A stretch of 64,000 nucleotides of DNA from Polyangiales bacterium (GTDB lineage Bacteria > Myxococcota_A > Polyangia > Polyangiales > Ga0077539), in NCBI GenBank assembly GCA_041389825.1, contig JAWKRC010000007.1, forward strand, positions 61,093 to 125,092, read 5' to 3'. Shown here one piece after another: positions 1 to 64,000 of this stretch (position 1 is the first letter of the stretch; every line of letters begins with the position of its first letter). The notes under the pieces are model-generated. The model was not told the origin of the DNA. It worked only from the letters and a program-made list of their open reading frames with translations, and ran no database searches. The position numbers and the translations under genes were made by a program.

Positions 1-1338
1 CACCGCCGACGTGTTCTCTCTCGCGGTGATGACCGTCGAGCTCCTCACCAACACGCCGCTCCCCACGCCCGACGGCCGCGAGACCTGGGCCACGCGCGCG
101 CGGCAGCCCGGCGTCGACCTCGTGGCCGCGCTCGTCGCGCTGCGCGGAGACGTCCCCCGGGCGGTGTGGGAGGTGCTCGGCCGCTCGCTGTCGTCGTCTC
201 CGCGGGCGCGGCCGCAGAGCGTGCAGCAGCTCCAGCGCGCCCTGCGCGAGGCGTGGCAGTCGAGCGGCGAGTGGGACCGTTCGAGCGCGAACGACCCCGA
301 CCCCCCGATGCCCTCGGCCGTCCCCCCGCCGCCGCGCCCCGCGATGCCCGCGGGCTCCGCCGCGAGCGCGATCTCGGGCTGGCGCTCCGCCGAGCGCGTG
401 GCCGAGCCCACCGCCGCGCCAGTGAAGCCCGCGGTGCAGTACGGCGCCACGATGCGCACGCCGCGCGGGATGATCCCGACCGAGCACGCGCCCATCGAGA
501 CCCCCGCGTCACCGAGGGGCACCACGCCCGACCCCACCGAGTACGTGAACCTCGGCGCGCGAGCCTCTGGAGCGAGGGGCCTCCCACCGCGCACGAGGGC
601 ACGCAGGCCCTCGACCTCTCCGTCGCGCAGGCCCTCTTCGGCGAGTCGCTCCCCGACGACGCGCCGGTGTCCGAGGCCCCCGAGGTGGGCACGCAGGTGA
701 TGTCTCGGCCCTTCGCGCCCGCGCCGCAGCCGCCCGCGCCGCTCACCGAGCCGCCCCGCGACGTGCGCGAAGAGACGCGGGCCATCGACCTCGACACCGC
801 CTTCGACAACCTCGAGGGATCGCCGAGCGCGCACGAGTGGCGCGGCTCCATCGCGGGCGAGAGCGACCCCTTCTCGTCTCCGTCGACGGGTCAGGGCTAC
901 ACGCCCCTCACCACGATGAGCCCGCAGCGTGGCCCCGCGCCGCCGCCGTCGTACGAGCCGCCCTCGTACGAGCCCCCTCCGCCGCCGTCCTTCGACCCGC
1001 CGTCGGCGCCGCGCGTGTCGGCGACGCCCTTCGCGCCCGGGCCTCCGATGGCCCCGCCTGGCTATCCGCCGCGGAACTCTCCCGCGCCCGCGCAGCCGCA
1101 GCCCCCGCCTCCGCAGCGGGGAGGCTTCCCCGGCGACGACCCCTTCGCGCCGATGAAGACCATGGCGATGCCCACGTGGCAGACGCCGCCGCTGTCGCAG
1201 CCGTCTCCGCAGCCGCGCGCGTCGACGCCCACCGCGCCGCCGACCGAACCGACGCCCCGCTGGATGATCTACGCGGGCCTCGCGCTCCTGCTCATCATCC
1301 TCGCCGCTGGAGGGTTCCTCTACCTACGGCTTCGTTGA
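1..1338 (+). CDS. Ser/Thr protein kinase, C-terminal part. It is 5'-truncated by the window edge. It contains kinase subdomains IX-XI, a Pro-rich linker and a C-terminal TM anchor. The frame breaks at about nt 560-575.
   Basis: DVFSLAVMTVELLT (subdomain IX) lies at the window start. A Pro-rich PxxP/PPSYEPPSYEPPPPP linker and a terminal hydrophobic helix (LALLLIILAAGGFLYL) precede the stop at 1336-1338. Coding signal moves from the 11..700 frame to the 166..1338 frame near 560-575. Confidence 0.6.
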   Translation, partial: HRRRVLSRGDDRRAPHQHAAPHARRPRDLGHARAAARRRPRGRARRAARRRPPGGVGGARPLAVVVSAGAAAERAAAPARPARGVAVERRVGPFERERPRPPDALGRPPAAAPRDARGLRRERDLGLALRRARGRAHRRASEARGAVRRHDAHAARDDPDRARAHRDPRVTEGHHARPHRVREPRRASLWSEGPPTAHEGTQALDLSVAQALFGESLPDDAPVSEAPEVGTQVMSRPFAPAPQPPAPLTEPPRDVREETRAIDLDTAFDNLEGSPSAHEWRGSIAGESDPFSSPSTGQGYTPLTTMSPQRGPAPPPSYEPPSYEPPPPPSFDPPSAPRVSATPFAPGPPMAPPGYPPRNSPAPAQPQPPPPQRGGFPGDDPFAPMKTMAMPTWQTPPLSQPSPQPRASTPTAPPTEPTPRWMIYAGLALLLIILAAGGFLYLRLR

Positions 1339-1371
1339 TTGTCGCGCGCGGTCGTGGTGCCATCGGGCGCC

Positions 1372-1773
1372 ATGCCCCCGGCCGCGCGACTCGGAGACAA
1401 CCACGTCTGCCCCAAGGTCGAGCCCGGCCCCGTGCCTCACGTGGGCGGGCCCATCCTCCCTGGCTGCGAACCCACGGTGCTCATCGGCAACAAGCCCGCG
1501 GCGCGCGTGGGCGACAAGGCCCAGTGCAACGCGCCGCCCGACACCATCAAGATGGGCGCGCCCTCGGTGCTCATCGGCAACCAGCAGGCCGCGCGCATCG
1601 GAGACCCCACCGCGCACGGCGGCGTGATCGTCGCGGGCGAGTCCACCGTGCTCATCGGGACGACCGCCCAGGCCGCGGTGCTCCGTGCGGCGGCCGCGTC
1701 GGGCGCGCCCTTCTGCGAGGAGTGCGAGCGGGCGCGGGCGCGCATGGCCAGCGAGAGGTCCGCCGCAACGTGA
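1372..1773 (+). CDS. PAAR-domain protein (T6SS spike-tip family). The alternative start is TTG 1339, immediately after the kinase stop.
   Basis: Three PAAR motifs are present (PAARLGD, PAARVGD, AARIGD), spaced by VLIGN segments and conserved Cys/His. The stop TGA 1771-1773 overlaps the next gene's GTG (GTGA). Confidence 0.8.
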   Translation: MPPAARLGDNHVCPKVEPGPVPHVGGPILPGCEPTVLIGNKPAARVGDKAQCNAPPDTIKMGAPSVLIGNQQAARIGDPTAHGGVIVAGESTVLIGTTAQAAVLRAAAASGAPFCEECERARARMASERSAAT

Positions 1774-2318
1774 GCGAGGGCGACCGCGCCGCCGCGGTGG
1801 TCGAGCGACTTCGCGCCGAGGGAGAGGGCCTCTACGCGGTGCTCGACGCCGCCCGCGACGACCACGTGCTCGCGGCCATCTCCCGCTCGGGGGAGCGCTT
1901 CCGATCGCTCTACGAGGGCTGGCAGGGCGACGGCCTCGCCGACGTGGCCCCGTACCTCGTCGAGCTCCCCTCGGGCAGCGCCTTCGTCGATCGGCTGGTG
2001 CGCGAGGGCTGGGGCGAGTCGTGGGGGATCTTCCTCGTGACGCCCGAGGATTTCTTCTCCGTGCGACGTCACCTCCGGCGCTTCCTCCGCGTGGTCGACC
2101 ACGACGGCAAGCGCTTGCTCTTCCGCTACTACGACCCGCGGGTGATGCGCGCGTGGCTGCCCACCTGCACGCCCGACGAGACCCGCGCCTTCTTCGGGAG
2201 CGCCTCGGCCTTCATCACCGAGGGCCGCCGCGGAGCGACCTTCTTGCGCTTCACGCCTGGGCCCGAGGGGGCCGAGGTCGAGACCTTCCCACTGCCTGAC
2301 GAGAGCCCCGAGCCATGA
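1770..2318 (+). CDS. DUF4123-family protein (T6SS effector adaptor/chaperone, Tap/Tec-like).
   Basis: Carries LYAVLDAARD...ADVAPYLVEL...WG.FLVT...HLRRFLRV...LLFRYYDPRVMRAWLP...FFG signatures. GTG 1770 overlaps the PAAR stop. The stop overlaps the next ATG (ATGA at 2315-2318). Confidence 0.75.
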   Translation: MSEGDRAAAVVERLRAEGEGLYAVLDAARDDHVLAAISRSGERFRSLYEGWQGDGLADVAPYLVELPSGSAFVDRLVREGWGESWGIFLVTPEDFFSVRRHLRRFLRVVDHDGKRLLFRYYDPRVMRAWLPTCTPDETRAFFGSASAFITEGRRGATFLRFTPGPEGAEVETFPLPDESPEP

Positions 2319-3205
2319 CCGCGCTGTCGCTCCGCCTGACCATCCTCACCGGCCCGCACTCGGGCCACGTCGTCGACGTGCCCGCGGGCGCGCCCCGCAC
2401 CTTCGGCCGCGGCGCCGCGAGCGACGTGCAGCTCCTCGACGAGGCGATGTCCGAGGTGCACTTCGCGCTGCACCTCGACGACGCGGGCGCGGTGCAGGTG
2501 CGCGACCTCTCGGGCGGAGGCACCACGCTCAACGACCGCGGCGTGACCGACGGCGCCGCGCGCGACGGCGACCACCTCAGCGCGGGCGCGACGCGCTTCT
2601 CCATCGCGGTGGTGTCCTCCGACGGCCCCGTGGTCGAAGACGTCGACGAGCTCTCGCCCGAGCTGGTCGCCGCGGCGATGCAGCGGAGCGCGCCCGACTG
2701 CGCGCGCTGGGCGCTCCAGTCCGAAGACGGCTCGCACTACGCGCTGGTCGACGTGGCGAACGACCCCGAGCTCCTTCGCCTCTTCGAGGCGGGCGGCGAG
2801 AGCTACTGCGCCCTCGACGAGACCCGCGACCCCGACGACCTCGGCGAGACCGCCCCCGTGCTCGCCTACCTCCCCGTGGGGACGGAGTTCCTCGCGCAGG
2901 TCTTCGACGAGTGCTGGTCGATGGGCAACGCGGTCTTCTTCGCGAGCGACCGGCCCTTCATCGAGGTCTACGACCACGTCATCCGCCAGCTCACCTGGGA
3001 GGAGGACGGCCGCATCGGGGGCCTGCGCTTCTGGCTCCCGCGGGTGCTCGCGGCGCAGCTCCCGGGCACCGACGCCGAGCGCGCGGCGGCCTTCTTCGGT
3101 CCGGTGCGGGCGTTCCTCGTCGAGAGCGAAGACGGCCGCGAGGCGCTGCGCTTCTCGCTAGAGGGCGGGGCCGTGGTGCAGCGGCGGATCGCGCTGCAGC
3201 TCTGA
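2315..3205 (+). CDS. FHA domain fused to a second DUF4123 domain.
   Basis: N-terminal FHA signature (RTFGRG..SDVQL...HF.L......V.DLSGGGTTLN). The C-terminal half repeats the DUF4123 pattern (HYALVDVANDPELL...APVLAYLPVG...LRFWLPRVLAAQLP...FFGPVRAF). Confidence 0.75.
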   Translation: MTALSLRLTILTGPHSGHVVDVPAGAPRTFGRGAASDVQLLDEAMSEVHFALHLDDAGAVQVRDLSGGGTTLNDRGVTDGAARDGDHLSAGATRFSIAVVSSDGPVVEDVDELSPELVAAAMQRSAPDCARWALQSEDGSHYALVDVANDPELLRLFEAGGESYCALDETRDPDDLGETAPVLAYLPVGTEFLAQVFDECWSMGNAVFFASDRPFIEVYDHVIRQLTWEEDGRIGGLRFWLPRVLAAQLPGTDAERAAAFFGPVRAFLVESEDGREALRFSLEGGAVVQRRIALQL

Positions 3206-3385
3206 GCGGGGCGCCCACACCCCCACGGTCTCGCGCATCGGCGACGGGTCGAACAATCTCGACCAGAGCGCGTCGCCGTCGTCGGTGAGCTCCGCGAGGA
3301 AGGCCGCGTCGAGCGTGACCCACTTCATCTTCCGCAGGAGCCCCTGCGTGGCCTTCACGAAGGTCTGGAGCCTCGGGTCTTCGAC
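3158..3385 (-). CDS. Small hypothetical protein convergent with the DUF4123 genes. Its start is uncertain. The open frame with coding-like GC3 runs up to about 3597.
   Basis: The minus-strand frame shows about 90% G/C at codon position 3 over about 146 codons. The ATG at 3358 gives 66 aa (MKWVTLDAAFLAELTDDGDALWSRLFDPSPMRETVGVWAP...). An in-frame GTG lies at 3385. There is no canonical start further upstream. Confidence 0.3.
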   Translation of the reverse strand, partial: VEDPRLQTFVKATQGLLRKMKWVTLDAAFLAELTDDGDALWSRLFDPSPMRETVGVWAPRSELQRDPPLHHGPAL

Positions 3386-3946
3386 GCCCGCGAGGCGCGT
3401 CTCTTCGACCCACGCGCCGTCGTCGTGAGTCTCTCCGCGGAGGCGGCACTCTTGAAGCGTGGCGAAGCGGCCGACGCGCGAAGCCCACGCGGGCGCGTCT
3501 CGTCGGGCGACGCGGGATTCACGACACCGATTTCGCGCGTCTCGGTACAGGCGGTCGTCGGTGGTGGCGACGAGGCCAGAGCCATCGCGCGCCCTCTCCG
3601 TCGACCCCTAGACGGCCCGAGCGGGGAGGCCTCGGCGCAGGCGGTCGCGAAGCGGTCGAGCTCGGCGTCGTCCGGTGCGCGTCGGGTCGAGGCGCGGCCC
3701 GCGAGGCGCGCGAGGCGCGGTGCCGCTCGCGCTCACGGGTGATGCCGCAGGTGCCGCCGCAGGTGGACATCGGTGGAGCATCCCCAGAGGTCGCGGAGGA
3801 GCAAGGCGCACCCGACGCGGTTCGGGTGGGGACGCGGGCGTTCCGGCCGTCACCGTCTTCGCGTGGGAGTGATCCCACCAGGACGCGCGGACCAGGCCGC
3901 CGACGCGCCCGTGAGCGCCCGTGACCGCGCAGAGAGGAGATCCACC

Positions 3947-4318
3947 GTGTCGACGCACCCATCGAAGCTCTCTGGCGCCCTGATCCTCGCGTTCGCGCTC
4001 GCAGGAGCGCGCTGCGGAGACTCGCAGTCGGTCACCGCCGACTCGGGGGTCGCCTGCACCGCGCCCACCTACCGCTGGAACGAGTCGACGAACGCCGCCG
4101 GTCCGAGCCGATGCACCTCCGACTGCCAGTGCGACGGCGCGCGTCGGTGCGACACCGACGGCAACTGCGACGGCACCGCCCGCGACTGCCTCGCCCCCTC
4201 GTGGTCGTGGGACGAGTCCACGAACGACGGCGGGCCGAACCGCTGCGACGACGCCTGCCAGTGCGACGGCGCCCGCACCTGCAGCGCCGCGGGCGTCTGT
4301 CAGGGCACCGCGCGCTGA
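3947..4318 (+). CDS. Small secreted cysteine-rich protein with an internal duplication (12 Cys).
   Basis: GTG 3947 is preceded by a GGAGA RBS. A signal peptide (SKLSGALILAFALAGA) is present. Two copies of Y/W.W.ESTN..GP.RC...CQCDGAR.C are present. Confidence 0.55.
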   Translation: MSTHPSKLSGALILAFALAGARCGDSQSVTADSGVACTAPTYRWNESTNAAGPSRCTSDCQCDGARRCDTDGNCDGTARDCLAPSWSWDESTNDGGPNRCDDACQCDGARTCSAAGVCQGTAR

Positions 4319-4383
4319 CCTCGCGGGCGTGGGTCGCGTGGCCCTTGACCTCGGGCGCGCGGCGTTGCCCCATCGCCCACCCC

Positions 4384-5325
4384 ATGGAGATCGCGCTCGT
4401 CATGGGCTTCCCCGCGTCGGGGAAGTCCACCTGGACCCAGAAGAACCTCCCCTCGCACCGTCGCGTGAACCGCGACCTCGACGGAGGCAGCCTCGACGAC
4501 CTCCTCCCGCTCATCGAGCGCGCCCTCGACGCGGGGGAGAGCGTGGTGCTCGACAACACCTACGCCACCGTCGACACCCGCAGGCCCGTGCTCGATCTCG
4601 CGAAGCGCCGCGGGGTGCCCGTGCGCTGCGTGTGGCTCGACGGCTCCATCGAAGACGCCCAGCGCAACGCCGCGATCCGGCTCGTGCAGAAGCACGGCAG
4701 GCTCCCCTCGCCCGCCGAGATCAAATCGCTCGGCAAGAACGACCCCAACACCTTTCCGCCCGCGCCGCTCTTCGCGTACCGCAAGCGCTTCGAGAAGCCC
4801 ACCGCGGCCGAGGGCTTCGCCGCCATCGACCGCGTCGCCTTCGCGCGCGAGCTGCACGCGGGGGTGGGCGATCGTCGCGCGGTGATCCTCGACTACGACG
4901 GCACGCTGCGCGCCACGAAGAGCGGAGAGAAATACCCGCGCAGCCCCGACGACATCGCGATCCTCCCCGGGCGCGCCGAGAAGCTCGCGAGGCTCAAGGC
5001 CGACGGATGGCTCCTCTTCGGCGTCTCGAACCAGGGCGACGTCGCGCGCGGAAAGCTCTCCGCGGACGACGCCCGCGCCTGCTTTGCGCGCACCAACGAG
5101 CTCCTCGGCCACGACATCGAGGTGCGCTTCTGCCCGCACGACCCCGCGCCCATCTCGTGCTGGTGCCGTAAGCCCATGCCCGGCTTCGGCGTCGAGATCG
5201 CGGTGCTCCACGGCCTCGACCCCGCGCGCTGCGTGATGGTCGGCGACCAGACCACCGACGAGACCTTCGCGAAGCGAGCGGGCTTCGCCTTCGAGCACGC
5301 CGACCGCTTCTTCTCGACGCCGTAG
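4384..5325 (+). CDS. Bifunctional polynucleotide 5'-kinase / 3'-phosphatase-like protein. It has an N-terminal P-loop kinase and a C-terminal HAD phosphatase, the same order as T4 Pnk.
   Basis: Walker A GFPASGKST is present. HAD motifs are ILDYDGTL (DxDGT), GVSNQ and MVGDQTTDE. The CWCRKPMPGFG motif is the C.CRKP.PG hallmark of PNKP/GmhB-type 3'-phosphatases. Confidence 0.8.
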   Translation: MEIALVMGFPASGKSTWTQKNLPSHRRVNRDLDGGSLDDLLPLIERALDAGESVVLDNTYATVDTRRPVLDLAKRRGVPVRCVWLDGSIEDAQRNAAIRLVQKHGRLPSPAEIKSLGKNDPNTFPPAPLFAYRKRFEKPTAAEGFAAIDRVAFARELHAGVGDRRAVILDYDGTLRATKSGEKYPRSPDDIAILPGRAEKLARLKADGWLLFGVSNQGDVARGKLSADDARACFARTNELLGHDIEVRFCPHDPAPISCWCRKPMPGFGVEIAVLHGLDPARCVMVGDQTTDETFAKRAGFAFEHADRFFSTP

Positions 5326-5366
5326 CGCCCCGCGCCGCGGCGCTTCGGGTAGCCTCGCGCTCGCGC

Positions 5367-5843
5367 ATGAGCACGCCGCTCCGCGAGCGACCCTACGACT
5401 GGATCTTCGTCGGGGTCTTCGGCCTCCTGACCCCGACCACCGTGGTCTTCGACCTGCTCCCGCTCCTCGGCGTGGGGTGGGCGCGGCGCGCGATCGAGGT
5501 CGGCTACGCGCCCTGCGACCCGATGTTCGTCGCGATGCCGCCGTTCCTGCGCGTGGGCGTGGTCGCCTCGGCGGTGCTCTGGTGGCCGCTATACCTCTAC
5601 TTCGCCTGGGGCTTCGTGAAGGGGCGCAACGCGATCCGCACCGCCGCGCTCCTCTACGCGGGGGCCCTGACCATGGCGATGACCATGATCTTCGCCGAGG
5701 CGCTGTTCAGCGCCGTCCCCGGGTGGCGCACGCCGGCGCCCGCGACCTTCATCGCGGCCAACGCCGCGTACCTCGTGCTGCCGCTCGCGCTCGCGTGGCG
5801 CATGCGCTCGCCCTTCCCCTTCGGCGGAGACCAGCCCGGGTAG
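5367..5843 (+). CDS. Four-TM membrane protein, EXPERA/TMEM97-like.
   Basis: 158 aa with four hydrophobic helices. Size and topology resemble the EXPERA family. The ATG start is present. Confidence 0.5.
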   Translation: MSTPLRERPYDWIFVGVFGLLTPTTVVFDLLPLLGVGWARRAIEVGYAPCDPMFVAMPPFLRVGVVASAVLWWPLYLYFAWGFVKGRNAIRTAALLYAGALTMAMTMIFAEALFSAVPGWRTPAPATFIAANAAYLVLPLALAWRMRSPFPFGGDQPG

Positions 5844-5846
5844 CGC

Positions 5847-7537
5847 CTACGCGCTGCCGAGCGTGCCGAACCACCGCCGCGGCCCCTGCCGCACGACGCT
5901 CGCCGCCACCAGCAGCACCAAGAGCGCCGCGCTCACCCACTCCACGGGGGTGTGCGCGTGGCGCGCGAGGCCGTGGATCTCGGGCACGCTCCCCCGCGGG
6001 ATCAGCGCGTTGGCGACCCAGCCCGCCGCCGCGCCCACCAGCACCAGCACCACGGGCAGCGTGCGCGCCGCCCTCGGCCCCGCGTGCTCGCGGAAGGCTC
6101 CGATGGTCACGGGCCCGGAGCCCCCGGCCACCAGCACCCACGCGAGCGCCGCGCCCACCGACAGGCCCTTGTGCACCAGCACCGCCGCGACGGGCAGCGC
6201 CGCGAGGAGCCCGCTCGAACGCAACCCCCGCGAGCGCGCCCAGGAGCACGTCCCACCGGCCGCAGAGCGGCGCGAGGAGCGAGGGGTCGAGGGCCGCCTC
6301 GAGCACCGCCGCGGCCACGAAGCCGAGCGACAGCCGCAGCGCCGAGGTGTCGAGCCGGTCGTGCGCCGCGACCGTCGCGACCGGGCCGTCGCTCTCTTCT
6401 TCGTCGTGGTGGTGGTGATGGTGGTGGCCGTGGTCGTGGGTCACGCCCGTGTTCGCGGGCGCGCGGCGCTCCCTGCGCAGCGCGAGCGCGAGGCCCGCGG
6501 CGCCCACCGCCACCGCCGCGACCGCGGCCCCGGCGAAGCGCCATCCCCATCAATCGCGCGCCCAGCGTGAGCGACACCGGGTCGAGCGCGACCCGCGCCG
6601 CCGCCCACGCGCCGAGCGCCGCCACGGGGAGGCCCTCGCGCAGCATCCCGTGGAGGCCCTCGGGCTCGCGCAGCCCTCGCAAGGTCGACGCGAACAGGCC
6701 GTGCCCCGTCGTCGGCGCGACGCGGCGCAGGAGCGCGAGGAGCGCGACGCCCACGAGCACCGCGGGCGCGCACTCGACGAAGAGGGCCGTGAGCGCGTCG
6801 GCGGCGTTGAGCTCCGCGGCCTGCGAGCGCAGGAGCACGCTGTCGGGGTCGGGCACCCACACCACCAGCGCCGCGCCGAAGAGGAAGGCCGCGCCCGAGA
6901 GCGCGCGACCGCGCACCGTGGTGGGCGGCGGCGAGTGACTGTGCAGCACGAGCCGCAGGATCGCCCCCGCCGCGAGGGCCACCACCGCGTCGAGGAAGGC
7001 GTCAGGGACGTGCGTGAGGAGCAGCCGACCTCCGACGGCGCCGATCACCGTCGCGGCGCCCACGGCGCCGAGGCGGAGGGCCGTGCCGCGCCAGCCGAAG
7101 ATGGGCAGGAGCGCCGAGGTCATGAACAGCCCCTCGGGCAGCCGGTGCAGGAGCAGCGCCGCCACGAGGCCCGGACGGAAGCCCGCGCCCGACGAGGCCG
7201 TGGCCACCGCGAGGCCCGCGCCGTCGCTCAGCGCGTGCAGGGCGAGCGCGGGGACGACCACCTGCGCGCCCACGCGCGCGCCGCCGCGGTGGAGCTTGCG
7301 GTCGGCGCCCCAGAGGAGCGCGTAGCCCGCGAGCACGAGGAGGATGCCCGTCACGGCGCCGACGCCCTCGACGACGTGCGGCACGAGGCGCAGCGCGAGG
7401 ATGGTGGGCACCACGCCGAGGGTGAAGCCCTCGATGGCGGCGGAGGGCAGGGCGCGGCCGCGGCCGAGGGCGACCAGGGCGGGGCCCACCGCGAGGCCCG
7501 CCAGCGAGAGCGCCAGCGACGTGACGAGGAGGCTCAC
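5847..7537 (-). CDS. His-rich polytopic membrane transporter, ZupT/ZIP-like. It lies immediately downstream of the Zur-like regulator. The frame breaks at about 6535 and about 6235, so the model is stitched over three frames.
   Basis: LHRLPEGLF matches the ZIP TM4 HN.PEG motif. A HDHGHHHHHHHDEEESD tract is present. Coding-like segments lie in frames 7537-6540, 6548-6250 and 6224-5847. R/G-rich junk follows in each abandoned frame. Confidence 0.4.
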
Positions 7538-7553
7538 GACAGGTCCCGGTGGC

Positions 7554-8009
7554 CTACTCGCAGTTGTCGCAGCGGCCCTTCACCTGGATCTCGACGTCGC
7601 CCCCGCGCAGCGACCGCGGCGCGCCGCGGGTGGCGTGGACCTCGATGATCTCCTCGGGAAGGCAGGTGACGTCGCCGCACGCGTCGCAGACGAAGTGGGG
7701 GTGAGGCTCGTTGCCGTGCGCGTCGCTCGCCTCGCCCTTCACCTCGAAGCGCCACACGTGGTCGCCCAGGTCGGTGCGACGGAGCAGCCCCGCGTCGGTG
7801 AGGTCGATGAGGTTGCGGTAGATCGTCGCCCGGTCCCACCCGTCGGGGGCGAGCGCCTCGAGAGCCTCCGGGTGGCTCACCGGCGAGGTCGCGCGCTCGA
7901 GGTGCTCGAGCACCGCCACGCGCGGGGCCGTGACGCGCAGGCCCGCCGCGCGGATCCGTTCTCTCAAGGCCCCGACCTCGGTGACCCTCTGCCTCGACGC
8001 GCGCGTCAT
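7554..8009 (-). CDS. Fur-family metalloregulator, probably Zur.
   Basis: 151 aa with a winged-helix N-terminus. Two CxxC pairs are present (CDACGDVTC ... CDNC). It sits directly upstream of, and co-directional with, the ZIP-like transporter. Confidence 0.85.
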   Translation of the reverse strand: MTRASRQRVTEVGALRERIRAAGLRVTAPRVAVLEHLERATSPVSHPEALEALAPDGWDRATIYRNLIDLTDAGLLRRTDLGDHVWRFEVKGEASDAHGNEPHPHFVCDACGDVTCLPEEIIEVHATRGAPRSLRGGDVEIQVKGRCDNCE

Positions 8010-8050
8010 GCCTCGGGCTGTACCTTCCCCGTGGGCTTATTGCAATCGAG
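8010..8050. promoter_or_regulatory. AT-rich island upstream of the Fur-family gene. It contains the 8-bp palindrome ATTGCAAT and is a candidate operator/promoter element.
   Basis: It is the only AT-rich stretch in a 72% GC neighbourhood. The palindrome lies at about 8039-8046. The intergenic region is only 41 nt. Confidence 0.25.
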
Positions 8051-9433
8051 TCACAGTTGAAACCGCCGTCGCCGAAGCCCGATGGCGAGGCCCACCGCGA
8101 CCAGGCTCAGCCACGGCCCGACGCGCGTAGCGCGGGGCGTCGCGCGGCAGTCGCACGACGACGTTGCTGGGGGCGCCACCACGCCCGCGTCGCGCGCGCC
8201 CACGTCGATCACCGCGGGGACGTCTTCCGCGGGAGCGAGGTCGGGGGTCGGGGCGACGTCCGTCGGCGCGGTGTCGTCCTCCACCGCGGCGTCGCGCAGG
8301 CCCGCGTCGGGCGGGGGCTCGGGGTCGGTGAGCATCGACTGGAGCAGCGGCCACCGCTCGACGCAGATCGCGGCGCCCTCGTCGCGCGAGGCGCACTCCG
8401 GCGGGCCGGCGACCTCGCTGAAGCGCAGGACGGGCGTGAAGGTCGCGCCGCCGTCCATCGACCGACCGAGCGCCCAGGGCTGCGAGATCCAGTCGGTGCA
8501 GGCCCACAGCGCGCCCGCGTGCTGCCGCAGGCAGAGCGTGGGGAGCGGGTTCACGCGCTCGAAGCTCTCTCCGCCGTCGGTGGAGCGGTACAGGCCCTCG
8601 GCCTGCGAGCCGTACCAGACCGTGCGACCGTCGTCGCTGATGGCGAAGCCGAGCATCGCGTCGCGGGTGGTGGCGACGCGGTGAAAGCTCGCGCCGCCGT
8701 CGGTGGAGCGCAGGAGGTCTGAGCCGAAGCCCACCACCGCGCGCACGAAGAGGGCGTCGGGGTTCGTCGGGTCGACGCCGCTCACGTAGGCGCCGTCTCC
8801 GAGCAGAGACTCGGGCACCGTGAGCGCGCGCACGGTGTCTCCGCCGTCGTCGCTGCGCAGGAGCCTCGGGACGCGCGTGGTGTCTTCGACCGCCGAGAGG
8901 TACACGCGACGCGCGTCGCTCGGCGCGACCTCGACGGTGGCGAAGCGCATCCCGGCGAGGGGCGCGCCCACGCGCGAGAGCTCTAGGTCGACGCCGCCGC
9001 GCAGCACGTACGAGGGAGAGCCCGCGGTGCTCTCGACGCCATAGAGCGTGTCTCCCGAGGGCGTCGCGGCGAGGTCGATGACGTCGTGGTCGGCCGTCGC
9101 GGCCTGCCGGCGCACCGCGCACCCGTCGGTGAAGGAGTGCACGCCGCTCTCGAAGGAGAGCGCCACGCGGCCCTCGGCGGTGACCTCGACGGCGGGGTCG
9201 ACCATCAGCCCCGGCACGTAGGGGAAGAACATCGAGTCTTCGCAGACCCAGTGGAAGGTCGCCCCCGCGTCGCGGCTCACGAGCAGGCCGAAGGTCGTTC
9301 GCAGCACCACCACGTCGGAGCGCGCGCCGGGCCCGAGCACCACCTGCTGCGCGAAGGGGAAGCGCCCGTTCGCGCGAGCCCTCACCGGGAGGAGCGCGAG
9401 GCCGAGGGCGAGCGCCACGGAACGCAGGGTCAT
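8051..9433 (-). CDS. Exported BNR/Ycf48-like repeat protein with a MYXO-CTERM sorting signal.
   Basis: A signal peptide is present. Repeated S.DGG.(S/T)(F/V) motifs occur (SDDGGDTV, STDGGASF, STDGGESF, SMDGGATF). The C-terminus is SSCDCRATPRATRVGPWLSLVAVGLAIGLRRRR. Confidence 0.8.
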   Translation of the reverse strand: MTLRSVALALGLALLPVRARANGRFPFAQQVVLGPGARSDVVVLRTTFGLLVSRDAGATFHWVCEDSMFFPYVPGLMVDPAVEVTAEGRVALSFESGVHSFTDGCAVRRQAATADHDVIDLAATPSGDTLYGVESTAGSPSYVLRGGVDLELSRVGAPLAGMRFATVEVAPSDARRVYLSAVEDTTRVPRLLRSDDGGDTVRALTVPESLLGDGAYVSGVDPTNPDALFVRAVVGFGSDLLRSTDGGASFHRVATTRDAMLGFAISDDGRTVWYGSQAEGLYRSTDGGESFERVNPLPTLCLRQHAGALWACTDWISQPWALGRSMDGGATFTPVLRFSEVAGPPECASRDEGAAICVERWPLLQSMLTDPEPPPDAGLRDAAVEDDTAPTDVAPTPDLAPAEDVPAVIDVGARDAGVVAPPATSSCDCRATPRATRVGPWLSLVAVGLAIGLRRRRFQL

Positions 9434-9513
9434 CGCCTCGGTGCCGTAGGTGATCCGCGCGCGGGATTCAACCGCCCCGACGCGACGGCGGTCTTGGGTA
9501 CACTGCCGCGGTC

Positions 9514-10296
9514 ATGGAAGCGCCCGCGCACGAGCTCGTTGGGGAGGGGCCCACGGTGGTCCTCCTTCACTCGTTCCCCCTCGACCGCGGGATGTGGACG
9601 CGGCAGCTCGGCGCGCTCTCGGCCGCGGGCTTCAGGGTCGTCGCGCCCGACCTCCCGGGCTTCGGCGCGACCCCCACGCCCACGGGAGACGCGCCCTCCC
9701 TCGACGCCTACGTCGCCTCGGTGGTCGCGCTCCTCGACGCGATCGACGCGCGACGTCCGCTCGTGCTCGGGCTCTCGCTCGGCGGCTACGTCGCCCTTCG
9801 CCTCGCGGCGCTCCACCCCGACCGCGTGGGGGCCCTCGTCCTCGCCGACACGCGCGCGGCGGCAGACAACCCCGAGGTGCGCGCGAGCCGCGTGGTGAAC
9901 CTCTCGCTGGTGCGCTCGAAGGGGGCGGGCGCGCTGATCCGCAAGATGCTCCCGATGGTGCTCTCGGGTTCGGCCCCCGAGTCGGTGCAGTCCGCGGTGA
10001 CCGCTCTCGGTGAGAAGCAGTCCGCCGAGGGGGTGTCGTACGCGCTCCTCGCGATGCGCGACCGCCACGACGGCACCGACGCGCTGCCCTCGATCAAGGC
10101 CCCGACGCTCTGCCTCGTGGGAGACGGCGACAAGGTCACGCCCCCCGACGAGATGCGCGCGATGGCCGACGCGATCCCCGGCGCGCGCTACGTCGAGCTC
10201 GCCGGGGCGGGGCACCTGTCGAACTTCGACGCGCCCGAGGGCTTCGACCGCGAGGTCGTTCGGTTCGCGAACGACCACCGCGCAGACTTCACCTGA
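9514..10296 (+). CDS. Alpha/beta hydrolase fold protein (3-oxoadipate enol-lactonase-like).
   Basis: HSFPLD ... GLSLGGYVAL nucleophile elbow (GxSxG). 260 aa. Confidence 0.85.
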   Translation: MEAPAHELVGEGPTVVLLHSFPLDRGMWTRQLGALSAAGFRVVAPDLPGFGATPTPTGDAPSLDAYVASVVALLDAIDARRPLVLGLSLGGYVALRLAALHPDRVGALVLADTRAAADNPEVRASRVVNLSLVRSKGAGALIRKMLPMVLSGSAPESVQSAVTALGEKQSAEGVSYALLAMRDRHDGTDALPSIKAPTLCLVGDGDKVTPPDEMRAMADAIPGARYVELAGAGHLSNFDAPEGFDREVVRFANDHRADFT

Positions 10297-11620
10297 TCGG
10301 GCGGGCGCGGTCGGCGATGAAGCGCTCGAGGGCCGCTCGCTCCTCGGACGTGATCCCGTAGAGCGCGCACACCCGCGCCTCCACCGCGGCGACGCGCTCC
10401 GGCGTCGGGCCGTCGATGGTGAGGGACCGCACCATCTCCGTGACGCCGTCGCGGAGGGAGTCGTCGGGAGGCGCGGGCAGCGCGCGGAGGTGCGCGACCT
10501 TCACCTGCGGGAAGGCGGCCTGACGTCCGTCGCGGCGAGAGGCGAGGTGCAGCGCGCGGAGGGGAGCGCTGTTGAGGCAGGCCACGGCGAGCGCGGGGTC
10601 GGCCCCGTCGAGGGCGAAGCCCGCGAGGAGCGAGTTGCGGAAGGGCGACGGGTCACGGTGGAGCGCCGCGATGGGGAAGGCCGCCGTCTGCCGCACCACG
10701 AAGGCCACGGCGCGCCACGCCTCGGGAGGGCGCATCCGCGCGCGCGCGGCGCGCAGCGCGACGGGGTCGGGGTCGAGCCACCGACGCGCGGGGCCGACGC
10801 GGTACGGGGTCACGTCCTTTCCCTCGCGTAAGGGGACGGTGTGGCGCTCCGAGGGCGCGTCGGCGATCAGCGCGCGCACCGCGGGGCTGGTCTGCACGCC
10901 CACGTCGCTGAAGGTCTCAGGCGCGAAGCGAGGGAGGGCCGCGAGGCGCGCGAGGCACCGCGGGGGTTCGACCACCACGGCCTCGACGCCCGCGCGTCGG
11001 CGCTCGCGCAGCGTCCACGGTCGCGGGTCGGGGGGCGCGTCGCGGCGCGCCCCGAGCATGGCGAAGCAGGGCTGCACCACACCCTCGAAGACGTCGGGGC
11101 CGAACTCCTCCATGGGCTCGGCCAGCGCGACCCGGGCGCTCACCGCGCGACGCACGGGCGCGTAGCCGTCGAGGTCGGCCATCGCCGACGGGAGCAGCAA
11201 GGCCACCACGCCGCCCGGCGTGAGGAGCGCGGTGGCGCGGTCGGCGAAGGCCCCGTGCAGCGTGGGGTATCCGCCGAAGCCCTCGTAGCGCGCGCGCAGC
11301 GCTTCGCGGCGCGCGAGGGAGATGGGGCGCGAGGCGCGACCCGCGTAGGCGACCCAGGGGGGGTTGCCCACCACGAGGTCGGCCGGGTCGAGCGCGAGGT
11401 CGAGGGCGTCGCCCACCGTCACCGCAGAGAGCGCCGCGGGCGGGGGCTCCCGCGCGCCCGAGGCGAGCCAGAGCGAGAGGCGCGCGGCGTGGGCGGCCTC
11501 GGGGTCGAGGTCGACGCCGCGGAGGCGCGCGAGGGCATCGTTCGTAGACCCAACGATCTCCGCGAGGGCGCGCATCGCCGCGACGAGGAAGACGCCCGCG
11601 CCGCAGGCCGGGTCGAGCAC
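10289..11620 (-). CDS. N6-adenine DNA methyltransferase (gamma class, Eco57I/TaqI-like). The true N-terminus extends upstream to about 11850 but has no canonical start codon.
   Basis: Motif I is VLDPACGAGVFL. Motif IV is GNPPW. Motif X (GRWFTPRTIAAHLV) lies upstream of the first GTG (11620), in an open frame with high GC3 that runs to a stop at about 11933 without ATG/GTG/TTG. Confidence 0.7.
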   Translation of the reverse strand: MLDPACGAGVFLVAAMRALAEIVGSTNDALARLRGVDLDPEAAHAARLSLWLASGAREPPPAALSAVTVGDALDLALDPADLVVGNPPWVAYAGRASRPISLARREALRARYEGFGGYPTLHGAFADRATALLTPGGVVALLLPSAMADLDGYAPVRRAVSARVALAEPMEEFGPDVFEGVVQPCFAMLGARRDAPPDPRPWTLRERRRAGVEAVVVEPPRCLARLAALPRFAPETFSDVGVQTSPAVRALIADAPSERHTVPLREGKDVTPYRVGPARRWLDPDPVALRAARARMRPPEAWRAVAFVVRQTAAFPIAALHRDPSPFRNSLLAGFALDGADPALAVACLNSAPLRALHLASRRDGRQAAFPQVKVAHLRALPAPPDDSLRDGVTEMVRSLTIDGPTPERVAAVEARVCALYGITSEERAALERFIADRARPIR

Positions 11621-11971
11621 GGTGGGGGCAGCGCCGCGCCAGCGTGAGAGGGCCTCGCGGACGAGGTGCGCCGCGATCGTTCGCGGGGTGAACCATCGGC
11701 CGGCGTCCTCGCGCGCGCCGTCGCGGAGGCGCTCGAAGGCCGGGCCGAGGGCGTCGGCGTCGAGGGCGGGGACGTCGAGCGTGAGCGCGGGGTCGACCGA
11801 GGGAAGGTTGTCGCCGAACCATCGTCGGGCGTCGGCGGCGGTGGGTCGCTCGTGGCCGCGGCGCGCGCGGCGGAGAGGGTGAGCGAGAGCCGGAGCGCCT
11901 CGGTCGGAGGGACGCCCTCGGCGACGAGCCGGTCACGCGCGCGGGGTCGAGCGGGTGCGGGGCGCGGCGCT

Positions 11972-12277
11972 TCACGGGGCGCGGCGCTGCTTGCGCTGGA
12001 GCGAGGCGATGCGGGCGTCGATGGCGTCGAGGCGCGTGGTGCGAAAGGCCCGGTCGAGCAGGCGAGAGCCGATGAAGAGGAAGGCCACCGCGAAGAGGAA
12101 GCCCCACTGCCGCGGCAGGCCGACGGCTTCTTGCAGGAGCACGCCGAGGCCGAGGCCCAGGCCGAAGGCGGCGAGGGTCACGGGGATGAGCACGTTGGTG
12201 CGGTGGGCCTCCCACCAGGTGATGCGCTTGAAGAGGCGCTCGCGCTCGTCGCGCAGGCGGGAGAGTTCGTCGTCCAT
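11972..12277 (-). CDS. Small membrane protein (N-terminal coiled segment plus two TM helices).
   Basis: 101 aa. Coding-like codon usage. Hydrophobic segments are VLIPVTLAAFGLGLGLGVLL and FLFAVAFLFIG. Confidence 0.55.
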   Translation of the reverse strand: MDDELSRLRDERERLFKRITWWEAHRTNVLIPVTLAAFGLGLGLGVLLQEAVGLPRQWGFLFAVAFLFIGSRLLDRAFRTTRLDAIDARIASLQRKQRRAP

Positions 12278-12323
12278 CGCGTCGTGGCCTTCGGGGCCGC
12301 GAGCATAGGCGCGCTCGGGGGGA

Positions 12324-13634
12324 TCAGCGAGCGCGGTCGATGCACCGCCGGGTGCTCTGCCCCGCGGCGTTGGCGAGGGCCCCCGCGGGCCACGCGAGCA
12401 CGAAGTTGAAGCACATCTCGTCTTCGGTGCGCTCGCCGAAGAAGACCGTCGCGCTGCTGACGTTGTCGTAGCGGCAGACCGTGCGGAGGCGGTCTCCGGG
12501 CATGATGACCAGGTCGGAGGGTCGGCTCACCTGCGCGTCGAAGGAGTAGTCGGTGACGTCGGTGAGCGTGTCCATCCGGGCGGCGGAGCCTCCGCGGTGG
12601 ACCTCGCTGCGCAGGGCCGTCCCGTTGCGGTGCATGTGCGCGGTCGACCCGAGCACGTGGATGGGCTCGGTGGCGGCGGGCGTGCACCAGCCCTCGGTCT
12701 CGTAGCCCGTCGACCGCGGAGGGATCGCGATGTTGAGCGTGCCGAGCCAGTGGACGGCCGCGGTGTGCGGGCGGGGCGCGTCGGTGGTGCACATCTCGAT
12801 GCCGCTCGCGTCGTCGGCCGCGTCGAGGGTGTTGTTCCAGTAGTGGGTCTGGAGGATGAACCACTCGCCCTCGCCGGGGAGCTCGAGGCCCACGTCGGAG
12901 GGGAGCACCGTGCCCTGGTTGCCGGGCGCCCATCCCGCGATGAAGCGCGCGTCGCGGGGCATGTTGCCGTCGCAGTCGAAGACCTCTCCCGCGGCGGGGC
13001 GAGACGCGGTGGAGAAGAGGATGAGGTGGTGCAGCACCCTGGCGTTGTCGACGCGCGCGGCGAAGGCCGTGGCCTGCTGCGCGCCGCGGAAGGGCGACTG
13101 GAACGCGAAGCAGCGGTTGAGGTTCCCCGCGGCGCCGGGGACGGTGTAGCGGTCGGCGACGGTGGGGCCGTGCGCGAGGAAGGCGCGGCGCTCGCTCGGC
13201 GCGCAGGGGAGCCGGTCGGCGGGGCTCTCGACCGCGTCGGGCCCCGTCATGCTCCCGCAGTCGGAGCCCGTACAGCCGGGCGCGCCCGCGGCGATCCAGC
13301 GGTCGAAGGTCGCGAGGTCAGCCTCGGACAAGCGCGCGGGCGGCATCGGCCGCACGGGGTCGTGGACGCGCTCGCCCATGAGGTTCCACACCTGCCGGGC
13401 GGGGGCGCTCGCGGCGGGACGTCGCGTGTCGTCCCATCGGGCGAGCGACATCGGCGCGCCGTAGCGCGGCGTGGCCGCGTGGCACGAGACGCAGTTGCCC
13501 TCGATGATCCGCGCGATCTCGAGCGGGTACGACATCCCGCTGCCGGGGTCGGTCGGCGCCGCGCCGTCGCCCGAGCAGCCCAGGGTGGTCGACGCCGCGA
13601 GCACGATCGCGGCGCGGAGGAAATCGTTTCGCAT
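12324..13634 (-). CDS. Lipoprotein combining a c-type heme motif with a copper type II ascorbate-dependent monooxygenase-like (PHM/DBH-like) domain.
   Basis: The signal is MRNDFLRAAIVLAASTTLGC (lipobox). A CVSCH (CxxCH) motif is present. The CuH-like site is HH...(63 aa)...H (VLHHLILF ... LQTHYW). The CuM-like site is HMH...(about 75 aa)...M in a DEMCF context (cf. PHM DEMCN). Confidence 0.7.
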   Translation of the reverse strand: MRNDFLRAAIVLAASTTLGCSGDGAAPTDPGSGMSYPLEIARIIEGNCVSCHAATPRYGAPMSLARWDDTRRPAASAPARQVWNLMGERVHDPVRPMPPARLSEADLATFDRWIAAGAPGCTGSDCGSMTGPDAVESPADRLPCAPSERRAFLAHGPTVADRYTVPGAAGNLNRCFAFQSPFRGAQQATAFAARVDNARVLHHLILFSTASRPAAGEVFDCDGNMPRDARFIAGWAPGNQGTVLPSDVGLELPGEGEWFILQTHYWNNTLDAADDASGIEMCTTDAPRPHTAAVHWLGTLNIAIPPRSTGYETEGWCTPAATEPIHVLGSTAHMHRNGTALRSEVHRGGSAARMDTLTDVTDYSFDAQVSRPSDLVIMPGDRLRTVCRYDNVSSATVFFGERTEDEMCFNFVLAWPAGALANAAGQSTRRCIDRAR

Positions 13635-13660
13635 CGTCGGCCTCATGGGTGAAGGGGGCG

Positions 13661-14320
13661 TCATTGCACGCGGCGAAGGTCGAAGATCAGCGCGGCCTGG
13701 AGCGGGGCCGCGCCGAGGTAGACGAAGAGCCGCGCGCGGTCGGCCGCGTCGCGGGAGAAGGCGAAGCCCGAGGGGCCGGCCATCGCGCCCATGCCGAGGG
13801 TGCCGCTCATCGTGGTGCACTCGGGGGTGAGGGTGAGGCGCTCGCCCTGCACGGTGAACGCGCCGCGGCCGCCGAGGCGCGAGGGCCGCGGCACGGGCCC
13901 GGCCATGACGGTGTTCACGCGGATCACCAGGTCGGAGAGGAGCCGATAGCGACCGGCGGAGAAGTCTCCCCACGCGACGCCGCTGAGCTCGGAGCCGCTC
14001 TCGTCGAGCTGACCGCGCGCGACCTCGGGGAACCACAGGGTCGCCCCGTCGGCCACCCAGCGCCCCTCGGGGTCGCCGCCCGAGGGCGTGGGGATCACGG
14101 CGCCTGCGTCTCCGCCCGCGATGCGGACCGCGCCCGTGAAGGTGGGCGTGGTGGGCGGATCGCCGAGGTCGCACGCGGCGGCGTCGGCGCCCGCGTCGGT
14201 CTCGGCCGCGACGTCGCTCGCGACGTCAGTGAGGGCGCCCGCGTCGGAGGGCGCGTTGGAGTCGTCGCCGCACGCGCCGAGGAGGAGCGCGAGAGGAACC
14301 CACCGAACGGATCGCGTCAC
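13661..14320 (-). CDS. Lipoprotein of unknown function, directly upstream of the Cu-monooxygenase-like gene.
   Basis: The GTG start gives VTRSVRWVPLALLLGACGDD (lipobox). About 220 aa. The upstream part of the ORF is Arg-rich junk. Confidence 0.55.
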   Translation of the reverse strand: MTRSVRWVPLALLLGACGDDSNAPSDAGALTDVASDVAAETDAGADAAACDLGDPPTTPTFTGAVRIAGGDAGAVIPTPSGGDPEGRWVADGATLWFPEVARGQLDESGSELSGVAWGDFSAGRYRLLSDLVIRVNTVMAGPVPRPSRLGGRGAFTVQGERLTLTPECTTMSGTLGMGAMAGPSGFAFSRDAADRARLFVYLGAAPLQAALIFDLRRVQ

Positions 14321-14477
14321 GCGGAGGGTGTTACCAAGAGTCGGGCCGACGCGCGTGGGGCGAGCGCGCGGCACTGACGGCGCGAGGGGCGCTGTCGACG
14401 GCAGGCCGCAGGTGTCGCGCGCGGTGCTCGGGGCTGAGGGGTGGAAGACCCGGCGCGGTGGCCCTACGGTCGCGCGT

Positions 14478-15365
14478 ATGACGAGGCGGGTGCTGGTCGC
14501 GGGCGCGTCGGGCGCGCTCGGTCGACGGGTGACCCTCGCGGCGCGCGCCGCGGGGTGGGCGGTGCGGGCCCTGGTGCGTGACCCGGCGAGGCTGCGCGAC
14601 GCCGCCGACGCGGTGGACGAGGTGCGCCAGGGAGACGCGCTGAGGCCCGACACCCTCGCGGGGCTCTGCGACGGGGTCGACGCGGTGTTCTCCTGCGTGG
14701 GCGCGTCGGTGTCGGGCGAGCTCGGCGCGGGGCGGGCGACCTACCGCGACGTGGACATCCCCGCGAACGCGAACCTCATCGCCGAGGCGAAGCGCGCGGG
14801 GGTCGGCCGCTTCGTCTACACCGCCGTCTGGAACCGCGACCCGGCCGTCGCCGCGACCGCGTACGTCTCCGCGCACGACGCCGTGGTCGACGCGTTGCGC
14901 GCGAGCGGGCTGTCGTACTCCGCGATCCGCCCGGTGGGCTTCTTCTCGATCTACGACCAGATCCTCGCGATGATCGCCGCGGGCAAGCCCGTGCCCCTCG
15001 TCGGAGACGGCTCGCCCCGCACCAACCCCGTGAGCGACGACGACCTGGGCGAGCTCGCCGTGCGGCTCCTCGACGGCGGCGACCCGGAGGTCGACGCGGG
15101 CGGGCCCGAGACCCTCACCCGCGCGGAGATCCTCGACCGCTGCTTCGGCGCGCTCGACAGACCCTCGAAGCCCCTCAAGATGCCCGCCTGGGCGATGCGC
15201 GCGTCGGCGGTGGCCCTGTGGCCCATCAGCCCGCGCATGGCCGACTTCACCCGCTTCGTCGCCGAGGTCTACACCCGCGACGTGATCGCGCCCTCCGTCG
15301 GAGAGCGCGGACTCGACGACCACCTCGCGGCGGCGGCCGCGCGGATCAAGAGCTCACGCGGGTAG
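14478..15365 (+). CDS. NAD(P)-binding NmrA/SDR-family protein.
   Basis: Carries VLVAGASGALGRRV (GxxGxxG Rossmann motif). 295 aa. Confidence 0.8.
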   Translation: MTRRVLVAGASGALGRRVTLAARAAGWAVRALVRDPARLRDAADAVDEVRQGDALRPDTLAGLCDGVDAVFSCVGASVSGELGAGRATYRDVDIPANANLIAEAKRAGVGRFVYTAVWNRDPAVAATAYVSAHDAVVDALRASGLSYSAIRPVGFFSIYDQILAMIAAGKPVPLVGDGSPRTNPVSDDDLGELAVRLLDGGDPEVDAGGPETLTRAEILDRCFGALDRPSKPLKMPAWAMRASAVALWPISPRMADFTRFVAEVYTRDVIAPSVGERGLDDHLAAAAARIKSSRG

Positions 15366-15484
15366 CACGCAGCGGGTGAGCCGCTCGGCGTTCACGACGC
15401 CCTGCGCGGCCATGTACGCCTCGGCGCTCGCGACCGCCGCGCGACCCGCGGCGCCGCCCTCGAGGCGCCCCGCCCTCGCCCGCG

Positions 15485-18400
15485 TCACCGCCGCGAAGAG
15501 GGCCATCTCGGCCGCGTCGAAGCCGCCGTCGCGCGGCGCAGCGACGCGAGACCGGCCTCGCTCCTCCCCTGCTGGAGCGCGACCCCCGCGCGCAGGAGCT
15601 CGGCGAGCGGCGCGGCCCACGCGAGGGTGCTCTCGTCGATGACCTTCGCGTCGTCGAGCGCGCGCGCGTGGAGCGACGGCGCGTCGAGCCCCGACGCGCG
15701 GGAGGCCACCGCAGCGAGCGCCGCGCGGCCACGGAGCTGGTGGAGCTCGACCCGCGCGCACTCCAGCCGGAGGAGCTGGGCCGACCCGAGGCCCTCCCAC
15801 TCGGCGTCGACGGCGCGGAGCGCGCGGGCGCCCTCTCCGTCGTAGAGCTCGGCCTGCGTGGCGGCGACGAGGTGCTGGTAGCGCTGGAGGTTCCACGCGC
15901 CGGGGGGCCAGGTGGCCTTCACCCGCTCGGCGAGGGCGCGCCACTCGTCGGCGCGGTCGAGGGCGAGCCAGCGCAGCGCCTGCTCGCCGAGCACGTAGCC
16001 GCCCGCGGCGAAGAGGTCTTCGCGGTCTTCAGCCTCGCGCAGCGCGCGCGTGAGGCGCGACGAGAGCTCGGTGAGCCGCCCCATGAGCGCGAGCGACGAG
16101 AGGGCGTAGATCTCCGATGTGGCGACCTCCCACGCGACGCCGCGGCACGCGCTGCGCCACAGGTCCGCGGCTGCGACGCACTCGTCGTGGGCCGAGCGCC
16201 AGCGCGACTCGAACCACGCCGTCGTCCCCCGCGCCATGCGCGCCCACGCGCGGTCGTAGACCGAGCCCGTGCGCGACGCCACGCCGTCGACCACGTCGAG
16301 GATCTTTCGCGCGCGACCGCGGAAGAACGCTCCGCCCACCGAGGCCTCGGAGGTGGCCTCGTACCCGAGGGCGCGCACCGCGCGGGAGGGGTCGCCGATC
16401 TCAAGGGTCGCGGCGAGGTGCTGCACGCCGAGCGCGTCGGCGAAGGCAGGCTGCACCATCGAGTAGCTCACGACCCCCGTCCACATCGCGTCGAGCCGTC
16501 GCAGCGCTCGCCCGACCCGCCACCCCCGCGAGCGCCGCGCCGCGCGGCGTCGAGGGGAGCGACACCCCCGCCGCGTCGAGCACCTCGCGCATCACCCGCA
16601 TCCCCTCGACGTAGCGGCCCGAGCACACGAAGCGCTCCGCCGCGCGACGTCGCAGGTCCATCACCATCGGGTCCGCGGGGCGGGTCTGCGCGAGCGCGGC
16701 GGCGGCCTCCATGAACGCCTGGGCGGCCTCTCCGCCCCTGCCCGCGGAGGTGAGCGCCTCGGCGAGCCGCGTGAGCACCTCGTCGCGGCGGACCGACTTG
16801 TGCGGCGCGCGCAGCGCCACGCGGTAGAGCGAGGCCGCGTGGTCGAAGGCTAGGGCCTCGGCCGCCCTCTCGGCGGCGGGCAGCGCGTAGCGGGCCGCGC
16901 GGTCGTCGTCGCCCGCGCCCACGAGGTGCAGCACCAGCGCGTCGAGGTCGTCGCTCTTCTGGTCGAGCAGGGCGTCGGCGAGACGTCGGTGCGCGTCGCG
17001 GCGCACGGCCTCTCCGCCCGCGGCGAGGATCGCCTCGCGCACGCGGTCGTGCCGGGTCTCGACCGCGGGCTGACCGTCGACGGGCGACAGGCGCAGGAGC
17101 CCCGCGCCCACGAGCCGGGTGACCTCGCGACGTCCCCACTCGCCCATGCTCGCCGCGCGCAGGAGCGTGCGCCGCTCGACGGCCGCGCCCGCGACGGCGG
17201 CGAGCGTGAGGAGCCGCTGCGCGTCGGGGTCGAGGGCGTCGATGCGCCGGCGCACCACGTCGCCGAGCCGAGGGGCGGTCGCGCCGCCGGACTCTTGAAG
17301 GTCTTGCGCGAGCTGGAGCACGAAGAAGGGCGAGCCGCCCGACTCGCGCGCGACGAGCTCGGCGAGCCTGCGGGCCTCGTCGGTGTCAGCGCCGAGGGCC
17401 CTCGCCGCGAGCGCCTCGGCCTCGCGCGGAGGGAGCTGCCCCACCCGCAGCTCGCGCCGGCCCGGGAGCGCGTCGAGGGCCTTGAGGAGGGCGGAGTCGT
17501 CGCGGCGCTCGCTCTGGTAGCTCACCACGAGGAGCAGCGGCGGGGCGTCGTCGCGCGCGAAGAGCTCCTTCGCGAGCGCGGCGCTGTCGGCGTCGGCCCA
17601 CTGGGCGTCGTCGATCCACACCACGAGCGGGGCCGCGCGGGCGACGGAGGCGAGCACGGCGCGCAGGGCCTCGAAGCCGACCTGACGCAGCGCGCGCGAG
17701 TCGACCTCGTCGGGGCGCGGCGGCACCGCCGTCGCGGGCAGCGCGCGAGAGAGCACGGGGAACACCCGGAGCAGCGCCTGCCGGTCGGGCTCGGCGAGGG
17801 CCTCGATGGCCGAGGGCTCGCGCACGAGATCGGCTGAGCGCGTCGACCACGCCGTCGAAGGCCCGGTACGCGACGGACTCCTGCGGCAGGCAGCGGCCGC
17901 GGAGCACCAGCGAGGGCGGCGCGCGCTCGACGCTGGTGATGAAGCGGCGCACGAGCTCGGTCTTGCCCGAGCCCGACACGCCCTCGACGCACACGAGCGT
18001 GAAGGCGCCCTCGCGCGCCGCGGGTAGGCCGCGTCGAGGGCCGCGAGCTCGTCGGCGCGGCCCACGAAGGGGGCTCGGCCGAGGGTCTTCGGGGAGACGC
18101 GTCGGCCGGGGGCGCGTCACGCAGACGGCGCAGCACCTCGCGCGTCGGGTCGGCGCGCGGGGTCGGGGTGCAGGAGGGCGCGTACCAGCTCGTCGTAGCG
18201 GCGCGGGAGCGCGGGGTGCATCTCGGCGGGCGAGGCGAAGCGCGCGGCGCGCTGGAGCGCGAGCACCTCGTCGCGCGTGCCGGTGAAGGGGAGGGCGCCC
18301 GTGAGGGCCTCGTAGAGGACGACGCCGAGGGCGTACCAGTCCGACGCGGGGGTGAGCGCGAGGCCCTGGGCCTGCTCGGGGGACATGTACACGCCCGTGC

Positions 18401-18924
18401 CCACGGGGGCCGAGGCCGAGCCCGTGGTGTCGTTGACGTCCCAGCGGGCGGCGAGGCCGAAGTCGAGGAGCACGACGCGGCCGTCGTGGGAGACCATCAC
18501 GTTCGAGGGCTTGATGTCGCGGTGGAGCCTCCCCGCGGCGTGCACCGCGGCGATGCCCGCGACGAGCTGCGGCAGCGCCGCGTCAAGGCGCGCCACGCCC
18601 GCGCGAGAAGGCCCGTGCCCCCGTCGCGCCGTCGTCGGACCACAGGTGGTCGAGGAGGCCTACGCCGTCGACGACCTCCATGGTGAAGAACGCGCTCGCG
18701 CCGTCGACGAAGAGCTCGTGCAGCTCGACGAGGTTCGGGTGGAGGATCCCCGCGAGCGCGCGGAACTCCTCCTTCAGGTGGTACAGGTCGTCGGAGTCGA
18801 CGCGGCGCAGGGTCTTCAGCGCGACGTCGCGCTGCATCTCCTCGTCGCGCACGCGGTACACGACGCCCATCCCGCCCTTGCCGAGGCACTCGATGACGCG
18901 GAATCGTCGGGTACTGGCGAGCAC
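15485..18924 (-). pseudogene. Ser/Thr kinase–STAND (AAA) ATPase–TPR regulator, about 1150 aa. It is disrupted by at least 4 frameshifts (about 18600, 18125, 17850 and 16440). This is either decay or sequence error.
   Basis: The kinase N-lobe (GKGGMGVVYRV..ALK) is in one frame. The catalytic loop and C-lobe ([15 protein letters not shown]) are in another. The P-loop (GVSGSGKTE) is in a third. Walker B (LVVWIDDAQWAD) plus the helical/TPR body is in a fourth. The C-terminal TPR region is in a fifth. Confidence 0.5.
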
Positions 18925-18961
18925 GCGGGGCGGCGATGGTCCGCCGTCGCCCCGCGGCGGG

Positions 18962-19309
18962 TCAAGACGCTCCGTCGCCCGCGGCGCGCGTCGCGGCCTT
19001 GCGCGGCCACGACACGATCGACCGCGAGGCGGGGTGCTCGCTCAACCGCGACGCGAGCGCGTCTCCCCTCGCCTGGATCTCTTCGTAGAGCGAGGCCACG
19101 GCCTCGCCCGTGCGCGCCGCGCGCTCGCGCGTCTCGCGGTCGGCCTCGAGCTCGGCGCGCTCCATCGCGTCGAGCTCGGCCCTCGCCGCCTCGGCCTCGG
19201 CCAGCGCCGTCGTCAGCGCCGCCCGCGTCGAGGCGAGCGCGGCGTCGGCCGACGCGCGGGCCGACAGCGCCGTGCGCGCGGCGCTCGCGAGGCAGCCCAG
19301 CATCACCAT
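18962..19309 (-). CDS. Small coiled-coil protein. Its start overlaps the stop of the upstream kinase (ATGGTGA).
   Basis: 115 aa, Ala/Glu/Arg-rich heptads. The ATG at 19309 overlaps the TGA of the 19303..20715 kinase. Confidence 0.4.
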   Translation of the reverse strand: MVMLGCLASAARTALSARASADAALASTRAALTTALAEAEAARAELDAMERAELEADRETRERAARTGEAVASLYEEIQARGDALASRLSEHPASRSIVSWPRKAATRAAGDGAS

Positions 19310-20715
19310 GCGCTCCAGCGTCGCGTCGGTGGCGGCGCGGGGTTGTCGGCGGGCGGGCCGAGGTCGTGCCACGCGAGGCTCACCTCGTTGCGCGCGCGCA
19401 CCTCGTCGGCGAGCGCGGCGCGGGCGGCCTCTTCGAGCGAGCGCGCGCGCGCGTCGAGGCGCTCGGCCTCGGCCTCCGCGGCGGAGCGGGCGTGCAGCAG
19501 GTGCTCGCGGCGAGACTGCGCGCGGCGCTCGTGCTCGACGAGTGCGTTGAGGGCGACGCGGCGCTCGTGCTCGACGGCCTCGAGGCGCGCGATGGCCGCC
19601 GAGAGGGCGTCGAAGTCTCCGCGGAGCGAGGGAGGGGCCTGGTCGCGCCACGCGGCGGCGAGGGCCACCTCGAAGGTCTTGCGCTGCTCGCGGAGCGTCG
19701 CGAGCGAGGGCGGCAGGTCTTCGGGGTAGGGCCGCGTGGGGCGCTCGTCGGCGCCGTCGTCGTGCGGCTCGACGGCGGGGCGCGGGCGCGTGCCGCTGGA
19801 GTCTCCGAGGAGCGCGAGGAGCTCATAGCGCAGCGCCCCCGCGTCGGCGGCGCGCTCGCCGGGCGTCTTCGAGAGGAGCCGGTCGATGAGCGCGTCGAGC
19901 TCGGCGGGCACCGCGGGGTTGAGCGAGCGCGCCCGCGGCGGGGGCACGTCGCGGTGCTGGAGCACGAGCTGGGTGACGGTGCCGTTGAAGGGCAGCGCGC
20001 CGGTGACCAGCTCGAAGAGCATCACGCCGAGGGAGTAGAGGTCCGTCGCGGGGGTGCAGGGCTCGCCGCGGGCGAGCTCGGGGGCGAGGTACTCGGGCGT
20101 GCCCAGGGCCTCGTTGGGGCCGGTGAGGCGCGCCTCGAATTTGATGTGCGCGATGCCGAAGTCGACGACCTTCACCTCGCGCCGCCCGTCGGGCGCCACG
20201 CACACGAAGACGTTCTCGGGCTTGATGTCTCGGTGGACGATCTCGCGCGCGTGGGCGCGCTCGAGCGCGGCGGCGACGGGGGCGACCATCTCGATGGCCT
20301 CGCGCACGGGCAGCGCGCCCTGCTGCACGCGCGCGGCGAGGCTCTCGCCCTCCAAGAGCTCCATCACCAAGAAGACCCGCACGCCCTCTTCGGCGACGTC
20401 GAAGACGTCGACGATGTTCGGGTGCTTGAGCAGGTTCGCGGCCTGCGCCTCGCGGATGAAGCGCTGGCGCATCACCGGGTCGCGGGTGAGCTCCGACGCG
20501 AGGAGCTTCACGGCCACGTCGCGGCGCAGGAGCAGGTGCCGCGCGCGGTACACCGAGCCCATGCCGCCGACGCCGATGCGCTTGAGGAGCTTGTAGCGAC
20601 CCGCGAGGGTGCGGCCCACCAGCGGGTCGACGACGTCGACGAGGAGCGCTCCGTCAGAGGGGCAGGTCGAGATCTCTTCGTCGTACCGGCCGTTGCACCG
20701 GGGGCAGCGCTTCAT
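19303..20715 (-). CDS. Ser/Thr protein kinase with an N-terminal zinc-ribbon and a C-terminal coiled coil.
   Basis: CPRCNGRY...CPSDG ribbon. GVGGMGSVYRA, VAVK, HRDIKPEN, DFG, TPEYLAPE. Intact 470 aa. Confidence 0.85.
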   Translation of the reverse strand: MKRCPRCNGRYDEEISTCPSDGALLVDVVDPLVGRTLAGRYKLLKRIGVGGMGSVYRARHLLLRRDVAVKLLASELTRDPVMRQRFIREAQAANLLKHPNIVDVFDVAEEGVRVFLVMELLEGESLAARVQQGALPVREAIEMVAPVAAALERAHAREIVHRDIKPENVFVCVAPDGRREVKVVDFGIAHIKFEARLTGPNEALGTPEYLAPELARGEPCTPATDLYSLGVMLFELVTGALPFNGTVTQLVLQHRDVPPPRARSLNPAVPAELDALIDRLLSKTPGERAADAGALRYELLALLGDSSGTRPRPAVEPHDDGADERPTRPYPEDLPPSLATLREQRKTFEVALAAAWRDQAPPSLRGDFDALSAAIARLEAVEHERRVALNALVEHERRAQSRREHLLHARSAAEAEAERLDARARSLEEAARAALADEVRARNEVSLAWHDLGPPADNPAPPPTRRWSAW

Positions 20716-20842
20716 CCCGCGGCGGCATGGGAGCGTGCCCGCGACGAGGGTGTCAAGCGCGACGCCGACGCCCGAGGCCCGCGCGCAGGGTCGGCGGTGA
20801 CCGCGGAACTCCGTAGCGTCGGAATGGCCGCCGCGAGGGAGC

Positions 20843-22477
20843 TCACCAGGCGCTCTCGGGGCGGACGCACGCGTCGAGCATCCCAGGCGCGCCGCAGCGC
20901 TCGAAGGTGCAGCCGCCGGGCGTGACGGTGACGCGACCGACGCGCCAGAGGTTGTTGTCTCCGCCCGCGTCCGAGCGCTCGCGGATGCGCGCGGCCTCGC
21001 TCTCGAAGACCACGGCGCCCGCGCAGTAGACCCGCACCACGACGGGCGTCTCGCTGGCCTTGCCGTGCCCGCTGAAGAAATGGACGCCCACGTCGAACTG
21101 CGCGCCGGTGACGGCCTCGACCACGTTGATGTTCTCGGGGCCCGGGAGGTCTGAGATGTGGTCGATGTCGAGCTGCGGGTTGTTGGGTCGGCCCGCGGGC
21201 GACCAGTCGAGGCGCTCGGTGTCGCAGAGCGTTCCGGGCGCGCCGCAGACGCAGTTGGCGTAGTAGCAGTCGCTCTGGTCGGGCGCGCTGCTTGCCCAGT
21301 GGCCCATCGCGCGGGAGACGTCGGCGAGGTGCAGGTCGAGGTCGATGCCGCCGCCCTGGGCGTTGCAGCCCGCGCAGGAGCGGTCGGTGTTCCAGACGAT
21401 CTCGACGCGCACGGCCTCGGAGCTCTCGGCGCGCGCGCGGGTGGTGCACGAGGCGGCGTTGCCGCGGTCGTTCGTGGCGGTGAAGCGCCACGTCCAGTCG
21501 CCCGCGACGTCGAAGGTGAAGGGCGTCGCGCGCGTCGTGGGCGAAGGGATCGACGCGGTGGAGGTGACGGGGTTCTCGACGATCTCCCAGCGGTAGGTGA
21601 GCGGTCGGCCGAGGCGCGACGCGGCCTCGCCCGCGAGGGTGACGGTGGTGAAGGGCGCCGAGCGCGTGTCGGGCGGGCAGCGCACGATCACGTCGGGGTC
21701 GGCGTGCACGCGGGTCTCGCACTCGGCCCGCATCCCCGCGGAGTCGAGCGCCACGAGGCGCATCCTCCAGTCGCCGAGCGCGTCGAGGCGGAGGCTCGCG
21801 GTGGTCGCGTCGGGCGGCACGGGCGAGGTCACGCTCGCGGGCGGGCGAGAGACCGTGGTCCAGGCGAAGCGCAAAGGGCGGCCGTAGGCCGAGGTGGCGC
21901 GCGCGACGAGGGGCACCGTCGCGCCCTGGTAGTTGCTCTGGTCCTGCGGACAGAGGAGGTCGATGGCGGGGCGCGCGATCACCCGCGCGTCGCAGTCGCG
22001 CGAGAGCCCGTCGGCGGTGGTCGCGGTGAAGCGCAGGAGGTACTCGCCGCCCGCGTCGAGGGCGAGGGTCGAGCGCTCGAGGTCGGGAGGCGTGGGTCGC
22101 GAGGTCGATCCCATGGGGGCGCGCACGAGGGTCCACCGGCGCGTGAGGCCCGCGGGGCGGTTGGTGCGAACGACGGCGGCGAAGGCCACGGTCTCGCCCT
22201 GGCGTCCGAAGGTGGCCGCGGGGCACTGCACGTCGAGGGTGGTCGGGTCGGGCACGTCGACGGGGAGCGGGCGATCGACGGGCATCGGGCGGTCGACCGG
22301 GAGCGGGCGATCCACCGGCGTGGGCCGATCGATGGGGACAGGCAGGTCGACGGGGACGTCGACGGCCGGCGTCGAGGCGTCGAGGTCGAGCTTGAGTCCG
22401 GTGCGACCGCCGCACGCGGAAAGGAAGGTCAGCGCCGCGACGCACACGCCCCGACGGTGCGAAGAGAGGAGGCTCAT
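20843..22477 (-). CDS. Lipoprotein with P(V/I)DRP repeats and three tandem Cys-bracketed beta-sandwich-like modules.
   Basis: LSACGG lipobox. PVDLPVPIDRPTPVDRPLPVDRPMPVDRPLPVDVP. Three modules of about 90 aa each start with CP.. and end with C..RV. Confidence 0.7.
   Translation of the reverse strand: MSLLSSHRRGVCVAALTFLSACGGRTGLKLDLDASTPAVDVPVDLPVPIDRPTPVDRPLPVDRPMPVDRPLPVDVPDPTTLDVQCPAATFGRQGETVAFAAVVRTNRPAGLTRRWTLVRAPMGSTSRPTPPDLERSTLALDAGGEYLLRFTATTADGLSRDCDARVIARPAIDLLCPQDQSNYQGATVPLVARATSAYGRPLRFAWTTVSRPPASVTSPVPPDATTASLRLDALGDWRMRLVALDSAGMRAECETRVHADPDVIVRCPPDTRSAPFTTVTLAGEAASRLGRPLTYRWEIVENPVTSTASIPSPTTRATPFTFDVAGDWTWRFTATNDRGNAASCTTRARAESSEAVRVEIVWNTDRSCAGCNAQGGGIDLDLHLADVSRAMGHWASSAPDQSDCYYANCVCGAPGTLCDTERLDWSPAGRPNNPQLDIDHISDLPGPENINVVEAVTGAQFDVGVHFFSGHGKASETPVVVRVYCAGAVVFESEAARIRERSDAGGDNNLWRVGRVTVTPGGCTFERCGAPGMLDACVRPESAW
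22252..22351 (-). repeat. In-frame oligopeptide repeat encoding (P[VIML]DRP)n within the lipoprotein gene.
   Basis: The nucleotide period is 15 (gaccggxxgcgggcg units). Confidence 0.4.
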
Positions 22478-22557
22478 ACCGCGGAGGATCGCACACGTCG
22501 CGCGGGAGTTCGCGGGGCGTTGCCACGCGCCGTCGGCGGGTGTGACCCTCCCGGGCG

Positions 22558-23028
22558 ATGCACCCGAACGAGAAGCTGATCCACGACTTCTATGAGGCCT
22601 TCGCGAAGCGCGACGGCGAGGCGATGGCCGCGCTCTACCACCCCGAGGTGGTGTTCTCCGACCCGGTGTTCCCAGGGTTGAAGGGCAAGCGCGCGGGCGA
22701 CATGTGGCGGATGCTCACCGAGCGGGGCAAGGACCTGCGCGTCGAGCACTCCGGCGTGAGCGCCGACGACACCTCGGGCCGCGCCCACTGGGAGGCCTGG
22801 TACACCTTCAGCGCTACTGGTCGGAGCGTGCACAACGTCATCGACGCGACCTTCCGCTTCAAGGACGGCAAGATCATCGGCCACACCGACCGCTTCGACT
22901 TCTGGCGCTGGTCGCGTCAGGCGCTCGGGCCCGTGGGGCTGCTCCTCGGGTGGACACCGATCGTGCAGAACAAGGTGCGCGCGCAGGCCGCGAAGGGCCT
23001 CGACCAGTTCGAGGCCCGACGCGGCTGA
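22558..23028 (+). CDS. NTF2-like / SnoaL-like small protein.
   Basis: 156 aa. HDFYEAFAKRDGEAMAALYHPEVVFSDP is the typical SnoaL_2 N-terminus. Confidence 0.75.
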   Translation: MHPNEKLIHDFYEAFAKRDGEAMAALYHPEVVFSDPVFPGLKGKRAGDMWRMLTERGKDLRVEHSGVSADDTSGRAHWEAWYTFSATGRSVHNVIDATFRFKDGKIIGHTDRFDFWRWSRQALGPVGLLLGWTPIVQNKVRAQAAKGLDQFEARRG

Positions 23029-23032
23029 GGGC

Positions 23033-24982
23033 TCAGCCCTGCGGGGCGGACTCGGTCGCGGGCGCGAGGGCCTGCTGCATGAGGGCGGCGATGCGCTTCG
23101 CGAAGCGGGCGGGGTTGTCGACGGGCGCGCCCTCGCTCAAGAGCGCCTGGTCGTGGAGGAGCTCGATCCACTCGCCCACCTGCGCCTCGTCGGCGCCCGC
23201 GTCGACGCGCGACTGCAGGGCCTTGATGAGCGGGTGCGTGGGGTTGAGCTCCAGGATGCGCTTCACGGGCGGAACGTCTCGGCCCGCCGCGCGGAGGATG
23301 CGCTCGCGCAAGGGGTCGAGCTGACCCGGCGGCGTGACGAGGCACGCGGGCGAGTCGGTGAGCCGGTCGGTGGAGCGCACCTCGCGCACGCGCTCGCCGA
23401 GCACGCCCTTGAAGCGCTCGACCAGGGGCTTGAGGGCCTCTGAGAGCGCGCTCGACTCGGGCTTCTTCGCGTCGTCGAGCTTGAGCTCGGCGTCGGCCGC
23501 GTTCGTGAGCTTCTTGCCCTGGAACTCCCGCACCGCGTCGACGGCCCAGGGGTCGACCACGTCGGTGAGGTAGAGCACCTCGTAGCCGCGCGAGGTGAGG
23601 GCCTCGATGTGCGGGCTCTGCTGCGCCGACTCCAGGCTGTCGGAGAGCACGTAGTAGATCGCCGACTGATCCTCGGGCATCCGCGAGACGTACTCGGAGA
23701 GCGAGGTGAGGCCCTCGCCGCGCGAGCTCTCGAAGCGCACGAGGTTGGTGAGGCGCTCGCGCCACTCCCAGTCGTTGGCGAGGCCCTCTTTCAGCACGCG
23801 GCCGAAGGAGCGCCAGAAGGTCGCGAAGTCGTCGGCGCGGTCCTTGGCGAGCTCGTCGAGGAGGTCGAGCGAGCGCTTGGTGAGGCCCTTCTTGATCGCG
23901 CGCACCACGGCGCTGTCTTGCAGGGTCTCGCGCGACACGTTCAGCGGGAGGTCGTCGGAGTCGACCACGCCGCGCACGAAGCGCAGCCACGTCGGCAGGA
24001 GCGCCTCGCAGTCGTCCATGATGAACACCCGGCGCACGAAGAGCCGCACGCCGCGCTTGCTCCCCGTCGGGTGGTCGAGGTCAAAGGGCACGGTCTTCGG
24101 AACGAAGAGCAGGCCCGTGAACTCCTGGGTGCCCTCGACCTTGAAGTGCGTCCACGCGGCGGGCTCCTCCCAGTCGCCGGTGAGGTGCTTGTAGAACTCT
24201 TGATACTGCTCCGCGGTGACCTCGCTCTTGGGCCGCTGCCACAGGGCGCGGGCCTGGTTCACCGTCTCGTAGCCCTCACCCTCGGCGGGGGCCTCGCCCT
24301 CCTCGGGCTCCTCCTTCTCCTTCTTCACCTGGATCGGGTGACCGACGAAGTCCGAGTAGCGCGCGATGAGGTCCCGGAGCTTCCACCCCTCGAGGAACTC
24401 CTTGTGCTCGTCGCGCAGGTGGAGCGTGACCGTGGTGCCGTGCTCGGCCCGCTCCGCGGGCTCGACGGTGAAGCTGTCCTTCGCGTCGCTCGACCAGGTC
24501 CAGGCCTTGTCGCCGCCCGCCGCGCGCGAGGTGACGGTCACCCGGTCGGCCACCAGCCACGCGCTGTAGAACCCCACGCCGAACTGCCCGATGAGCGAGA
24601 CGTCGCTCTTCGCCCCCTTCGCGGTGAGGGCCTCGACGAACTTCTTCGAGCCCGAGTGCGCGATGGTGCCGAGGTTCTGCACCAGCTCGTCGTGGGTCAT
24701 CCCCACGCCGTTGTCTTCGATGGTGAGGGTGTGGGCGTCGGCGTCGGGCGTGACGCGGATCGCGAAGCCCGCGTCGCCCTCAGGCAACAGCGAGGGCTCG
24801 GTAATGGCCTTGAAGCGCAGCTTGTCGAGCGCGTCGCTCGCGTTCGAGATGAGCTCCCGGAGGAACACCTCGCGGTGGCTGTACAGCGAGTGGATCACCA
24901 GGTTCAGCACCTGGCTCACCTCGGCCTGGAAGCGGTGGGTCTCCTTCGACCCGGTCTCCGCGGGGGTGGTCTCGGTCTCCAT
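23033..24982 (-). CDS. htpG: Molecular chaperone HtpG (Hsp90).
   Basis: ETHRFQAEVSQVLNLVIHSLYSHREVFLRELISNASDALDKLRF. The full-length intact frame is present. Confidence 0.95.
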   Translation of the reverse strand: METETTPAETGSKETHRFQAEVSQVLNLVIHSLYSHREVFLRELISNASDALDKLRFKAITEPSLLPEGDAGFAIRVTPDADAHTLTIEDNGVGMTHDELVQNLGTIAHSGSKKFVEALTAKGAKSDVSLIGQFGVGFYSAWLVADRVTVTSRAAGGDKAWTWSSDAKDSFTVEPAERAEHGTTVTLHLRDEHKEFLEGWKLRDLIARYSDFVGHPIQVKKEKEEPEEGEAPAEGEGYETVNQARALWQRPKSEVTAEQYQEFYKHLTGDWEEPAAWTHFKVEGTQEFTGLLFVPKTVPFDLDHPTGSKRGVRLFVRRVFIMDDCEALLPTWLRFVRGVVDSDDLPLNVSRETLQDSAVVRAIKKGLTKRSLDLLDELAKDRADDFATFWRSFGRVLKEGLANDWEWRERLTNLVRFESSRGEGLTSLSEYVSRMPEDQSAIYYVLSDSLESAQQSPHIEALTSRGYEVLYLTDVVDPWAVDAVREFQGKKLTNAADAELKLDDAKKPESSALSEALKPLVERFKGVLGERVREVRSTDRLTDSPACLVTPPGQLDPLRERILRAAGRDVPPVKRILELNPTHPLIKALQSRVDAGADEAQVGEWIELLHDQALLSEGAPVDNPARFAKRIAALMQQALAPATESAPQG

Positions 24983-25099
24983 CGATGGTCGCTCCGTGCG
25001 GGGCTCTGAGCGCGGCCTCCCATTCGGCTCGTCGCGCGACCCCGTCCGGCCGGGGCTCTTAATCACAAGCCCCGCGACCGTAAAGACCAGACTCCGCCC

Positions 25100-26549
25100 T
25101 CAGGCCTCTCCCTGCACCCGCGCCCAGAGCTCTTCGCGGGCCGCCCAGAGCGCCTCGCCCACGGCCTCGGGGAGCTCCTCGGCCAGCGCGCTGATCGCCT
25201 CGTCGAGGTCGCCCCGCTCGGGCTCGGTGCGCCCCGCCACCACCGCGGCGGTGTACGCCCCTGCGCGCGGCGAGCTGCGCGGTGAGCCTCCCCACGGCCG
25301 ACGCGAGCTTGCGCCCCTCGGCCGCGAAGCGCGCCTCGGCCTCTGACGCCAGCCCCTGCGCCTTGCGGGCTGCTCCATCGTGGCCGCGAGCTTGTGCGCG
25401 TAGCGGTCGCGCCAGCCGCGCACCTCGGCGAGCTGCGCCTCGAGCTGCTCGATGCGCTCCGCGGCGTCGACCGCCGCCTCGCCGAGCTTCTCCCGCGCCG
25501 CCTCGAGCTCCCCTCGCGCCTCGGCGAGCTGCGCCGCCTCGGCCTCGACCTCGGCCCGCACCGCGCACCGAGCTCGCCCGCGCCTCTTCGATCTCGGCCT
25601 TCGCCTCGCGCAGGGCTTCGACCTCGCCGCGTAGCGCCTCGACCTCGGCCGCGTGCTCGGCCCGCATCGCGTCGAGCTCCGCCGCGCGGCTCTCGCCCAG
25701 CGTGCGCGCCGCGGCCTCGGCGTGCGCGCGGAGGCGTTCGAGCGCCTCGGCGTGCTCCTCGCGCAGGGCGGCGACCTCGTCGGCGTGGGCCTCGATGAGG
25801 GTCTGCCGCGCGAGGGCCGCGGCCTGGCGCACGGCGTCGACCTCGGCCTCGGCGCGCGCTTCGACGGCCTGGAGCTGCTGCGCGGCCTCGGCGACCTCGG
25901 CGGCCATCTCGGCGCGGGCGGCGTCGACGTCGGCCGCGGCGCGGGCGAGGGCCGCGTCTCGCTCAGAGATCGCGCGCTGCCACGCGGCGCCGAGGGCGGC
26001 GTGGGCGGCGTGCATCGAGGCCAGCTCGCGGCGGGCGTCGTCGCGCTCGCGGGCCACGACGTCGAGCTGGGCGCGCCAGCCGTTGACCACCTCGTCGACC
26101 TGACGCAGCGCGTGCGAGGCCTGCTGCTCCTCGCGGCGCGCGGACTCCAGCGCTTGAGAGAGCGCGTGGCGCTCGTGCTCGATGGCGCCGAAGACGCCCT
26201 CGCGCTCGCGCAGGCGAGACTCCAGGGCCTGGCGGTCGCGCTCGGAGCGCTCGTAGGCCTCGCGGGCCTCGCGCATCGCGCGCTCGCGGCTGACCTGGTG
26301 GGTCTTGAGGGCGAGGATCTCCTGGTCCTTGCGGGTGAGGGCCTCGCGCAGGAGGGCGAGTCGGCGGTTGTTGCCGTCGCTGCCCGTGAGGCCACGTCGA
26401 GGTCGCGGCGCGAGCGCACGGCGGCCTCGAGCTCTCGGCGCAGCCGCGTTCTCGGTCGCGAGCTCGCGGGCCTGCGCCTCGGGCACGAAGCTCTGCGGGT
26501 CGTTGTGGGTGTCGAGCGCGGTCGGGAAGTCGTTGTCGAGGGCCATCAC
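25100..26549 (-). CDS. Long coiled-coil protein. The frame is broken at 2 or more places.
   Basis: The first about 330 aa (from 26549) are clean heptad-rich coiled coil. After that, coding signal alternates between three frames. It ends with ...EELWARVQGEA in the 25100 frame. Confidence 0.45.
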
Positions 26550-26711
26550 CGGGTCTCCCTACGGCCCACCAACATCGGTAGGCCTCGCGCCGTCCACTTT
26601 TCGACAGCGCGTACCCCTCCCGCGGAGCGGGCGCCGCGGGTACTGTCTCGCCCAGTCGGTCACGCACGGGCGGCGCTGGGGCCGCGCCGATCGCCCGACG
26701 GGAGAACTCCG

Positions 26712-35976: not shown

Positions 35977-37746
35977 TCAGTGTCGACAGCATCCCCACCC
36001 GCGGATCCGCGGGGAGCTGCACCCCTGGCAGTAGCGCGTGCAGTCGTACCAGGCCTCGGCGCAGACCACGGGCGCGCCCGACACGATCCGCAGTCGCAAG
36101 GAGTACGTGCCGAACATCGGTACACAGCTCAACGCGACCGCGTCCTCGAAGCCGGTGTCGGTGGCCGCGAGCCGCACCACGATCACGTCGTCGCTGTCGG
36201 CGTCGACGCGACACGTCGCCTGCGAATCGGCGAGGGTCGACACAAACCACGTGGAGGCGGCGGGGTCGTATCGGAACACCCCCTGCGCGGCGCGGCGGGT
36301 CCAGTGGTACGCGACGCGCGAGCGGGGCATCTGCCCGCCGTGGTTCACGGGGTCGGTGTAGTACGTCGGCCAGTCCGCCTCGGTGAGCGTGCCGGCCTGG
36401 TTCATCCGCGCGGCCCATCGCGCGACCCACCCAGAGAGCACGGGGTTCTCTTGAAGTGGAGACGGAGACGAAGCCGTCGGTCGAACGGGCGTCCACTGCA
36501 CGTCTGCGCGGCGCAGCACGGTGGTCGGCGGCGGTGGCTGCGTCGGCGGTGGAGGACGCGCGTCGTCGACGTCCCGCGGCAGCGCGTGTGCGGAGGGAGC
36601 TTCGGTGCGGAGGGCGATCCACGCGATCGCTCCCACGGTGCCGACGATCAGCCCAGCGCCGAGGGCCACGACCTTCGGCCACCCCAACCGCGCGACCTCG
36701 CGCGCGACGGCGGTCCTCGCCAGCTCGAGCCGTGTGGTCGCGGGGCGCGGCGTCGGGTGCGGTCGCGAAGGTATTGAAGGGGGCGTCGAGGCGAGCGCAG
36801 AACCCAGGTGGAGCGCGAGATCGGAATACGCCGCGTCGACGTCGCTGAAGCGCGCCGAGGGGTCCATCGCGACGCAGCGACCGAACCACCCGTCGAACCA
36901 TGGCGGGACGAGCGATCCGCGGCCGAGTCGGGCCGCGCGCGTCGACGCCGACGGCAACGCGTCGAAGCCGATCCCCTGGTCCGGCGGGAAGTAGCTCGCG
37001 CCGACCAGCAGCTCGAACGCGACCAGTCCGAGCGCCCAGACGTCCGCGCGGGGCGAGACCATCATCCCCGAGATGGCCTGCTCGGGGGCCATCCAACCCG
37101 GCGTGCCCGCGAGCAAGGAGTTCGTCCCCGCCCCCCGCGCGTCCTGGAGGAGCCTCGCGATGCCGAAGTCGAGGATCTTCACCGTGAGCGCGACGTCCGC
37201 GTGTCGGGAGCGCGCGAGGAACACGTTCGCGGGCTTCAGGTCGCGATGCACCACGCCCGCACGGTGCGCCGCCGAGAGCCCGTGGCAGATCTGCCGGAGC
37301 ACGGCCGCGAACTCCGCGGGGGGCATCGGTCCCGCGCGGGCGACGCGGTCCCCGAGGGTTTCTCCGTGGAGCAGCTCCATCACGAACCACGGAGTGCCGT
37401 CGGGTTCGAGCCCCGCGTCGGTGACCTCGACGACGTGGTCGCTCTGGATGCGCCCGCCGATGCGCGCCTCTTGGACGAACTTCTCCCGCAGCGTGTCGGT
37501 CGCGAGAGCGCTCACCCTCAAGACCTTGAGCGCGCCGTGTTGCCCCGTCAGAAGGTGCTTCACCCGATAGACCACCGCCATGCCGCCCGCGCCGAGCGTG
37601 CCTTCGACGGCGTAGCGTCCGCCGATCACCTCGCCGGGATGAAGCACCTCCCGCGACACGCCGCGATGATGCGCCGCGCACCCCGCCGCCGACAACGTCC
37701 CGTTGCCCTCGACGTCTCCCTCGCCCGCGCCACCCTGCGCGGCCAT
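35977..37746 (-). CDS. Membrane-anchored Ser/Thr protein kinase with a C-terminal extracytoplasmic domain.
   Basis: GAGGMAVVYRV, ALK, HRDLKPANV, DFG, GTPGWMAPE. TM helix VVALGAGLIVGTVGAIAWIAL. The ATG at 37746 is by residue count. The alternative start is GTG about 37658. Confidence 0.8.
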   Translation of the reverse strand: MAAQGGAGEGDVEGNGTLSAAGCAAHHRGVSREVLHPGEVIGGRYAVEGTLGAGGMAVVYRVKHLLTGQHGALKVLRVSALATDTLREKFVQEARIGGRIQSDHVVEVTDAGLEPDGTPWFVMELLHGETLGDRVARAGPMPPAEFAAVLRQICHGLSAAHRAGVVHRDLKPANVFLARSRHADVALTVKILDFGIARLLQDARGAGTNSLLAGTPGWMAPEQAISGMMVSPRADVWALGLVAFELLVGASYFPPDQGIGFDALPSASTRAARLGRGSLVPPWFDGWFGRCVAMDPSARFSDVDAAYSDLALHLGSALASTPPSIPSRPHPTPRPATTRLELARTAVAREVARLGWPKVVALGAGLIVGTVGAIAWIALRTEAPSAHALPRDVDDARPPPPTQPPPPTTVLRRADVQWTPVRPTASSPSPLQENPVLSGWVARWAARMNQAGTLTEADWPTYYTDPVNHGGQMPRSRVAYHWTRRAAQGVFRYDPAASTWFVSTLADSQATCRVDADSDDVIVVRLAATDTGFEDAVALSCVPMFGTYSLRLRIVSGAPVVCAEAWYDCTRYCQGCSSPRIRGWGCCRH

Positions 37747-37762
37747 GAGCCCGCGCCCCTCG

Positions 37763-38910
37763 ATGTCGAGTCTGCCGTCCGCGACCGCTACGCCTCCGCC
37801 GCCCAGGCGCGCGAAGAGAGCCTCTGCTGCCCCGTGCAGTACGACCCCTCGCTCCTCAAGGCGATCCCCACCGAGGTCATCGAGCGCGACTACGGCTGCG
37901 GAGACCCCTCGCGACACCTGCGCGCGGGCGAGACGGTGCTCGACCTCGGATCGGGCACAGGCAAGATCTGCTTCATCGCGAGCCAGGTGGTCGGCGCCTC
38001 GGGGAAGGTCATCGGCGTCGACGTGAACGACGAGATGCTCTCCCTCGCGCGCCGCGCGGCGCCACAGGTCGCGGGAAACGTCGGCTTCTCCAACGTCGAG
38101 TTCCGCCGCGGGAAGATCCAGGACCTCTCCCTCGACCTCGACCGCCTCGACGCGTGGCTGCGCGACCACCCCGTGCGGTCGAGCGCCGACCTCGCGGGCC
38201 TCGACGCCGAGGTCTCACGCTTGAGGTCAGAGACCCCGCTCGTGGCCGAGGCGAGCGTCGACGTCGTGGTGTCGAACTGCGTGCTCAACCTCGTGCGCGC
38301 CGACGACAAGCGCGTTCTCTTCGACGAGATCCTGCGTGTGCTCAAGCGCGGCGGGCGCGCGGTGATCTCCGACATCGTGTGCGACGAGGACGTGCCCGAG
38401 CGCCTCCAGCGCGACCCCGAGCTGTGGAGCGGCTGCGTGTCCGGCGCGCTCCGTGAAGACCGCTTCCTCGAGGCCTTCGAGGAGGCGGGCTTCTACGGCG
38501 TGACGATGATCGAGCGCGACGAGACCCCGTGGCGCACCGTCGAAGGGATCGAGTTCCGCAGCGTCACCGTCGTCGCCTACAAGGGCAAGGACGGCCCCTG
38601 CGTCGACAAGAAGCACGCGGTGGTCTACCGCGGCCCCTTCCGCGAGGTGACCGACGACGACGGCCACACGCTCCGCCGCGGCGCGCGCATGGCGGTGTGC
38701 GAGAAGACCTACGAGATCTACGCGCGCGAGCCCTACCGCGCGCACGTGGAGCTCATCGCGCCGCGGGTTCTCCCGACCGACGACGAGGCGCGGCCCTTCC
38801 CCTGCGACGCGCCGGGTCTGCGCCGCGATCCCCGCGAGACGAAGGGCGACGACTACCTCGTCACCACCGACGCCGCCCCCGCGTGCGGGCTGGGGTCGAG
38901 CTGCTGCTGA
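37763..38910 (+). CDS. ArsM/AS3MT-like SAM-dependent methyltransferase. Its start is unresolved: the ATG at 37763 is out of frame by one base with the body that begins at V 37765.
   Basis: AVRDRYASAA..SLCCP Cys pair. YGCGDP. VLDLGSGTGKICF (motif I). VISDIV. It is divergent from the kinase start, with a gap of about 16 nt. Confidence 0.7.
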
Positions 38911-38914
38911 TCGC

Positions 38915-39517
38915 TCACCGCGCGTCGGCCTTCGCCCTCGCCACCGCGAGCTCCGCCGGCGTCAACACCCGCGGCGCCACGACGGGCACGCCGTCGTCGC
39001 CGAAGAACGGCGTGCGCCGGTAGGTCCCGTCGAGGCGCTCGCGGAGCATCATCCTCACGTTGCGCGCGAAGCCGAGGGTCGCGCCGACGGGGTCCACCCG
39101 GGCGCGCCCCTTCGCGTGGTCGGTGTTCAACGCGGTGAGCACCGGGCCGAAGCTCTCCTCCACGCGCGCGTCGTCGCCGTCGAGGCACGCGCGCACGAGA
39201 CCCACGAAGGACTGATTCCAGGTCGCGCCCGTGTTGCCGACGGGCGTGTCGCAACACCCCGCGTACCAACGGAACAGCCCGTCGGGCGTGAGCCGCAGGA
39301 GCGCGAGCTGATCGCGCCCTTTGGCGAAGGTCACGAGTGACGGAGAGGTCTGCACGATGTCGGTGCCTCCCATCGCGTCGAGGACGTCGGGGCGGCCGAG
39401 CGCGTGCGCGTAGGTCTGGCAGTCGCGGCAGTAGCAGACGACGCGGCTGATCGGCCGCGGGTGCGCGACGCGTCCGCGCAGCGCGCCGCAGCGGCAACGG
39501 AGGGGGTGCTCGTTCAT
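38915..39517 (-). CDS. Cys-rich zinc-binding small protein (GFA / Mss4-like fold candidate).
   Basis: MNEHPLRCRCGALRG...CYCRDCQ...CCDTPVG gives 4+ Cys pairs. About 200 aa. Confidence 0.5.
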   Translation of the reverse strand: MNEHPLRCRCGALRGRVAHPRPISRVVCYCRDCQTYAHALGRPDVLDAMGGTDIVQTSPSLVTFAKGRDQLALLRLTPDGLFRWYAGCCDTPVGNTGATWNQSFVGLVRACLDGDDARVEESFGPVLTALNTDHAKGRARVDPVGATLGFARNVRMMLRERLDGTYRRTPFFGDDGVPVVAPRVLTPAELAVARAKADAR

Positions 39518-39620
39518 GGGTCTCGGGCGCGGTCGCGTCCGCGCAGGTCCGCGGGCGGCGAGGGGTTGACGTCGGGGTGCATCGCGAGAAGCTTGGGCCT
39601 TCTTACAGGAGGCTTCGCTT

Positions 39621-41186
39621 ATGGGAACCAGAGGGGATGTCTTCGCGCGGGCGCGCGCCGTCGTGCCGGTGCTGTTCTTCGCGTGGCTCGGGGTGATGGC
39701 CCTCGCGTGTGGCGGCGGCGCCACGATGGGAGAGCGCGCCCCAGGCCGTGACAAATACGTCGAGCCCGGCGCCTTCGGCACCCGAGACGACGCCGGGGTG
39801 CTCTACAACGGCGACGCCGCGGTGTTCACCGACGCGGGCGGCTTCAACCCCGCGGCGGCCTCGCTGGGCGCCATCGCCGTCGACGATCGCGACGAGGCGG
39901 CGTTCGTGATGCAGGCCTTCCCGATCACCGAGGGGATCGTCGACGGGGGCTGGGGGCGGGAGAACCGCACGCTCTGGCGTGTCCGACCCGATGGCGAGGT
40001 CCGCGAGGTCGGGCGCTTCGATGACTCCCGCGACGCGCGCGTCCTCTTCCCGTCCTCCGGCGTGCTGGTGATGACCGAGCCCACCGGAGGCGCGTGCGTC
40101 GACGCGGACTGCGAGCAGCTCAGGCTGTACGAGCGCGGCTCGCTGCGAGAGCTCGCCCGACGGGACGTCCCCTTGCGCTACCACGGCACCCGGATGTCAG
40201 GGACCCGACGCTACATCGCCGTCGCTGACAACACCGCCGAGCACGCTCCGATCCACATCATCGACGCGCTCACCCTGGAATCTCACGTCATCCCGCACGG
40301 CGGCGACTGGCTCGAGGCCATGTGGCTCAACCGCTCCGACCGGCTGCTCGCGGTCGTCTTCGACGACCGCGGCGCGCGCATCCTCGCGTGGGACGTCCCG
40401 CTCCTCGCGAACCACGGCTTCGCCGTCGAAGACCAGGTCTGGGCGCGCCCCTCCCTCGACCTTCGCGTGCCCGGCGTGAGCGCCGACGGGTACTTCTCCT
40501 ACACCTGGGTCGGCGTCAGCCCCGACGACCGCTACGCGGTGTTCCCAGTGCTCGCCGATGTCAGCGACGCGGGGGTCTTCGAGTCGACGCACCGACTCCT
40601 CGTGCTCGACTTGCTCGAGGGCTCCCTGCGAACGGTGAACGACGCCCGTGGCCCGGTCGGCTTCACGCCCGACGGGAGCACCATCGTCTCGTACCGCGCG
40701 AACCCCGCGCCGATCCTCGGCCCCGACCGAGGAGGCCCGGCGTCGCTCGTCCTCATCGACGCGCGGAGCCTCGAGTCCGAGGTGATCACCCTCCCCTTCG
40801 AGAAGGGCCGGGTGCCGACATTCTTCGTCACTCGCGAGGGGCACCGCGTCGCCGTCACCGATAACGGTCGCGAGCTGGTGCTCTACGACCTGGAAATGCG
40901 TCGGCTCACCCGCGTCGAGGGAGACGCCTCGTGGCTCGGCGAGTTCGTCTCGCGCCTCGGCCACAACGAGCTCTACCTCCTCGACGACGGCCTTCACCGC
41001 CTCGACCTCAGCGCCGAGACCCTCTCTCGCGTCACCCTCGACTGGACCCCGCGGCACATCAACATCCTCCCCGCGCGCGACCAGCTCGTGCTCGACCGCC
41101 CCGGCGAGAACGCCCTCTCCTTCTGGGACCTCTCCACGCAGTCGCTCTCGCGCACCGTGACGCTCCCCGTGCCGACGCCGCGCTGA
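39621..41186 (+). CDS. Lipoprotein of unknown function (beta-propeller-like).
   Basis: The signal and lipobox are VLFFAWLGVMALACGG. 521 aa. Coding-like. Confidence 0.7.
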   Translation: MGTRGDVFARARAVVPVLFFAWLGVMALACGGGATMGERAPGRDKYVEPGAFGTRDDAGVLYNGDAAVFTDAGGFNPAAASLGAIAVDDRDEAAFVMQAFPITEGIVDGGWGRENRTLWRVRPDGEVREVGRFDDSRDARVLFPSSGVLVMTEPTGGACVDADCEQLRLYERGSLRELARRDVPLRYHGTRMSGTRRYIAVADNTAEHAPIHIIDALTLESHVIPHGGDWLEAMWLNRSDRLLAVVFDDRGARILAWDVPLLANHGFAVEDQVWARPSLDLRVPGVSADGYFSYTWVGVSPDDRYAVFPVLADVSDAGVFESTHRLLVLDLLEGSLRTVNDARGPVGFTPDGSTIVSYRANPAPILGPDRGGPASLVLIDARSLESEVITLPFEKGRVPTFFVTREGHRVAVTDNGRELVLYDLEMRRLTRVEGDASWLGEFVSRLGHNELYLLDDGLHRLDLSAETLSRVTLDWTPRHINILPARDQLVLDRPGENALSFWDLSTQSLSRTVTLPVPTPR

Positions 41187-41235
41187 GCCGCGCGGCTTGA
41201 CACCCCTCGCCCCGGGCTCCGACCCTTCACCCTCG

Positions 41236-42894
41236 ATGCGCGCTCGCCGCCCCGTCGCCCGCCTCGCCCTCGCGTCGGTCGCGCTCCTCGCGGGCTGCTA
41301 CGGCGGAGACCCGCAGACCCTCGGCACCACCGCCTCCGAGATCCACCAGTTCTGCGCGGCGCGCACCGAGGTGCGCGGCATCGACGTGTCGCAGTGGCAA
41401 GGCGCGATCCAGTGGTCGCGCCTCCCCGGCGCGGGCGTGCGCTTCGCGATCATCCGCCTGTCGAACAACATGTCGCTCGACACGCGCTTCAACGAGAACT
41501 GGGCGGGCGCGCGCGCGGCGGGCGTGCTCCGCGGCGCGTACCACTATTTCAACCCCACCACCTCGGCGACGGGGCAGGCCAACTTCTTCGTCGACCGACT
41601 GCTCGCGCAGGGCTTCGGCGACGGAGACCTCCCGCCGATGCTCGACGTCGAGTACGCCAACGTCGACTCGAACGGCGACGGGGTGAACGACCGACCGTCG
41701 GTCACGGGCGCGGCGTACCAGGCCGCGATCCGCGCGTGGGTGAACGTGATCCGCGCCCGCCTCGGCCGCGAGCCCATCATCTACACGGGCGGCTACTACT
41801 GGGACTCGTGGGTGCAGTCCGCGGAGTGGGCCGCGAACCCGCTCTTTCACGCCGAGTACCCGAACTACTCCACGCGCCGTAGCTGGAGCGACCCCGTCCC
41901 GAACTCGGGCTGCGCGCGCTACGTGAGCAATTCGTGGCCTCGCTACACCTTCTGGCAGTACGCGGGCGACAACACCCTCGCCTCGTCGCTCGGCGGCGCG
42001 GGCACCTTCGGCTCCACCGCCGTCGACATGGACGTCTTCGACGGCACCCTCGCCGACCTCCAGGCCCTCGCCCACGTCACCCCGCGCCTCGACGCGCGCT
42101 TCGTGGGTCAGTCCACCGACGCGGCGCCCGAGACCGACGGCAGCGGGCAGCAGTTCCACGTCTGCACAGGGCAGCGCATCGCGTTCGAGTTCGAGGTCGA
42201 GAACACGGGCTCGGCCGCGTGGCTCGACGCGGCCACCATGAGCGACCAGTGGGGCCGCTCGGTCCGCCTCGGGACCGTCCCTCACGACACGCCCGACCCG
42301 CTCAACGGCCTGGCGCGCGTGTCGCTCAACACCACGGCCAACCACGACGTGCGCCCCGACGGCGGCGCCTGCAACGACCGCGACGGGTGCCGCCGCGCGC
42401 GCTTCACCCTCACGGGCACCGCGCCGTCGGCGCCGGGCACCGTGCGCACCCGATGGCAGCTCGTCGACGAGCTCCGCGCGTGGTTCGGGCCCGAGATGTG
42501 GTTGTCGTTTCACGTCGTCGACTGCCCCCGCGACGCGGGCGTGGTGGACGCAGGCCCGCGCGACGCGGGGGCTTCGGTCGACGTCCCCGCCACGCGGGAC
42601 GTCGTCGCGGTCGACGTGAGCGCGACGCGCGATGTCTCCGCGGTCGATGTCGCGACCCGCGACGTCTCCACGGTGCGTGACGTTGGCCCCGTCGACGCCG
42701 GGGCGACGGACCTCGACGCGCGCGTCACGCTCGACGGCGCCGTCGACGACGAGGGAGAGCTCGCCTTCGACGCGACCCTCCACGGGAGCTGCGACGCCCG
42801 CCCGCGAGGGACGCGCGGCGGCGCGTGGATGGTCGGCCTGCTCGCGGTCGCGGCGCTCTCGCGTCGTCGCGTCAGGCGAGCTTCGCGGCCTTGA
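41236..42894 (+). CDS. GH25-family muramidase (lysozyme) lipoprotein with a C-terminal MYXO-CTERM anchor.
   Basis: LLAGCYGG lipobox. GIDVSQWQG, GVRFAIIRLS, GAYHYF and DVEY are GH25 signatures. The C-terminus is [32 protein letters not shown]. Confidence 0.85.
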   Translation: MRARRPVARLALASVALLAGCYGGDPQTLGTTASEIHQFCAARTEVRGIDVSQWQGAIQWSRLPGAGVRFAIIRLSNNMSLDTRFNENWAGARAAGVLRGAYHYFNPTTSATGQANFFVDRLLAQGFGDGDLPPMLDVEYANVDSNGDGVNDRPSVTGAAYQAAIRAWVNVIRARLGREPIIYTGGYYWDSWVQSAEWAANPLFHAEYPNYSTRRSWSDPVPNSGCARYVSNSWPRYTFWQYAGDNTLASSLGGAGTFGSTAVDMDVFDGTLADLQALAHVTPRLDARFVGQSTDAAPETDGSGQQFHVCTGQRIAFEFEVENTGSAAWLDAATMSDQWGRSVRLGTVPHDTPDPLNGLARVSLNTTANHDVRPDGGACNDRDGCRRARFTLTGTAPSAPGTVRTRWQLVDELRAWFGPEMWLSFHVVDCPRDAGVVDAGPRDAGASVDVPATRDVVAVDVSATRDVSAVDVATRDVSTVRDVGPVDAGATDLDARVTLDGAVDDEGELAFDATLHGSCDARPRGTRGGAWMVGLLAVAALSRRRVRRASRP

Positions 42895-44065
42895 TCCGTC
42901 GGAGGAGCGCCGAGGTCTTCGACAGCGACGACACGACCGCGTCGAGCCGCGACTGGAACTCCGCGAGCTCTCCGTCGCGCTCCGCCAGCGCGCGAAGGTC
43001 GAGGAGCGTCTCGACCATCTCGTCGTACGCCTTGGCCTTCGCCTCGCCGACGAGCCTCGCGAGCCTCCGCCACGTCTCGTCGACCTTCGGCGCGAGCGCG
43101 TCGAGCCGCCTCGCCCTCGCTTCCTCCGCGGCCCGCCTCGCCTCCTCCGCGGCGCGCTGCGCCTCCGCCACCTCTGCGACCTGTCGCTCTCGCGCGAGCT
43201 CGGCGGCCCGAGCGACGAGCTCTCCCACCGTGCGGCGGCGCGGGCTCACCTCTCCGTCGAGCGCGAAGGTCGCCGCGAAGGACCGCGCGATCTCGGCCTC
43301 CACCGCCGCGCCCTCACCCGCGGCGACGCGGGCGAGCCACGCGTCCTTCTCCTCCGTCGGCCGCGCGGCGATCCACGCGCGCACGTCGTCGGGGCGCGTG
43401 CGCGGGTCGACGATGTCCGCGCTCACCTCGATGGCGCTTTCATAGAGGTCACGGTCGACCATGAAGAAATCGAGGAACACGCTGTCCTCCGCGAGCCTTC
43501 GGCGAAGCCCCGGGGGCACCGGAGGCTCGAAGCGTCGGTCCTCTTCGCCCCGCTCCTCCTCGTCGAGGTCGTCGTCCTCAGCCTCCCCGACCTCGACGGC
43601 GAGGCTCGCGAGCCACAGGACGTAGAGCGGCCCGAGGTCGCCCCTGAGCACCCGCGCGCGCATCGCCGCCAGCGCGTTCACGCAGTCTTCGACCTCGGAC
43701 TCCTCCAGCCAGTCGTTGAGCCAGTCTTCCTGCAGCGAGAAGGTCACGACCGCGTCGTCGCGGGTGCGCACGCAGCGGATCAGGTCGTCGTCGACGTAGG
43801 GGGCGATCGCGGCGTCAGCGACGGCCGCGCGAGGGAGCCGGAGCGCCACCGAGCGCACCCCGTAGCTCGCCGCGTAGGCGTGGACGTCGAAGTACTTCTG
43901 GACGAGCGCCAGCGGGTCTCCGCGGAAGTCGCCGTAGCTGTAGGTGAACACCACCCGGGGGCCCGAGAGGGTGACGCGCGACGAAAGCCTCCCGAGCGCC
44001 TCGCGGGCCTCGGTCGTGAGCGGCCGGTCCACCGTGACGAACTGGTAGACCTGGAACGAGCTCAC
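42872..44065 (-). CDS. Hypothetical protein. It has an N-terminal globular domain, an acidic linker and a C-terminal coiled coil.
   Basis: 397 aa, intact, [16 protein letters not shown]. It overlaps the GH25 gene 3' end convergently by about 20 nt. Confidence 0.6.
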
Positions 44066-44081
44066 GACCGCCCCCCGCGCG

Positions 44082-45179
44082 CTACTGGATCGACTGCTGC
44101 TTGGCCTGTTCGATCTGCTCGTACTCGCGCTCGAAGAGCACGCGCTGGTCGGTGACGATCTGCAGGTTGCGGGTGTTCTGCTCGGTGGGCTCGGCGCGGC
44201 CGAGGTCGCGCATCTGTCGACCGATCTCGGCGAGCGCGTCGCAGATGTTGGTGAGCGTCTCGAGGTTGCGGGTCTTGCGGTCCTGCCCCGCGAAGTTCTT
44301 GCGGTACTCCTCGAAGACCTCGTTGGCCGCGCCGCCGAGCATCCCCTGGAGGTCGGCGAAGCGCGTGCCCTCGCGCGCCTTGCGGATCTCTTCGAGCTCG
44401 GTCTTGTAGGTGCCGAGGCTCTGGGTCACCACGTCGATGTTCTGCAGGTGCCAGTCGTCGCGCAGCCCGCCGTCGCGCAGCGCGATCATCCGGTCGAGCA
44501 CCTGCTGGAGGCTGTCGACCATGCGCTGGATGAGCCCGGGACGACGCGTCTGCCGCGCCTTGCCCGCGAACTGCGCCTCGTAGATCTTGAACTGGCCGTT
44601 GGCCACCTCACCGAGGGTGCCGGCCTGCTCCGCCACGGTGCCCATCGCGCGCGCCTCGATGATCTCGCCGCGCTCGGCGCGGTACATCTTCAGGTTCTCG
44701 CGCACCACGTCGAGGTCCTGCTGCGCGCCCACGTCCGAGGGGAGGCCCGGCGCGAGCTCGGCCATCGCCTCTTCGATGGACTCCAGGTCGTCGATCATCT
44801 CGGCGAGGAGCCCGAGGTCGCGGGTGTTGCGCGCCTGCCCCGCGAAGTGCCGGTGGTACTTCGCGAAGGTGAGGTTCGCCTCGGTGCGGAGCTGCGAGAA
44901 GTCTTCGAAGTCGGCGCCGAGGCCCTTGGCCTGCTGGATCGCCTGACGCTCGCCCTGGTAGAGCGCGAGCGCGTCGCGGGCCGTCGTCTCGAGGTCGGTG
45001 CGGTCCTTCGAGCGCGGGAGCTTCTCGAGGTCGCCGAGCGCGCGGCGCGTGCGCTGGATGAGGTCGTCGAGGTCGGAGACGTCTCGGGTGACGCGGGAGT
45101 GGCCCGCGAAGCGGGCGTCGTAGGCCTGGGAGAGCTGGTCGAGCTCCAGTCGGATCTGCGCGAGCGTTCGGTTCGCCAT
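44082..45179 (-). CDS. Repeat protein of unknown function: four about 90-aa repeats with a (F/Y)..(Y/F)...FAG..R.TR core.
   Basis: Repeat starts are ARFAGHSRVTRD, RHFAGQARNTRD, AQFAGKARQTRR and KNFAGQDRKTRN, each followed by a helical segment. Confidence 0.65.
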   Translation of the reverse strand: MANRTLAQIRLELDQLSQAYDARFAGHSRVTRDVSDLDDLIQRTRRALGDLEKLPRSKDRTDLETTARDALALYQGERQAIQQAKGLGADFEDFSQLRTEANLTFAKYHRHFAGQARNTRDLGLLAEMIDDLESIEEAMAELAPGLPSDVGAQQDLDVVRENLKMYRAERGEIIEARAMGTVAEQAGTLGEVANGQFKIYEAQFAGKARQTRRPGLIQRMVDSLQQVLDRMIALRDGGLRDDWHLQNIDVVTQSLGTYKTELEEIRKAREGTRFADLQGMLGGAANEVFEEYRKNFAGQDRKTRNLETLTNICDALAEIGRQMRDLGRAEPTEQNTRNLQIVTDQRVLFEREYEQIEQAKQQSIQ

Positions 45180-45192
45180 AGGGGCGCGGACG

Positions 45193-45861
45193 CTACCGCC
45201 AACCCATCCCGTGGAGCAAACCCCTCAAGCGCCCGCGCACCCCTCGCCCGAAGTTCTTCGGCCGCTCCTCCGTCTCGCCCGCGGGCCTGAAGGCCACGTT
45301 GTTGAACGCCTCGGGGAAGCACGCCGTGATGCGGCCATAGAACTCACGGATGCGCGCCGCGTCGGCGTCGAGGTCGCCCGTCGGGTGGATCAGCGGCCCC
45401 ACGCCCCCGCGCTTGCGCCGGTAGTCGAGGTACCCGAGCGCGATGGGCACGTCGGCGGTCTTCGCGATCCAGTAGAAGCCCGTCTTCCAGTACTGCCGCT
45501 TCGAGCGCGTGCCCTCGGGGGCGATGACCAGGATCACCCGCTCCTTCGAGCGGATGTAGTCGGCCATCTGCTGCACCTGGTCCTTCGACTGCCGACGGTC
45601 GACGGGCACGCCGCCCAGCCGTCGGTAGAAGCCCCCGAGCGGGCCCTCGAAGAGCGTGTGCTTGCCGATCCACACGATCTCGAGGCCCGTGACCCACCCG
45701 ATCCCCAGGGTGATCGGCAGGTCCCAGTTCGACGTGTGCGGCGCCGCGATCAGCACGTAGCGGGGCGCGTCGGGGAGCACCCCCTCCTCGCGCCACCCCA
45801 GCGCCGAGAGCACCACACGACCGATCCAGTACTGCACCCGCGACGGCTTGATGGGATCCAT
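45193..45861 (-). CDS. 1-acyl-sn-glycerol-3-phosphate acyltransferase (PlsC family).
   Basis: AAPHTSNWD (HxxxxD) and APEGTRS motifs are present. Confidence 0.8.
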   Translation of the reverse strand: MDPIKPSRVQYWIGRVVLSALGWREEGVLPDAPRYVLIAAPHTSNWDLPITLGIGWVTGLEIVWIGKHTLFEGPLGGFYRRLGGVPVDRRQSKDQVQQMADYIRSKERVILVIAPEGTRSKRQYWKTGFYWIAKTADVPIALGYLDYRRKRGGVGPLIHPTGDLDADAARIREFYGRITACFPEAFNNVAFRPAGETEERPKNFGRGVRGRLRGLLHGMGWR

Positions 45862-45955
45862 GGCCTCCGCCTCGTCGGTATCGTGATCGGCGCGCGCGCG
45901 CAATGCCCCGCGGCCCTTCGCGCGGCGGCGCGTTCGCAGTACGGTCCCGCGCCCC

Positions 45956-46438
45956 ATGCGAGCCGCCGTCGTCGTCGCCGCCCTCTTCGCCCTTCGCGCC
46001 TCGTGCTCCGAGCGCGCGCGCCCCGTCACGCAGGCCGAGACCACCACAGGCCGCCGCGCCGAGGTCGAGGTGGTGATCCCCACCGACGCCGGCGCCGACG
46101 CGCGGGTCGAGCCCCGCGAGGTCGGCGCGCGGCACGTCCTGGTGATGTACCAGGGCTCGATGCGCGCCCCCGCGAGCGTCACCCGCAGCCGCGACGAGGC
46201 CCGCGCCCGCGCCGAGGAGGTGCTCCGCCGCGCCCGCGCCGGAGAGGACTTCGCCGGCCTCGCGCGAGAGTTCTCCGACGAGCCCAACGCGAGCGAGACG
46301 GGCGGCAACCTCGGTCGCTTTCGCCACGGCCAGATGGTGCCCGCCTTCGACGAGGCCGTGTTCGCGCTCGAGCCCGGTCAGATCTCCGACATCGTAGAGA
46401 CGGATTTCGGCTTCCACGTCATCCTACGCACGGAGTGA
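45956..46438 (+). CDS. Secreted PpiC-type peptidyl-prolyl isomerase (parvulin).
   Basis: [46 protein letters not shown]. Confidence 0.85.
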
Positions 46439-47390
46439 TCTCGCGGGCGAAGACGCGGAGCGCGGCGGCGGTGGCCCTCTCGCTCCTCCTCGCGGGCGGC
46501 GCGGCCGGCGCGCAGTCCGCGCGGGAGACCTACGCCCGCGGTCTGGAGTCGTTCCGCAGCCAGCGCTACGCCGAGGCCCTCCTCGCGTTCGAGTCGTCGT
46601 ACCGCGCCGAGCCTCGCCCCGAGGTGCTCTACAACATCGGCCTCGTGCAGCGCGCGCTGGGCCGCTACCTCGACGCGATCGACTCGTGGGAGCGCTTCCT
46701 CGCGGGCGACACGTCGAGCGTCGGCGCGGCGGTCACGCAGCAAGCGCGCGACGGCGTGACGGCGATGCGGTCGATGGTGGCGACGGTGACGCTCCGCGCG
46801 CAGCCCGAGTGCGAGGAGGTGCTCGTCGACGGCCGCCCCGCGCGGGTCGAGTCGAGCGCGATCCGCGTCGACCCAGGTCAGCGTGTGCTGGAGTGCCGCG
46901 CCGCGGGCCACGCGCCCTCTCGGCAGGACCTCCGCCTCGGACTGGGTGAGCGCCGCGAGGTCGTCCTCGCCCTGCGCCCGCTCACCGCCGCGTTGACCAC
47001 CGACCCGCGGAGGGTCGCCGACCCGCAGGGAGTGCCGCCGACCCGCGCTCCCGCGAGGGCGGGTCTGCCGTGGTGGACGTGGGGCGGCGTGGGCCTGACC
47101 GTCCTCGCGACGGGCGCCGCCGTCGGCCTCGGCCTCGCGGCGCAGTCGTCGGAGTCGACTACCTCTCGCGCTGCGTCGACCAACGCCCGCCCGAGGCGGG
47201 GTGCGCCGCGCTCCAGGGAGAGCGCCAGTCCGAGCTCGACGGCATGGCGCTCGGCGTGAATCTCTTGTGGGGCGCGGCGGCGGTCGGCGCCGCCATCGCG
47301 ATCACGGGCGTGGTGGTGGGCGTCACGCGTCGCCCCGCGTCGCGGGTCGCGATCTCACCCGGCGGGCGCGGGCTGGAGGTCCGGTGGTGA
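46435..47390 (+). CDS. Exported TPR-like / PEGA-domain protein with a C-terminal TM segment. The frame breaks near 47140.
   Basis: GTG overlapping the previous stop. A signal peptide is present. [20 protein letters not shown] (TPR-like). A PEGA-like beta segment is present. A TM helix is present. The C-terminus ...[13 protein letters not shown] continues in a neighbouring frame. Confidence 0.5.
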
Positions 47391-48919
47391 AGCGGTGGCC
47401 GCTCGCGGTCTCCCTCTGCGCGGGCTGCGCGTTCACGCTCCCTCCGCCGTCGTCGCGCGACCTCGACGCCAGCGCTGACGGCGCGGTCTCCCTCGACGTG
47501 GGCGGGCGCGACGTCGTGCCTCTCGACGCGGGCAGCGACCTCGGCCCGATGGACGCGGGCACGGACACGGGCGCGACCGACGCGGCGGCCGACGACGCGA
47601 TCGCGGACGCGGGCGTCGCGGATGTCTCTGCGATCGACGTCGACCGAGAGGAAGCGAGCGCTCCCGACGTCTCACCGAGCGACTCCGGGCCGAGCGACGT
47701 CGGCGAGGTCGACGCGGGCCCCACGGACGTCAGCGAGGTCGACGCGGGGACGTTGGACGTCGGTGAGGTCGACGCTGGTCCCGCCGACGCGGGTCCTGCC
47801 GACAGCGGGCCGACGCCCATCACGGTCGTCGATGTCGACGCGGGCGACGACTTCACCTGCGCGGTCCTCTCGAACGGAGGTCTCTACTGCTGGGGTCACA
47901 ACAACGAGCGTCAGCTCGGCGTCGGCGACGCGACCGACCGTTCGCGCCCCACGCTCGTCACGTCGAGCGAGGCCTTCGTGCGCGTGAGCGCGGGCGGCCA
48001 GCACGGGTGCGCGATCACCGCCAGCGGCGCCCTCTGGTGCTGGGGTCGCAACAACCGCGGTCAGGTCGGCGACGGCACGTTGATGACCCGCGCGACGCCG
48101 GTGCGAGTGTTCACGTCGGGCGTCACCAGCGTCTCCGCGGGCGGGGAGCACACCTGCGCGGTGATGGACGCTCACGTCTACTGCTGGGGCAAGGGCGACT
48201 CCGGCCAGGTCGGGGACGGCCTCGTCACCGACCAGACCTCTCCCACGCTCGTGAGCGCGTTCACCGCGCTCGACGTCTCCGCGGGCGAGGCGCACTCCTG
48301 CGCGCGGGTGACCGGCGTGACGGGGTGCACGGGCTCCCCGGCGTCGCTCCTCTGCTGGGGGAAGAACGACCGCTCGCAGGTCGGCGCCGGGACGCTCGCC
48401 ACGTACAACTCGCCCACCCCCATCGCGCCCGCGGGCACCTACTGCCACAGCGTTCGGAGCGTGAGCGCGAACCGCAACAACACCTGCGCGGCCTGGAACG
48501 ACACGCTCTACTGCTGGGGCGAGAACGGCGACGGACAGCTCGGGATCGGCAACACCACCGAGTCGCTCCCCACGGCGGTGAGCTTCGGCGCCGGAGCGAG
48601 CGTGAGCCAGCCCACCCCGTCGGTCGGCGGGATGTTCGCCTTCGCCATGGTCACCGAGGCCGGGATCGTCCGCGCCTGGAGCTGGGGAAAGAACATGGAA
48701 GGTCAGCTCGCCATCGGCGCCACCGGCGCGGACCAGCCCTCTCCCGGCCGCGCGACAGGCCTCGCCTCGCTCAACGTCGTGCAGCTCTCGGCCGGCGCGA
48801 ACCACGCGTGCGCCCGCGACGCGACCGGTTCGCTCTACTGCTGGGGCGCTGGCGGCAGCGGCCGGCTCGGCACCGGGTCCGCGACGAACAGCGCCGTCCC
48901 CACGCGCGTGTCGTTCTGA
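47384..48919 (+). CDS. RCC1-repeat (beta-propeller) lipoprotein with an acidic DVxEVDAGP N-terminal repeat region.
   Basis: LCAGC lipobox. Repeated YCWG.N..GQLG / LWCWGRNNRGQVG blades. Confidence 0.8.
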   Translation: MVKRWPLAVSLCAGCAFTLPPPSSRDLDASADGAVSLDVGGRDVVPLDAGSDLGPMDAGTDTGATDAAADDAIADAGVADVSAIDVDREEASAPDVSPSDSGPSDVGEVDAGPTDVSEVDAGTLDVGEVDAGPADAGPADSGPTPITVVDVDAGDDFTCAVLSNGGLYCWGHNNERQLGVGDATDRSRPTLVTSSEAFVRVSAGGQHGCAITASGALWCWGRNNRGQVGDGTLMTRATPVRVFTSGVTSVSAGGEHTCAVMDAHVYCWGKGDSGQVGDGLVTDQTSPTLVSAFTALDVSAGEAHSCARVTGVTGCTGSPASLLCWGKNDRSQVGAGTLATYNSPTPIAPAGTYCHSVRSVSANRNNTCAAWNDTLYCWGENGDGQLGIGNTTESLPTAVSFGAGASVSQPTPSVGGMFAFAMVTEAGIVRAWSWGKNMEGQLAIGATGADQPSPGRATGLASLNVVQLSAGANHACARDATGSLYCWGAGGSGRLGTGSATNSAVPTRVSF

Positions 48920-48944
48920 GGCGACTCGGGCTTACCATCGCCGC

Positions 48945-50525
48945 GTGCAAGACCTCCGCGCGCGCCTCGAGGCCCTGGTCGACCGGCTCGGTCTCCGCCC
49001 CCCCGCCGACCCCGAGGTCGACGCCGAGGTCGCGGCCTGCGTCGCGAACCCCGGCCTCGACGACGCCCTTCGCGACGAGACCGACATCGCGTACGTCACC
49101 GTCGACAACGACGGCTCGCGCGACCTCGACCAGGCCCTGCACGTCGCCCGCGACGGCGACGCCTTCGTGCTCCGCTACGCCCTCGCCGACGCGAGCCACT
49201 TCGTGCGCCCCGGCACGGCCCTGTGGCGCCGCGCCCTCGCGATGGGGTCGAGCTACTACCTCCCGGGCTACGCGATCCCGATGCTCCCGCCCGCGCTCAG
49301 CGAGGGCATCGTCTCGCTCAACCCCGACGGCCCGCGCCGCGCGGTGGTGTTCAAGCTCCGCGTCGAGGCCGACGGTCGCTGCGTCGCGCGAGAGGTGTAC
49401 CGCGCGAAGGTCGCGAGCCGCGCGAAGCTCTCGTACACGGGCGTGCAGCGGTGGTTCGACGCGGGCTGCGAGGGCGACCCGCGCTGCGACGCGCCCGCGG
49501 TGAAGTCGTCGCTCCTCGCGCTGCGCGGCCTCGGGCTCGCGCGGATGAACGAGGCCGAGGCCCGCGGGGTGATGTCGCTGCAGCGCTACGAGGCCGAGGT
49601 CGACCTCGACCCCGACGACCCGAAGCGGCTCCTCGCGGTGACGCGCGACCGCAACGACGTCGAGCGCTGGAACGAGCAGGTCTCGCTCCTGTGCAACATC
49701 GAGGGCGCGGCGCTCCTGCACGCGATGGGGGTCGACGACGACGAGGTGCAGCCCGTGTTCCGCGTGCACCTTCCGCCCATCGACGACCGGCTCGGAGAGC
49801 TGGAGGCCATCCTCGGCGCGCTCGCCGAGCGGCGCGCCCTCGGCGCGGGCTGGAGCTGGCGCGCGGCCCACGACGACCTCGCCGCGTGGGTGTCGTCGCT
49901 CTCGACGAAGGGCGCGCCGCAGCGGCTCACGCAGGCCGTGCAGCGGCAGGTGCGGTACACGTACCGGGCGTCGGAGTTCCAGGCGAGGAGCGGGCCGCAC
50001 CACGCGCTCGGCGTCGACGGCTACGCGCGGATGTCGGCCCCGATGCGCGAGGTGGTCGGGGTCTTCTCGCACAAGGAGCTCCTCGAGGGCCTCGGGCTCG
50101 TGCCCCCGCAGCCCCGCGACGAGGACCTCGCGGCCCGCGAGGCGGTGATCGCGTCGGCCAACGAGGCGCGGCGACGTCAGGCCGAGGTCGACAAGGCCGT
50201 CGACCTCATGGTGCTCGACCAGCTCCTCGGAGACGACCTCGCGCGCGACCCCGACGCGCGGCCGTGGCGCGTGGGCACGGTGGTGGGCGTGCGGGCCACG
50301 CGGGTCTACGTCGCCCTCGACGGCTGCGCGGTCGACCTCAAGGTCTACGTCGAAGACATCGAGGCGCTCTACGGCGCGCGCTACCGCGACGACCGACGCG
50401 CGGCGCTGGTGCCCGACGCGCCCGGCGCGCCCGCCTTCGTGATGGGCGACGCCGTCGAGGCGAGGGTCGTGGCGTGGGACGAGCGCCGCGCGCGCTTCGT
50501 GATGGCGCTCCGCCCCGCTGCGTAG
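48945..50525 (+). CDS. RNase II / RNB-family 3'-5' exoribonuclease-like protein.
   Basis: TVDNDGSRDLDQALHV catalytic Asp cluster. 526 aa. Confidence 0.75.
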   Translation: MQDLRARLEALVDRLGLRPPADPEVDAEVAACVANPGLDDALRDETDIAYVTVDNDGSRDLDQALHVARDGDAFVLRYALADASHFVRPGTALWRRALAMGSSYYLPGYAIPMLPPALSEGIVSLNPDGPRRAVVFKLRVEADGRCVAREVYRAKVASRAKLSYTGVQRWFDAGCEGDPRCDAPAVKSSLLALRGLGLARMNEAEARGVMSLQRYEAEVDLDPDDPKRLLAVTRDRNDVERWNEQVSLLCNIEGAALLHAMGVDDDEVQPVFRVHLPPIDDRLGELEAILGALAERRALGAGWSWRAAHDDLAAWVSSLSTKGAPQRLTQAVQRQVRYTYRASEFQARSGPHHALGVDGYARMSAPMREVVGVFSHKELLEGLGLVPPQPRDEDLAAREAVIASANEARRRQAEVDKAVDLMVLDQLLGDDLARDPDARPWRVGTVVGVRATRVYVALDGCAVDLKVYVEDIEALYGARYRDDRRAALVPDAPGAPAFVMGDAVEARVVAWDERRARFVMALRPAA

Positions 50526-50686
50526 GCGGCTACGCACCGACCCCCGCCCGCGTGCGAAGCGCGCCTCGCACCCGCCCGCCGCGCGCGCTGCATTTCCCAG
50601 CCGTCACGCGGTGGACACGCGTGGCACGGCGCGCGCACAGTCGGTCGCCCCGACGGGTTCGCGCCCGTCAGAAGGCGGTGACCTCG

Positions 50687-50902
50687 ATGCCTCTCGATGA
50701 CGGCACAGAACAGCGGAGCCCGGCGGCCACGCGCAGCGCGGTGCAGGTGCTCGCGCGCAACCTCGTGCGAGAGATGAAGCGCGCGGGCTGGTCGAAGGCT
50801 GAGATGCTCTCGCTCGCGAGCGAGATCCTCGCCGAGGTCACCCGAGAGCTCCGCGCCGCGCCCCCCCGCGCGTCGAACCCCCCGCCGCCCCCCTCGCTCT
50901 GA
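50687..50902 (+). CDS. Small hypothetical protein (71 aa) upstream of gap.
   Basis: An ATG start is present. The composition is coding-like (VQVLARNLVREMKRAGWSKAEMLSLASEILAEV) with a Pro-rich tail. No known domain. Confidence 0.35.
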   Translation: MPLDDGTEQRSPAATRSAVQVLARNLVREMKRAGWSKAEMLSLASEILAEVTRELRAAPPRASNPPPPPSL

Positions 50903-50929
50903 CAGCCCTCCGCGCCCTCGCGGCGCGCC

Positions 50930-51017
50930 TTGCCATCGCAGACCACTCGCACTAGCGTCGCCGCCCCGACGCGCCGGGCGCACCTTCGCGCGAGGCGCAG
51001 GCAGCAGGAGGAGACGG
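50930..51017 (+). promoter_or_regulatory. Candidate sigma70-type promoter and Shine-Dalgarno for the gap-pgk-tpiA-secG operon.
   Basis: TTGCCA, then 17 nt, then TAGCGT at about 50930-50958. AGGAGGAG lies 6-7 nt before the ATG at 51018. Confidence 0.4.
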
Positions 51018-52034
51018 ATGGCTCGCAAGATCGCGATCAACGGGTTCGGCCGCATCGGGCGCTGCGTTCTGCGCGCGCTGAAGCAAAGGGGCGACGGCGC
51101 CCTCGACGTGGTGGCGATCAACGACCTCACCGACGCGAAGACCCTCGCGCACCTGTTCAAGCACGACTCGGTGCACGGGCGCTTCGACGGCGAGGTGAAG
51201 GTCACCGACAAGGGCATCTCGGTCGCGGGCGACGACATCGCGATCCTCGCCGAGAAGGACCCGGCGAAGCTCCCGTGGAAGGACCTCGGCGTCGACGTGG
51301 TGCTCGAGTGCACCGGGCGCTTCACCGACGCGGCGGGCTGCGGCAAGCACCTCGAGGCGGGCGCGAAGCGGGTGCTCCTCTCGGCGCCCGCGAAGGGCGA
51401 CGGCGACATGTTCACGCTGGTCTACGGCGTGAACCACGAGCAGTGCGGCCCCGAGCACAAGATCGTCTCGAACGCGTCGTGCACGACCAACTGCCTCGCG
51501 CCGATGGCGAAGGTGCTCCACGAGAGCTTCGGGATCGTGAAGGGGCAGATGACCACGATCCACAGCTACACCAACGACCAGGTCATCCTCGACCTGCCCC
51601 ACAAGGACCTGCGGCGCGCGCGCGCCGCGGCGCTGTCGATGATCCCGACGACCACGGGCGCGGCGAAGGCCGTGGGCCTCGTGCTCCCGGAGCTCAAGGG
51701 CAAGCTCGACGGCTTCTCGGTGCGCGTGCCGACCCCCGACGTGTCGCTCGTGGTGCTCGCCGCGAACGAGGGCCGCAAGACCACGAAGGACGAGGTCAAC
51801 AACGCCCTGCGCGCCGCCGCCGAGGGCCCGCTCAAGGGCGTGCTCGCCGTCTCTGACGAGCCCCTCGTCTCGAACGACTACATCGGCAACCCCGCGAGCA
51901 GCACCATCGACCTCAAGCTCACCCAGGTCATCGACGGAGACTTCATCTCGGTGAGCTCCTGGTACGACAACGAGTGGGGCTTCTCCGAGCGCATGGTCGA
52001 CGTGATGGCCTTCCTCGCGTCGCAGGGGGGTTGA
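51018..52034 (+). CDS. gap: Glyceraldehyde-3-phosphate dehydrogenase.
   Basis: INGFGRIGR at the N-terminus and the SCTTNCLAP active site are present. Confidence 0.97.
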   Translation: MARKIAINGFGRIGRCVLRALKQRGDGALDVVAINDLTDAKTLAHLFKHDSVHGRFDGEVKVTDKGISVAGDDIAILAEKDPAKLPWKDLGVDVVLECTGRFTDAAGCGKHLEAGAKRVLLSAPAKGDGDMFTLVYGVNHEQCGPEHKIVSNASCTTNCLAPMAKVLHESFGIVKGQMTTIHSYTNDQVILDLPHKDLRRARAAALSMIPTTTGAAKAVGLVLPELKGKLDGFSVRVPTPDVSLVVLAANEGRKTTKDEVNNALRAAAEGPLKGVLAVSDEPLVSNDYIGNPASSTIDLKLTQVIDGDFISVSSWYDNEWGFSERMVDVMAFLASQGG

Positions 52035-52036
52035 CC

Positions 52037-53233
52037 GTGGCGTCGCTGCTCGACGGCGTGTCGCGCCTCGACGACCTCGACGTCGCGTCGCGCCGGGTGT
52101 TCGTGCGCGTCGACTTCAACGTGCCGCTCACCGAGTCGGGCGCCGTGAGCGACGACACCCGCGTGCGCGAGGCGCTCCCGACGATCCGCTACCTCATCAA
52201 CAAGGGCGCGCGGGTCGTCCTCGCCTCGCACCTCGGCCGGCCGAAGAAGGGCCGCGACGCGAAGTTCTCCCTCGCCCCCGCGGGCGAGCGCCTCGCGGAG
52301 CTCCTCGGGATGGAGGTCGTCCTCACCGACGACTGCATCGGCGACGGCGCCCGCAAGGTGGTGCAAGACCTCCGCGACGGCCGCGTGGCCCTCTTGGAGA
52401 ACCTGCGCTTTCACCCCGGCGAAGAGGCCAACGACGACGCCTTCGCCAAGGAGCTCGCGCGCCTCTGCGACGTGTACGTCGACGACGCCTTCGGCGCGGT
52501 GCACCGCGCGCACGCCTCGGTCGACGCCCTGCCCCGGCTGATCCCCTCGCGCGGCGCGGGCCTGCTGCTCGTGAAGGAGCTCGAGGCCCTCGGCGCGCTG
52601 GTGGCCTCGCCCGCGAAGCCCTACCTCGCGGTGCTCGGCGGCGCGAAGGTGAGCGACAAGATCGCGGTGATCGACGCGCTCCTCCAGCGGGTCGACGCGC
52701 TGCTCGTGGGCGGCGCGATGGCCAACACCTTCCTCGCGGCCATCGGGAAGAACATGGGCCGCTCGAAGGTCGAAGACGACAAGCTGCCCATGGCGAGAGA
52801 CATCCTCGACCGCGCGCGCTCCCGTCGGGTGGAGATCGTGCTCCCCACCGACGTGGTGGTCGCCGACGCCCTCGACGCGCCCGAGGGCGCGGTGGTGGCC
52901 ACCGACCAGGTGGGCCCGTCGCAGATGGCGCTCGACATCGGCCCGGCCACCGTCGCGGCCTTCCGCGAGAAGCTCCTGCGCGCGCGCACCGTCTTCTGGA
53001 ACGGCCCCATGGGCCTCTTCGAGAAGAAGCCCTTCAGCGCGGGCTCCGTGGGCGTGGCCAAGGCCATCGCCGAGTCGGCGTCGTTCTCCGTGGTCGGCGG
53101 CGGAGACTCCGTCGCCGCGGTGCACCAGGCCGGCCTCGCCGAGCGCTTCACGCACGTCTCGACGGGCGGCGGCGCGAGCCTCGAGCTCATCGAGGGCAAG
53201 AAGCTCCCCGGCGTCGAGGCGCTGAAGTCATGA
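52037..53233 (+). CDS. pgk: Phosphoglycerate kinase.
   Basis: RVDFNVP is present. The GTG start at about 52037 follows the gap stop. The glycine-rich hinge and C-terminal GGGAS are present. Confidence 0.95.
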   Translation: MASLLDGVSRLDDLDVASRRVFVRVDFNVPLTESGAVSDDTRVREALPTIRYLINKGARVVLASHLGRPKKGRDAKFSLAPAGERLAELLGMEVVLTDDCIGDGARKVVQDLRDGRVALLENLRFHPGEEANDDAFAKELARLCDVYVDDAFGAVHRAHASVDALPRLIPSRGAGLLLVKELEALGALVASPAKPYLAVLGGAKVSDKIAVIDALLQRVDALLVGGAMANTFLAAIGKNMGRSKVEDDKLPMARDILDRARSRRVEIVLPTDVVVADALDAPEGAVVATDQVGPSQMALDIGPATVAAFREKLLRARTVFWNGPMGLFEKKPFSAGSVGVAKAIAESASFSVVGGGDSVAAVHQAGLAERFTHVSTGGGASLELIEGKKLPGVEALKS

Positions 53234-54003
53234 CGCACCCGTCGCGTCGCGCGCTCATCGCGGGCAACTGGAAGATGCACCGCACCGTCGCCGAGTCGGT
53301 GGAGCTCGCGCGCGCCGTCGCGTCGGTGCGCCCGGGGCCTCGCACCGACGTGGTGGTGGCGCCGGTCTTCACCGCCCTCTACGCCGTGGGTCAGGCCCTC
53401 ACCGGCACCGCCCTCGCCCTCGCCGCCCAGGACGTCTACTGGGAGCGACAGGGCGCCTTCACCGGAGAAATCTCGGCCGAGATGCTCGCCGACGTAGGCT
53501 GCGCCTTCGGGCTCGTGGGTCACTCCGAGCGGCGTCACGTCTTCGGCGAGACCGACGCGCACGTGCACAAGAAGGCCGTGGCGCTGCGGCGCGCGGGCGT
53601 CACGCCCATCGCGTGCGTGGGCGAGACCCTCTCGGAGCGCGAGTCGGGCGTGACCTTCGAGGTGCTCCGCCGTCAGCTCGAAGGGCTCACCGAGGGCCTC
53701 GACGACGCGGCCGCGGTGGGCCTCCTCGACGGCTCGGTGATCGCGTACGAGCCCGTGTGGGCCATCGGAACGGGGCGCACCGCGAAGAGCGGCGACGCCC
53801 AGGCCGCCCACGCGTACCTGCGCGACCGGCTGCGATCCCGCTTCGGCGAGGTGGCGGAGCGCGTGCGGATCCTGTACGGGGGCAGCGTGAAGCCCGACAA
53901 CGCCGCCGAGCTCCTCGCGCAGCCCGACGTCGACGGCGTGCTGGTGGGCGGCGCCTCGCTCGACCCCAAGGGCTTCGGCCAGATCATCCAGGCCGCCGGC
54001 TGA
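53230..54003 (+). CDS. tpiA: Triosephosphate isomerase.
   Basis: AGNWKMH and VGHSERR are present. Its start overlaps the pgk stop (ATGA). Confidence 0.95.
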   Translation: MTHPSRRALIAGNWKMHRTVAESVELARAVASVRPGPRTDVVVAPVFTALYAVGQALTGTALALAAQDVYWERQGAFTGEISAEMLADVGCAFGLVGHSERRHVFGETDAHVHKKAVALRRAGVTPIACVGETLSERESGVTFEVLRRQLEGLTEGLDDAAAVGLLDGSVIAYEPVWAIGTGRTAKSGDAQAAHAYLRDRLRSRFGEVAERVRILYGGSVKPDNAAELLAQPDVDGVLVGGASLDPKGFGQIIQAAG

Positions 54004-54037
54004 GCGGCCCCCTCGTCCCGTACACCGTGAGCCTCCG

Positions 54038-54493
54038 ATGCAGACCTTCCTGACCATCATCCATGTGTTCGTGTGCTTCTTCCTCGTGGGCGTCGTGCTG
54101 CTCCAGTCGGGCCGCTCGGGCGGCATGGGGGTGCTCTCGGGGGCCGCGACGCAGACCGTCTTCGGAGGCCGCGGCGCCGGGGGCTTCCTCGCGAAGGCCA
54201 CCGCCGTCTGCGCGACGCTCTTCATGCTGACCAGCGCCTCGCTCGCGTACATCAGCACCTCGGGCCGCGACTCCCTCGCGCGCTCGTCGCGCCGCGCGAC
54301 CCCCGCGGCCACGACGACCACGCCCTCGTCGACGACGCCCTCGACCGCGCCCTCGACGCCGACGCCCGCCGCCCCCGCCGCGGCCCCCACGGCTCCCGCC
54401 GCGGGCGACGCCGCCGCTGCGCCGGCCGCCCCCGCTGCCCCCGCCGAGGGTCAGGCCCCCGCGCCGGCCGCCCCCGCGCCGGCCGCGCCCTGA
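54038..54493 (+). CDS. secG: Preprotein translocase subunit SecG with a Pro/Ala-rich tail.
   Basis: FLTIIHVFVCFFLVGVVLLQSG is the conserved SecG N-terminus. It follows tpiA, as is common. Confidence 0.9.
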   Translation: MQTFLTIIHVFVCFFLVGVVLLQSGRSGGMGVLSGAATQTVFGGRGAGGFLAKATAVCATLFMLTSASLAYISTSGRDSLARSSRRATPAATTTTPSSTTPSTAPSTPTPAAPAAAPTAPAAGDAAAAPAAPAAPAEGQAPAPAAPAPAAP

Positions 54494-54496
54494 CCG

Positions 54497-55805
54497 CGCG
54501 ACGCGCGCTCCTCCTCACGCTCCCCGCGCTCGCGCTCCTCGCGGGCGCCGCTCTCCTCCGCGCCCGAGGCTACGCCGGGCTCTCCAACGACGACGCCCGC
54601 GCTCTCATCGCGTGGACTTCTCTCGCCACCCCACCCTCGACCCGACGCGATCGAGCTGGCTCCCGCTCCACGCGATGCCCTCGGCGGCGCGCTGCGCGTG
54701 GCGCCCGACTCGTCCGTGGTGCCCGTGCTCCCTTCCCTCGCGGCGGGATCGCGACGCTCGCTCTGCCCGCGCGCGCGCGCACCACCGCGCTCGGCGCTCG
54801 CGGCGCTGGTCCCCCTCGCGCTGTGGCGCTGGACGCTCCTGCCCTCCGCGGCGCCCGGCGCTGCCTGAGATGCCCTGCGCCGCGCTGCTCGTCGGCCGCC
54901 GCGCTCTGCCTCGACGCTCCGACGGTGCGCGCCCGCGCGCTGCTCGGCGCGGGCTCACGCTCGCGTGCGGTTTCCGCTACGAGGCGTGGTTCGCCGCCGC
55001 CGGGACGCTCCTCGCGCTCCTCCGACGTCCTCGACGCGCGCTACTCGCCGCGCCGATCGCGTCGCTCGTGCCCGCGGCGTGGCTCGCGATCAACCGCGCC
55101 CGCTCTGGAGACGCGCTCGACTTCGTCCATCGCGTCGAGCGCTTTCGCCGCGCCGAGGGCCTCGCGCCCCTCGCGGAGCGCCTCGGCGCCTTCGCGGTCG
55201 AGCTCCTCCCGCTCGCGCCCTTGATCATCCTCGCCGCGAACAGCCGCGACGCCTGGAAGCGCCACGAGCGATCCCTCGCCGGCGCGTTGGCCGTACTCGC
55301 GGGCGTGGCCTTCGGTGAGCTCCGCGGCGGAGGCGCGTCGCACCACGCGGGCCGTTCGCTCCTCTTCGTGGGCGTGCTCCTCGCGCCGGTCGCGGTGGAG
55401 GGGGCCGCGCTCTTCGTCGCGCGCGGACATCGCGCCGTGGTCGTGGCGCTCGCGGCCGTGGCGCTCGCGGCGGGGCTCCCTCGCGCGGGAGACCTGATCG
55501 GCGTAGAGCCCTCGGCGGTGCGCGCCGGCGACGCCGTGCGCGCGGCGGTGAACCGACGCGAGGCGTGTCGCTGGACGGTGATCGGCGCGCGGGGAGATTT
55601 CCTCTGGGTGATGCTCCGCGCGGGCAGGCTCGACCGCGAGCTGCGCGTCTCGACCTTCGGCAGCGTCGCGTCCCGCGCGGCGCGGCGGCGGGCGCTCGTC
55701 GCGTCGTGCGTGGCCGCGGTGGAAGATCGCTGGGAGGACGAGGCGCGCGCCGCGGGGATGCGACGCGCGCTGTCAGACGGAGGCTGGTCGCTCTACGAGC
55801 GCTGA
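54497..55805 (+). CDS. Polytopic membrane protein (glycosyltransferase-like?). The frame is disrupted twice (about 54600 and about 54870) and no canonical start is found.
   Basis: Coding signal passes through three frames. The last about 300 aa (…LTLACGFRYEAWFAAAGTLL… to SLYER*) are clean and TM-rich. Confidence 0.4.
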
Positions 55806-55809
55806 GCGA

Positions 55810-56526
55810 TCACTCGGGCTCTTCGTTGCCGCCGCCCTGGGGCATCGCGGGCTGGCCCTGCGGCTCCTGCCCGGCGGGGCGACCGAAGACCTGCACGCCG
55901 AACTCGCCCTGGCCTGAGTACATCAGCGCCTCGAGGCGGTACTGCCCCGCGGTGGTCGGGCACAGCGGGTGCTGCAGGCCGATCACGGGGAAGTTATCCG
56001 TCGCGATGTCCTGATCGACCATGTTGCCCTGCGGGTCGTAGAGCTTGAGGTCGAGGTCGATCACCCCGGGGCCCCCGACGCCGATGATCTTGTAGCACTG
56101 GCCCGGCGTCATCGTGACGGCGTAGTTCTGCGACGCCCCCGTCGCGAGCGTGCCGCGCGTGAGCGGCAGCACCGGGGTCATCCCCGCCGCGAACTGCCCC
56201 TGCCGACGCGTCATCTCGTTGGGGATCATGTCGTTGCCGGGCATCGCGGGCTGCTGCGGCGCGTTCGGGTCCGCCGTGGGCATCTGCGGCTGCTGCGGCA
56301 TCTGCGGCTGCGCGACGGGCTGCTGCGGCATCTGCGGCTGCTGCGGCTGTTGCGGCTGCTGCGGGGCCTGGTTGTTCGCGTTGTTGTTGTTCGCGTTGTT
56401 GTTGTTGTTGTTGTTCGCGTTGTTCGAGCCGTTGTTGTCGTCGTCGCGACGTCGGCTGCGACACCCCGCGGAGGTCACCAGGCTCGCGACCACCAGGCTG
56501 TGCAGGATCCACTTGGCCATCGTCAT
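55810..56526 (-). CDS. Lipoprotein with a poly-Asn tract and PQQ/QQP low-complexity repeats, plus a C-terminal globular domain.
   Basis: LVTSAGC lipobox. NNGSNNANNNNNNNANNNNANNQAPQQPQQPQQPQMPQQP. Confidence 0.75.
   Translation of the reverse strand: MTMAKWILHSLVVASLVTSAGCRSRRRDDDNNGSNNANNNNNNNANNNNANNQAPQQPQQPQQPQMPQQPVAQPQMPQQPQMPTADPNAPQQPAMPGNDMIPNEMTRRQGQFAAGMTPVLPLTRGTLATGASQNYAVTMTPGQCYKIIGVGGPGVIDLDLKLYDPQGNMVDQDIATDNFPVIGLQHPLCPTTAGQYRLEALMYSGQGEFGVQVFGRPAGQEPQGQPAMPQGGGNEEPE
56270..56440 (-). repeat. Coding microsatellite, (GTT)n on the + strand (AAC on the coding strand), adjoining imperfect (CTGCGG)n hexamers.
   Basis: gttgttgttgttcgcgttgttgttgttgttgttgttcgcgttgtt, preceded by ctgcggcatctgcggctgctgcgg units. 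Confidence 0.8.
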
Positions 56527-56632
56527 GTCAGTCCTCCGCTTCGAGGCGCGCGCCGCGACCCACTCGTTCGGGACGTTCCCCGCGCCGGGCGGCGAACGCT
56601 ACCGCCCTTCGTGATGGCGCGACAAGCGACAG

Positions 56633-59600
56633 TCAGCCCCGGCGCGCGCCGGGCCGGAGCGACGGGTTGACCTTACGCAGCGCTGCCTCGCAGTCCTCCA
56701 CGAAGCGCCTCGCCTCGGTCGCGCCGGCCGTGGTGAGCGCCTCGCGCAGGAGCTTTCGCGAGCGGTCGGCGTCGCCCACCTCCATCGCGAGGAGGCCCGC
56801 GAGGTAGCGCGCCTCGATCCCGTCGACCACGAAGCCCTCGGCGTCGAAGAGCGTCGTCGCCGCGTCGAGCCGCACCTCCGCCGACGCGCGCTCCGCCCCG
56901 TCGCGCATCCCCTCGAGGAAGGCCAGGTACGCGTCGGCCCTCGACGCGAGCCGCGCGAAGCCCCGCTGGTCGGCGAGCTCCTTCGCCTCGGTGAAGGCCG
57001 CGTAGGCGCGCGCCGAGTCTCCCGAGCGCCAGCACGCCTCGCCGAGCACCGCGCAGCAGGCCGCGAGGCCGAGCGACCGATCGACCTCACGCGCGAGGTC
57101 CACCGCCACCTGCGCCGCGTCGACGGCCTCGAGCACCGCGTTCACGCCGAGGAGCACCTCGGCCCTCGTGCGCGCGAGCTCCACCCGAAGCCCCGGCTCC
57201 GCCCACGCCTCGGCCTCCAGCGACGAGAACACCGCCACCGCAGCGCTCGCCCCCGCCTCGTCGCCGCCCGCCGCGCGGCACCGCGCCAGCGCCGCCAGCG
57301 CCCGCGCGCGCTCCCTCGGGAGCCCGCTCGCCTCGGCCAGCCGCGCCGCCTCCTCCAGGTGCCGCATCGCCTTGCGGAACTCACCCCGCTCGGCGTGCAC
57401 CGCGCCCAGCGTCGCGACCGCGCCCGCGCGCACCGCGTCGTCGCCCACGGCCTCGCCCATCGCGAGCGCGCGCTCCAGCGTGCGCACCGCGTCGACCATC
57501 TGGTGCCGCCGCGCGTACAGCCGCCCCTGCAAGAGCACCAGCTTCGCGACGGCGTGGCGATCCCCCGCGCTCTCGGCGAGGGCGACGCCGACGAACACCC
57601 GCTCCAGCGCGCGGTCGGTGTCGCGCGCCGCGAGGGCCACCTCGGCGAGGGCGATGTACAGCGGCAGCACCTCGGAGGGGCCGCGCCCCGCGCTCTCGGC
57701 GAGGTCCACCGCGCGCTCCAGCGTCGACACCGAGCCGTCGGGCGCGTGGTCGTTCAACTGCCGACGCGCGGCGCGCATCAGGAAGTGCAGCGTCTGGTCG
57801 AGCTCCCCCGCGGCCTCGTGGTGGTGCGCGAGGCGCTCGGCGAACTCGTCGAGCCGGTCGGGGAGCAGCCGCTCGGTCACCTCGGCCACCGTCGCGTGCA
57901 GCGCGGCGCGCGCCTCGCGCTCGATGCCGTCGTAGAGCACCCTCGCAACACGAGCTCGCTCGCGAAGCGGTACTCCTTGGGCTCCCGGGTGCTCCAGCAC
58001 GCCCGCGGCGACGAGCGCGGCGAAGGCGTTGTCGGCCGCGTCGGGCGCATCCGCGCGACCTCGATGAGCTGCTCGCGGTAGAAGCGCTTAGGCCGATCAC
58101 CGCCGCCACCTGCAACACCTTGCGCTGCGCCGAGGGCAGCCGCGCCACGCGGCTCGCGACCATCCCGCGGAGCGTGTCGGGCAGCGCGCCCTCCAGGGTC
58201 GACGGGTTGTAGAAGACGCCCTCGTCGCCCACCACCACCGCGCGCAAATCGAGGAGCGCCTTGAGGTACTCCTCCAGCGCGAAGGGGTTGCCGCGGGTCT
58301 TCTCCCAGAGGTCGTCGACGAGGTCGCCCGGGAGCACGCCCGTGCCGAGCTGCTGCGCGACGAGCTGCCAGGTCTCGTCTTCGGTGAGGGGCTCGAGCTC
58401 GGCGCGCGTGGCCGACGCGTGCGCGTGCCACGGGAGGCGCCGGCCGCGACGCGCGGCGGTCACCACCACGAGGCGAGACTTCGCCGCGCGCTCGACGAGC
58501 TCGGCCAGGAGCGTCGCCGAGAGGTCGTCCATGTGCTCGGCGGAGTCCCACGCGAGCACGGTGATGCGGTCTTCGGCGAGGCGCGTCGCGATCTTCTGCA
58601 TCGCGCTCCGCAGGGGGCGCGACGCCGAGTCGATCGACTCGATGCTCGCGCTCACCACGCCGAGCACCACGCCCACGGCGAGCATCTCCTCGGGGGTGAG
58701 GCCGAGCTCGCGCACGCGCCGCGCCTTCTCGCGCACCACCGCCTCGGGGTCGACCTCCTCGATCCCGAGGAGCTCGCGCAGCATCGCCTGCATCGCCGCC
58801 AGCGGAATGTCCCTCTCGTGCGAGAGGCAGGTCGCGACGTGCCACGTGACCTTGTGGTTCTGCCGCCGCAGCCGGTAGTGCACCTCCTCGAGGAAGCGGG
58901 TCTTCCCCACGCCCGCCTCGCCCACCACCTCGACCACCTGCAGCCCTTGCGTCGCCGCGCGCGCGAGCACCTCTCCGAAGAGCTTGAAGGGCGCCTGTCG
59001 CCCGACCACCCGCCTCCGCACCTCGGCGCGCGCCTCGATGACCCTCGCGCCTCCGTCAGAGAGCGCCTCGGTCTCGAAGCCCTCGGCCACCGCGCCCGCC
59101 AGCGCGGGAGAGGTCAGCACCCTGTCGCGCGCCGTCAGCGCGAGCGCGCGCGCGGCGCCGATCGACTCCACCAGGGCGTCGTCGTCGACGGGCTGACCGT
59201 CGGCGTCGAGGCGCACCCGCGCCGTCACGAGCCCGATGCCGAGCGACGCGCCCGGCGCGGCCCGCGAGGCGATCTGCTGGAGCGTGAGCGCGACGCGCGT
59301 GGCGTGCGTGACCTCGCGCCCGTCGGGCGAGCGCACCCCGAAGGCGAGCACCACGGCGCCCTCCCGTCGGTCGAGCACGGTGGCCGCGCGTCGGTCGGCG
59401 CTGGTCACCATCGCGTCGAGGCTCGTCTGCACCAGCGACGCAGACGCGCCCGTGAGCTGCGCCGCGAGCATCACCACCGGGCGCCGCTCGTCGAGCGGGC
59501 GCATCGACGACCCGGCCTTGGCGGGCGGAGGCTCGTCCTCGGCGACCTCCTCGATCTCGACCTCCTCGTCGATCTCTTCGATCTCGGGGCCGAGGGCCTC

Positions 59601-60596
59601 GCCGCCGAAGTCGTCGAAGGCGGCCTGGATCCCCCGCACGTCGACGACGGAGCTGGGCCCGGCCTCGCGCACGTCCTTCAGCCACTCGGCGAGGTCGTTG
59701 GGCCCGACGCGCGTGCCGAGGGTGTAGAGGAAGGCCGTGAGCTCCTCGTAGAGCTTCGCCGCGGTGGAGGGCCGCTTCGCGACGTCGAGGCTCATCGTCG
59801 CGTCGAGGAGCGCGACGATCTCGTCGGGCGCGTCGGGGCGGAACTGCTTGAGCGGCGGGTGTCGGCCCTCGAGCACGCGCGCGAGGACGTCCTGCGGACG
59901 CGGCGGGGTCGCCCCCGTGGGCGCGAAGGGGTTCTGCCCGGCGAGGGCCTCGAAGAGCGTGACGCCGAGGGCGTACACGTCGGCGCGCGCGTCGACGGCC
60001 TCGCCCCGCGCCTGCTCGGGCGACATGTACCCGTACTTGCCGCGGATGGTGCCCTGGGCCTCGATGGTGTTGCGGGCCTTGGCGATGCCGAAGTCCGTGA
60101 CCTTCACCTCGCCCTCGGACGAGAGCAGCACGTTCTGCGGAGAGATGTCGCGGTGCACGACCCCGAGCGACTGCCCGTGCGCGTCGCGTCGCCGGTGCGC
60201 GTAGTCGAGCGCCCGGGCCACCTCGCAGGCGATGTACACCGCGATCTCGACGGGAACGTCGCGGCCCTCGCGCCGGCAGTCGCGCAGCACCTGCGCCATG
60301 TCGGCGCCGCGCACGTACTCCATCGCGATGAAGTAGGTGTCCTCCTCGCGGCCGAGGTCGAACACCTGCACGATGTTCGCGTGCGAGAGCGCGACGCTGA
60401 GCCGCGCCTCGTGCAGGAACATGTCGACGAACTGCTGGTTCTGCGCGAGCCCCGGCAGGATGCGCTTGAGCACCACCTGCTTCTCGAAGCCCTCGACGCC
60501 GTAGCTCTTGGCCTTGAAGACCTCGGCCATGCCGCCCCGCGCGATCAGTTCCAGCAACTGATACCGACCGAAGAGCAGGGGAGACTCAGACGACAC
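56633..60596 (-). CDS. Ser/Thr kinase–STAND ATPase–TPR regulator (PknK-like), about 1320 aa. Two frame breaks within about 50 nt near 58040-58090.
   Basis: Kinase motifs: IARGGMAEVFKA, HRDISPQNV, DFG, MSPE. P-loop GEAGVGKTR. Walker B VLAWDSAEHMDD. ...AAVIG then RPKRFYREQLIEVARMR in a second frame, then the helical/TPR body (56633..58000 frame). GTG start 60596 or 60617. Confidence 0.7.
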
Positions 60597-60699
60597 GGCG
60601 CTCCTACGGGGGCGCACCTTGCGTCCCGGGCCAGAGGAGAATACAGCGGCTCGCCTCGCCGCGGGAAACGTTCCCGCGACCCGAGTCCCCGACGCGACG

Positions 60700-62946
60700 A
60701 TGGCCGCCCCGCGCTCCACCCTGGCCCTCTCCGCCTTCATGGCGCTGGGCACCCTCGGCCTCGCCGCGCTGGTCCTCACCCGCGGCGCGGGCCCCCGCGC
60801 GGTCACCGACGGCGCCTGCGAGGTCGGCTCCACCCACTCGGTGAGCGCCGACAACGCCGAGCGCGCGGTCTCCATCACCGACACCCCCGACGGCCCCGTG
60901 GTGCTCCTCGTCTCGCAGCGCGCAGGCCACGCCGTCGCCCGCGCCCTCCGGGTCCCCGCCCAGGGCGCGCCCGCCGAACTCGCGCGCGCCGAGGCCGACG
61001 CCCCCGACAGCGTCTCGCCCCTGGTCGACACCCCCGACGGCCCCGCCTTCGCGACCTGGCGCTCCGGCGCCCTCACGGCCACCGTGCTCGCTTCGCCCCG
61101 GCCGCGCACCGTGACCTTCCCCCGCGGAGAGTCTCCGCCCGGCCGCGACGCGCACCCTCCCTCCGTCTCCCTCGCCCTCGCCCGCGACGGCGCCCTCACC
61201 GCCCTCCTCCTCTGGCCGCCGCCCTTCGGCCTCCGCGCGGTCACCGCGCGCACCACGCTCGAGTCCCGCGACCTCCTCCCGCGCGCCACCGCCACCCAAC
61301 GCGACCCGACCCTCGCCCTCACCGGTGACCGGGTCTGGGTCGCGATGGTCGAGACCCGCGCGCCCTCGCGCGCCGACCTCGTGCTCGCGAGCCACCCCGC
61401 CGAGCCCTTCGACGCCTCGCCCCCGACCGTCGTCCGCGTCGCGGGGCTGAGCCCTTCTGCGACGCACCTCGGCCTCCTCACCCGCGCCTCGGGGTCGCTC
61501 GTCGCGCGGTGGTCCGAGCCCGATGGCCCGCGCTACGTCGAGGTCGCACCCGCGGCCGCACCCTCATCGCCCGCGCGCGTCGAGGGCGACCCGGGCGCGT
61601 GGGCGATGGTCGACCACCCCCGCTGCGGCCTCGTCGCGGCGTGGTTCCACGACGGTCAGCTCGGGGTCGCGCCCCTCGACGACGCGCATCGGGCACGACC
61701 CGCCGTGATCGCTCGCGCGCGCCCCGGCGCGGTCTACCTCGCGACCTCGGGGGAGCGCGTCGCGCTCGCGTCGACCTCCGACGAGGGCGCGTCGCTCACC
61801 GAGGTGCTGCTCGACCCGACCTGCGCGCCCACGACCCGACCTGTGGCCCTGCCGCGATCGGTCACGTCGGGCGCGACGAGAATCGTCAACCTCCAGGGCG
61901 ACGCCGACCGCGTCGTGCTCGCGCTCAGCCCCTCGCCCGCCGACGCGACGACCACCGAGCTGCGCTTCGTGACCCTCGACGCGTCGGGCCCGCGCGCCTA
62001 CCCCGCCGCGGCGACGGTCCCGCAAGGGGTGGGATCGATGGCGCTCCTCGACCCTCCGACCGTGATGGTCTCCGGCGCGAACCGCGGCACCATCCGCCTG
62101 CAGCGCGTGGGCGACGTCGCCGACGACGAGCCCGGCGAGGACCTCCTCCTGCGCGACGGGCACGGGCTCGGCGAGGCGCTCCTCACGAGCCGCGCGCGGC
62201 ACCGCGTCTGGGTCGCCTACACCGCGCCCGCCGGAGGGTCAGACCCCTTCCACGAGCCCGGGGGCGTGGTGCTGCAGAGCGCGATCGACGGCCTCGAAGA
62301 CGGGCCGCGCGTCGATGTCGCGGCGGCGCCGCTCCCGCGCGAGCGCTTCACCGAGGCCACGCTCCACGCGATCGACGCGGGCGACGGGGGCGCGGCGCGG
62401 TGGGGCCTCACCCTCGGAGGCCGCGCTTCGAGCCCCGACGACCCCCGCCCCGTCGGCGCCTTCGCCGCGATCTACGACAGCGATTTCGCGAACTCCACGA
62501 CGCCCACGGCGCTGGTGCCCGAGGCGTTGGCCGACCGCTCCGACCGCGTGCGCGCCGCGGAGTGGTCGGGCTCACGCCTGCGCGCCGTCGTGACCGGGCC
62601 GCGGGTCGGGGCGCGCTTCGTCTCGGCCGATCCCTCGCGCGGAGAGGCCCGCGGAGAGGCCCTCGACGCGGTCTCGCCCTCGGCCATCGCGGCGCCCTCG
62701 ATGGTGCCGTGGGGCGACGACGCGCTGGTGATCTGGCTCGACACCACCCGCGCCGACCCCGCGCTCCGACTGCGCCGCTTCGGCCCCGACGGAGCTCCTC
62801 GCGGGCCCGCGCGTTCGCTCGGTGACGTGATCGGCGCGCCGCTGCCCGACGTCACCCTCCCCGTGCGGCGTACAACCTCTGGATTCGTAACGGTATTTCC
62901 CACACGACACGGCCCGCGCATGGCGCGCGTGCGGTGCGGACGGTGA
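60700..62946 (+). CDS. Large hypothetical exported protein, divergent from the kinase.
   Basis: MAAPRSTLALSAFMALGTLGLAALVL signal/TM, then about 720 aa of coding-like sequence without recognised domains. Confidence 0.55.
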   Translation: MAAPRSTLALSAFMALGTLGLAALVLTRGAGPRAVTDGACEVGSTHSVSADNAERAVSITDTPDGPVVLLVSQRAGHAVARALRVPAQGAPAELARAEADAPDSVSPLVDTPDGPAFATWRSGALTATVLASPRPRTVTFPRGESPPGRDAHPPSVSLALARDGALTALLLWPPPFGLRAVTARTTLESRDLLPRATATQRDPTLALTGDRVWVAMVETRAPSRADLVLASHPAEPFDASPPTVVRVAGLSPSATHLGLLTRASGSLVARWSEPDGPRYVEVAPAAAPSSPARVEGDPGAWAMVDHPRCGLVAAWFHDGQLGVAPLDDAHRARPAVIARARPGAVYLATSGERVALASTSDEGASLTEVLLDPTCAPTTRPVALPRSVTSGATRIVNLQGDADRVVLALSPSPADATTTELRFVTLDASGPRAYPAAATVPQGVGSMALLDPPTVMVSGANRGTIRLQRVGDVADDEPGEDLLLRDGHGLGEALLTSRARHRVWVAYTAPAGGSDPFHEPGGVVLQSAIDGLEDGPRVDVAAAPLPRERFTEATLHAIDAGDGGAARWGLTLGGRASSPDDPRPVGAFAAIYDSDFANSTTPTALVPEALADRSDRVRAAEWSGSRLRAVVTGPRVGARFVSADPSRGEARGEALDAVSPSAIAAPSMVPWGDDALVIWLDTTRADPALRLRRFGPDGAPRGPARSLGDVIGAPLPDVTLPVRRTTSGFVTVFPTRHGPRMARVRCGR

Positions 62947-63083
62947 AGCCCGATGGCGCATCTCACGTCACGACGCCCTCACGAAACGAACACATTTCTT
63001 CGGAAGGGATCGATGTGCGTGGCACAATCCCTGCGACCGTCGGAATGCTTGGAGCGCCCGCGTGGGGCGCCTGGAGGTTCCCG

Positions 63084-63503
63084 ATGAAGCTCCTACTTAT
63101 CGAAGACGACGACAACGAGCGCTTCACGCTCGCGCGGGTCCTCGAGCACGCGGGCTACGAAGTCGTCGCTCTCTCGCGCGCCGACGAGGCGCTCGGGCTC
63201 ATCGACGACGGCGGCTTTCACGCGGTGGTGTCCGACGTGATGATGCCCGGCACCGACGGGCTCTCCCTCGCCCGCGCGATCGCCGCGGCCCACCCCGACG
63301 TTCCAATCCTGCTGATGAGCGCCTTTCACCTTTGCAAGCGGCAGCTCGACCGGCTCGACGTGGGCAAGCTCTTCTTCTTCGACAAGCCCCTCGACATCGA
63401 CCGGCTGCTCACCGTGCTGGCCTCGCCCAACACCCCGTCGCGCGGCTCGGCCCCGTCGCTCCCCGACGCCCTCCCCTGCCTGCAGCGCCCCGCCTCAGCC
63501 TGA
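63084..63503 (+). CDS. Stand-alone response-regulator receiver domain protein (CheY-like).
   Basis: KLLLIEDD .. D (VVSDVMMPGTDG) .. ILLMSA receiver motifs. 139 aa. Confidence 0.85.
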   Translation: MKLLLIEDDDNERFTLARVLEHAGYEVVALSRADEALGLIDDGGFHAVVSDVMMPGTDGLSLARAIAAAHPDVPILLMSAFHLCKRQLDRLDVGKLFFFDKPLDIDRLLTVLASPNTPSRGSAPSLPDALPCLQRPASA

Positions 63504-63986
63504 TCGCCCGAAGAGCTTTCGCACGCGACCCGCGAGGGCTCGCATCGCCGACGGGTGCCGCTCGCTGAGCACCCGCCCGTCGCGCGCGCTCACCGCGACG
63601 TGCCCCTCGACCGTGCCCTCGGCGCCCGCGGCCTGGCCCTCGTAGCGATACCGCCGGAGCCACAGCGGGTAGTGCACCAGCAGCGCGCTCCGCACCCGCA
63701 CCTCGAAGCTCGACACCAGCGCCCCGCTCGGCACCACCCTCCGCCGCAGCCGGTCGCCCACCTCGGCCTCCACCGCGTCGCGAGGGACGTCGGGGTCGAG
63801 CACCTCACCGTCGAGGGTCGCGTCGCGCCGCGGGGTGAGGTCTCCGATGGCCAGCGTGACCTTCGCCGAGGGGTCGAAGGCCAGCACGCGCCGCGCGGGG
63901 AGCACCATCACCGCGTCGTTGAAGCGCGTGCCTCCGGTGGGGAGCACCGAGCGCACGCGGCCCTTCTGGTCCGTCACCGCGCGCAC
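63495..63986 (-). CDS. Hypothetical protein. The ORF start is close to the window edge.
   Basis: 163-aa ORF. Moderate coding-like composition. Confidence 0.35.
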   Translation of the reverse strand: MRAVTDQKGRVRSVLPTGGTRFNDAVMVLPARRVLAFDPSAKVTLAIGDLTPRRDATLDGEVLDPDVPRDAVEAEVGDRLRRRVVPSGALVSSFEVRVRSALLVHYPLWLRRYRYEGQAAGAEGTVEGHVAVSARDGRVLSERHPSAMRALAGRVRKLFGRSG

Positions 63987-64000
63987 GCCGAGGTGGTAGC

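Follow-up and report, generated by a model that had tools for sequence, protein, structure and literature searches.

A PAAR and twin-adaptor locus beside a tail-anchored pseudokinase in a Polyangiales bacterium: a possible reduced T6SS module and its probable docking scaffold

The window analysed here is one whole 64-kb stretch of DNA, and at its start lie genes for a kinase-fold protein, a PAAR spike-tip protein and two DUF4123 adaptors, the second of which carries an FHA domain. The question raised by this locus is what an FHA-bearing cargo adaptor does beside a kinase-fold protein, and whether the set makes up a kinase-gated orphan T6SS module, as the initial annotation had proposed. The genes are arranged as follows.

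2..1338, + strand: tail-anchored pseudokinase gene, 3' two-thirds (C-lobe, Pro-rich disordered linker of ~330 aa, TM helix)
1372..1773, + strand: PAAR spike-tip protein, 133 aa (Pfam PAAR_motif)
1770..2318, + strand: DUF4123 adaptor, 182 aa (Pfam DUF4123, E=4.6e-36)
2315..3205, + strand: FHA-DUF4123 adaptor, 296 aa (Pfam and structure prediction)
3164..3770, - strand: convergent gene, orthologue of a 212-aa protein (tblastn, two HSPs in different frames)

The positions and common direction of the four ORFs were read from the sequence as first described, and the first of them stops at TGA 1336-1338. The tight packing reported earlier was seen at two junctions, namely GTGA at 1770-1773, where the GTG start of the DUF4123 adaptor overlaps the PAAR stop, and ATGA at 2315-2318, where the two adaptor genes overlap. 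It was not upheld at 1336/1339, since orthologue comparison favours a PAAR start at ATG 1372 (MPPAARLGD) over TTG 1339, which leaves a 33-nt gap after the pseudokinase gene and no abutting start. The convergent gene runs into the 3' end of the FHA-DUF4123 gene, and in the window its coding sequence is divided between two frames; its 212-aa orthologues are present in L001-4 and L007 (related loci are given by our handles), and it has no Pfam match and no similarity to the C10 gene of clade A defined below. It probably does not belong to the module.

The assignments of the PAAR, DUF4123 and FHA-DUF4123 proteins were all supported by Pfam, and that of the last also by structure prediction. The PAAR_motif (PF05488) was matched at E=1.3e-24, with 86.6 bits against a cut-off of 27, in the ORF called at 1339-1773. 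The protein consists of the PAAR domain and a conserved helical tail containing a CxxC, AQAAVLRAAAASGAPFCEECERARARM (~nt 1666-1746), with no toxin domain in the window protein; in L005, L006, L017, L022 and L023 the PAAR domain is joined through the same tail to a VgrG3-like lysozyme or a CHAP domain. Its identity to relatives is 83-96%, and an identical protein is encoded on three other contigs, including that of L030. Both adaptors combine a profile match with the DUF4123 fold. Orthologues of the plain adaptor are 57-85% identical to it, and its gene follows the PAAR spike gene with no effector downstream in the window. In the FHA-DUF4123 protein, Pfam placed FHA (PF00498) at aa 29-89 (E=1.3e-7; Yop-YscD_cpl 4e-10) and DUF4123 at aa 141-257 (E=4.4e-12), and the domain bounds are aa 1-101 for FHA (nt 2315-2617), aa 104-123 for a disordered linker and aa 126-296 for DUF4123 (nt 2690-3202). 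The DUF4123 motifs of this protein are degenerate, with LRFWLPRVL for FRFYDPRVL, and its FHA domain has the profile match together with an 11-stranded β-sandwich fold. We take the pThr-binding positions of Rad53 FHA1 to be G69/R70, S85, H88 and T106/N107. The window FHA retains the phosphate-binding residues G31-R32 (GR) and S46-x-x-H49 (SxxH), while its loop reads S66-G-G-G-T70 against the canonical S-T-N-G-T of FhaA and Rad53. The window loop has lost the conserved Asn (Rad53 N107) together with the Thr beside it, so that classical binding of pThr peptides may be impaired in this lineage; the Asn is missing in clade B as well and kept in clade A.

The fusion of FHA to DUF4123 had been put forward as an undescribed architecture, and this claim has to be withdrawn, as the fusion is already known and widespread. 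Unterweger et al. (2015) named Fha as one of the additional domains found in DUF4123 proteins (PMC4557670), and a 2020 CSBJ survey reported FHA, at 1.1%, as the commonest of these extra domains (PMC7714669). Our database search returned 449 cluster representatives of FHA-DUF4123 proteins at E<=1e-10 and 1,332 clusters at 90% identity, and some entries are already annotated as 'DUF4123/FHA domain-containing protein'.

The earlier view that the module stands apart from T6SS core genes was correct for the window and was not borne out for the family. None of 20 larger ORFs of the 64-kb window matched a T6SS core family, no VgrG was detected in it by tblastn, and no C6 was detected by a six-frame HMM search. 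The remark that no recognisable toxin follows the module also agrees with our gene calls, as the next genes are the convergent 212-aa-type gene, a scytovirin-like lectin and a PNK-like enzyme; the last two, once suggested as effector candidates, are not conserved partners, and the lectin gene is absent at the syntenic loci L001-L004 and L007. The reduced arrangement of four genes seen in the window is also kept in L001-3, L007 and L030, which together with the window form clade B. In relatives at 46% identity a convergent vgrG→C6→C11→C10 operon adjoins the module, and the VgrG (879 aa; Phage_GPD + Phage_base_V + Gp5_trimer_C, E=2e-63) is encoded convergent to the module in L009-L016 (with L019, clade A), L017 and L020. 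PAAR orthologues of 83-87% identity adjoin vgrG in L009-L016, and one of 76% in L020. The description as an orphan spike or cargo module thus applies to this lineage, with neither a core gene nor an obvious effector in the 64-kb window, but not beyond it. Among six distant FHA-DUF4123 genes sampled, five showed the order VgrG→PAAR→FHA-DUF4123 adjoining TssF/G, ClpV, TssB/C or TssA, and an RHS toxin follows FHA-DUF4123 at one of these loci. In the wider family the standard order continues into C6 (~125 aa), a large protein that is likely an effector, and a mid-sized protein whose gene is possibly an immunity gene. The distant members in Acidobacteriota-type genomes (L027-L029) share with the window protein the architecture, the length of ~300 aa and the position after PAAR, and they run VgrG→PAAR→FHA-DUF4123→C6→large protein with core genes alongside and no kinase nearby. 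The window differs from them in having no vgrG, C6 or core genes, an extra DUF4123 protein without FHA, and a pseudokinase neighbour. Compared with Tap-1/TEC of Vibrio cholerae and the Tke5 adaptor of Pseudomonas putida (PDB 9r8g), the likeness lies in the DUF4123 match and the usual position directly downstream of a spike gene; the window differs in its tandem adaptors, one with FHA, and in having no effector gene after them. The adaptor clients in relatives are probably a PAAR-toxin fusion or C6/C11 genes, and for the close relatives the client is likely the tail of the PAAR-toxin fusion rather than a separate effector.

The upstream gene enters the window at subdomain IX (TADVFSLAV), so that its C-lobe onward is present and its 5' part lies outside. 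A GC3 plot showed the coding frame switching from frame 2 to frame 1 at about 558/559, and blastn against L030, whose PAAR protein is identical, revealed one G missing at 558^559; by tblastn both parts fall in a single frame in L001-3. A Pfam search with the window C-lobe fragment gave no match. The intact orthologues, of 653-736 aa, have the kinase fold and match Pkinase/PK_Tyr_Ser-Thr in Pfam, and the catalytic residues were examined on these, as the N-lobe of the window gene lies outside the window. In alignments with PknB and three canonical kinases, the orthologues display VSVSLL/VEFL in place of VAIK, and HRGLNPRS/HRALTPRS/HERLNPAS in place of HRDLKPxN. This puts S or E at the position of the β3 Lys; G, A or R at that of the HRD Asp; N or T at that of the loop Lys; and S at that of the Asn. 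Near the C-terminus stands a TM helix that is conserved in all orthologues.

1261..1326, + strand: C-terminal TM helix, WMIYAGLALLLIILAAGGFLYL

As only RLR follows the helix, the protein is taken to be tail-anchored, with no extracytoplasmic domain. The orthologues show the upstream gene to encode a catalytically dead, tail-anchored pseudokinase; of the membrane-anchored Hanks kinase named at first, the kinase fold (in the orthologues) and the membrane anchor stood, and the catalytic residues did not.

We consider the most probable reading, at roughly 55%, to be that the locus is a reduced orphan T6SS module whose three genes serve a T6SS encoded elsewhere and whose pseudokinase is an FHA docking scaffold. 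The alternative that has to be weighed foremost is that the pseudokinase is an unrelated neighbour by synteny and the FHA plays a part shared by all FHA-DUF4123 proteins, which could be the binding of a distal PpkA substrate or of a component of the T6SS baseplate or membrane. Several observations favour it: at the six distant T6SS-embedded loci no kinase was found within 10 kb (0/6), with FHA present in all; no pseudokinase was found within 3.4 kb in L006; and in L009, L010, L014, L015 and L016 of clade A the pseudokinase is separated from PAAR by one or two genes on the opposite strand. The adjacency may also be partly inherited synteny, because clades A and B share the homogentisate-pathway genes found upstream. 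Against this, the pseudokinase stands upstream of the module not only in clade B (window, L001-3, L007, L030) and clade A (L009-L016, L019) but also in the distant L005/L021/L022 lineage, whose genomic surroundings differ and include a nearby integrase, and the linkage therefore spans three Myxococcota lineages. The suggested connection of a kinase-fold protein with the PAAR/adaptor set is strengthened by this recurrence. L008, moreover, keeps the pseudokinase and FHA-DUF4123 despite the loss of PAAR and the plain DUF4123 gene. Lastly, the pseudokinase linker harbors conserved threonine motifs, which in the window are located as follows.

536..547, + strand: linker motif 1, T-E-Y-V (frame 2; TE(Y/H/M)(V/I)xL conserved across clades A and B)
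601..618, + strand: linker motif 2, T-Q-A-L-D-L (T-x-x-Φ-D; in all clade A and B orthologues, TVALD in L005)
691..702, + strand: linker motif 3, T-Q-V-M (GTQVMS; Thr column invariant, T444 in a 7-sequence alignment)
775..792, + strand: linker motif 4, T-R-A-I-D-L (TRAID conserved across clades A and B)
1159..1170, + strand: linker motif 5, T-M-A-M (PMKTMAMP; DPF repeats nearby)

These four to five conserved T-x-x-[ILVM]-(D/E) islands stand in a linker that is otherwise poorly conserved. Over eight linkers of all three lineages, which are related sequences, TxxΦ exceeds its frequency in shuffled sequences 2-3x (p=0.0008-0.05) and TxxΦ[DE] does so 7-15x (p=0.0006-0.036), at p-values that are modest. 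It is plausible, going by their conservation and enrichment, that these motifs are FHA docking sites, and we regard the neighbour as unlikely to be unrelated.

Less probable still is the switch originally envisaged, in which an active membrane Hanks kinase marks a target and the adaptor FHA reads the mark, as in PpkA/Fha1 but at the stage of cargo loading. The conserved order of kinase-fold gene, PAAR and adaptors agrees with it, as do the GR and SxxH retained in the FHA, the DFG Asp and APE motifs kept in most orthologues (the DFG position reads DFG/DLG/DAG) and, in L005, a canonical kinase (VAVK, HRDLKPAN, DFG) divergently adjacent to the locus. It is opposed by the replacement of all four residues listed above in every clade A and B orthologue, L030 included, while the L005 lineage retains the Lys only; the extracytoplasmic sensor domain is absent, and no PP2C phosphatase was seen among the annotated neighbours of the locus. 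With PpkA/PppA/Fha1 of P. aeruginosa and PpkA–TssL–Fha of A. tumefaciens (PMC3953482) the locus shares a membrane kinase-fold protein and an FHA protein associated with T6SS; it differs in that its kinase-fold protein has neither the catalytic residues nor a periplasmic domain, and its FHA is fused to a cargo adaptor rather than being a TagH/Fha1-type scaffold. Membership in the PpkA/PppA/Fha1 pathway was rejected on the pseudokinase, the missing PP2C, the FHA fusion to DUF4123 and the lack of a core cluster in the window, and the proposed mirroring of that pathway falls with it.

It could also be supposed that the locus is a decaying, non-functional remnant of a vgrG island, as vgrG, C6, C11, C10 and the PAAR toxin domain are lost relative to relatives, and in the window frameshifts interrupt both the pseudokinase gene and the convergent 212-aa gene. 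This we judge very improbable. The three core ORFs are intact, and dN/dS values from comparisons with a 92% and a 73% relative (0.05-0.07 for PAAR, 0.30-0.42 for the plain adaptor and 0.16-0.24 for FHA-DUF4123) indicate that PAAR and both adaptors are under purifying selection in the window lineage. The four-gene layout persists throughout clade B, and the pseudokinase is intact wherever its gene is complete (L002, L003, L030). A syntenic ArsP-like transporter gene is also split in the window, and so the window frameshifts point to assembly indels rather than decay. That the tail-anchored pseudokinase is itself cargo loaded by the DUF4123 adaptors on a PAAR/VgrG spike is scarcely credible: such adaptors can carry membrane-active cargo, as in the Tke5 complex, no other effector is encoded nearby, and the genes lie close together in one direction, but the usual place of a cargo gene is downstream of the adaptor, the 330-aa Pro-rich disordered linker with a single C-terminal TM helix is not effector-like, an immunity gene is absent, and relatives with the pseudokinase already own toxins (PAAR-CHAP, PAAR-lysozyme, C11).

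Returning to the reduced module with its pseudokinase scaffold, the PAAR protein and the two adaptors would work for a T6SS whose genes lie elsewhere in the genome, perhaps sharpening or completing a VgrG spike and possibly loading cargo from a gene in trans. The FHA domain would dock the adaptor–PAAR complex on the membrane-tethered pseudokinase, and two modes can be envisaged. In the first, the linker threonines would be phosphorylated by one of many trans-acting Ser/Thr kinases. In mycobacterial Ser/Thr kinases, juxtamembrane pThr sites recruit FHA proteins, as in the pair PknB–FhaA, and PknB is an active kinase that autophosphorylates its own linker. The idea shared with the mycobacterial kinases is FHA docking on Thr motifs of a juxtamembrane kinase linker, whereas the pseudokinase here would need a trans-acting kinase and the window FHA has no loop Asn; by both sequence and fold, FhaA and GarA (3po8, 3oun, 6i2q) resemble the window FHA most. 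In the second, docking would be phospho-independent, through the pseudokinase domain, as in T7SSb, where the membrane pseudokinase EssB/YukC binds the FHA domains of EssC/YukB (PMC9436818; bioRxiv 10.1101/2020.05.09.085852). The likeness, a membrane-anchored pseudokinase with an FHA-bearing secretion component, is an analogy only, though it offers a precedent for phospho-independent pseudokinase–FHA contacts: EssB/EssC come from a different phylum and secretion system, with an extracellular domain in EssB and with the FHA domains on the ATPase. In the window, TxxΦ motifs mark the long disordered linker of the pseudokinase, and the FHA of the adaptor keeps the Arg/Ser/His phosphate-binding residues. 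Under both modes, the inner membrane would be the place where loading of the spike tip or cargo is concentrated and gated.

The new lead at this locus is the pseudokinase, which recurs beside the module with its conserved linker motifs and probably serves as a docking scaffold.

This study finds that the module at the beginning of the window belongs, in reduced form, to an already known type of T6SS spike/adaptor module: a PAAR protein and two DUF4123-fold proteins, of a family that elsewhere is found physically inside T6SS loci. Reading of the sequence (window G+C about 74%) confirmed that the first 3.2 kb hold four co-directional ORFs, the first ending in TGA at 1336-1338, with overlaps in GTGA (1770-1773) and ATGA (2315-2318), as the initial annotation had described. 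Its PAAR, DUF4123 and FHA-DUF4123 assignments were likewise borne out by the HMM check, Pfam supporting all three:

1339-1773, PAAR_motif, Pfam E=1.3e-24
1770-2318, DUF4123, Pfam E=4.6e-36
within 2315-3205, FHA domain at residues 29-89, Pfam E=1.3e-7
within 2315-3205, DUF4123 domain at residues 141-257, Pfam E=4.4e-12

Alignment with orthologues places the PAAR start at ATG 1372 (MPPAARLGD) and not at TTG 1339. Exact look-up retrieved an identical PAAR protein in the related locus L030, and no identical sequence on record for the FHA-DUF4123 protein.

The FHA-DUF4123 fusion, which had been put forward as an undescribed architecture, turned out to be already recorded. It was noted by Unterweger et al. 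(2015, PMC4557670), who listed Fha among the additional domains of DUF4123 proteins, and by a 2020 CSBJ adaptor survey (PMC7714669), in which FHA is the commonest extra domain of these adaptors (1.1%). Our exhaustive search returned 2,397 50%-identity cluster representatives at E<=1e-3 and 449 at E<=1e-10, and most of the best 150 family members span both domains, some with two to four FHA copies. A profile search gave 1,332 clusters at 90% identity, with PF13503 and PF00498 together in 120/120 among the matches listed; the name 'DUF4123/FHA domain-containing protein' is already attached to some matches, and Acidobacteriota MAGs are the source of several. VgrG, PAAR and FHA-DUF4123 follow one another in five of the six contexts sampled, with TssF/G, ClpV, TssB/C or TssA within 10 kb, and an RHS toxin follows in one of these five T6SS-embedded contexts. 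No protein kinase was found within 10 kb of FHA-DUF4123 in any of the six sampled distant contexts. To our knowledge, the purpose of the FHA domain in such adaptors has been demonstrated by nobody.

Word-based, exhaustive and pattern searches yielded 33 related loci (L001-L033), and two further distant places were available as gene tables. The close relatives forming clade B (the window, L001-4, L007 and L030; 73-98% identity) share the order homogentisate genes, pseudokinase, PAAR, DUF4123, FHA-DUF4123, beyond which lie a 212-aa gene in convergent orientation and a PNK-like gene. Clade A (L009-L016 and L019; about 46% identity), from MAGs labelled Myxococcaceae, Polyangiales or Myxococcales, has the same four genes, pseudokinase and PAAR being separated in some loci by one or two genes on the opposite strand, together with a convergent operon encoding VgrG (879 aa; Phage_GPD E=2e-63, Phage_base_V, Gp5_trimer_C), C6 (127 aa), C11 (537 aa) and C10 (266 aa). 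Only FHA-DUF4123 is left in L008 and L012, facing vgrG, with the pseudokinase still present in L008. The description of the module as an orphan therefore holds for the window lineage only, since clade A has the adjoining vgrG operon. No T6SS core family was detected among the 20 larger window ORFs tested, in agreement with the initial annotation, nor were homologues of VgrG, C6, C10 or C11 found in the window. We infer that the PAAR and its adaptors work for a T6SS whose genes lie outside the window in the same genome.

C6, C11 and C10 were located as below.

L009, 13341-13724 (-), C6
L017, 4904-5284 (-), C6
L020, 733-1110 (-), C6
L005, 10828-11220, C6
L028, 11081-11458, C6
L033, 11286-11672, C6
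L029, 12506-12892, C6
L027, 11780-12544, C6 (tandem)
L009, 11716-13329 (-) and 10903-11703 (-), C11/C10
L017, 2957-4894 (-), C11/C10

C6 is a family of about 125 aa, without a Pfam match, that travels with FHA-DUF4123 from Myxococcota to Acidobacteriota-type T6SS clusters. A homologue of this length lies beside FHA-DUF4123 in all four distant loci whose DNA was compared, which makes C6 a conserved, so far uncharacterised partner of these adaptors. It usually directly precedes a large protein, a likely effector, and may be a co-adaptor or immunity-like partner. C11 (537-645 aa) and C10 (about 270 aa), which come after VgrG-C6 and also lack a Pfam match, are a candidate new T6SS effector/immunity pair of Myxococcota. 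The convergent 212-aa gene was considered as a diverged C10, hence a possible immunity gene, and was rejected, there being no similarity.

With regard to cargo, more distant Myxococcota-like loci have a PAAR fused to a toxin, followed by one or two FHA-DUF4123 genes; L005 and L017 have a VgrG3-like lysozyme as the toxin, and L006, L022, L023 and L025 a CHAP domain. The tail of the window PAAR, AQAAVLRAAAASGAPFCEECERARARM, is the segment that joins PAAR to toxin in these fusions, indicating that the window PAAR is a toxin-less member of a specialised-effector PAAR family. Two downstream genes had been named as the nearest cargo candidates, and neither survived comparison:

3947-4318 (+), secreted Cys-rich protein, clear scytovirin homologue (Pfam SVN, E=1e-24)
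4384-5325 (+), PNK-like bifunctional enzyme, AAA_33 kinase plus PNK3P/HAD phosphatase

The scytovirin-like lectin, with two repeats and a lipoprotein-like signal, is ruled out because its gene is missing from the syntenic loci L001-4 and L007, which makes it a lineage-specific insertion in a Myxococcota-like genome. The PNK-like gene adjoins the module throughout clade B and not in clade A; it is discarded as a conserved housekeeping-type neighbour of that clade only, and its product is probably a mere neighbour of the module.

The gene upstream of PAAR had been read as a membrane Hanks kinase forming a PpkA/Fha1-like switch, an analogy that fails on the catalytic residues. Intact orthologues were aligned with three canonical Hanks kinases from the dataset and with M. 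tuberculosis PknB:

canonical VAIK, in orthologues VSVSLL, VTVSLL or AQVEFL
canonical HRDLKPxN, in orthologues HRGLNPRS or HRALTPRS, and HERLNPAS in the L005 lineage
canonical DFG, in orthologues DFG, DLG or DAG

The orthologues have lost the ATP-anchoring Lys, the catalytic Asp and, in the catalytic loop, both Lys and Asn; of these the L005 lineage retains the Lys only. By its motifs the kinase-fold protein is therefore a pseudokinase. The window holds only its C-lobe, from subdomain IX (TADVFSLAV), a fragment to which Pfam gave no score. The kinase fold is followed by some 330 aa of Pro-rich linker with little conservation, and then by one C-terminal TM helix (nt 1261-1326) with only three residues beyond, which makes the protein tail-anchored and without a sensor domain. 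A (different) pseudokinase also lies immediately upstream of the module in L005, L021 and L022. L005 also encodes, at 4737-6209 (-) and in divergent orientation beside its pseudokinase, a Hanks kinase that has the canonical motifs VAVK, HRDLKPAN and DFG and seems to be active; it is a candidate for phosphorylating the linker threonines in trans. The linkage of pseudokinase and module is undescribed in the searchable literature on DUF4123 with kinase, pseudokinase or myxobacteria; so far as that literature shows, no earlier account exists of a conserved, tail-anchored pseudokinase that carries multivalent Thr motifs and is encoded next to FHA-bearing adaptors.

Short islands interrupt the poor conservation of the linker, and four to five of them are T-x-x-[ILVM]. 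In the window these are:

536-547, TEYV
601-618, TQALDL
691-702, TQVM
775-792, TRAIDL
1159-1170, TMAM

The L005-lineage linker has GETLALD, GDTMPIDD and GDTLPLD. Over eight linkers from three lineages, TxxΦ (Φ = [ILVM]) was 2-3-fold enriched over composition-preserving shuffles (p=0.0008-0.05), and TxxΦ[DE] 7-15-fold (p=0.0006-0.036). The +3 residue is the main determinant of which pThr ligand an FHA domain selects, and several such domains favour an aliphatic residue at that position. The window FHA retains G31-R32 and S46-x-x-H49, while its STNGT loop reads SGGGT, the conserved Asn being lost in the window and retained in clade A.

By GC3 frame plot, the pseudokinase gene in the window is coded in frame 2 to about 550 and then in frame 1. 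Both parts lie in a single frame in L001-L003 (658 aa for the intact gene of L002/L003), and the gene is intact in L030 (653 aa), relative to which the window misses one G at 558/559. Two more genes that are intact in relatives are broken over two frames here, the convergent 212-aa gene and one for an ArsP-like permease; across the three genes the places concerned are 558/559 (pseudokinase gene), 3471-3625 and about 6308-6545. That two further genes are split suggests assembly indel errors, widespread pseudogenisation being less likely. The dN/dS values indicate purifying selection, in a lineage without the adjacent vgrG arm:

PAAR, 0.07 vs L007 and 0.05 vs L002
FHA-DUF4123, 0.16 vs L007 and 0.24 vs L002
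DUF4123, 0.42 vs L007 and 0.30 vs L002
pseudokinase linker, about 0.3 vs both

The rest of the window, called with a codon log-odds caller, encodes housekeeping or unrelated genes, among them gap, pgk and tpi (by position and sequence), HtpG and Fur. A second protein-kinase gene (18117-18924) appears in these calls as two abutting ORFs. Relative to L001 synteny (abhydrolase to SnoaL-HtpG), about 10300-22500 is an insertion of some 12 kb, containing an Eco57I/MmeI-like methylase fragment, a Cu type II monooxygenase homologue, a PKD-domain protein and Ser/Thr kinases with AAA_16 regions. The gene at 30773-33229 (-) encodes a bacterial homologue of eukaryotic major vault protein, 818 aa long and with the domains MVP_shoulder (E=1e-28) and Vault_3.

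We tentatively propose, at a probability of roughly 0.3, a cargo-level checkpoint of Myxococcota T6SS, in which the tail-anchored pseudokinase linker is a landing pad for FHA-tagged DUF4123 adaptors. The disordered linker would display several T-x-x-[ILVM]-(D/E) sites on which the adaptors dock, whether under phospho-regulation by Ser/Thr kinases acting in trans or independently of phosphorylation. The eukaryotic-like kinase network of the cell would then license, at the inner membrane, the loading of the PAAR-toxin or spike tip. The retained FHA residues, with the Asn lost in the window and kept in clade A, leave two candidate docking modes. In the first, phospho-dependent binding to the linker would require a kinase in trans, such as the canonical one adjoining in L005 or the several other Hanks kinases encoded in the window. 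In the second, the FHA domain would bind the pseudokinase domain phospho-independently, as the membrane pseudokinase EssB/YukC of T7SSb binds the FHA domains of EssC/YukB (PMC9436818). The proposed pair would be a T6SS counterpart of EssB–EssC.

FHA-DUF4123 adaptors are common (>1,000 protein clusters) and often lie inside T6SS clusters, and the Myxococcota subfamily offers a concrete, testable candidate FHA partner, a membrane-tethered pseudokinase with several short conserved Thr motifs. Should the interaction not be real, the locus would be an ordinary orphan PAAR/adaptor island. Should the proposed checkpoint be true, it would provide the first functional explanation of the FHA domains found on about 1% of DUF4123 adaptors. 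Should the interaction be real, post-translational gating would reach effector or spike loading and not baseplate assembly alone, and T6SS firing would be tied to the Ser/Thr kinase networks of myxobacteria, which are very large.

Follow-up and report, generated by a model that had tools for sequence, protein, structure and literature searches.

The Locus and Its Interrupted Genes

The DNA considered here, referred to as the window, is a stretch of 64,000 nucleotides within a 307,118-nt contig of the NCBI MAG "Polyangiales bacterium" (locus tags R3A52_05xxx). In these 64 kb, a codon-usage frame map together with comparison to relatives revealed 11 genes broken by ~47 small frame-breaking indels. 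The frame map served as first detection, and every site listed by a first-pass annotation was then checked separately. That annotation had claimed at least 20 frameshifts, which proved to be real but undercounted: at or near each listed site the frame map features a same-strand frame switch, and a verifiable break lies no more than ~60 nt away. The broken genes are the following:

1..1338, + strand: Ser/Thr kinase gene that enters from outside the window, so that only its 3′ part is included; it encodes a Pro-rich linker and a C-terminal TM helix
5847..7537, - strand: permease-like membrane protein of ~562 aa with a His-rich loop
10289..11975, - strand: N6-adenine DNA methylase
15354..18924, - strand: STK1, Ser/Thr kinase of ~1,190 aa with an AAA_16 ATPase domain and a helical repeat region
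25100..26549, - strand: coiled-coil protein of ~480 aa
26711..30713, + strand: Cys-rich repeat lipoprotein of ~1,330 aa with Stig1-type repeats
33379..34100, + strand: VTT-domain (DedA-like) membrane protein, 239-240 aa in relatives
37745..38910, + strand: SAM-dependent methyltransferase, 388 aa in L090 (93.5% identity in the alignment)
46435..47390, + strand: TPR protein with TM helices
54490..55805, + strand: membrane protein of unknown family (the 54.5-kb gene), at least 381 aa in relatives, with an inferred 5′ limit at ~54490
56633..60596, - strand: STK3, Ser/Thr kinase of ~1,310 aa with AAA_16 and TPR domains

The genes described as intact were confirmed as such. No net frameshift relative to relatives was found in htpG, gap, pgk, tpiA and the RNB, MVP and GH25 genes, secG features a full-length SecG Pfam match and no unbalanced indel within its relative-covered parts, and one kinase has an unbroken Pkinase domain. 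Altogether, comparison with relatives revealed no net frameshift over ~22 kb of intact coding sequence. The breaks had been assigned to long accessory genes, which is correct insofar as the affected genes are mostly accessory; the restriction to long genes does not hold, since the 240-aa VTT protein and the 388-aa methyltransferase are broken as well. Three further frame switches are ordinary gene boundaries: at ~4311 a scytovirin-domain gene gives way to an AAA_33/PNK gene, at ~19335 the next gene begins with MVMLGC, and at ~35988 the next gene opens with the lipoprotein signal peptide MNPPSTARWLLSALGC.

Kinase Genes

STK1 carries ten deletion events, at 18620, 18609, 18139, 18091, 18083, 18072, 18024, 17830, 16500-16511 and 15527. 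The 18609 and 18620 events (-1 each) account for the break previously placed at 18600, five deletions within 18024-18139 for that at 18125, the -2 event at 17830 for that at 17850 and the net -56 event at 16500-16511 for that at 16440, while the -1 event at 15527 had been overlooked. At the 56-nt event, which is located at an inverted repeat, ~19 conserved residues are lost; it looks more like a rearrangement than a consensus slip and is atypical in this respect. Both the Pkinase and the AAA_16 domain are divided between frames (Pfam). The stitched protein matches single proteins of 1,207-1,239 aa (52-55% identity, 97-98% query coverage), the break positions are concordant across frameshift-aware alignments to 8 homologs, and an orthologue of 1,194 aa is whole in L081 at 93% nucleotide identity. 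In the PGAP annotation, pieces of the gene appear as at least three proteins, MEZ4405876 (333 aa, "hypothetical"), MEZ4405877 (554 aa, "AAA family ATPase") and MEZ4405878 (159 aa, "serine/threonine-protein kinase"). A metagenome scan for the exact DNA pattern across the 17830 deletion gave no match.

In STK3, frameshift-aware alignment to the closest homolog P0172 (59% identity therein) placed four breaks within 140 nt, at 58090, 58061, 57979 and 57950, of which 58061 and 58090 answer to the sites listed before at 58050 and 58085. Pkinase and AAA_16 share one frame and the TPR domains lie in another, homologs are contiguous (1,300-1,318 aa), and the PGAP protein of 1,071 aa ends in a 236-aa out-of-frame tail. 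The kinase at the window edge features one frame break at ~555-570, where GC3 phase and coding score switch (GC3 0.96-1.0 in the first frame before, 0.92-1.0 in the second after) and a start codon is not nearby; the gene lies outside the coverage of the relatives and the evidence is purely intrinsic.

Methylase, Methyltransferase and Membrane Protein Genes

For the N6-methylase, a missing start had been noted at 11620-11935. The true start is a GTG at 11975, followed by frameshifts of +2 at 11947 and -1 at 11857 relative to three relatives and by an in-frame deletion pair (-1 at 11801, -2 at 11810). These differences are identical against L081, L091 and L092, and the gene is whole in L081 and L092-L094 (562-570 aa). 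The N6_Mtase domain starts upstream of the first in-frame start codon, and the gene lacks any PGAP protein: accession MEZ4405870 is followed directly by 871, with one locus tag omitted. In the SAM-dependent methyltransferase gene, the break reported at 37763-37770 is a -1 deletion at 37750, in codon 3, which puts the native start out of frame with the domains located downstream in the other frame.

The VTT gene, with a previously noted site at 33955, lost one nucleotide at each of 33960, 33991 and 34027, and the three gaps are identical against L087 (92.7%) and L090 (94.3%). Its product has a Pfam match to VTT_dom; the translation is nonsense beyond ~residue 195, and the ORF continues spuriously to 35181. 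What is left of a Uma2 gene, probably a genuine remnant, occupies 34243-34526.

The permease-like gene features two breaks, at ~6537 and ~6213 (earlier sites 6535 and 6235), at which the membrane-protein reading resumes in the next frame, whereas continuing in the old one yields only nonsense rich in R, G and P. The stitched product is plausible as a membrane protein. Its pieces differ in their weak matches, to ZIP and to ArsP_1, and the PGAP fragment is MEZ4405867 (476 aa). Both breaks are outside the relatives' coverage; L097 extends 96 nt into the gene and ends short of 6213. The TPR gene was judged from intrinsic evidence only. It is broken once, at ~47150 (47140 before), its last ~75 codons lying in another frame that ends at 47390; in the new frame, GC3 rises to 0.92-0.96 over 47160-47384 and the coding score turns positive. 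The following RCC1 lipoprotein gene begins at 47384, and PGAP shows three proteins at this locus vs. the two genes expected.

The 54.5-kb gene is broken by at least 10 indels crowded into an island at 54616-54954 and is clean from 55021 to the stop. Breaks at 54616 and 54860, plus at least eight in 54679-54954, correspond to two sites of the first pass, 54600 and 54870. Alignment with the homologs P0168 (85%) and P0169 (53%) needed 3-5 frameshifts; against L096 DNA, the island is followed by an in-frame 3-nt gap at 55020 and then by ~1,400 gap-free nt. PGAP holds only a 311-aa fragment, R3A52_05510.

Coiled-Coil and Cys-Rich Repeat Genes

Within the earlier listed range of 25100-26549, breaks of the coiled-coil gene at 25262 (+1), 25369 (-1) and 25562 (-2) coincide exactly with the frame-map predictions and were confirmed against L098 (95.8% nucleotide identity), which encodes the last 224 aa in one frame. 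Closer to the 5′ end, a compensating pair at ~26391 and ~26442 is probable on the basis of composition alone. A metagenome scan with the protein query gave no match.

The Cys-rich lipoprotein gene, for which a site at 26726 and five or more in 26959-28344 had been listed, has ~8 breaks, at ~26726, 27201, 27288, 27606, 27654, 27789, 27894 and 28410, and is intact from 28411. Its signal peptide is split at ~26726 into MAFQR and KSLWLACAVALAAAVGC, and Stig1 matches occur in five ORF pieces across three frames. The stitched protein retains a ~40-aa repeat along the whole length, and alignment of the intact repeats to the broken part put breaks at 27653, 27783 and 27895.

Comparison With Relatives and Selection

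Six of the 11 broken genes (STK1, N6-methylase, VTT, methyltransferase, the C-terminus of the coiled-coil protein and the 54.5-kb gene) are intact in relatives of 88-96% nucleotide identity, whose assemblies are independent and consist of short contigs. The relatives compared (L081, L087, L090, L091, L092-L094, L096, and L098) are not the same strain, and the gene content of the neighborhood differs between them. In frameshift-aware alignments, changes of 1-2 nt restored the frames of STK1, STK3, the N6-methylase, the coiled-coil gene and the 54.5-kb gene. Two other sequences cover stretches apart from the breaks: L082, a nearly identical independent contig (99.5%), spans 53171-54384, where no break sites occur, and the one close relative from a genome scan with HtpG, a 4.3-kb contig, covers none of them.

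Purifying selection is equally visible in broken genes (dN/dS 0.10-0.29) and intact neighbors (0.03-0.45), with dN/dS being insensitive to very recent inactivation. The individual values are 0.10 for STK1 (window vs. relative; Sd 152, Nd 45), 0.12 for the VTT gene, 0.13 for the coiled-coil gene, and 0.18 for both the N6-methylase and the methyltransferase; the 54.5-kb gene, measured over its clean part, gave 0.29. Despite its 10 indels, STK1, the most damaged gene, is identical at 1,125 of 1,168 aligned residues, and 12 amino-acid changes are window-derived vs. 8 relative-derived (p = 0.5). Every fragment of the broken genes has a GC3 > 0.9. Moreover, in-frame stops are absent from 6,942 frame-corrected codons of the broken genes, in which a random substitution would produce a stop in ~2.4% of cases.

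Distribution and Sequence Context of the Indels

The events are strongly clustered. Of the 46 inter-event gaps, 26 measure at most 150 nt, whereas random placement yields 4.9 such gaps on average and never more than 14 (5,000 trials), and tight islands comprise 5 events in 115 nt, at least 10 in 340 nt, 4 in 140 nt, and 3 in 67 nt. Deletions predominate in the broken genes of the window (28 vs. 5 insertions), whereas the remaining small gaps, which are intergenic or self-cancelling in linkers, are roughly balanced in direction.

A location of breaks in homopolymers had been suggested and applies to some of them, while runs of 4 or more account for only ~4 of the ~30 DNA-resolved events as contractions, and homopolymers were thus rejected as the explanation for most events. 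Among the 1-nt deletions in broken genes, ~5 of 19 are situated in runs of 3 or more and two in runs of 4; one G6-to-G4 and one (CG)4-to-(CG)3 contraction were found in addition. Many events sit in G/A-rich tracts, and most 1-nt deletions lie outside any run, which does not correspond to the classic homopolymer pattern of nanopore or 454 data. GC content as a cause was discarded, given a weak enrichment (0.77 at the sites vs. 0.74 overall) that is contradicted by the VTT sites (0.66-0.68). Low-quality sequence around the STK1 deletions was ruled out likewise, as the mismatch rate is not raised beside them (0.050 vs. 0.057 elsewhere in the gene).

Origin of the Frame Breaks

Judged from the sequence, the frame breaks most likely represent uncorrected consensus errors in the MAG assembly, i.e., a technical artifact, and the organism's own genes are probably intact. 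This reading is favored because selection is unrelaxed, a branch excess in STK1 and in-frame stops are absent, and a deletion bias coincides with tight islands. The first-pass annotation had offered it next to a lineage that sheds signaling and repeat genes. Such a lineage, having recently inactivated 11 genes that now decay under the deletional bias typical of bacteria, is unlikely, although the excess of deletions is also known from real pseudogenes, the broken genes are mostly accessory in a neighborhood of varying gene content, the 56-nt deletion at an inverted repeat resembles a real template-switch mutation and the Uma2 remnant is likely genuine. Decay fits poorly with dN/dS values as low as those of intact genes, with STK1 lacking any branch acceleration and with a GC3 above 0.9 kept in every fragment. 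Typical decay involves several substitutions per indel, so that several stops would be expected; ~47 indels are nonetheless accompanied by no nonsense mutation in 6,942 codons. Neither are multiple events tens of bases apart predicted by neutral decay, and no relative shares any of the DNA-resolved indels, whereas disruptions shared by orthologs had been named as the sign of true pseudogenes. Mycobacterium leprae and recent host-restricted symbionts have pseudogene-rich genomes in reductive evolution. The window resembles such genomes in its many frameshifted genes, the predominance of deletions and the accessory and signaling genes affected; it differs in unrelaxed selection, in broken genes without nonsense mutations, IS elements or large deletions, in events spaced 30-350 nt apart and in relatives that are intact at 92-96% identity. 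Real recent micro-deletions, caused by a localized deletion-biased process or by strong selection to inactivate signaling, repeat and membrane genes, appear quite improbable; a wild Polyangiales population in which repeated events within tens of bases outpace substitutions is hardly to be expected.

Erroneous stitching of what would in fact be independent short genes, adjacent by chance, had been considered as well and is barely credible. PGAP indeed called several pieces as separate proteins, and long spurious ORFs are common in DNA of 74% GC. Yet the Pkinase and AAA_16 domains are split between pieces with profile coordinates continuing across, contiguous homologs cover the stitched STK1 to 97-98% and likewise STK3, in close relatives a single ORF encodes each gene, and pieces lack start codons where their coding potential begins. 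The chance that the cell restores the frame by programmed ribosomal frameshifting or by slippage during transcription is similarly negligible: a few sites coincide with runs of G or C, which is nothing specific, while up to 10 breaks per gene occur in both directions, a common slippery motif is not visible at the break sites, and the sites are not conserved, the extra bases being present in relatives.

With assembly error as the preferred reading, the errors would mainly be missing bases in short low-quality islands. They probably originate either from locally failed polishing of a long-read or hybrid assembly or from a consensus across co-assembled strains. In strain consensus collapse during metagenome assembly, errors would favor variable or repetitive stretches and conserved genes would stay clean. 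This resembles the window, where errors lie in linkers, Cys-rich repeats and coiled coils and conserved genes are clean; as a point of difference, divergence from the relative is no higher beside the STK1 deletions than elsewhere in the gene. Long-read assemblies and MAGs retain frameshift-causing indels even at "high-quality" MAG grade, and the IDEEL protein-length test screens for residual indel errors (Sereika et al., 2022, PMC9262707). The window shares with these assemblies the 1-2 nt indels, mostly deletions, the truncated or split genes with full-length orthologues elsewhere and the possibility of still rating as a good MAG; it deviates by mostly non-homopolymer events, dense islands in place of a spread over all genes, spared housekeeping genes and one 56-nt rearrangement.

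Consequences for Annotation

About a quarter of the window's genes are publicly mis-annotated, being split, truncated, extended by out-of-frame tails or dropped. The expectation that uncorrected indel errors lead automated annotation to split or miss genes was thus borne out for PGAP, with the evidence favoring the error reading. Findings in the window that depend on where ORFs begin and end, on "orphan" short genes or overlapping ORFs, or on absent starts and unusual domain arrangements need to be reinterpreted with frame-corrected models, and any count of pseudogenes in this MAG, or any claim that its genome is reduced, would be unreliable. The biological interest is low, and the result is a practical warning for anyone using the window; if the breaks were real, the clustered multi-event pattern would constitute an unusual mutational phenomenon. 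Fragments also distort protein databases. In 90% protein clustering, the 333-aa fragment from the window represents the intact 1,194-aa STK1 orthologue, which is consequently hidden from homology search.

Frame Breaks in the Window

At a G+C content of 74%, the window contains long spurious open reading frames (ORFs) in every frame, which makes ORF lists alone uninformative. Accordingly, a codon-usage frame map was used (a seven-state Viterbi model trained on the window itself), and its frame switches were then checked against outside evidence where this was obtainable. The first-pass annotation had reported a high density of reading-frame breaks. A same-strand frame switch was found at or near every coordinate in its list, and the count grew to about 47 events across 11 genes. 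The broken genes treated here are as follows.

Broken genes, with their length in relatives and dN/dS (window versus relative) where obtained
10289..11975 (-), N6-methylase; whole in relatives, 562-570 aa; dN/dS 0.18
15354..18924 (-), Ser/Thr kinase with AAA_16 domain (STK1); whole in relatives, 1,194 aa; dN/dS 0.10 (152 synonymous, 45 non-synonymous differences)
25100..26549 (-), coiled-coil gene; last 224 aa in one frame in relatives; dN/dS 0.13
26711..30713 (+), Stig1-repeat lipoprotein
33379..34100 (+), VTT protein; whole in relatives, 239-240 aa; dN/dS 0.12
37745..38910 (+), SAM-methyltransferase; whole in relatives, 388 aa; dN/dS 0.18
46435..47390 (+), TPR gene
54490..55805 (+), membrane protein (54.5-kb gene); whole in relatives, at least 381 aa; dN/dS 0.29 (clean part)
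56633..60596 (-), second large kinase (STK3)

In STK1, two domains are interrupted: Pkinase at about 18600, where one piece covers profile positions 2-89 and the following piece 102-255, and AAA_16 at about 17830. The stitched protein of 1,143 aa matches single proteins of 1,207-1,239 aa over 97-98% of its length with 52-55% identity. A purpose-written frameshift-aware aligner placed the STK1 breaks alike with eight different homologues and revealed a fifth one near 15550, which the first-pass list had lacked. In STK3, the TPR domains are read in a different frame from Pkinase and AAA_16; alignment to its closest contiguous homologue (61% identity in the search, 59% in the frameshift-aware alignment) requires four frameshifts in 140 nt, at 58090, 58061, 57979, and 57950. 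The Cys-rich Stig1-type repeats are scattered over five ORF pieces in three frames (26.6-28.7 kb). Once stitched, the gene retains its repeat of about 40 residues throughout, and the breaks are recovered when the intact repeats further downstream are aligned to the broken part.

At about 560, 6213, 6537, 26726, and 47150, the evidence is solely intrinsic: a GC3 of 0.92-1.0 and protein-like translation move to another frame, and the abandoned frame degenerates into Arg/Gly/Pro-rich text. The frame map is trusted at these sites since it had placed three coiled-coil indels within 1-2 bases before any relative was available.

Lesions Resolved Against Close Relatives

Relatives were found via cluster mates of the window's proteins. 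Their contigs are syntenic, share 88-96% nucleotide identity with the window, and come from independent assemblies (Logan assemblies of SRR11928969, SRR13347294, DRR438483, and DRR438486; ENA assemblies; GenBank MAG OH_CBlB_99). Six of the broken genes are whole there, the coiled-coil gene being seen over its last 224 aa only. Base-level alignment resolved ten events in STK1, every one a deletion. The N6-methylase shows +2 at 11947 and -1 at 11857, shortly past its GTG start at 11975, and the SAM-methyltransferase a 1-nt deletion in codon 3, while the coiled-coil gene carries +1, -1, and -2 exactly at the switch positions of the frame map. The VTT gene has 1-nt deletions at 33960, 33991, and 34027 versus two relatives. 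In the 54.5-kb gene, at least ten indels fall within 54616-54954, followed at 55020 by a 3-nt gap that keeps the frame and, beyond it, by about 1,400 gap-free nucleotides. An independent, near-identical contig (L082, SRR28338165; 99.5%) spans no break site.

Around 22 kb of intact coding sequence (htpG, NTF2, BNR, hydrolase, FUR, SDR, MVP, GH25, acyltransferase, PPIase, RNB, gap, pgk, tpiA, and most of secG) showed no net frameshift versus relatives, in agreement with the earlier listing of htpG, gap, pgk, tpiA, MVP, RNB, GH25, and secG as intact, for secG over most of its length.

Pattern of the Indels

The broken genes hold 28 deletions versus five insertions, whereas gains and losses are about equal among the remaining small gaps versus relatives, the expectation for unpolarised natural differences. 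The events are clustered, with 26 of 46 successive gaps measuring 150 nt or less versus 4.9 expected (maximum 14 in 5,000 random placements). In STK1, sequence flanking the deletions has diverged no further than other parts of the gene, which indicates cleanly missing bases. The location of breaks in homopolymers, as noted earlier, holds in part, and the classic homopolymer signature is weak: only about four events contract runs of 4 or more, and most 1-nt deletions lie outside any run. Many events occur in G/A-rich tracts, and local GC at the break sites is barely above the window level. Local coverage dips, failed short-read polishing or a cross-strain consensus are possible causes of the indel islands.

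At 16500-16511 in STK1, a complex loss of 56 nt removed about 19 residues that all homologues have. The site features an inverted repeat in the relative contig L081 (CGCAGCGC...GCGCTGCG), and the 12 nt remaining in the window resemble the reverse complement of the L081 loop, which was apparently inverted; the event could be a genuine template-switch mutation, even if the 1-2 nt breaks are errors, or else locally misassembled sequence. In the FUR gene (-), a -1/+1 pair at 7861-7866, separated by 5 nt and seen versus both L081 and L092, turns ELSE into EALE, a change of two residues within an unaltered frame. Either a real difference or two errors that compensate each other could explain it.

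Consensus Error or Gene Decay

Intact relatives alone are not decisive, because gene loss in the window lineage could postdate the divergence. Such a genuine recent inactivation, suggested earlier as a lineage shedding genes, is nevertheless unlikely. The dN/dS values of the broken genes (0.10-0.29) lie within the range of their intact neighbours (0.03-0.45; n = 13, those with enough differences to score). When the amino acid differences of STK1 were polarised with ten outgroup homologues, 12 private changes fell on the window branch versus eight on that of the relative (p = 0.5), with 1,125 of 1,168 aligned residues identical between the two; many more private replacements would be expected in a gene that had drifted for the time needed to accumulate ten independent indels. 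Moreover, not one in-frame stop occurs in the 6,942 codons of the frame-corrected broken genes, where 2.4% of random substitutions would create one. In real gene decay, substitutions are several times commoner than indels. The presence of about 47 indels without a nonsense mutation thus points to a process that yields indels only.

Taken together, selection, branch rates, the lack of nonsense mutations, and the indel pattern fit residual consensus error, and the breaks are most likely errors of the assembly or its consensus, as the first of the earlier readings had proposed. This kind of error is documented for long-read assemblies and MAGs, where a 'high quality' grade is compatible with numerous frameshift errors (PMC9262707). 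Wrongly stitched gene models, with the pieces not belonging together, are extremely improbable in view of the contiguous homologues and relatives, and programmed recoding is just as far-fetched.

Effect on Public Annotation

Ten ATG-initiated ORFs of the window exactly match proteins of the NCBI MAG 'Polyangiales bacterium', annotated by PGAP on a 307,118-nt contig (locus tags R3A52_05xxx, proteins MEZ4405861 to MEZ4405914). The prediction that automated annotation splits or misses the broken genes was borne out by separate pieces, an out-of-frame tail, and a dropped gene. STK1 is represented by three entries:

MEZ4405876, 333 aa, 'hypothetical'
MEZ4405877, 554 aa, 'AAA family ATPase'
MEZ4405878, 159 aa, 'serine/threonine-protein kinase'

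Fragments of 476 aa (permease) and 311 aa (54.5-kb gene) are also filed. STK3 is given as 1,071 aa with the final 236 residues out of frame, and the N6-methylase is without a protein, one locus tag being skipped. The 333-aa fragment is the representative of a 90% protein cluster that also contains the intact 1,194-aa STK1 orthologue (L081 5449-9033; pieces in the window at 15485-16486 and 18117-18596), which hid the orthologue from the homology search. Assembly errors thereby distort the protein database. Biologically the breaks are of little interest, but they are an important caveat for every other feature in the window.

Variable Gene Content and Further Observations

Two genes at 12321-14435, whose products are a 219-aa lipoprotein and a protein of 446 aa bearing a haem-type CxxCH motif, are missing from L081 and L091, where 12320 directly adjoins 14436; this is a strain-specific insertion or deletion. 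Likewise, the TPR gene and an RCC1-repeat lipoprotein (46439-48941) are missing from the relative contigs L083 and L085, in which the PPIase gene is directly followed by the RNB ribonuclease gene. The stretch 34100-44080 is a variable island, with XhoI and Eco57I-type restriction-modification genes in L087 and a Uma2 gene in L090. Two Uma2 fragments are left in the window at 34243-34526, with about 294 nt gone between them, adjoining a lower-GC stretch that lacks coding potential (34405-35361). Unlike the breaks of 1-2 nt, they may be a genuine gene remnant. The 93-nt tRNA-His predicted by ARAGORN at 38007-38099 (-) falls within the coding sequence of the methyltransferase, and Rfam at gathering threshold yielded no tRNA for the entire window; the prediction is almost certainly spurious.

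The gene at 30773-33229 (-) is intact and encodes an 818-aa protein homologous to the eukaryotic major vault protein, with Vault_3 and MVP_shoulder domains; its dN/dS of 0.03 versus a relative is the lowest in the window. The closest relatives (L081, L090, and L098) stem from SRR11928969, a membrane bioreactor fed with urine and enriched in comammox Nitrospira (PMC9723585). Based on this origin, engineered nitrifying systems seem to be a habitat of the lineage.

Follow-up and report, generated by a model that had tools for sequence, protein, structure and literature searches.

The healing of breaks with 5'-OH and 3'-phosphate ends is well studied in bacteriophage T4, in eukaryotes, where it falls to PNKP, and in the bacterial Pnkp-Hen1 systems, whose phosphatases are dinuclear metallophosphoesterases with ligase and Hen1 in the same protein or as a partner. 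For 3'-phosphates, the usual view is that bacteria depend on Xth/Nfo or LigD-PE. The phosphatases GmhB and HisB-N are, to our knowledge, either single-domain proteins or fusions with IGPD, and none is known joined to a polynucleotide kinase (PNK). Their CxH/CxC zinc cap has been described as unique to the two, with spacers of 5-12 residues (5 in HisB-N, 12 in E. coli GmhB; PMC9798254). In jumbo phages, 'PKN-HAD' phosphatases, mostly fused to an N-terminal polynucleotide kinase, have been placed, together with ATP-grasp RNA ligases, in RNA repair by the phage (Iyer et al. 2021, PMC7824862). As far as we found, no cellular bacterial or archaeal enzyme in which both domains are PNKP-related has been characterized. 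The gene analyzed here belongs to what appears, as far as we found, to be a previously undescribed family, in which the domain order of T4 Pnkp is combined with a kinase like that of eukaryotic PNKP and a HAD-IIIA phosphatase bearing a predicted zinc cap. No biochemical assay of any family member was found in the literature.

The kinase-HAD gene occupies positions 4384..5325 of the window (the whole 64-kb stretch of DNA that was analyzed) on the forward strand, as do all features within it given below. It is complete, with an uninterrupted open reading frame of 313 aa plus stop and a GC3 of 0.91 in a window of 73.9% GC. Its homologs, of ~312 aa, match it across 97-100% of the length at 96% to 48% identity, the best reaching E-values of 1e-133 to 1e-203. 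An in-frame ATG at 4111 was considered as the start and rejected, and we place the true start at 4384 because ~120 of these homologs begin at the equivalent of MEIALVMG. The AlphaFold2 model of the protein has a mean pLDDT of 93.7. All five motifs quoted in the first-pass annotation (GFPASGKST, DYDGT, SNQ, CWCRKPMPG and GDQTTD) are present, in invariant or near-invariant columns of the family alignment, and, given the homolog E-values and the model confidence, they are judged to lie far beyond chance.

We think it probable, with appreciable room for doubt, that the protein is a stand-alone bifunctional nucleic-acid 5'-kinase/3'-phosphatase. Both activities, and the choice between DNA and RNA as substrate, are inferred. 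Given the residue roles known in PNKP and T4 Pnkp, the N-terminal kinase would move the gamma-phosphate of an NTP onto a 5'-OH end; D31 of an NRD motif would be the general base, and K14/S15 would hold the NTP. The HAD phosphatase would strip the 3'-phosphate via an aspartyl-phosphate on D170, with D172 as acid/base, S215 and K263 binding the phosphate and D288/D292 binding Mg2+. Together, the two activities would convert 5'-OH/3'-P breaks to ligatable 5'-P/3'-OH ends. A nucleic-acid substrate is favored because a kinase and a phosphatase that shared a single small-molecule substrate would run a futile cycle, whereas on a break they would act on different ends. The foremost alternative, which we consider unlikely, is that the substrate is a small molecule, namely a sugar, polyol or nucleotide phosphate, on which the phosphatase acts later in a pathway. 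In family members that are fused to an aldehyde reductase (AKR; see below) a reductase step could then lie in between, as in routes that pair aldose-6-phosphate reductase with polyol-phosphate phosphatase, but in proteins that lack the AKR domain, such as the query and the phage members, the objection of futility stands.

The kinase domain (aa 1 to ~158; 4384..4857) speaks for the nucleic-acid reading. Of the profile searches proposed in the first-pass annotation, that with AAA_33 matched the N-terminal domain at 6.7e-14, and the kinase part of the TIGR01663 PNK-3'Pase model covers aa 2-154. In a single-sequence search of solved structures, the mouse PNKP kinase aligns to aa 2-159 with 58.7 bits; the best Foldseek match of the kinase is likewise mPNKP (1.9e-12, 35% identity, 159 columns), and the family profile finds mouse PNKP at 3.9e-42 with both domains covered. 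Further solved structures matched were the Mucorales RNA 5'-OH kinase (1.5e-11) and T4 Pnk (9.3e-8) and, more weakly, Pnkp1 (2.2e-5) and CthPnk (2e-4), and the viral structures matching the query model are all PNK-type. Whether the single sequence or the profile was the query, aa 1-160 matched, among solved structures, polynucleotide or RNA 5'-kinases only, and sugar/metabolite kinases (PFK2, gluconokinase) were absent at E<=0.01, which argues against a metabolite as substrate. Polynucleotide-kinase specificity is thus supported for this domain, PNKs being the only kinases that it matched in the solved structures.

Residue-level alignment finds all of the PNKP kinase motifs in the query. The Walker A/P-loop GFPASGKST (aa 8-16; 4405..4431) aligns to GFPGAGKST of mouse PNKP, with G13 invariant in the family and K14 at least 90% conserved. 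In the N29-R30-D31 motif (4468..4476), R30 is invariant and the residues on either side of it are at least 90% conserved; in the alignments, D31 falls on the catalytic Asp of mouse PNKP VNRD and on D36 of T4-type Pnkp, the equivalent of the catalytic T4 Asp35. D57-N58-T59 (4552..4560) forms a DxTN-type Walker B common to PNKP (VIDNT) and T4-type Pnkp (IIDN). The lid segment E90-D-A-Q93-R-N95-A-A-I-R99 (4651..4680), in which E90, Q93 and N95 are invariant and R99 is at least 90% conserved, aligns to IEQARHNNRFR of mouse PNKP. The PNKP-specific C-terminal kinase motif YRKxFExPTxxEGF is conserved in the family (YRKxFExP..EGF in the query alignment), and an insert, KxDPNxFPP at aa 118-126, is family-specific. 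Mutagenesis of T4 Pnkp marks Lys15, Ser16, Asp35, Arg38 and Arg126 as catalytic in the kinase; the query has equivalents of the first three in K14, S15 and D31, and there is a lid Arg at R94/R99. Where T4 has Arg38, which contacts the 5'-nucleotide, the family has an invariant G34, a point against the nucleic-acid reading, and R30 is invariant as in PNKP.

The phosphatase domain (aa ~163-313; 4870..5322) is of mixed affinity. It passes the TIGR01662 HAD-SF-IIIA cut-off (69.2 bits against 44.6) and, by a modest margin, the gathering cut-off of PF08645 PNK3P (28.2 bits against 22, aa 168-310), so that the remaining two profile searches of the first-pass annotation also gave the expected matches. 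HAD motif I, which includes DYDGT at aa 170-174, and the loop that follows it (D170-Y-D172-G-T-L-R-A-T-K-S-G-E-K-Y184-P185; 4891..4938) align residue by residue with D170-L-D172-GTLITTRSGKVF184-P185 of mouse PNKP, and D170, D172, L175, R176 and P185 are invariant in the family. The 5'-kinase/3'-phosphatase reading is favored because the PNK3P gathering score is passed and this loop matches PNKP. In GmhB the loop is 2-3 residues shorter and lacks SG..YP, and a PNKP-type SGxxYP loop is a further point against a small-molecule enzyme. Motif II, S215-N-Q (aa 215-217; 5026..5034), aligns to TNQ of both PNKP and GmhB, with S215 and N216 invariant.

Beyond motif II the likeness is to GmhB and HisB-N. 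The residues C250-P-H252 and C259-W-C261, six residues apart (5131..5166), align with CPH...CxC of GmhB and form a predicted zinc cap, in which C250, P251, H252, C259 and C261 are invariant and zinc binding is suggested by the alignment. CWCRKPMPG (aa 259-267), which had been taken as diagnostic of PNK, matches CxC-RKP of GmhB residue for residue and supplies half of the cap; mouse PNKP has no such residues, and this attribution falls away. Motif III, R262-K263-P264-M-P-G267 (5167..5184), with K263, P264 and G267 invariant, has the RKP common to GmhB and PNKP, and motif IV, G287-D288-Q-T-T-D292 (aa 287-292; 5242..5259), retains invariant G287, D288 and D292. Searched alone, the HAD domain scores best against GmhB (62 bits for 4pnh, then 59) and 38 bits against PNKP; Foldseek superimposes the phosphatase on HisB-N and GmhB at rmsd 1.8-3.2 Å (1.8-2.4 Å to GmhB). 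The GmhB/HisB-N, small-molecule type of the C-terminal half and cap counts against the nucleic-acid reading and, with these scores, in favor of a metabolite substrate. However, all GmhB and HisB ortholog cut-offs are missed (NF006506, the NCBIfam PRK08942 GmhB model, 75.4 bits against 178; TIGR00213, 44.5 against 149.6; TIGR01261, 17.8 against 140; TIGR01656, the histidinol-phosphatase domain, 75.5 against 84.15), as is that of TIGR01663 for eukaryotic PNKP (119.7 against 502.8). By these models, the protein would count as an ortholog of none of GmhB, HisB or PNKP.

At E<=1e-30 the family has 488 representatives (50% clustering); it extends over bacteria, archaea and huge phages, with 45-66% identity across these groups. 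Members occur on more than 120 huge-phage contigs and also in Asgard archaeal MAGs, and databases name them only "HAD-IIIA hydrolase", "histidinol-phosphate phosphatase family" or even "oxidoreductase". An AKR13-like aldehyde reductase is fused to the kinase-HAD module in 56 of the 150 best representatives of the 488, the modules of these fusions being 47-51% identical to the query; MEM1178980.1 and P0153 are examples. Such fusions are unexpected for a nucleic-acid enzyme and favor a small-molecule substrate, as do the NAD kinase, NUDIX or PARP neighbors found at some phage loci. A ~190-aa conserved region N-terminal to the AKR domain gave no informative match, nor did the genes flanking three of the fusions (L170, L172 and L173). 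Two long ORFs of 583 and 781 aa (L097 and L118) were considered as high-GC ORF-calling artefacts; L118 is a genuine AKR fusion, and no extra domain was detected in L097. The C-terminal 300 aa of another protein, P0137, were read by eye as a primase-polymerase, an assignment dropped for want of a Pfam match.

Other associations of the family point to nucleic acids. A few members carry a fused HNH nuclease or NADAR domain, and one fused member is followed, 1.4 kb downstream, by an ATP-dependent DNA ligase. Huge phages often carry a T4-type Pnkp beside the family member (median gap ~600 bp), along with RNA ligases, RlaP and Thg1. An initial count of RNA-repair neighbors (T4-type Pnkp, RlaP, Thg1 or an RNA ligase of PF09414 or PF09511), 17-20 of 77 viral loci, dropped to 9 of 44 lineages once the loci were dereplicated at 70% identity; with sensitive HMMs, 14 of 37 lineages with loci of at least 15 kb have such a gene within 10 kb, a fraction to be read without a genome-wide baseline. 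The association is real but clade-heavy. A nucleic-acid role is favored because of these RNA-repair and ligase neighbors and the HNH and NADAR fusions, which also speak against a metabolite. The frequent presence of an adjacent T4-type Pnkp as well counts against the nucleic-acid reading. Because huge phages encode the two proteins side by side, the query family and T4-type Pnkp are distinct paralogous families and, often being neighbors, are probably not redundant.

The AKR fusions also admit a more specific proposal, which we regard as improbable and offer as speculation: that the family is a dedicated healer of oxidized DNA breaks, with the stand-alone protein as its two-step core. Enediynes and radiation leave C5'-oxidized breaks, which end in a nucleoside 5'-aldehyde on one side and a 3'-phosphate on the other. 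In the fusions, 5'-CHO would first be reduced to 5'-OH by the reductase, the kinase would then add the 5'-phosphate, and the zinc-cap HAD domain would take off the 3'-phosphate to leave a ligatable nick. How 5'-aldehyde ends are resolved is 'essentially unknown' according to one review (PMC3825254), and the fusions provide a concrete idea for this unsolved repair.

To return to the stand-alone gene and its end-healing reading, none of the 30 annotated window proteins is a ligase, RtcB, Hen1, RlaP or Thg1, and six-frame HMM scans of the 64-kb window with ligase, RlaP, Rnl1 and Thg1 models found nothing, in agreement with the first-pass annotation that no ligase or Hen1 partner is adjacent. The lack of a ligase partner across the window counts against the nucleic-acid reading, and the absence of LPS/heptose or histidine genes, both among the 30 annotated window genes and in the ortholog loci, against a small-molecule one. 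Upstream on the same strand lie genes for a PAAR protein (1339-1773), a DUF4123 protein (~1773-2318) and an FHA-DUF4123 protein (2315-3205), a cluster separated from the kinase-HAD gene by ~1.2 kb that includes a gene for a Sec-type, scytovirin-like secreted protein (3773-4318).

This adjacency had been left by the first-pass annotation as either coincidence or a sign of a repair/immunity role. A tie to the PAAR/DUF4123 type VI cargo cluster, with the protein as an immunity-like healer of ribotoxin-cut RNA or as a secreted effector, strikes us as very improbable. The genes share a strand, scans of 3000-6200 found no promoter or terminator-like site (uninformative at 74% GC), and the arrangement recurs in an 88%-identical relative, L009, the one locus returned by a contig search with a single protein query and the sole ortholog locus to have it. 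That relative, however, is too close to be independent evidence, and at 11 other ortholog loci of high GC, neither PAAR nor DUF4123 genes are among the neighbors; ferrochelatase, ADH, GNAT, MoxR and a group II intron are found there, and bacterial orthologs have no conserved neighbors. The Sec-type gene intervenes, the cluster yielded no identifiable nuclease effector, and identity of the level seen across bacteria, archaea and phages is unlike that of a fast-evolving effector/immunity gene. PADLOC found no defense-system match for the protein or its neighbors, its sole match being an Eco57I-like methyltransferase (10289-11620). The adjacency to type VI secretion genes is most likely an accident of position, so that of the two options it is chance that survives, and the gene, an ordinary orphan member of its family in a high-GC bacterium that probably belongs to the Myxococcota, looks like a housekeeping repair gene apart from the PAAR/DUF4123 cluster.

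The scenario that the first-pass annotation had set against its own proposal, a true GmhB or HisB-N ortholog fused to a generic AAA_33 kinase, is highly improbable despite the GmhB and histidinol-phosphatase scores noted above and a JGI label of relatives as 'histidinol-phosphate phosphatase family protein', as both scores are under their curated cut-offs, LPS and histidine genes are lacking nearby, the kinase is PNK-like rather than generic, and the motif I loop is PNKP-type.

If the protein does heal 5'-OH/3'-P ends, it would add a further end-healing route for bacteria beside Xth/Nfo and LigD-PE, account for two different kinase-phosphatases encoded side by side in huge phages, and make the GmhB/HisB-N zinc cap a feature of a nucleic-acid enzyme as well.

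Among the systems described so far, the PKN-HAD proteins of Iyer et al. 2021 match the huge-phage family members in architecture and in type of context, but that study drew no line between the T4 type and the zinc-cap/PNKP-like family, and it made no mention of cellular stand-alone members or AKR fusions. The bacterial Pnkp-Hen1 and Pnkp1-Rnl-Hen1 systems (C. thermocellum Pnkp, PDB 4xrp) have a distantly related N-terminal kinase (E 2e-5 to 2e-4) and the same presumed end-healing purpose; the query differs in its HAD phosphatase, with no metallophosphoesterase and no ligase domain, which bears out the initial view that this is not a Pnkp-Hen1 arrangement. GmhB and HisB-N share with the query the CxH...CxC cap and CxCRKPxPG and give the best score for the phosphatase domain alone, but the query's motif I loop is longer and PNKP-like, and its context is neither LPS nor histidine.

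T4 Pnkp (PseT; PDB 1ltq, 2ia5) has the same domain order and a similar length of ~300 aa, as the first-pass annotation had recognized. The whole query is colinear with it in Foldseek (334-344 columns), hhalign against T4-type phage Pnkp gives a probability of 99% over 204 colinear columns from the kinase through HAD motifs I-II, and both families occur in phage RNA-repair neighborhoods. The likeness does not extend to membership of the T4 Pnkp family: as a single sequence, T4 Pnk matches the query insignificantly (E 0.35), PF25109 HAD_PNKP has no match in the query at E<=0.1, and tblastn against T4-like phages found none. Against phrog_505 the query scores 36.9 bits with no passing stretch, whereas in phage L043 the T4-type paralog beside the family member scores 290.8 and matches PF25109 at 3.3e-49; T4 Pnkp also lacks the zinc cap predicted in the query. 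Mammalian PNKP (PDB 1yj5, 3zvl, 3u7e) is the best sequence and structure match of the query kinase, with the P-loop, VNRD/NRD, DNT, lid Arg and YRKxFExPTxxEGF in common. Its order is FHA-phosphatase-kinase, whereas the query is kinase-phosphatase without FHA, and mouse PNKP lacks the CxH...CxC cap, the second half of its phosphatase not being alignable to the query. The first half of the phosphatase aligns position by position (DxDGTLxxTxSGxx[FY]P), both being HAD-IIIA, and the prokaryotic and viral family, Asgard MAGs included, is perhaps the closest relative of eukaryotic PNKP and maybe its source.

The open reading frame at 4384-5325 (+) comprises 313 codons and a stop without interruption. 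A longer frame could start at 4111, but we take 4384 as the real start because ~120 homologs (~312 aa) begin at the equivalent of MEIALVMG. GC3 of the gene is 0.91, and GC of the window is 73.9%. All five motifs quoted in the first-pass annotation, GFPASGKST (aa 8-16), DYDGT (aa 170-174), SNQ (aa 215-217), CWCRKPMPG (aa 259-267), and GDQTTD (aa 287-292), are found in the 313-aa product, where they occupy invariant or near-invariant family columns.

For the kinase domain (aa 1 to ~158), Pfam returns only the generic AAA_33 family, while all significant kinase matches among solved structures are polynucleotide or RNA 5'-kinases. The single query sequence scores 58.7 bits against the kinase of mouse polynucleotide kinase 3'-phosphatase (PNKP), and a family profile built from 26 members retrieves mouse PNKP (3.9e-42), Mucorales RNA 5'-OH kinases (1.5e-11), T4 Pnk (9.3e-8), Pnkp1 (2.2e-5), and C. 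thermocellum Pnk (2e-4), with no metabolite kinases among its solved-structure matches. Residue alignment with PNKP pairs the P-loop, VNRD, DNT, the lid segment IE.A..N...R, and a C-terminal YRKxFExPTxxEGF common to both kinases; D31 pairs with the catalytic Asp of VNRD, and the kinase motif positions are conserved family-wide. The AlphaFold2 model is confident (pLDDT 93.7), and its top Foldseek match is mouse PNKP (1.9e-12, 35% identity over 159 columns), followed by full-length T4 Pnkp, colinear over 334-344 columns; viral structure matches include PseT, Pnk, baculovirus NRK-1, and a giant-virus "polynucleotide phosphatase/kinase". Given these matches, motifs, and fold, the kinase is not the generic AAA_33 enzyme that the first-pass annotation had allowed for.

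The phosphatase domain (aa ~163-313) passes the cut-offs for HAD subfamily IIIA (69.2 vs 44.6 bits) and Pfam PNK3P (28.2 vs 22). Searched alone, it matches GmhB best (62 and 59 bits), with PNKP reaching 38 bits over the first half only. This first half, D170-Y-D172-GTLRATKSGEKY184-P185, corresponds position for position to mouse PNKP D170-L-D172-GTLITTRSGKVF184-P185, whereas the motif-I region of GmhB is shorter and lacks SG..[FY]P. The second half, FC250-P-H252-DPAPIS-C259-W-C261-RKPMPG, instead pairs with GmhB FCPH...C.CRKPMPG as a predicted zinc cap with a six-residue CxH-CxC spacer, and has no counterpart in mouse PNKP. The chimeric scoring thus follows from a PNKP-like first half and a GmhB-like second half, and CWCRKPMPG, previously read as diagnostic for PNK, is a GmhB/HisB-N hallmark combined with the general HAD motif III lysine. 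The zinc-cap Cys/His residues are lost in some fused family members.

A word-indexed search returned more than 1,118 relatives, and searching 1.84 billion cluster representatives exhaustively with the profile gave 488 at E<=1e-30. Members with a taxonomic name come from MAGs assigned to Myxococcales/Myxococcaceae, Acidobacteriota, Anaerovoracaceae, Lokiarchaeota, "Promethearchaeota", and Woesearchaeota, deposited as "HAD-IIIA family hydrolase", "histidinol-phosphate phosphatase family protein", "oxidoreductase", or "aldo/keto reductase". In IMG/VR, at least 120 viral contigs, mostly 100-570 kb, carry the family gene. It is also present on several long contigs densely packed with short genes that lack annotation.

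An aldo/keto reductase (AKR, PF00248) precedes the kinase-HAD module in 56 of the best 150 of the 488 representatives. These fusions, of which one is on a 5.04-Mb contig, several are from Acidobacteriota, and others are from further bacteria, carry an AKR13-like reductase (perakine reductase, 1.6e-26). Their kinase-HAD modules share 47-51% identity with the query, on a par with those of phage and archaeal members. Examples of 590-1060 aa are P0129, P0132, P0137, P0145, P0153, P0274, L118:6677-9019, and L170:10001-12478. Rarer representatives (P0130, 427 aa; P0227, 510 aa; P0124, 818 aa) join the module to an HNH endonuclease, a NADAR domain, and a WD40 propeller, respectively. The AKR fusion points either to a polyol/sugar-phosphate pathway or to the healing, in three steps, of DNA breaks with 5'-aldehyde and 3'-phosphate ends. 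C5'-oxidised strand breaks bear a nucleoside 5'-aldehyde and a 3'-phosphate, and a single chain with reductase, kinase, and phosphatase activities would turn it into a nick ready for ligation. One review (PMC3825254) describes the resolution of 5'-aldehyde ends as essentially unknown. We regard such a repair role as speculative and rather unlikely, but directly testable, and it gives the AKR fusion a coherent nucleic-acid reading. At L174:117-6165, a 1059-aa AKR-kinase-HAD protein carries a 300-aa C-terminal extension without an assigned domain. Downstream on the same strand come two genes without assigned function and, 1.4 kb from the fusion gene, an ATP-dependent DNA ligase (PF01068 + PF04679), a cluster that may be a heal-and-seal operon.

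Genomic context was surveyed at 169 loci by calling ORFs, clustering neighbouring genes, and annotating the clusters that recurred. A genuine T4-type Pnkp (AAA_33 + PF25109 at 3.3e-49) is the most frequent neighbour, present at 28 loci in 8 of 54 lineages and usually adjacent (median gap ~600 bp), an arrangement hard to ascribe to chance. Other recurrent neighbours are RlaP (PF10127) and thioredoxin (six lineages each), Thg1 (five), RNA ligase PF09414, PARP-WGR, and an Rv2179c-like exoribonuclease (four each), and a T4-Rnl1-type ligase, PF09511 (two). When loci spanning 15 kb or more are considered, one or more RNA-repair-type genes lie within 10 kb of the family gene at 30 of 94 loci and in 14 of 37 lineages, a clade-heavy association. 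At L043, the family member and the T4-type Pnkp (PF25109) lie side by side (10001-10930 and 12203-13135), and the pairing recurs in L027, L037, L061, L071, and other huge-phage contigs, often near RlaP, two kinds of RNA ligase, Thg1, an RNase T-like exonuclease, and thioredoxin. Retention of both genes indicates that the two kinase-phosphatases are probably non-redundant, and two different enzymes per repair cluster imply different substrates. At L023:12273-13562 and nine other loci, which represent four lineages of viral or metagenomic origin, PARP catalytic, WGR, and regulatory domains are encoded together within 10 kb of the family gene.

Taken together, we predict from sequence that the protein probably heals nucleic-acid ends. 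The specificity of the kinase, the PNKP-type loop of the phosphatase, and colinearity with T4 Pnkp support this reading, as do the RNA-repair neighbourhoods in phages, the fusions to HNH and NADAR domains, and the neighbouring ligase. Phage contexts suggest RNA as the natural substrate, and PNKP similarity with PARP-WGR and DNA ligase neighbours suggests DNA. The GmhB-like phosphatase half, frequent AKR fusion, and coexistence with T4-type Pnkp weaken the end-healing prediction. A small-molecule role is conceivable but improbable, as a kinase and phosphatase acting on a single metabolite would be futile. A true GmhB/HisB ortholog is hardly credible, as the cut-offs for GmhB (75.4 vs 178) and the histidinol-phosphatase domain (75.5 vs 84.15) were missed. 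The other ortholog-level cut-offs, PNK-3'Pase (119.7 vs 502.8) and DNA-3'-Pase (34.7 vs 107.65), were missed as well.

Within the window, Pfam identifies the upstream PAAR (1339-1773, +), DUF4123 (~1773-2318, +), and FHA-DUF4123 fusion (2315-3205, +) genes, for which the first-pass annotation had allowed either coincidence or a repair/immunity role, with no recognisable effector gene immediately downstream of this cluster and no confident ORF at 3205-3773. PAAR/DUF4123 neighbours recur only beside the 88%-identical close relative at L009. Those of the high-GC orthologs (60-66% identical; L001, L090-L097) are unrelated: ferrochelatase at three loci, ADH, GNAT, MoxR/transglutaminase, and the reverse transcriptase of a group II intron. 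We therefore read the T6SS association as coincidental, and a role tied to T6SS is very improbable. The group II intron reverse transcriptase/maturase is inserted directly upstream of the ortholog on one high-GC metagenome contig (L091:4512-6080) and is missing from the otherwise syntenic L092. A scytovirin-like, secreted/lipoprotein-like Cys-rich protein (3773-4318, +; PF20888, 1e-24), related to a cyanobacterial antiviral lectin fold, precedes the query, and a small EXPERA/EBP superfamily membrane protein (5367-5843, +; PF05241, 4.7e-10), of a type better known from eukaryotic sterol isomerases, begins 41 bp past it. A ZIP-like membrane protein (6107-7537, -) and adjoining Fur-family regulator (7554-8009, -) may form a zinc-uptake pair near the predicted zinc-cap enzyme. 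Further away are an Eco57I/MmeI-like N6-adenine methyltransferase domain protein (10289-11620, -) that matches several type II/IIG methyltransferase models in PADLOC and lacks an obvious nuclease partner, a copper type II ascorbate-dependent monooxygenase (12324-14174, -) with both PHM/DBH-like domains (PF01082 + PF03712), unusual in bacteria, and a six-repeat RCC1 protein directly followed by an RNB-domain exoribonuclease (47201-50525, +). As originally stated, no ligase or Hen1 partner is adjacent: the 30 annotated genes include no ligase, RtcB, or Hen1, and a six-frame HMM scan of the 64 kb detected no RNA ligase, Rnl1, RlaP, Thg1, or PARP. Within this window, the query is an orphan and ordinary member, and the interest lies at the family level.

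The kinase-then-HAD order is that of T4 Pnkp, and profile-profile comparison with a T4-type phage Pnkp gives 99% probability over 204 colinear columns, but the protein is not a member of that family: the query has no Pfam match to PF25109 HAD_PNKP, T4 Pnk gives an E of 0.35 against the single sequence, and phrog_505 scores 36.9 bits vs 290.8 for a genuine T4-type protein. Across 50,697 phage records, tblastn matched no T4-like phages and only the huge uncultured phages LR756511 (595 kb) and LR756500 (462 kb). By these comparisons, the query is colinear with T4 Pnkp but outside its family. A jumbo-phage survey (PMC7824862) mentions no more than a generic "PKN-HAD" class with fusion to polynucleotide kinase, and we did not find the combination of T4 order, PNKP-like kinase, and zinc-cap HAD-IIIA phosphatase described in the available literature; in chemistry and architecture, the protein matches known polynucleotide kinase-phosphatases.

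Follow-up and report, generated by a model that had tools for sequence, protein, structure and literature searches.

A predicted lipoprotein from a Polyangiales bacterium joins a class I cytochrome c domain to a PHM-type two-copper core and is paired with a second lipoprotein

The standard examples of uncoupled two-copper monooxygenases are PHM and DBH, which serve animals in the formation of amidated peptide hormones and noradrenaline. The fold of the copper type II ascorbate-dependent monooxygenases (PF01082 and PF03712), their CuH site of the type HH...H and their CuM site of the type HxH...M are shared by the bacterial enzyme described here. The passage of electrons over the roughly 11 Å that separate CuH from CuM is still under debate, as is the need for a motion from an open to a closed form in this step (PMC12164859). 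Our full-text searches of the literature returned no paper on a bacterial enzyme of the PHM/DBH type or on its fusion with a cytochrome c. The "PHM domain" cited for myxothiazol is an assembly-line monooxygenase domain from a different family (PMC9396620).

The enzyme is encoded on the minus strand of a 64-kb window (the whole stretch of DNA that was analyzed) from a Polyangiales bacterium. Its gene (12324..13634) codes for 436 residues, and the product is 100% identical to R3A52_05300, a hypothetical protein of the NCBI metagenome-assembled genome. An in-frame ATG at 13664..13662 provides an alternative start; its use would lengthen only the signal peptide, by 10 residues. A longer reading frame of 616 residues (12324..14174) was discarded as an upstream run-on that passes out of frame through the neighboring lipoprotein gene; the NCBI call and the homologues both back the version with 436 residues. 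A scan for promoters and terminators yielded nothing usable at 74% G+C.

To judge conservation we aligned 49 homologues with sequence identities down to 25%. The N-terminus of the 436-residue translation consists of a signal peptide and a lipobox ending in T-T-L-G-C20 (residues 1–20, ...AASTTLGC20, 13575..13634, minus strand), as had been claimed for this product, and Cys20 is present in 48 of the 49 sequences. The conserved lipobox, together with eight conserved cysteines that include the counterpart of the C293–C315 pair of PHM, supports a location of the enzyme outside the cytoplasm.

The signal peptide is followed by a class I cytochrome c domain (residues about 34–122, 13269..13535, minus strand). 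It contains the c-type haem attachment motif C48-V-S-C51-H52 (13479..13493, minus strand); no second CxxCH occurs anywhere in the window when it is translated in all six frames (~128,000 residues). The original prediction had pointed to this motif and had made its conservation in orthologues one test of the reading: both cysteines are invariant, and the complete CxxCH is found in 48 of the 49 aligned homologues. The single exception (P0046) has CxxCR in place of the motif with His52. It also lacks the lipobox cysteine and has a truncated partner gene, which gives the impression of a locus in decay. As the sixth, axial ligand of the haem we predict Met97 in a P-M-P-P context (13344..13346, minus strand). 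This residue is invariant in the 49 sequences as well as in alignments A1, A2 and A5, which include variants with tandem cytochrome domains. A profile of the domain matched cytochrome c6 (6.9e-8), whose axial "MP" aligned with Met97-Pro. Met62 (in GAPM) was set aside as axial ligand because it is not kept in the tandem-domain variants.

A search with the Pfam cytochrome c models, which had been proposed as a check, gave a divided result. Across the family, all 29 of the 29 cytochrome domains scanned matched PF13442, while the match of the window protein itself stayed below the gathering score (0.069 for the full-length protein and 0.0037 for the isolated domain). In the model, the domain is folded like PccH and FoxE, two monohaem cytochromes. 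The CxxCH motif, an axial methionine in the C-terminal half, the fold and the family-level sequence match are features of a class I c-type cytochrome. Covalent attachment of haem would follow export, for which the signal is present; the genes for haem maturation are located outside the window.

The remainder of the protein is built up from two consecutive PHM-type β-sandwich domains. The N-terminal CuH domain (residues 164–270, 12825..13145, minus strand) matched PF01082 (Cu2_monooxygen) with an E-value of 2.2e-10, and the C-terminal CuM domain (residues 292–419, 12378..12761, minus strand) matched PF03712 (Cu2_monoox_C) with an E-value of 4.8e-17, each above its gathering score. A phmmer search against the PDB resulted in hits to DBH (6e-16) and PHM (1e-14), in which every copper ligand was aligned to its PHM/DBH counterpart. 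On the CuH side these are H202 and H203 (13026..13031, minus strand) and H264 (12843..12845, minus strand), corresponding to H107, H108 and H172 of PHM; on the CuM side they are H333 and H335 (12630..12638, minus strand) and M407 (12414..12416, minus strand), corresponding to H242, H244 and M314. All six are invariant. A Foldseek search with the predicted structure confirmed the fold, with an E-value of 1.5e-20 to DBH and a target-normalized TM-score of up to 0.77 to PHM. The high pTM of the model suggests a fixed arrangement of the domains.

The motifs named in the original prediction are thus all present: HH at 202–203, H264, HMH at 333–335 and M407 in a DEMCF context. Its figures for the ligand spacing, 63 and about 75 residues, need a small correction to 61 (H203 to H264) and 72 (H335 to M407); they can be taken as approximately right, since the corresponding distances in PHM are 64 and 70. 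Neither of the outcomes that the prediction had named as refuting it was observed. Within the reach of sequence analysis and structure prediction, the overall reading as a fusion of a cytochrome c with a PHM-type core is supported.

The family is large. A full-length profile at E≤1e-30 retrieved 1,555 clusters at 50% identity, and nearly all of the best 80 genomic loci belong to the Myxococcota, where several paralogues per genome are frequent. Some members contain tandem cytochrome domains, three in P0087, P0088 and P0090 and four in P0169, which are always N-terminal to the copper core. Such repetition at the N-terminus is what one would look for in a wire for the input of electrons, and together with the size of the family it speaks for selection on the fusion.

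Directly upstream of the enzyme gene lies the gene of a second lipoprotein, which we call X (219 residues, 13661..14320, minus strand). X consists of a lipobox cysteine (...LLLGAC), an Asp/Ala-rich linker and a β-rich domain of ~170 residues with a conserved cysteine pair and the motifs PTPSGGDPxGxW and GTGW; it has no match to any known family. Searches with the single sequence and with profiles returned only X itself and one fragment, as the linker probably swamped the word index. Orthologues were therefore recovered from the fetched loci by tblastn and iterated HMMs, and the lipobox is kept in all 19 of the 19 separately encoded orthologues that were aligned.

The linkage between both genes is close. 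The stop codon of X and the alternative start of the enzyme overlap in an ATGA (13661..13664, minus strand), which suggests possible translational coupling, and a 4-nt overlap of this kind (ATGA, GTGA or TTGA) occurs at the junction in at least 8 of 21 related loci. Among the best 80 loci, X is encoded directly upstream of the enzyme in 24, and in four independent sequences (L070, L074, L075 and P0131) it is fused to the C-terminus of the enzyme. X is thus a true partner of the enzyme, one that is new in this analysis. In about two thirds of the related loci, no gene for X lies within 8 kb, and X is therefore not needed by every member of the family. According to a predicted structure, X may resemble a lipocalin/YceI-like (calycin) barrel, a likeness that comes from a model with a pLDDT of 46 and is not accompanied by a sequence match. 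We discarded two other roles for X. A copper chaperone would not be expected from the conservation pattern: the Met-rich TTMSGTLGMGAMAG of the window copy is not conserved, and there are no conserved His, Met or additional Cys residues. As a PHM-type substrate X should end in glycine, which none of the orthologues does.

On the other side of the enzyme gene, 47 bp downstream, a small protein of 101 residues with two predicted membrane helices is encoded (11972..12277, minus strand). The flanking of the enzyme by a lipoprotein and a small membrane protein on the same strand had thus been described correctly, and the proposed operon is well supported for the lipoprotein/enzyme pair. Its extension to the small membrane protein is only weakly supported: the 101-residue gene is real, as it occupies the same position in five close relatives (L004–L007 and L010, E-values from 1e-13 to 4e-21), but neither the closest locus (L001) nor any of the more distant ones has it, and its product has no family match.

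Around the related loci we found no conserved gene for a cytochrome donor, a copper chaperone or a substrate-related function. No Pfam family was enriched among the immediate same-strand neighbors of 54 related genes, and these showed no biosynthetic or RiPP context. Apart from the enzyme and X, an all-against-all clustering of reading frames recovered only antisense shadows and the Ser/Thr kinases that are ubiquitous in myxobacteria. Synteny with an α/β hydrolase, a BNR protein and a FUR regulator was not used as a functional clue because it is restricted to the closest relatives. A PAL/NHL domain is absent from the enzyme and from the neighbors scanned; the BNR/Asp-box protein at 8051..9433, syntenic in close relatives only, belongs to a different propeller family.

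In PHM the C-terminal carboxylate and the backbone of the peptidyl-glycine are bound by R240, N316 and Y318. According to the alignment these residues correspond to T331, which lies in a variable column, and to F409 and F411, which are invariant or nearly so in the homologues. With a threonine or other variable residue and two phenylalanines in place of the carboxylate-binding residues, the substrate is unlikely to be a peptidyl-glycine. Judged by its sequence, the enzyme is PHM-like in chemistry and not in substrate, and an annotation as peptidyl-glycine hydroxylase is not warranted.

Based on these results we consider it probable that the locus forms a two-gene extracytoplasmic oxidation system, in which a haem c feeds a PHM-type two-copper hydroxylation and X acts as the partner. 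The enzyme would be exported, anchored to lipid at Cys20 and furnished with one covalent haem c ligated by His52 and Met97. As the conservation of the ligands suggests, it would bind two mononuclear coppers, CuH at H202, H203 and H264 and CuM at H333, H335 and M407, and would carry out an O2-dependent C-H hydroxylation. By analogy with PHM and DBH, the haem domain would take up single electrons and pass them on to CuH within the same polypeptide; their source would be the respiratory chain in the periplasm, either bc1 or a cytochrome c that is soluble or membrane-bound. The haem domain would thereby take the role that ascorbate has in PHM/DBH, since ascorbate is not expected in the periplasm of myxobacteria; an ascorbate-like periplasmic reductant is not known from these bacteria. 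In the next step the electrons would be relayed from CuH to CuM, where O2 would be activated and a C-H bond of the substrate hydroxylated. The co-translated lipoprotein X would bind to the enzyme as an obligatory partner and most probably present a hydrophobic ligand or substrate; otherwise it could serve as an additional electron-input or anchoring module.

A more far-reaching picture is possible, though less probable. The pair would then be a hydroxylation machine on the myxobacterial envelope that is powered by the respiratory chain and independent of ascorbate. Its lipoprotein, lipocalin/YceI-like in this view, would deliver a hydrophobic compound, or electrons derived from quinol, to a two-copper center of the PHM type that is connected to haem c. 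The large radiation within the Myxococcota could also represent the prokaryotic stock behind the eukaryotic PHM and DBH of neuropeptide and catecholamine synthesis.

The same architecture is known from cytochrome c-tethered copper nitrite reductases, and the copper pair, fed with electrons by the cytochrome, could accordingly be a terminal or detoxifying oxidoreductase that works without an organic substrate and reduces O2, H2O2, superoxide, NO or nitrite. The loss of the PHM substrate-binding residues, the lack of conserved substrate-related genes nearby and the multi-haem-domain variants, which resemble respiratory electron wires, would all be in line with such a function. We nevertheless regard it as unlikely: the His2Met set of CuM, the whole substrate cleft and F409/F411 are conserved, as if to maintain a specific hydrophobic site for binding, a dedicated and sometimes fused partner that may resemble a ligand barrel (as in the pLDDT-46 model) would be hard to explain, and the extensive paralogy within single genomes fits a diversification of substrates better. 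Electrons might also flow in the opposite direction, from an amine, a phenol or a metal ion oxidized at the copper core via haem c into the respiratory chain; quinohaemoprotein dehydrogenases and the iron oxidase FoxE work in this way. Unchanged CuH and CuM ligand sets make this direction improbable for the present enzyme; every characterized enzyme of the PHM/DBH/TBM fold is known to use up O2 and two electrons, and none is known as a dehydrogenase.

A different objection concerns the cytochrome domain, which could be a structural, targeting or sensory module (for O2, NO or redox state) while CuH receives its electrons from a small-molecule reductant, as it does in PHM. The sub-threshold Pfam match of the window protein would be compatible with this. 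His/Met ligation, however, is typical of electron carriers and not of gas sensors, the tandem arrays of three to four copies fit a wire, and the reductant itself would have to be of a kind not known from the periplasm of these bacteria, so that we give such a module little credence. It is finally very hard to believe that the CxxCH and the copper motifs are relics or chance occurrences in a pseudo-enzyme or in a binding protein comparable to PNGase F-fold proteins, given that the haem cysteines, Met97 and the six copper ligands persist across the alignment down to its most distant members, that the CxxCH is unique in the window and that the lone exception appears to be decaying.

If the favored mechanism of a haem c-fed two-copper hydroxylation is correct, a bacterial homologue with a covalent haem c donor would allow single-electron injection and optical tracking without ascorbate, could be produced in bacteria and would open the debated step between CuH and CuM to direct tests. 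The enzyme would likewise illustrate how an O2-dependent C-H hydroxylation can be powered by bacteria outside the cytoplasm without NAD(P)H or ascorbate. The family has thousands of members and a previously unrecognized partner protein; it also bears on the evolutionary origin of the animal enzymes for peptide amidation and noradrenaline formation.

Compared with PHM, the catalytic core of PAM (PDB-entries 1PHM, 1OPM and 1SDW), the myxobacterial enzyme shows a sequence identity of about 20–22% only. It adds an N-terminal lipoprotein signal, a cytochrome c domain and a dedicated lipoprotein partner, whereas no PAL domain or gene was found, the residues that bind the peptidyl-glycine are replaced, and the predicted electron donor is haem c instead of ascorbate. 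DBH, tyramine β-monooxygenase (TBM) and MOXD1 (PDB-entry 4ZEL) differ in their accessory parts: in Pfam searches the myxobacterial enzyme has neither a DOMON nor a dimerization domain, its own additions being the N-terminal cytochrome c and X, the latter as a separate protein or at the C-terminus. The tyrosine that DBH has at the position of F411 is not kept.

Among enzymes with a built-in donor, the copper nitrite reductase of Ralstonia pickettii (NiR) follows the same design, with a tethered cytochrome c and electron transfer from an electron-transfer copper to a catalytic copper. It is, however, a cupredoxin trimer and not a pair of PHM-type β-sandwiches, its cytochrome is located at the C-terminus, and it reduces nitrite instead of catalyzing an O2-dependent hydroxylation. 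In the cellobiose dehydrogenase system, which delivers electrons from a cytochrome to an LPMO, the cytochrome resides on a separate protein, and the LPMO has a single histidine-brace copper in an unrelated fold. The bacterial proteins Cbp2D and Cbp2E combine YceI-like (X158) and cytochrome domains (PDB-entry 2X34) and would come close to the present pair, with the reservation given above for the YceI likeness of X; there too, the cytochrome is carried by a protein other than the LPMO. A cytochrome is also the ultimate electron source of the animal PHM and DBH, where cytochrome b561 acts via the regeneration of soluble ascorbate in the secretory granules. Cytochrome b561 is a transmembrane protein of the b-type, whereas the myxobacterial cytochrome is of the c-type and covalently part of the enzyme, so that a diffusible carrier would be unneeded.

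The locus comprises three genes arranged head to tail on the minus strand, in DNA with a G+C content of about 74%. The first encodes a 219-residue lipoprotein, X (13661..14320), the second the 436-residue enzyme (12324..13634), and the third a protein of 101 residues with two hydrophobic helices (11972..12277). X and the enzyme are 100% identical to R3A52_05305 and to the hypothetical protein R3A52_05300, respectively, of a Polyangiales MAG. A longer ORF of 616 residues (12324..14174) was rejected as a gene: it is an out-of-frame extension running through the gene of X. An alternative in-frame ATG of the enzyme (13664..13662) overlaps the TGA stop codon of X (ATGA); a start at 13664 lengthens the signal peptide by 10 residues and changes nothing else.

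Our analysis supports the identification of the enzyme as a two-copper monooxygenase of the PHM/DBH type with a built-in cytochrome c. The copper motifs are His202-His203 and His264 (CuH), and His333-Met-His335 and Met407, the latter within DEMCF (CuM). Both Pfam domains scored above their gathering thresholds, Cu2_monooxygen for residues 164–270 (2.2e-10) and Cu2_monoox_C for residues 292–419 (4.8e-17). A phmmer search of the PDB sequences matched human DBH (6.4e-16) and rat PHM (1e-14), and the six ligands, predicted from motif spacing, indeed align on His107, His108, His172, His242, His244 and Met314 of PHM. All six are invariant in 49 homologues with identities down to 25%. An AlphaFold2 model with these homologues as input had a mean pLDDT of 90.9 and a pTM of 0.84; the high pTM suggests a defined packing of the cytochrome domain within the whole chain. 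Foldseek matched the model to DBH (1.5e-20) and to PHM with target-normalised TM-scores of up to 0.77.

The N-terminal part carries the predicted lipobox (TTLGC20) and the haem motif CVSCH (residues 48–52). CxxCH occurs only once in the six-frame translation of the window (roughly 128,000 residues). On the window protein alone, Pfam Cytochrome_CBB3 remained below threshold, at 0.069 with the full-length sequence and 0.0037 with the domain by itself, but all 29 N-terminal domains of the family that we compared matched PF13442 (best 8e-7). A profile built from these domains matched cytochrome c6 (3DR0) over the whole domain at 6.9e-8; CxxCH aligned with the site of haem attachment, and Met97-Pro with the axial-methionine "MP". 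Judged by this family evidence, which is stronger than the Pfam score of the protein itself, the cytochrome domain is real. Cys48, Cys51 and Met97-Pro98 are invariant among the 49 homologues and His52 is present in 48, so the haem motif that was predicted is conserved. Met62 (GAPM) is kept in close relatives and lost in variants with tandem domains; the sixth haem ligand is therefore likely Met97. The single exception to CxxCH, the homologue P0046, has CxxCR and has also lost the lipobox cysteine. It is apparently the enzyme of locus L023 (JAXLYL010000004.1), where the gene of X is truncated, so that the loss of haem histidine, lipobox cysteine and intact X looks like one decaying locus.

Searches of Pfam, NCBIfam and the PDB sequences gave no family match for X. 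A tblastn search and an iterated HMM placed its orthologues, in the same orientation, immediately 5' of the enzyme gene in 24 of 80 loci, including most of those closest to the window. At least 8 of 21 loci share with the window an overlap (ATGA, GTGA or TTGA) between the stop codon of X and a start codon of the enzyme gene, a pattern typical of translational coupling. In three more distant loci (L070, L074, L075) and in the homologue P0131, the cytochrome-PHM protein itself carries a domain homologous to X as a C-terminal fusion. The conserved gene order, the coupling and the fusions jointly argue for a physical partnership between X and the enzyme. We regard X as a previously unrecognised lipoprotein partner, which we call obligatory. 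Its sequence comprises a lipobox, an Asp/Ala linker of low complexity, a conserved cysteine pair and the motifs PTPSGGDPxGxW and GTGW. No His or Met is conserved among the aligned orthologues of X, and an obvious metal site is thus lacking; nor do they keep the Met-rich stretch of the window copy. X as a PHM-type substrate was rejected, as none of the orthologues ends in Gly.

The original prediction had the enzyme flanked by X and the small membrane protein. Both genes are present, but the link to the enzyme is well supported for X and weak for the small membrane protein, whose gene is real, is conserved in five close relatives only and is absent from the closest locus, L001. Downstream, synteny of the genes for an alpha/beta hydrolase, a BNR/Asp-box protein and a FUR-family regulator is confined to close relatives. 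The regulator gene (7554..8036, minus strand) adjoins that of the secreted BNR/Asp-box repeat protein (8051..9433, minus strand); L004 has both, L007 and L010 only the BNR gene. No Pfam family was enriched in a set of 54 genes that lie immediately next to related enzyme genes on the same strand. Nor did the surroundings of the enzyme genes show a biosynthetic cluster, a RiPP pathway, a PAL, a copper chaperone or a cytochrome donor. Between the small membrane protein and hydrolase genes lies an Eco57I/MmeI/N6-DNA-methylase-like ORF (10289..11620, minus strand). It looks N-terminally truncated, because its start coincides with methyltransferase motif I (DPACGAG), and its absence from the otherwise syntenic L004, L007 and L010 suggests an insertion or restriction-modification remnant.

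Elsewhere in the window, an 818-residue ORF (30773..33229, minus strand) matched MVP_shoulder (1.2e-28) and Vault_3 (2.3e-7) and apparently encodes a bacterial homologue of the major vault protein of eukaryotes. The product of 2300..3205 (plus strand) combines FHA/Yop-YscD_cpl and DUF4123 domains, the latter usually a type VI secretion adaptor domain. In a minus-strand cluster (16401..20715), ORFs encode Ser/Thr protein kinases (18117..18659, 19303..20715) and an AAA_16 ATPase (16401..18065); the ATPase ORF shares about 85 bp with the one before it (15485..16486). The window has more kinase paralogues outside this cluster.

When one genome per species was scanned, 230 relatives came up. Among the 80 that scored best, the label is almost always Myxococcota or one of its older names (Polyangiales, Nannocystaceae, Sandaracinaceae, Labilithrix and Minicystis rosea among them); a few bear other labels. 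Many MAGs hold 2–4 paralogues, and cultured carriers include Sandaracinus amylolyticus (DB32_004618). A profile search of 1.84 billion cluster representatives returned 1,555 proteins at E<=1e-30 and 8,387 at E<=1e-10; in most of the best 150, the alignment begins with the cytochrome domain. Three tandem cytochrome domains precede the same PHM-like core in P0087, P0088 and P0090, and four in P0169, which by sequence are multi-haem versions of the enzyme. A further subfamily (P0069, P0072-P0076, P0079, P0128, P0142) shares a C-terminal extension, a short, Cys-containing tail ending ...RC..(D)..S(V/I)L(A/Q)SCNG(L/Y)AD... The family sequences are already public and annotated at domain level, as "hypothetical protein", "mono/diheme cytochrome c family protein" or "Copper type II ascorbate-dependent monooxygenase". 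New here are X as partner and evidence for a large radiation in Myxococcota.

In PHM, Arg240, Tyr318 and Asn316 bind the C-terminal carboxylate and the backbone of the peptidyl-glycine. The corresponding enzyme residues are Thr331, in a variable column, Phe411, which is nearly invariant, and Phe409, invariant among closer homologues. Because these substrate-binding residues are replaced, we assign the enzyme to the PHM/DBH superfamily but not to the peptidyl-glycine hydroxylases; a hydrophobic substrate is plausible.

We propose the following mechanism, a reasoned extrapolation as far as the chemistry is concerned. The enzyme would be exported, lipid-anchored, fitted with haem c and loaded with two coppers. 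Electrons of the periplasmic respiratory chain would be taken up one at a time by the His/Met haem and delivered to CuH, the role of ascorbate in PHM and DBH. CuH would pass them to CuM, where O2 would be activated and the substrate hydroxylated. X may supply or position a ligand, or add an electron-input or anchoring function. Alternatively, but less probably, the enzyme might reduce an oxidant and use no organic substrate, or electrons might flow in reverse, making it a dehydrogenase. The cytochrome domain might also not be the donor; it is kept across the family and multiplied in some members. Finally, the protein might be a relic or pseudo-enzyme, a reading to be set beside the invariant copper ligands and the apparently decaying L023 locus.

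Such a cytochrome-fed monooxygenase would make a long-standing question of electron transfer more accessible to specialists in copper enzymes, and it opens up a large family. Bacterial enzymes of this kind had been described as at best poorly characterised; the full-text literature, with incomplete coverage and thus possible earlier mention elsewhere, yielded no paper on a bacterial PHM/DBH-type enzyme or a cytochrome fusion. A 2025 review of the PHM/DBM mechanism contains no occurrence of "prokaryot", and its sole bacterial mention concerns RiPP antibiotics (PMC12164859).

The closest families, PHM and DBH/TBM, have the fold and copper sites in common with the enzyme, which differs from them in accessory domains, substrate site and predicted electron donor; the Pfam scan found neither the DOMON nor the dimerisation domain of DBH in it. 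In animals the ultimate electron donor of PHM and DBH is likewise a cytochrome, b561, acting through soluble ascorbate. The closest functional analogue is the cytochrome c-tethered copper nitrite reductase, in which the fused class I cytochrome supplies electrons to a copper relay, and extracellular electron supply from a cytochrome to an LPMO is a second.

Follow-up and report, generated by a model that had tools for sequence, protein, structure and literature searches.

Two closely spaced genes in this Polyangiales genome, here called A and B, raise the question of whether their products act together or merely lie side by side. A sequence-only reading had described them as a two-gene operon of unassigned function, kept intact amid many disrupted neighbours. 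We followed both genes through their families, predicted structures and genomic neighbourhoods. All coordinates refer to the window, the 64,000-nucleotide stretch of DNA that was analysed. The two genes and the context genes on either side are:

42872..44065, minus strand: gene B, 397 aa (open reading frame, GC3, AF2)
44082..45179, minus strand: gene A, 365 aa, four tandem three-helix bundles (open reading frame, GC3, AF2)
45193..45861, minus strand: PlsC-like acyltransferase, context (PF01553, E 7.9e-12; start codon approximate)
41197..42894, plus strand: GH25 muramidase, context (PF01183, E 4.9e-33)

Both open reading frames were found where they had been reported, co-directional on the minus strand and 16 nt apart. 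Their GC3 values of 0.96 (A) and 0.93 (B) identify them as real coding genes. The PlsC-like acyltransferase gene lies on the upstream side of A, on the same strand, and ends 13 nt from it; the GH25 muramidase gene converges on B from the other side, with a 23-nt overlap between the two. The reported decay around the pair was not seen: the four immediate neighbours are all intact open reading frames, with clear Pfam domains in the acyltransferase, a PPIase and the GH25 muramidase and no Pfam family match for the remaining 521-aa product. Selection had been argued from that decay. Compared with the nearest relative, A has a dN/dS of 0.22, in line with the acyltransferase (0.21) and GH25 (0.28); like these neighbours, it is under ordinary purifying selection.

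The proposed functional operon fared no better in a survey of gene neighbourhoods. B adjoins A in none of 80 A loci, and A adjoins B in none of 87 B loci, so that, among the loci examined, only this genome has the two side by side. The closest relative, L001, carries an A that is 94% identical, with syntenic flanks, and has a different insert in place of B. In the blastn comparison, synteny is lost at 44079 and 42842, which delimits the variable segment:

42843..44078: variable cassette, containing little besides gene B (from the blastn synteny breaks)

In L001, this slot is occupied by a 2.7-kb XhoI-type restriction-modification pair on the strand opposite to A, with the domains PF04555 XhoI (E 2.5e-82) and PF07669 Eco57I plus TaqI_C. 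The GH25 gene is syntenic between the two genomes apart from its final ~17 codons. Around the cassette, we found no junction repeats or mobility signatures above the high-GC background.

These data suggest that two unrelated genes have probably been juxtaposed and form no conserved pair, A being a vertically inherited core scaffold and B an inserted accessory orphan adaptor. B would have been inserted exactly between the A stop codon and the 3′ end of GH25, and is probably read through from the A transcript. We weighed this against a lineage-specific operon of A and B, or of acyltransferase, A and B, in which the products act together and B is a newly recruited partner of A. The co-directional arrangement with gaps of 13 and 16 nt fits such an operon, the 16-nt gap being compatible with co-transcription, as do a Shine–Dalgarno-like G-run upstream of the B start and the lack of a terminator-like site between the genes, although the promoter and terminator scan is uninformative at 72% GC. 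Within its own family, moreover, B usually occupies the second position of a closely spaced gene pair (a close same-strand upstream gene, from one of several different families, in 33 of 76 loci). Against it stand the absence of co-occurrence in both surveys, the L001 locus with its opposite-strand restriction-modification pair in place of B, the differing phyletic ranges of the two families, and the fact that A shares nothing with the CcbP-like protein that is the usual partner of B. A joint function is improbable on this balance, and we treat the two genes separately below.

Protein A is soluble and acidic (pI 5.2), has no hydrophobic segment and is divided into four repeats:

44913..45179, minus strand: A repeat 1, aa 1–89 (motif FAGHSRVTR at 45084..45110)
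44637..44912, minus strand: A repeat 2, aa 90–181 (motif FAGQARNTR at 44820..44846)
44361..44636, minus strand: A repeat 3, aa 182–273 (motif FAGKARQTR at 44544..44570)
44085..44360, minus strand: A repeat 4, aa 274–365 (motif FAGQDRKTR at 44268..44294)

The four tandem repeats of ~90 aa with an FAG..R.TR core that had been read from the sequence are borne out. FAGxxRxTR is present in all four, in the repeat form Y..xFAGxxRxTR, with FAG at aa 24, 112, 204 and 296 (spacing 88, 92 and 92). The repeats are mutually homologous, with pairwise hhalign probabilities of 98.2–99.6% and E values of 4e-14 to 2e-24. In the AF2 model (pLDDT 92.6, pTM 0.81), 12 helices are arranged as four three-helix bundles, and DSSP places non-helical breaks of 3–4 residues between the repeats, at aa 86–88, 178–181 and 271–273. 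The conserved (F/Y)..Y...FAG..R.TR element spans the last part of helix 1 and the loop that leads into helix 2; a second conserved pattern, Y..E..EI..A, occupies the C-terminal part of helix 3. Conservation is strongest in helix 1 and loop 1.

The A family comprises 407 representative clusters (50% identity), almost all of 345–390 aa and matching over the full length, with a mean column identity of 57%; its architecture is fixed. All 80 loci examined are from Myxococcota metagenome-assembled genomes (MAGs), and all named sources are uncultured Myxococcota, from MAGs labelled Polyangia or Bradymonadia. The neighbours of A are housekeeping genes that shift with divergence, among them a CGFS glutaredoxin in six loci, malic enzyme and others. 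The acyltransferase lies upstream of A in 18 of the 80 loci by tblastn and in 14 by gene-call clustering; it is the sole neighbour kept in the nearest clade, and the link is lost outside that clade. In both the acyltransferase–A and the glutaredoxin–A arrangements the gap is 13–15 nt, and a functional link might lie behind these pairings. Two apparent variants of the family were set aside. A 366-aa gene downstream of A in locus L086 was tested as a paralogue and is not one, and the single apparent fusion with A repeats (P0370, 667 aa) carries no Pfam domain and probably arose from merged gene calls.

Neither protein could be assigned to a known family, as had been anticipated, and profile searches gave no placement in a well-characterized one. 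By hmmscan with the single sequence and with all members, A has no significant match in Pfam, NCBIfam, PADLOC or PHROGs, and B likewise has none in these four collections. The A hits were weak and of the coiled-coil type, among them DASH_Dad4 in 32 of 59 members, a match judged compositional. Against PADLOC-DB v2, the one match of A was to GajA (E 0.0075), in which no single stretch passed by itself, and B matched nothing. Against PDB sequences, neither single-sequence queries nor profiles (full-length, or a merged one of the single repeat) returned anything meaningful for A or B; the matches were designed coiled coils and a sigma-factor segment (E 0.02), the latter a chance match.

What does A do? 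We propose that the gene belongs to the vertically inherited core of a Myxococcota lineage known from MAGs alone, with a cytoplasmic product that would serve as a rigid, non-enzymatic scaffold or adaptor. By general three-helix-bundle topology, the loop between helices 1 and 2 should share a bundle end with the C-terminal part of helix 3, and the conserved Arg and Glu residues may thus form a cap or latch at every repeat junction. The latch and scaffold role is inferred from this topology together with the secondary structure, and a rigid helical scaffold is our best guess for A.

Alternatively, the four Arg-rich loops could bind an anionic ligand. A would then be a regulator that binds a ligand, as opposed to an inert scaffold, the RxTR loop and the N terminus of helix 2 forming an anion site for phosphate, polyphosphate, a phospholipid head group or a nucleic-acid backbone. 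The logic would be analogous to that of PhoU and SPX bundles, and could tie A to the lysophospholipid-type acyltransferase upstream. We consider this unlikely. SPX and PhoU score no better than designed bundles or spectrin repeats, at an identity below 10%; the conserved residues of A appear to differ from the acidic metal-binding motifs of PhoU and the Lys/Tyr cluster of SPX; the acyltransferase link is missing outside one clade; and salt bridges to the conserved helix-3 Glu can explain the same Arg residues. A further reading, in which A is a BAG-like co-chaperone, an Hsp70 nucleotide-exchange factor with four BAG-type bundles, we regard as highly improbable. The A repeats, like the BAG domain, are three-helix bundles within a range of about 80–110 residues. 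No Pfam or profile match places A among BAG sequences, and conservation in A centres on helix 1 and loop 1, the Hsp70-contacting residues of BAG domains lying on helices 2 and 3.

Protein B is soluble and acidic (pI 4.8), and its AF2 model has a pLDDT of 93.5. The domain layout read from the sequence, with an N-terminal domain, an acidic linker and a C-terminal coiled coil, agrees with the model in its N-terminal domain, beta-rich over aa 1–112, a linker at aa 161–176 and a long C-terminal helix:

43712..44065, minus strand: B N-terminal alpha/beta (beta-rich) domain, aa 1–118 (AF2, family profile)
43538..43585, minus strand: B acidic linker of 16 residues, aa 161–176 (sequence)
43505..43528, minus strand: conserved EPPVPPGL of B, after the linker (family alignment)
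42887..43228, minus strand: B C-terminal helical part (AF2; a 62-residue helix, aa 280–341, then three shorter helices, aa 344–393)

Within the linker, pLDDT dips to 83. The family consensus of the N-terminal domain reads MSEYQYYEF...YGDFRGDP...ANWGTR..RLPR, and most invariant positions of B hold hydrophobic, aromatic or aliphatic residues. Judged by its sequence, B has no obvious catalytic motif, and because of this we infer a non-enzymatic adaptor or sensor.

A profile of the B N-terminal domain recovered 3,389 clusters, and no Pfam domain was found among the 120 of these that were listed. Named members come from Planctomycetota, Actinomycetota, Chloroflexota and Myxococcota. Homologues are 30–40% identical to the B of the window, which departs from the family at 8 of 56 highly conserved positions, the median being 1. 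The window B is a divergent, partner-less orphan of a widespread uncharacterized family. Its composition is native. Foldseek against viral structures gave nothing at E <0.05, and B was absent from the viral contigs scanned.

The neighbourhoods of the B family show two recurrent associations. A small CcbP-like gene lies directly upstream of B in 31 of 87 loci, compared with 0 of 80 control loci (Fisher p 7.5e-11), and an AEP-TOTE primase-helicase (PF22548, E 1e-77 to 1e-95) lies within a few kilobases in 9 of 87, compared with 0 of 80 (p 0.003); in both comparisons the control is formed by the A flanks, which represent other and narrower taxa and are not a matched random-gene set. The CcbP-like gene matches PF11535 at 28.8–32.2 bits (gathering score 21.5). 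In five loci (L121, L123, L157, L150 and L145) the order is helicase, CcbP-like gene, B. More than half of the 87 loci have neither a CcbP-like nor a TOTE neighbour. Other B loci lie next to MmeI restriction-modification, SNF2, UvrD and GmrSD genes, a Dpd island, an AAA_15/21 ATPase or DrmD/DpdE-like SNF2 helicases, and several lie among ordinary metabolic genes. A different small protein, found upstream of B in two actinobacterial loci in versions 77% identical to each other, was considered as a partner and dropped, being present in only 5 of 87 loci and having no Pfam match. In the window itself, tblastn at E <0.1 detected neither a CcbP-like gene nor, with two helicase queries across the 64 kb, AEP-TOTE.

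From these associations, we propose that members of the B family form a tight pair with a CcbP-like protein, placed in a subset of loci downstream of an AEP-TOTE primase-helicase, and that B may serve conflict (defence) modules as a non-enzymatic subunit with an adaptor or sensor role. Our best guess from the gene neighbourhoods is a non-enzymatic adaptor tied to conflict systems. B could instead have an ordinary housekeeping or regulatory role in soil bacteria with large genomes, its proximity to defence genes being incidental, as the loci amid metabolic genes, the native composition and the lack of any PADLOC, PHROG or viral match would suggest. We think this rather doubtful, since the gene is scattered unevenly over the phyla and missing in the nearest relative, its slot in L001 is taken by a restriction-modification module, and its homologues recur beside AEP-TOTE primase-helicases, a conflict system named as such in Pfam, and beside DrmD/DpdE-like SNF2 helicases. 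With B seen as a conflict-system adaptor, we advance a broader picture tentatively: B and the CcbP-like protein might constitute an undescribed, non-enzymatic AEP-TOTE-linked sensor/adaptor module that also occurs stand-alone or orphaned in defence hotspots, of which the slot between A and GH25 would be one, and A might represent a new structural family restricted to Myxococcota, its four Arg-loop bundles serving as a scaffold peculiar to the cell biology of that lineage.

The locus shows that close spacing in a single genome is no evidence of a functional pair. Each gene matters in its own right. A is well conserved, does not vary in architecture and seems to be limited to uncultured Polyangia and Bradymonadia; were it a structural or regulatory hub, it could serve as a lineage marker and open up the cell biology of these predatory or social bacteria. 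The B family matters more broadly than A: it has more than 3,000 clusters and named members in at least four phyla, and Pfam, NCBIfam and PADLOC contain no entry for it. Once its function is shown, a conflict system for which we found no experimental characterization would gain a component; our literature search likewise returned no paper on the composition of TOTE conflict systems.

Among known systems, those closest to A include the tandem three-helix-bundle repeat proteins, such as those with spectrin and plakin repeats, and the BAG domains, which are single bundles. The window protein has no match to spectrin repeat profiles, and only 5 of 59 A members match ANC1_spectrin weakly (best E 0.0014). 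In spectrin repeats, helix C continues into helix A of the next repeat, whereas the A repeats are separated by non-helical breaks. PhoU consists of two three-helix bundles with acidic metal-binding motifs, and SPX carries a Lys/Tyr surface cluster. A has neither a PhoU profile match nor the PhoU motifs, its scores against PhoU and SPX are indistinguishable from those of generic bundles, and it conserves loop Arg and Thr in place of the PhoU and SPX residues; no pst or pho genes were found near A loci. For B, the likeness to the CcbP family (PF11535), named after the Anabaena Ca2+-binding protein CcbP, belongs to its usual partner and not to B, and the window lacks that partner. A TOTE conflict system has an AEP-TOTE gene at the locus; the window lacks one, and the helicase is absent from most B loci. 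The B homologues are, by association only, recurrently linked to these TOTE systems, in which the PF22548 AEP-TOTE primase domain is fused to an SF2 helicase.

Exact protein matches assign the window (G+C ~74%) to a metagenome-assembled genome labelled Polyangiales bacterium, through locus tags R3A52_05445 and R3A52_05440. The two genes under study, termed A and B, occupy the coordinates at which the sequence-only reading had placed them, and both lie on the minus strand:

44082..45179, minus strand, A, ORF of 365 aa
42872..44065, minus strand, B, ORF of 397 aa

Third-position G+C of 0.96 (A) and 0.93 (B) identifies both as real coding genes of native composition. On this strand, a PlsC-like acyltransferase gene (PF01553) is followed after a 13-nt gap by A and after a further 16 nt by B; the 3′ ends of B and of a GH25 muramidase gene convergent with it overlap by 23 nt. 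Elsewhere in the window, a 572-aa ORF at 47201..48919 (plus strand) carries a low-complexity region rich in Asp, Ala, Gly and Val ahead of a C-terminal two-thirds that by eye resembles an RCC1-type beta-propeller (WGxNxxGQLG-like motifs).

This arrangement had been read as a two-gene operon, an interpretation that comparison with other genomes overturned. With tblastn, B was found in 0 of 80 A loci; conversely, A is in 0 of 87 B loci, the latter comprising the best 80 of 546 confirmed by a metagenome scan and 7 others. L001, the closest relative, encodes an A with 94% identity, and its acyltransferase and GH25 genes are syntenic with those of the window. Nucleotide homology ends at 44079, inside the stop codon of A, and resumes at 42842. 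The intervening segment (L001:2041-4523, corresponding to window 42843..44078) encodes, on the opposite strand, an XhoI-family endonuclease (PF04555, E = 2.5e-82) and an Eco57I/TaqI_C-type methyltransferase, a type II restriction–modification pair in the exact slot that B fills in the window. The space separating A from the GH25 gene is thus a hotspot that varies between strains, with B as a 1.2-kb accessory cassette. The last ~17 codons of the GH25 gene also differ (window 42843..42894, L001:4545-4584), indicating that the swapped cassette takes in its 3′ tail. No flanking repeats that would explain the mobility of B were seen. The window has another insertion that L001 lacks, lying a few kb from B and containing a 521-aa ORF with no Pfam match (39621..41186, plus strand); here, window 39544..41186 corresponds to ~30 nt of otherwise syntenic L001. 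A and B therefore do not make a conserved pair; B is an inserted accessory gene.

A is a lineage marker. When 1.84 billion representative proteins were searched exhaustively with its profile, only 407 matched at E < 0.001, 243 of them below 1e-30; nearly all matches listed are 345–390 aa long and align in a single stretch across all four repeats, and no informative fusion was found among them. The 80 A loci, from a scan of 185,579 species genomes, are labelled Myxococcota or unresolved delta-proteobacterial MAGs, bar a few obviously mislabelled bins. Their neighbours are housekeeping genes that shift with divergence: in the closest clade, 14–18 loci have the acyltransferase 13–15 nt upstream; in 6 others the upstream gene encodes a CGFS glutaredoxin, in some cases with a rhodanese domain; and elsewhere there is a transglutaminase-like protein, malic enzyme or 2-amino-3-ketobutyrate ligase. 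The glutaredoxin loci belong to a second clade whose arrangement parallels that of the acyltransferase in the window's clade; the gap is 15 nt in L034 (~5040-5985, where the CGFS-type monothiol glutaredoxin is fused to the rhodanese domain), L035 and L039, and −3 to 160 nt in L041, L054 and L074.

The suggestion that A and B stand intact amid disrupted neighbours found no local support: the immediate neighbours are intact, and relative to L001 A has a dN/dS of 0.22, close to those of the acyltransferase (0.21) and GH25 (0.28). A is under ordinary purifying selection, not set apart from its neighbours. In two long MAG contigs, carbamoyl-phosphate synthase (L085:2234-5581) and citrate synthase (L086:1504-2800) are broken into three neighbouring gene calls apiece. 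This resembles frameshift errors typical of long-read assemblies, so apparent gene disruptions in such MAGs should be taken for pseudogenes only with caution.

The four tandem repeats described for A are borne out by sequence and by modelling. FAGxxRxTR occurs in all four, with FAG at residues 24, 112, 204 and 296 and (F/Y)..Y ahead. When a 59-homolog alignment was split into the four repeats and these were compared with one another as profiles in hhalign, probabilities were 98.2–99.6% and E-values 4e-14 to 2e-24, so the repeats are homologous to one another beyond compositional likeness. An AlphaFold2 (AF2) model built on this alignment (pLDDT 92.6, pTM 0.81) shows twelve helices arranged as four three-helix units with 3–4-residue breaks between them. 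The conserved motif forms the end of helix 1 and the loop to helix 2, and a Y..E..EI..A pattern is conserved in helix 3. A is an acidic protein (pI 5.2) that lacks any hydrophobic segment.

In a three-helix bundle, the loop between helices 1 and 2 shares one end of the bundle with the C-terminus of helix 3, from which the chain passes into the next repeat. This places the invariant arginines of RxTR and the conserved glutamates of helix 3 where they would cap or latch each repeat junction and so hold the bundles in a set orientation to one another, in keeping with the pTM of 0.81; A would then act as a rigid scaffold or adaptor without enzymatic activity. The chief alternative reading of the same motif is that the four Arg loops may serve as anion-binding sites.

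For B, the AF2 model (pLDDT 93.5) agrees with the earlier description of an N-terminal domain, an acidic linker and a C-terminal helical part:

aa 1–112, beta-rich N-terminal domain
between this domain and the acidic stretch, helical hairpin
aa 161–176, acidic stretch of 16 residues
C-terminal of the acidic stretch, conserved EPPVPPGL, then a helical middle region
aa 280–341, 62-residue helix, then three shorter C-terminal helices

Family-invariant residues are mostly aromatic or aliphatic, the only polar ones being R30, D60 and D143, which argues against an enzyme.

A full-length search with B gave 167 clusters, the best match besides the window's own protein being 40% identical; named sources are Singulisphaera, Gemmata, Streptomyces, Saccharopolyspora, Herbihabitans, Archangium and two Chloroflexota MAGs. 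The N-terminal domain profile alone matched 3,389 clusters, with no Pfam domain in the 120 listed. B was absent from viral contigs. The first eight gene contexts seemed mixed, some of them suggestive of defence (a Dpd island; an MmeI restriction–modification system with SNF2, UvrD and GmrSD; an AAA_15/21 ATPase; an Mrr-like nuclease), and other loci carry DrmD/DpdE-like SNF2 helicases.

Two partners recur. A small protein (~105–180 aa) matching PF11535 (CcbP, calcium-binding protein) above the gathering score lies directly upstream on the same strand in 31 of 87 B loci by tblastn, often overlapping the B start by 4 nt (ATGA-type), against 0 of the 80 A loci that served as controls (Fisher p = 7.5e-11). 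A protein of ~800 aa, in which PF22548 (E = 1e-77 to 1e-95) is fused to an SF2 helicase, occurs in 9/87 against 0/80 (p = 0.003). Pfam names PF22548 "TOTE conflict system, Archaeo-Eukaryotic Primase domain"; a search of the available literature for TOTE systems found no paper, and the conflict-system designation is that of the Pfam description alone. Five loci show the order helicase (PF22548 with ResIII/DEAD/Helicase_C), CcbP-like gene, B:

L121:760-4682
L157:3631-7645
L123:2787-7520
L150:3322-8145
L145:166-3217

L157 has two further helicase-like genes of the same blastp cluster within the same 17 kb (617..3013 and 12006..14714), neither matching the primase domain probe. In Streptomyces mayteni (L083:9629-9997) and Herbihabitans rhizosphaerae (L090:9654-9989), the B homolog has a different small gene 4–12 nt upstream, whose products (111–122 aa) share 77% identity and match no Pfam family; clustering places relatives in three more B loci, L114, L124 and L146. 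B thus pairs with different small upstream genes in different clades. Directly downstream of B homologs in Singulisphaera (L081:11173-12856) and Streptomyces (L083:11161-12387), 1.2–1.7 kb holds no called gene.

Neither partner gene occurs anywhere in the 64-kb window. Of the 56 positions most conserved in the family, window B departs from the consensus at 8 (family median 1), as does its closest relative, P0122, whose locus (L084) has no CcbP-like match. We infer for B a non-enzymatic role as adaptor or sensor, normally in concert with the CcbP-like protein and in some systems also with the TOTE primase–helicase; the window copy would be an orphan whose transcription probably comes from read-through of A. 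The sequence-only reading was largely right in its observations (the ORFs, the repeats and the anatomy of B) but wrong in the operon.

That reading could assign neither protein to a known family, and profile searches agree. A, B and all alignment members gave nothing significant against Pfam, NCBIfam, PADLOC and PHROGs; PDB sequences gave nothing meaningful to single-sequence, full-length-profile or merged single-repeat-profile queries, and B found nothing in BFVD. The link between B, the CcbP-like protein and the TOTE primase–helicase is the more useful by-product of the analysis. A and B each belong to an undescribed family of sequences whose structural or contextual themes are familiar.
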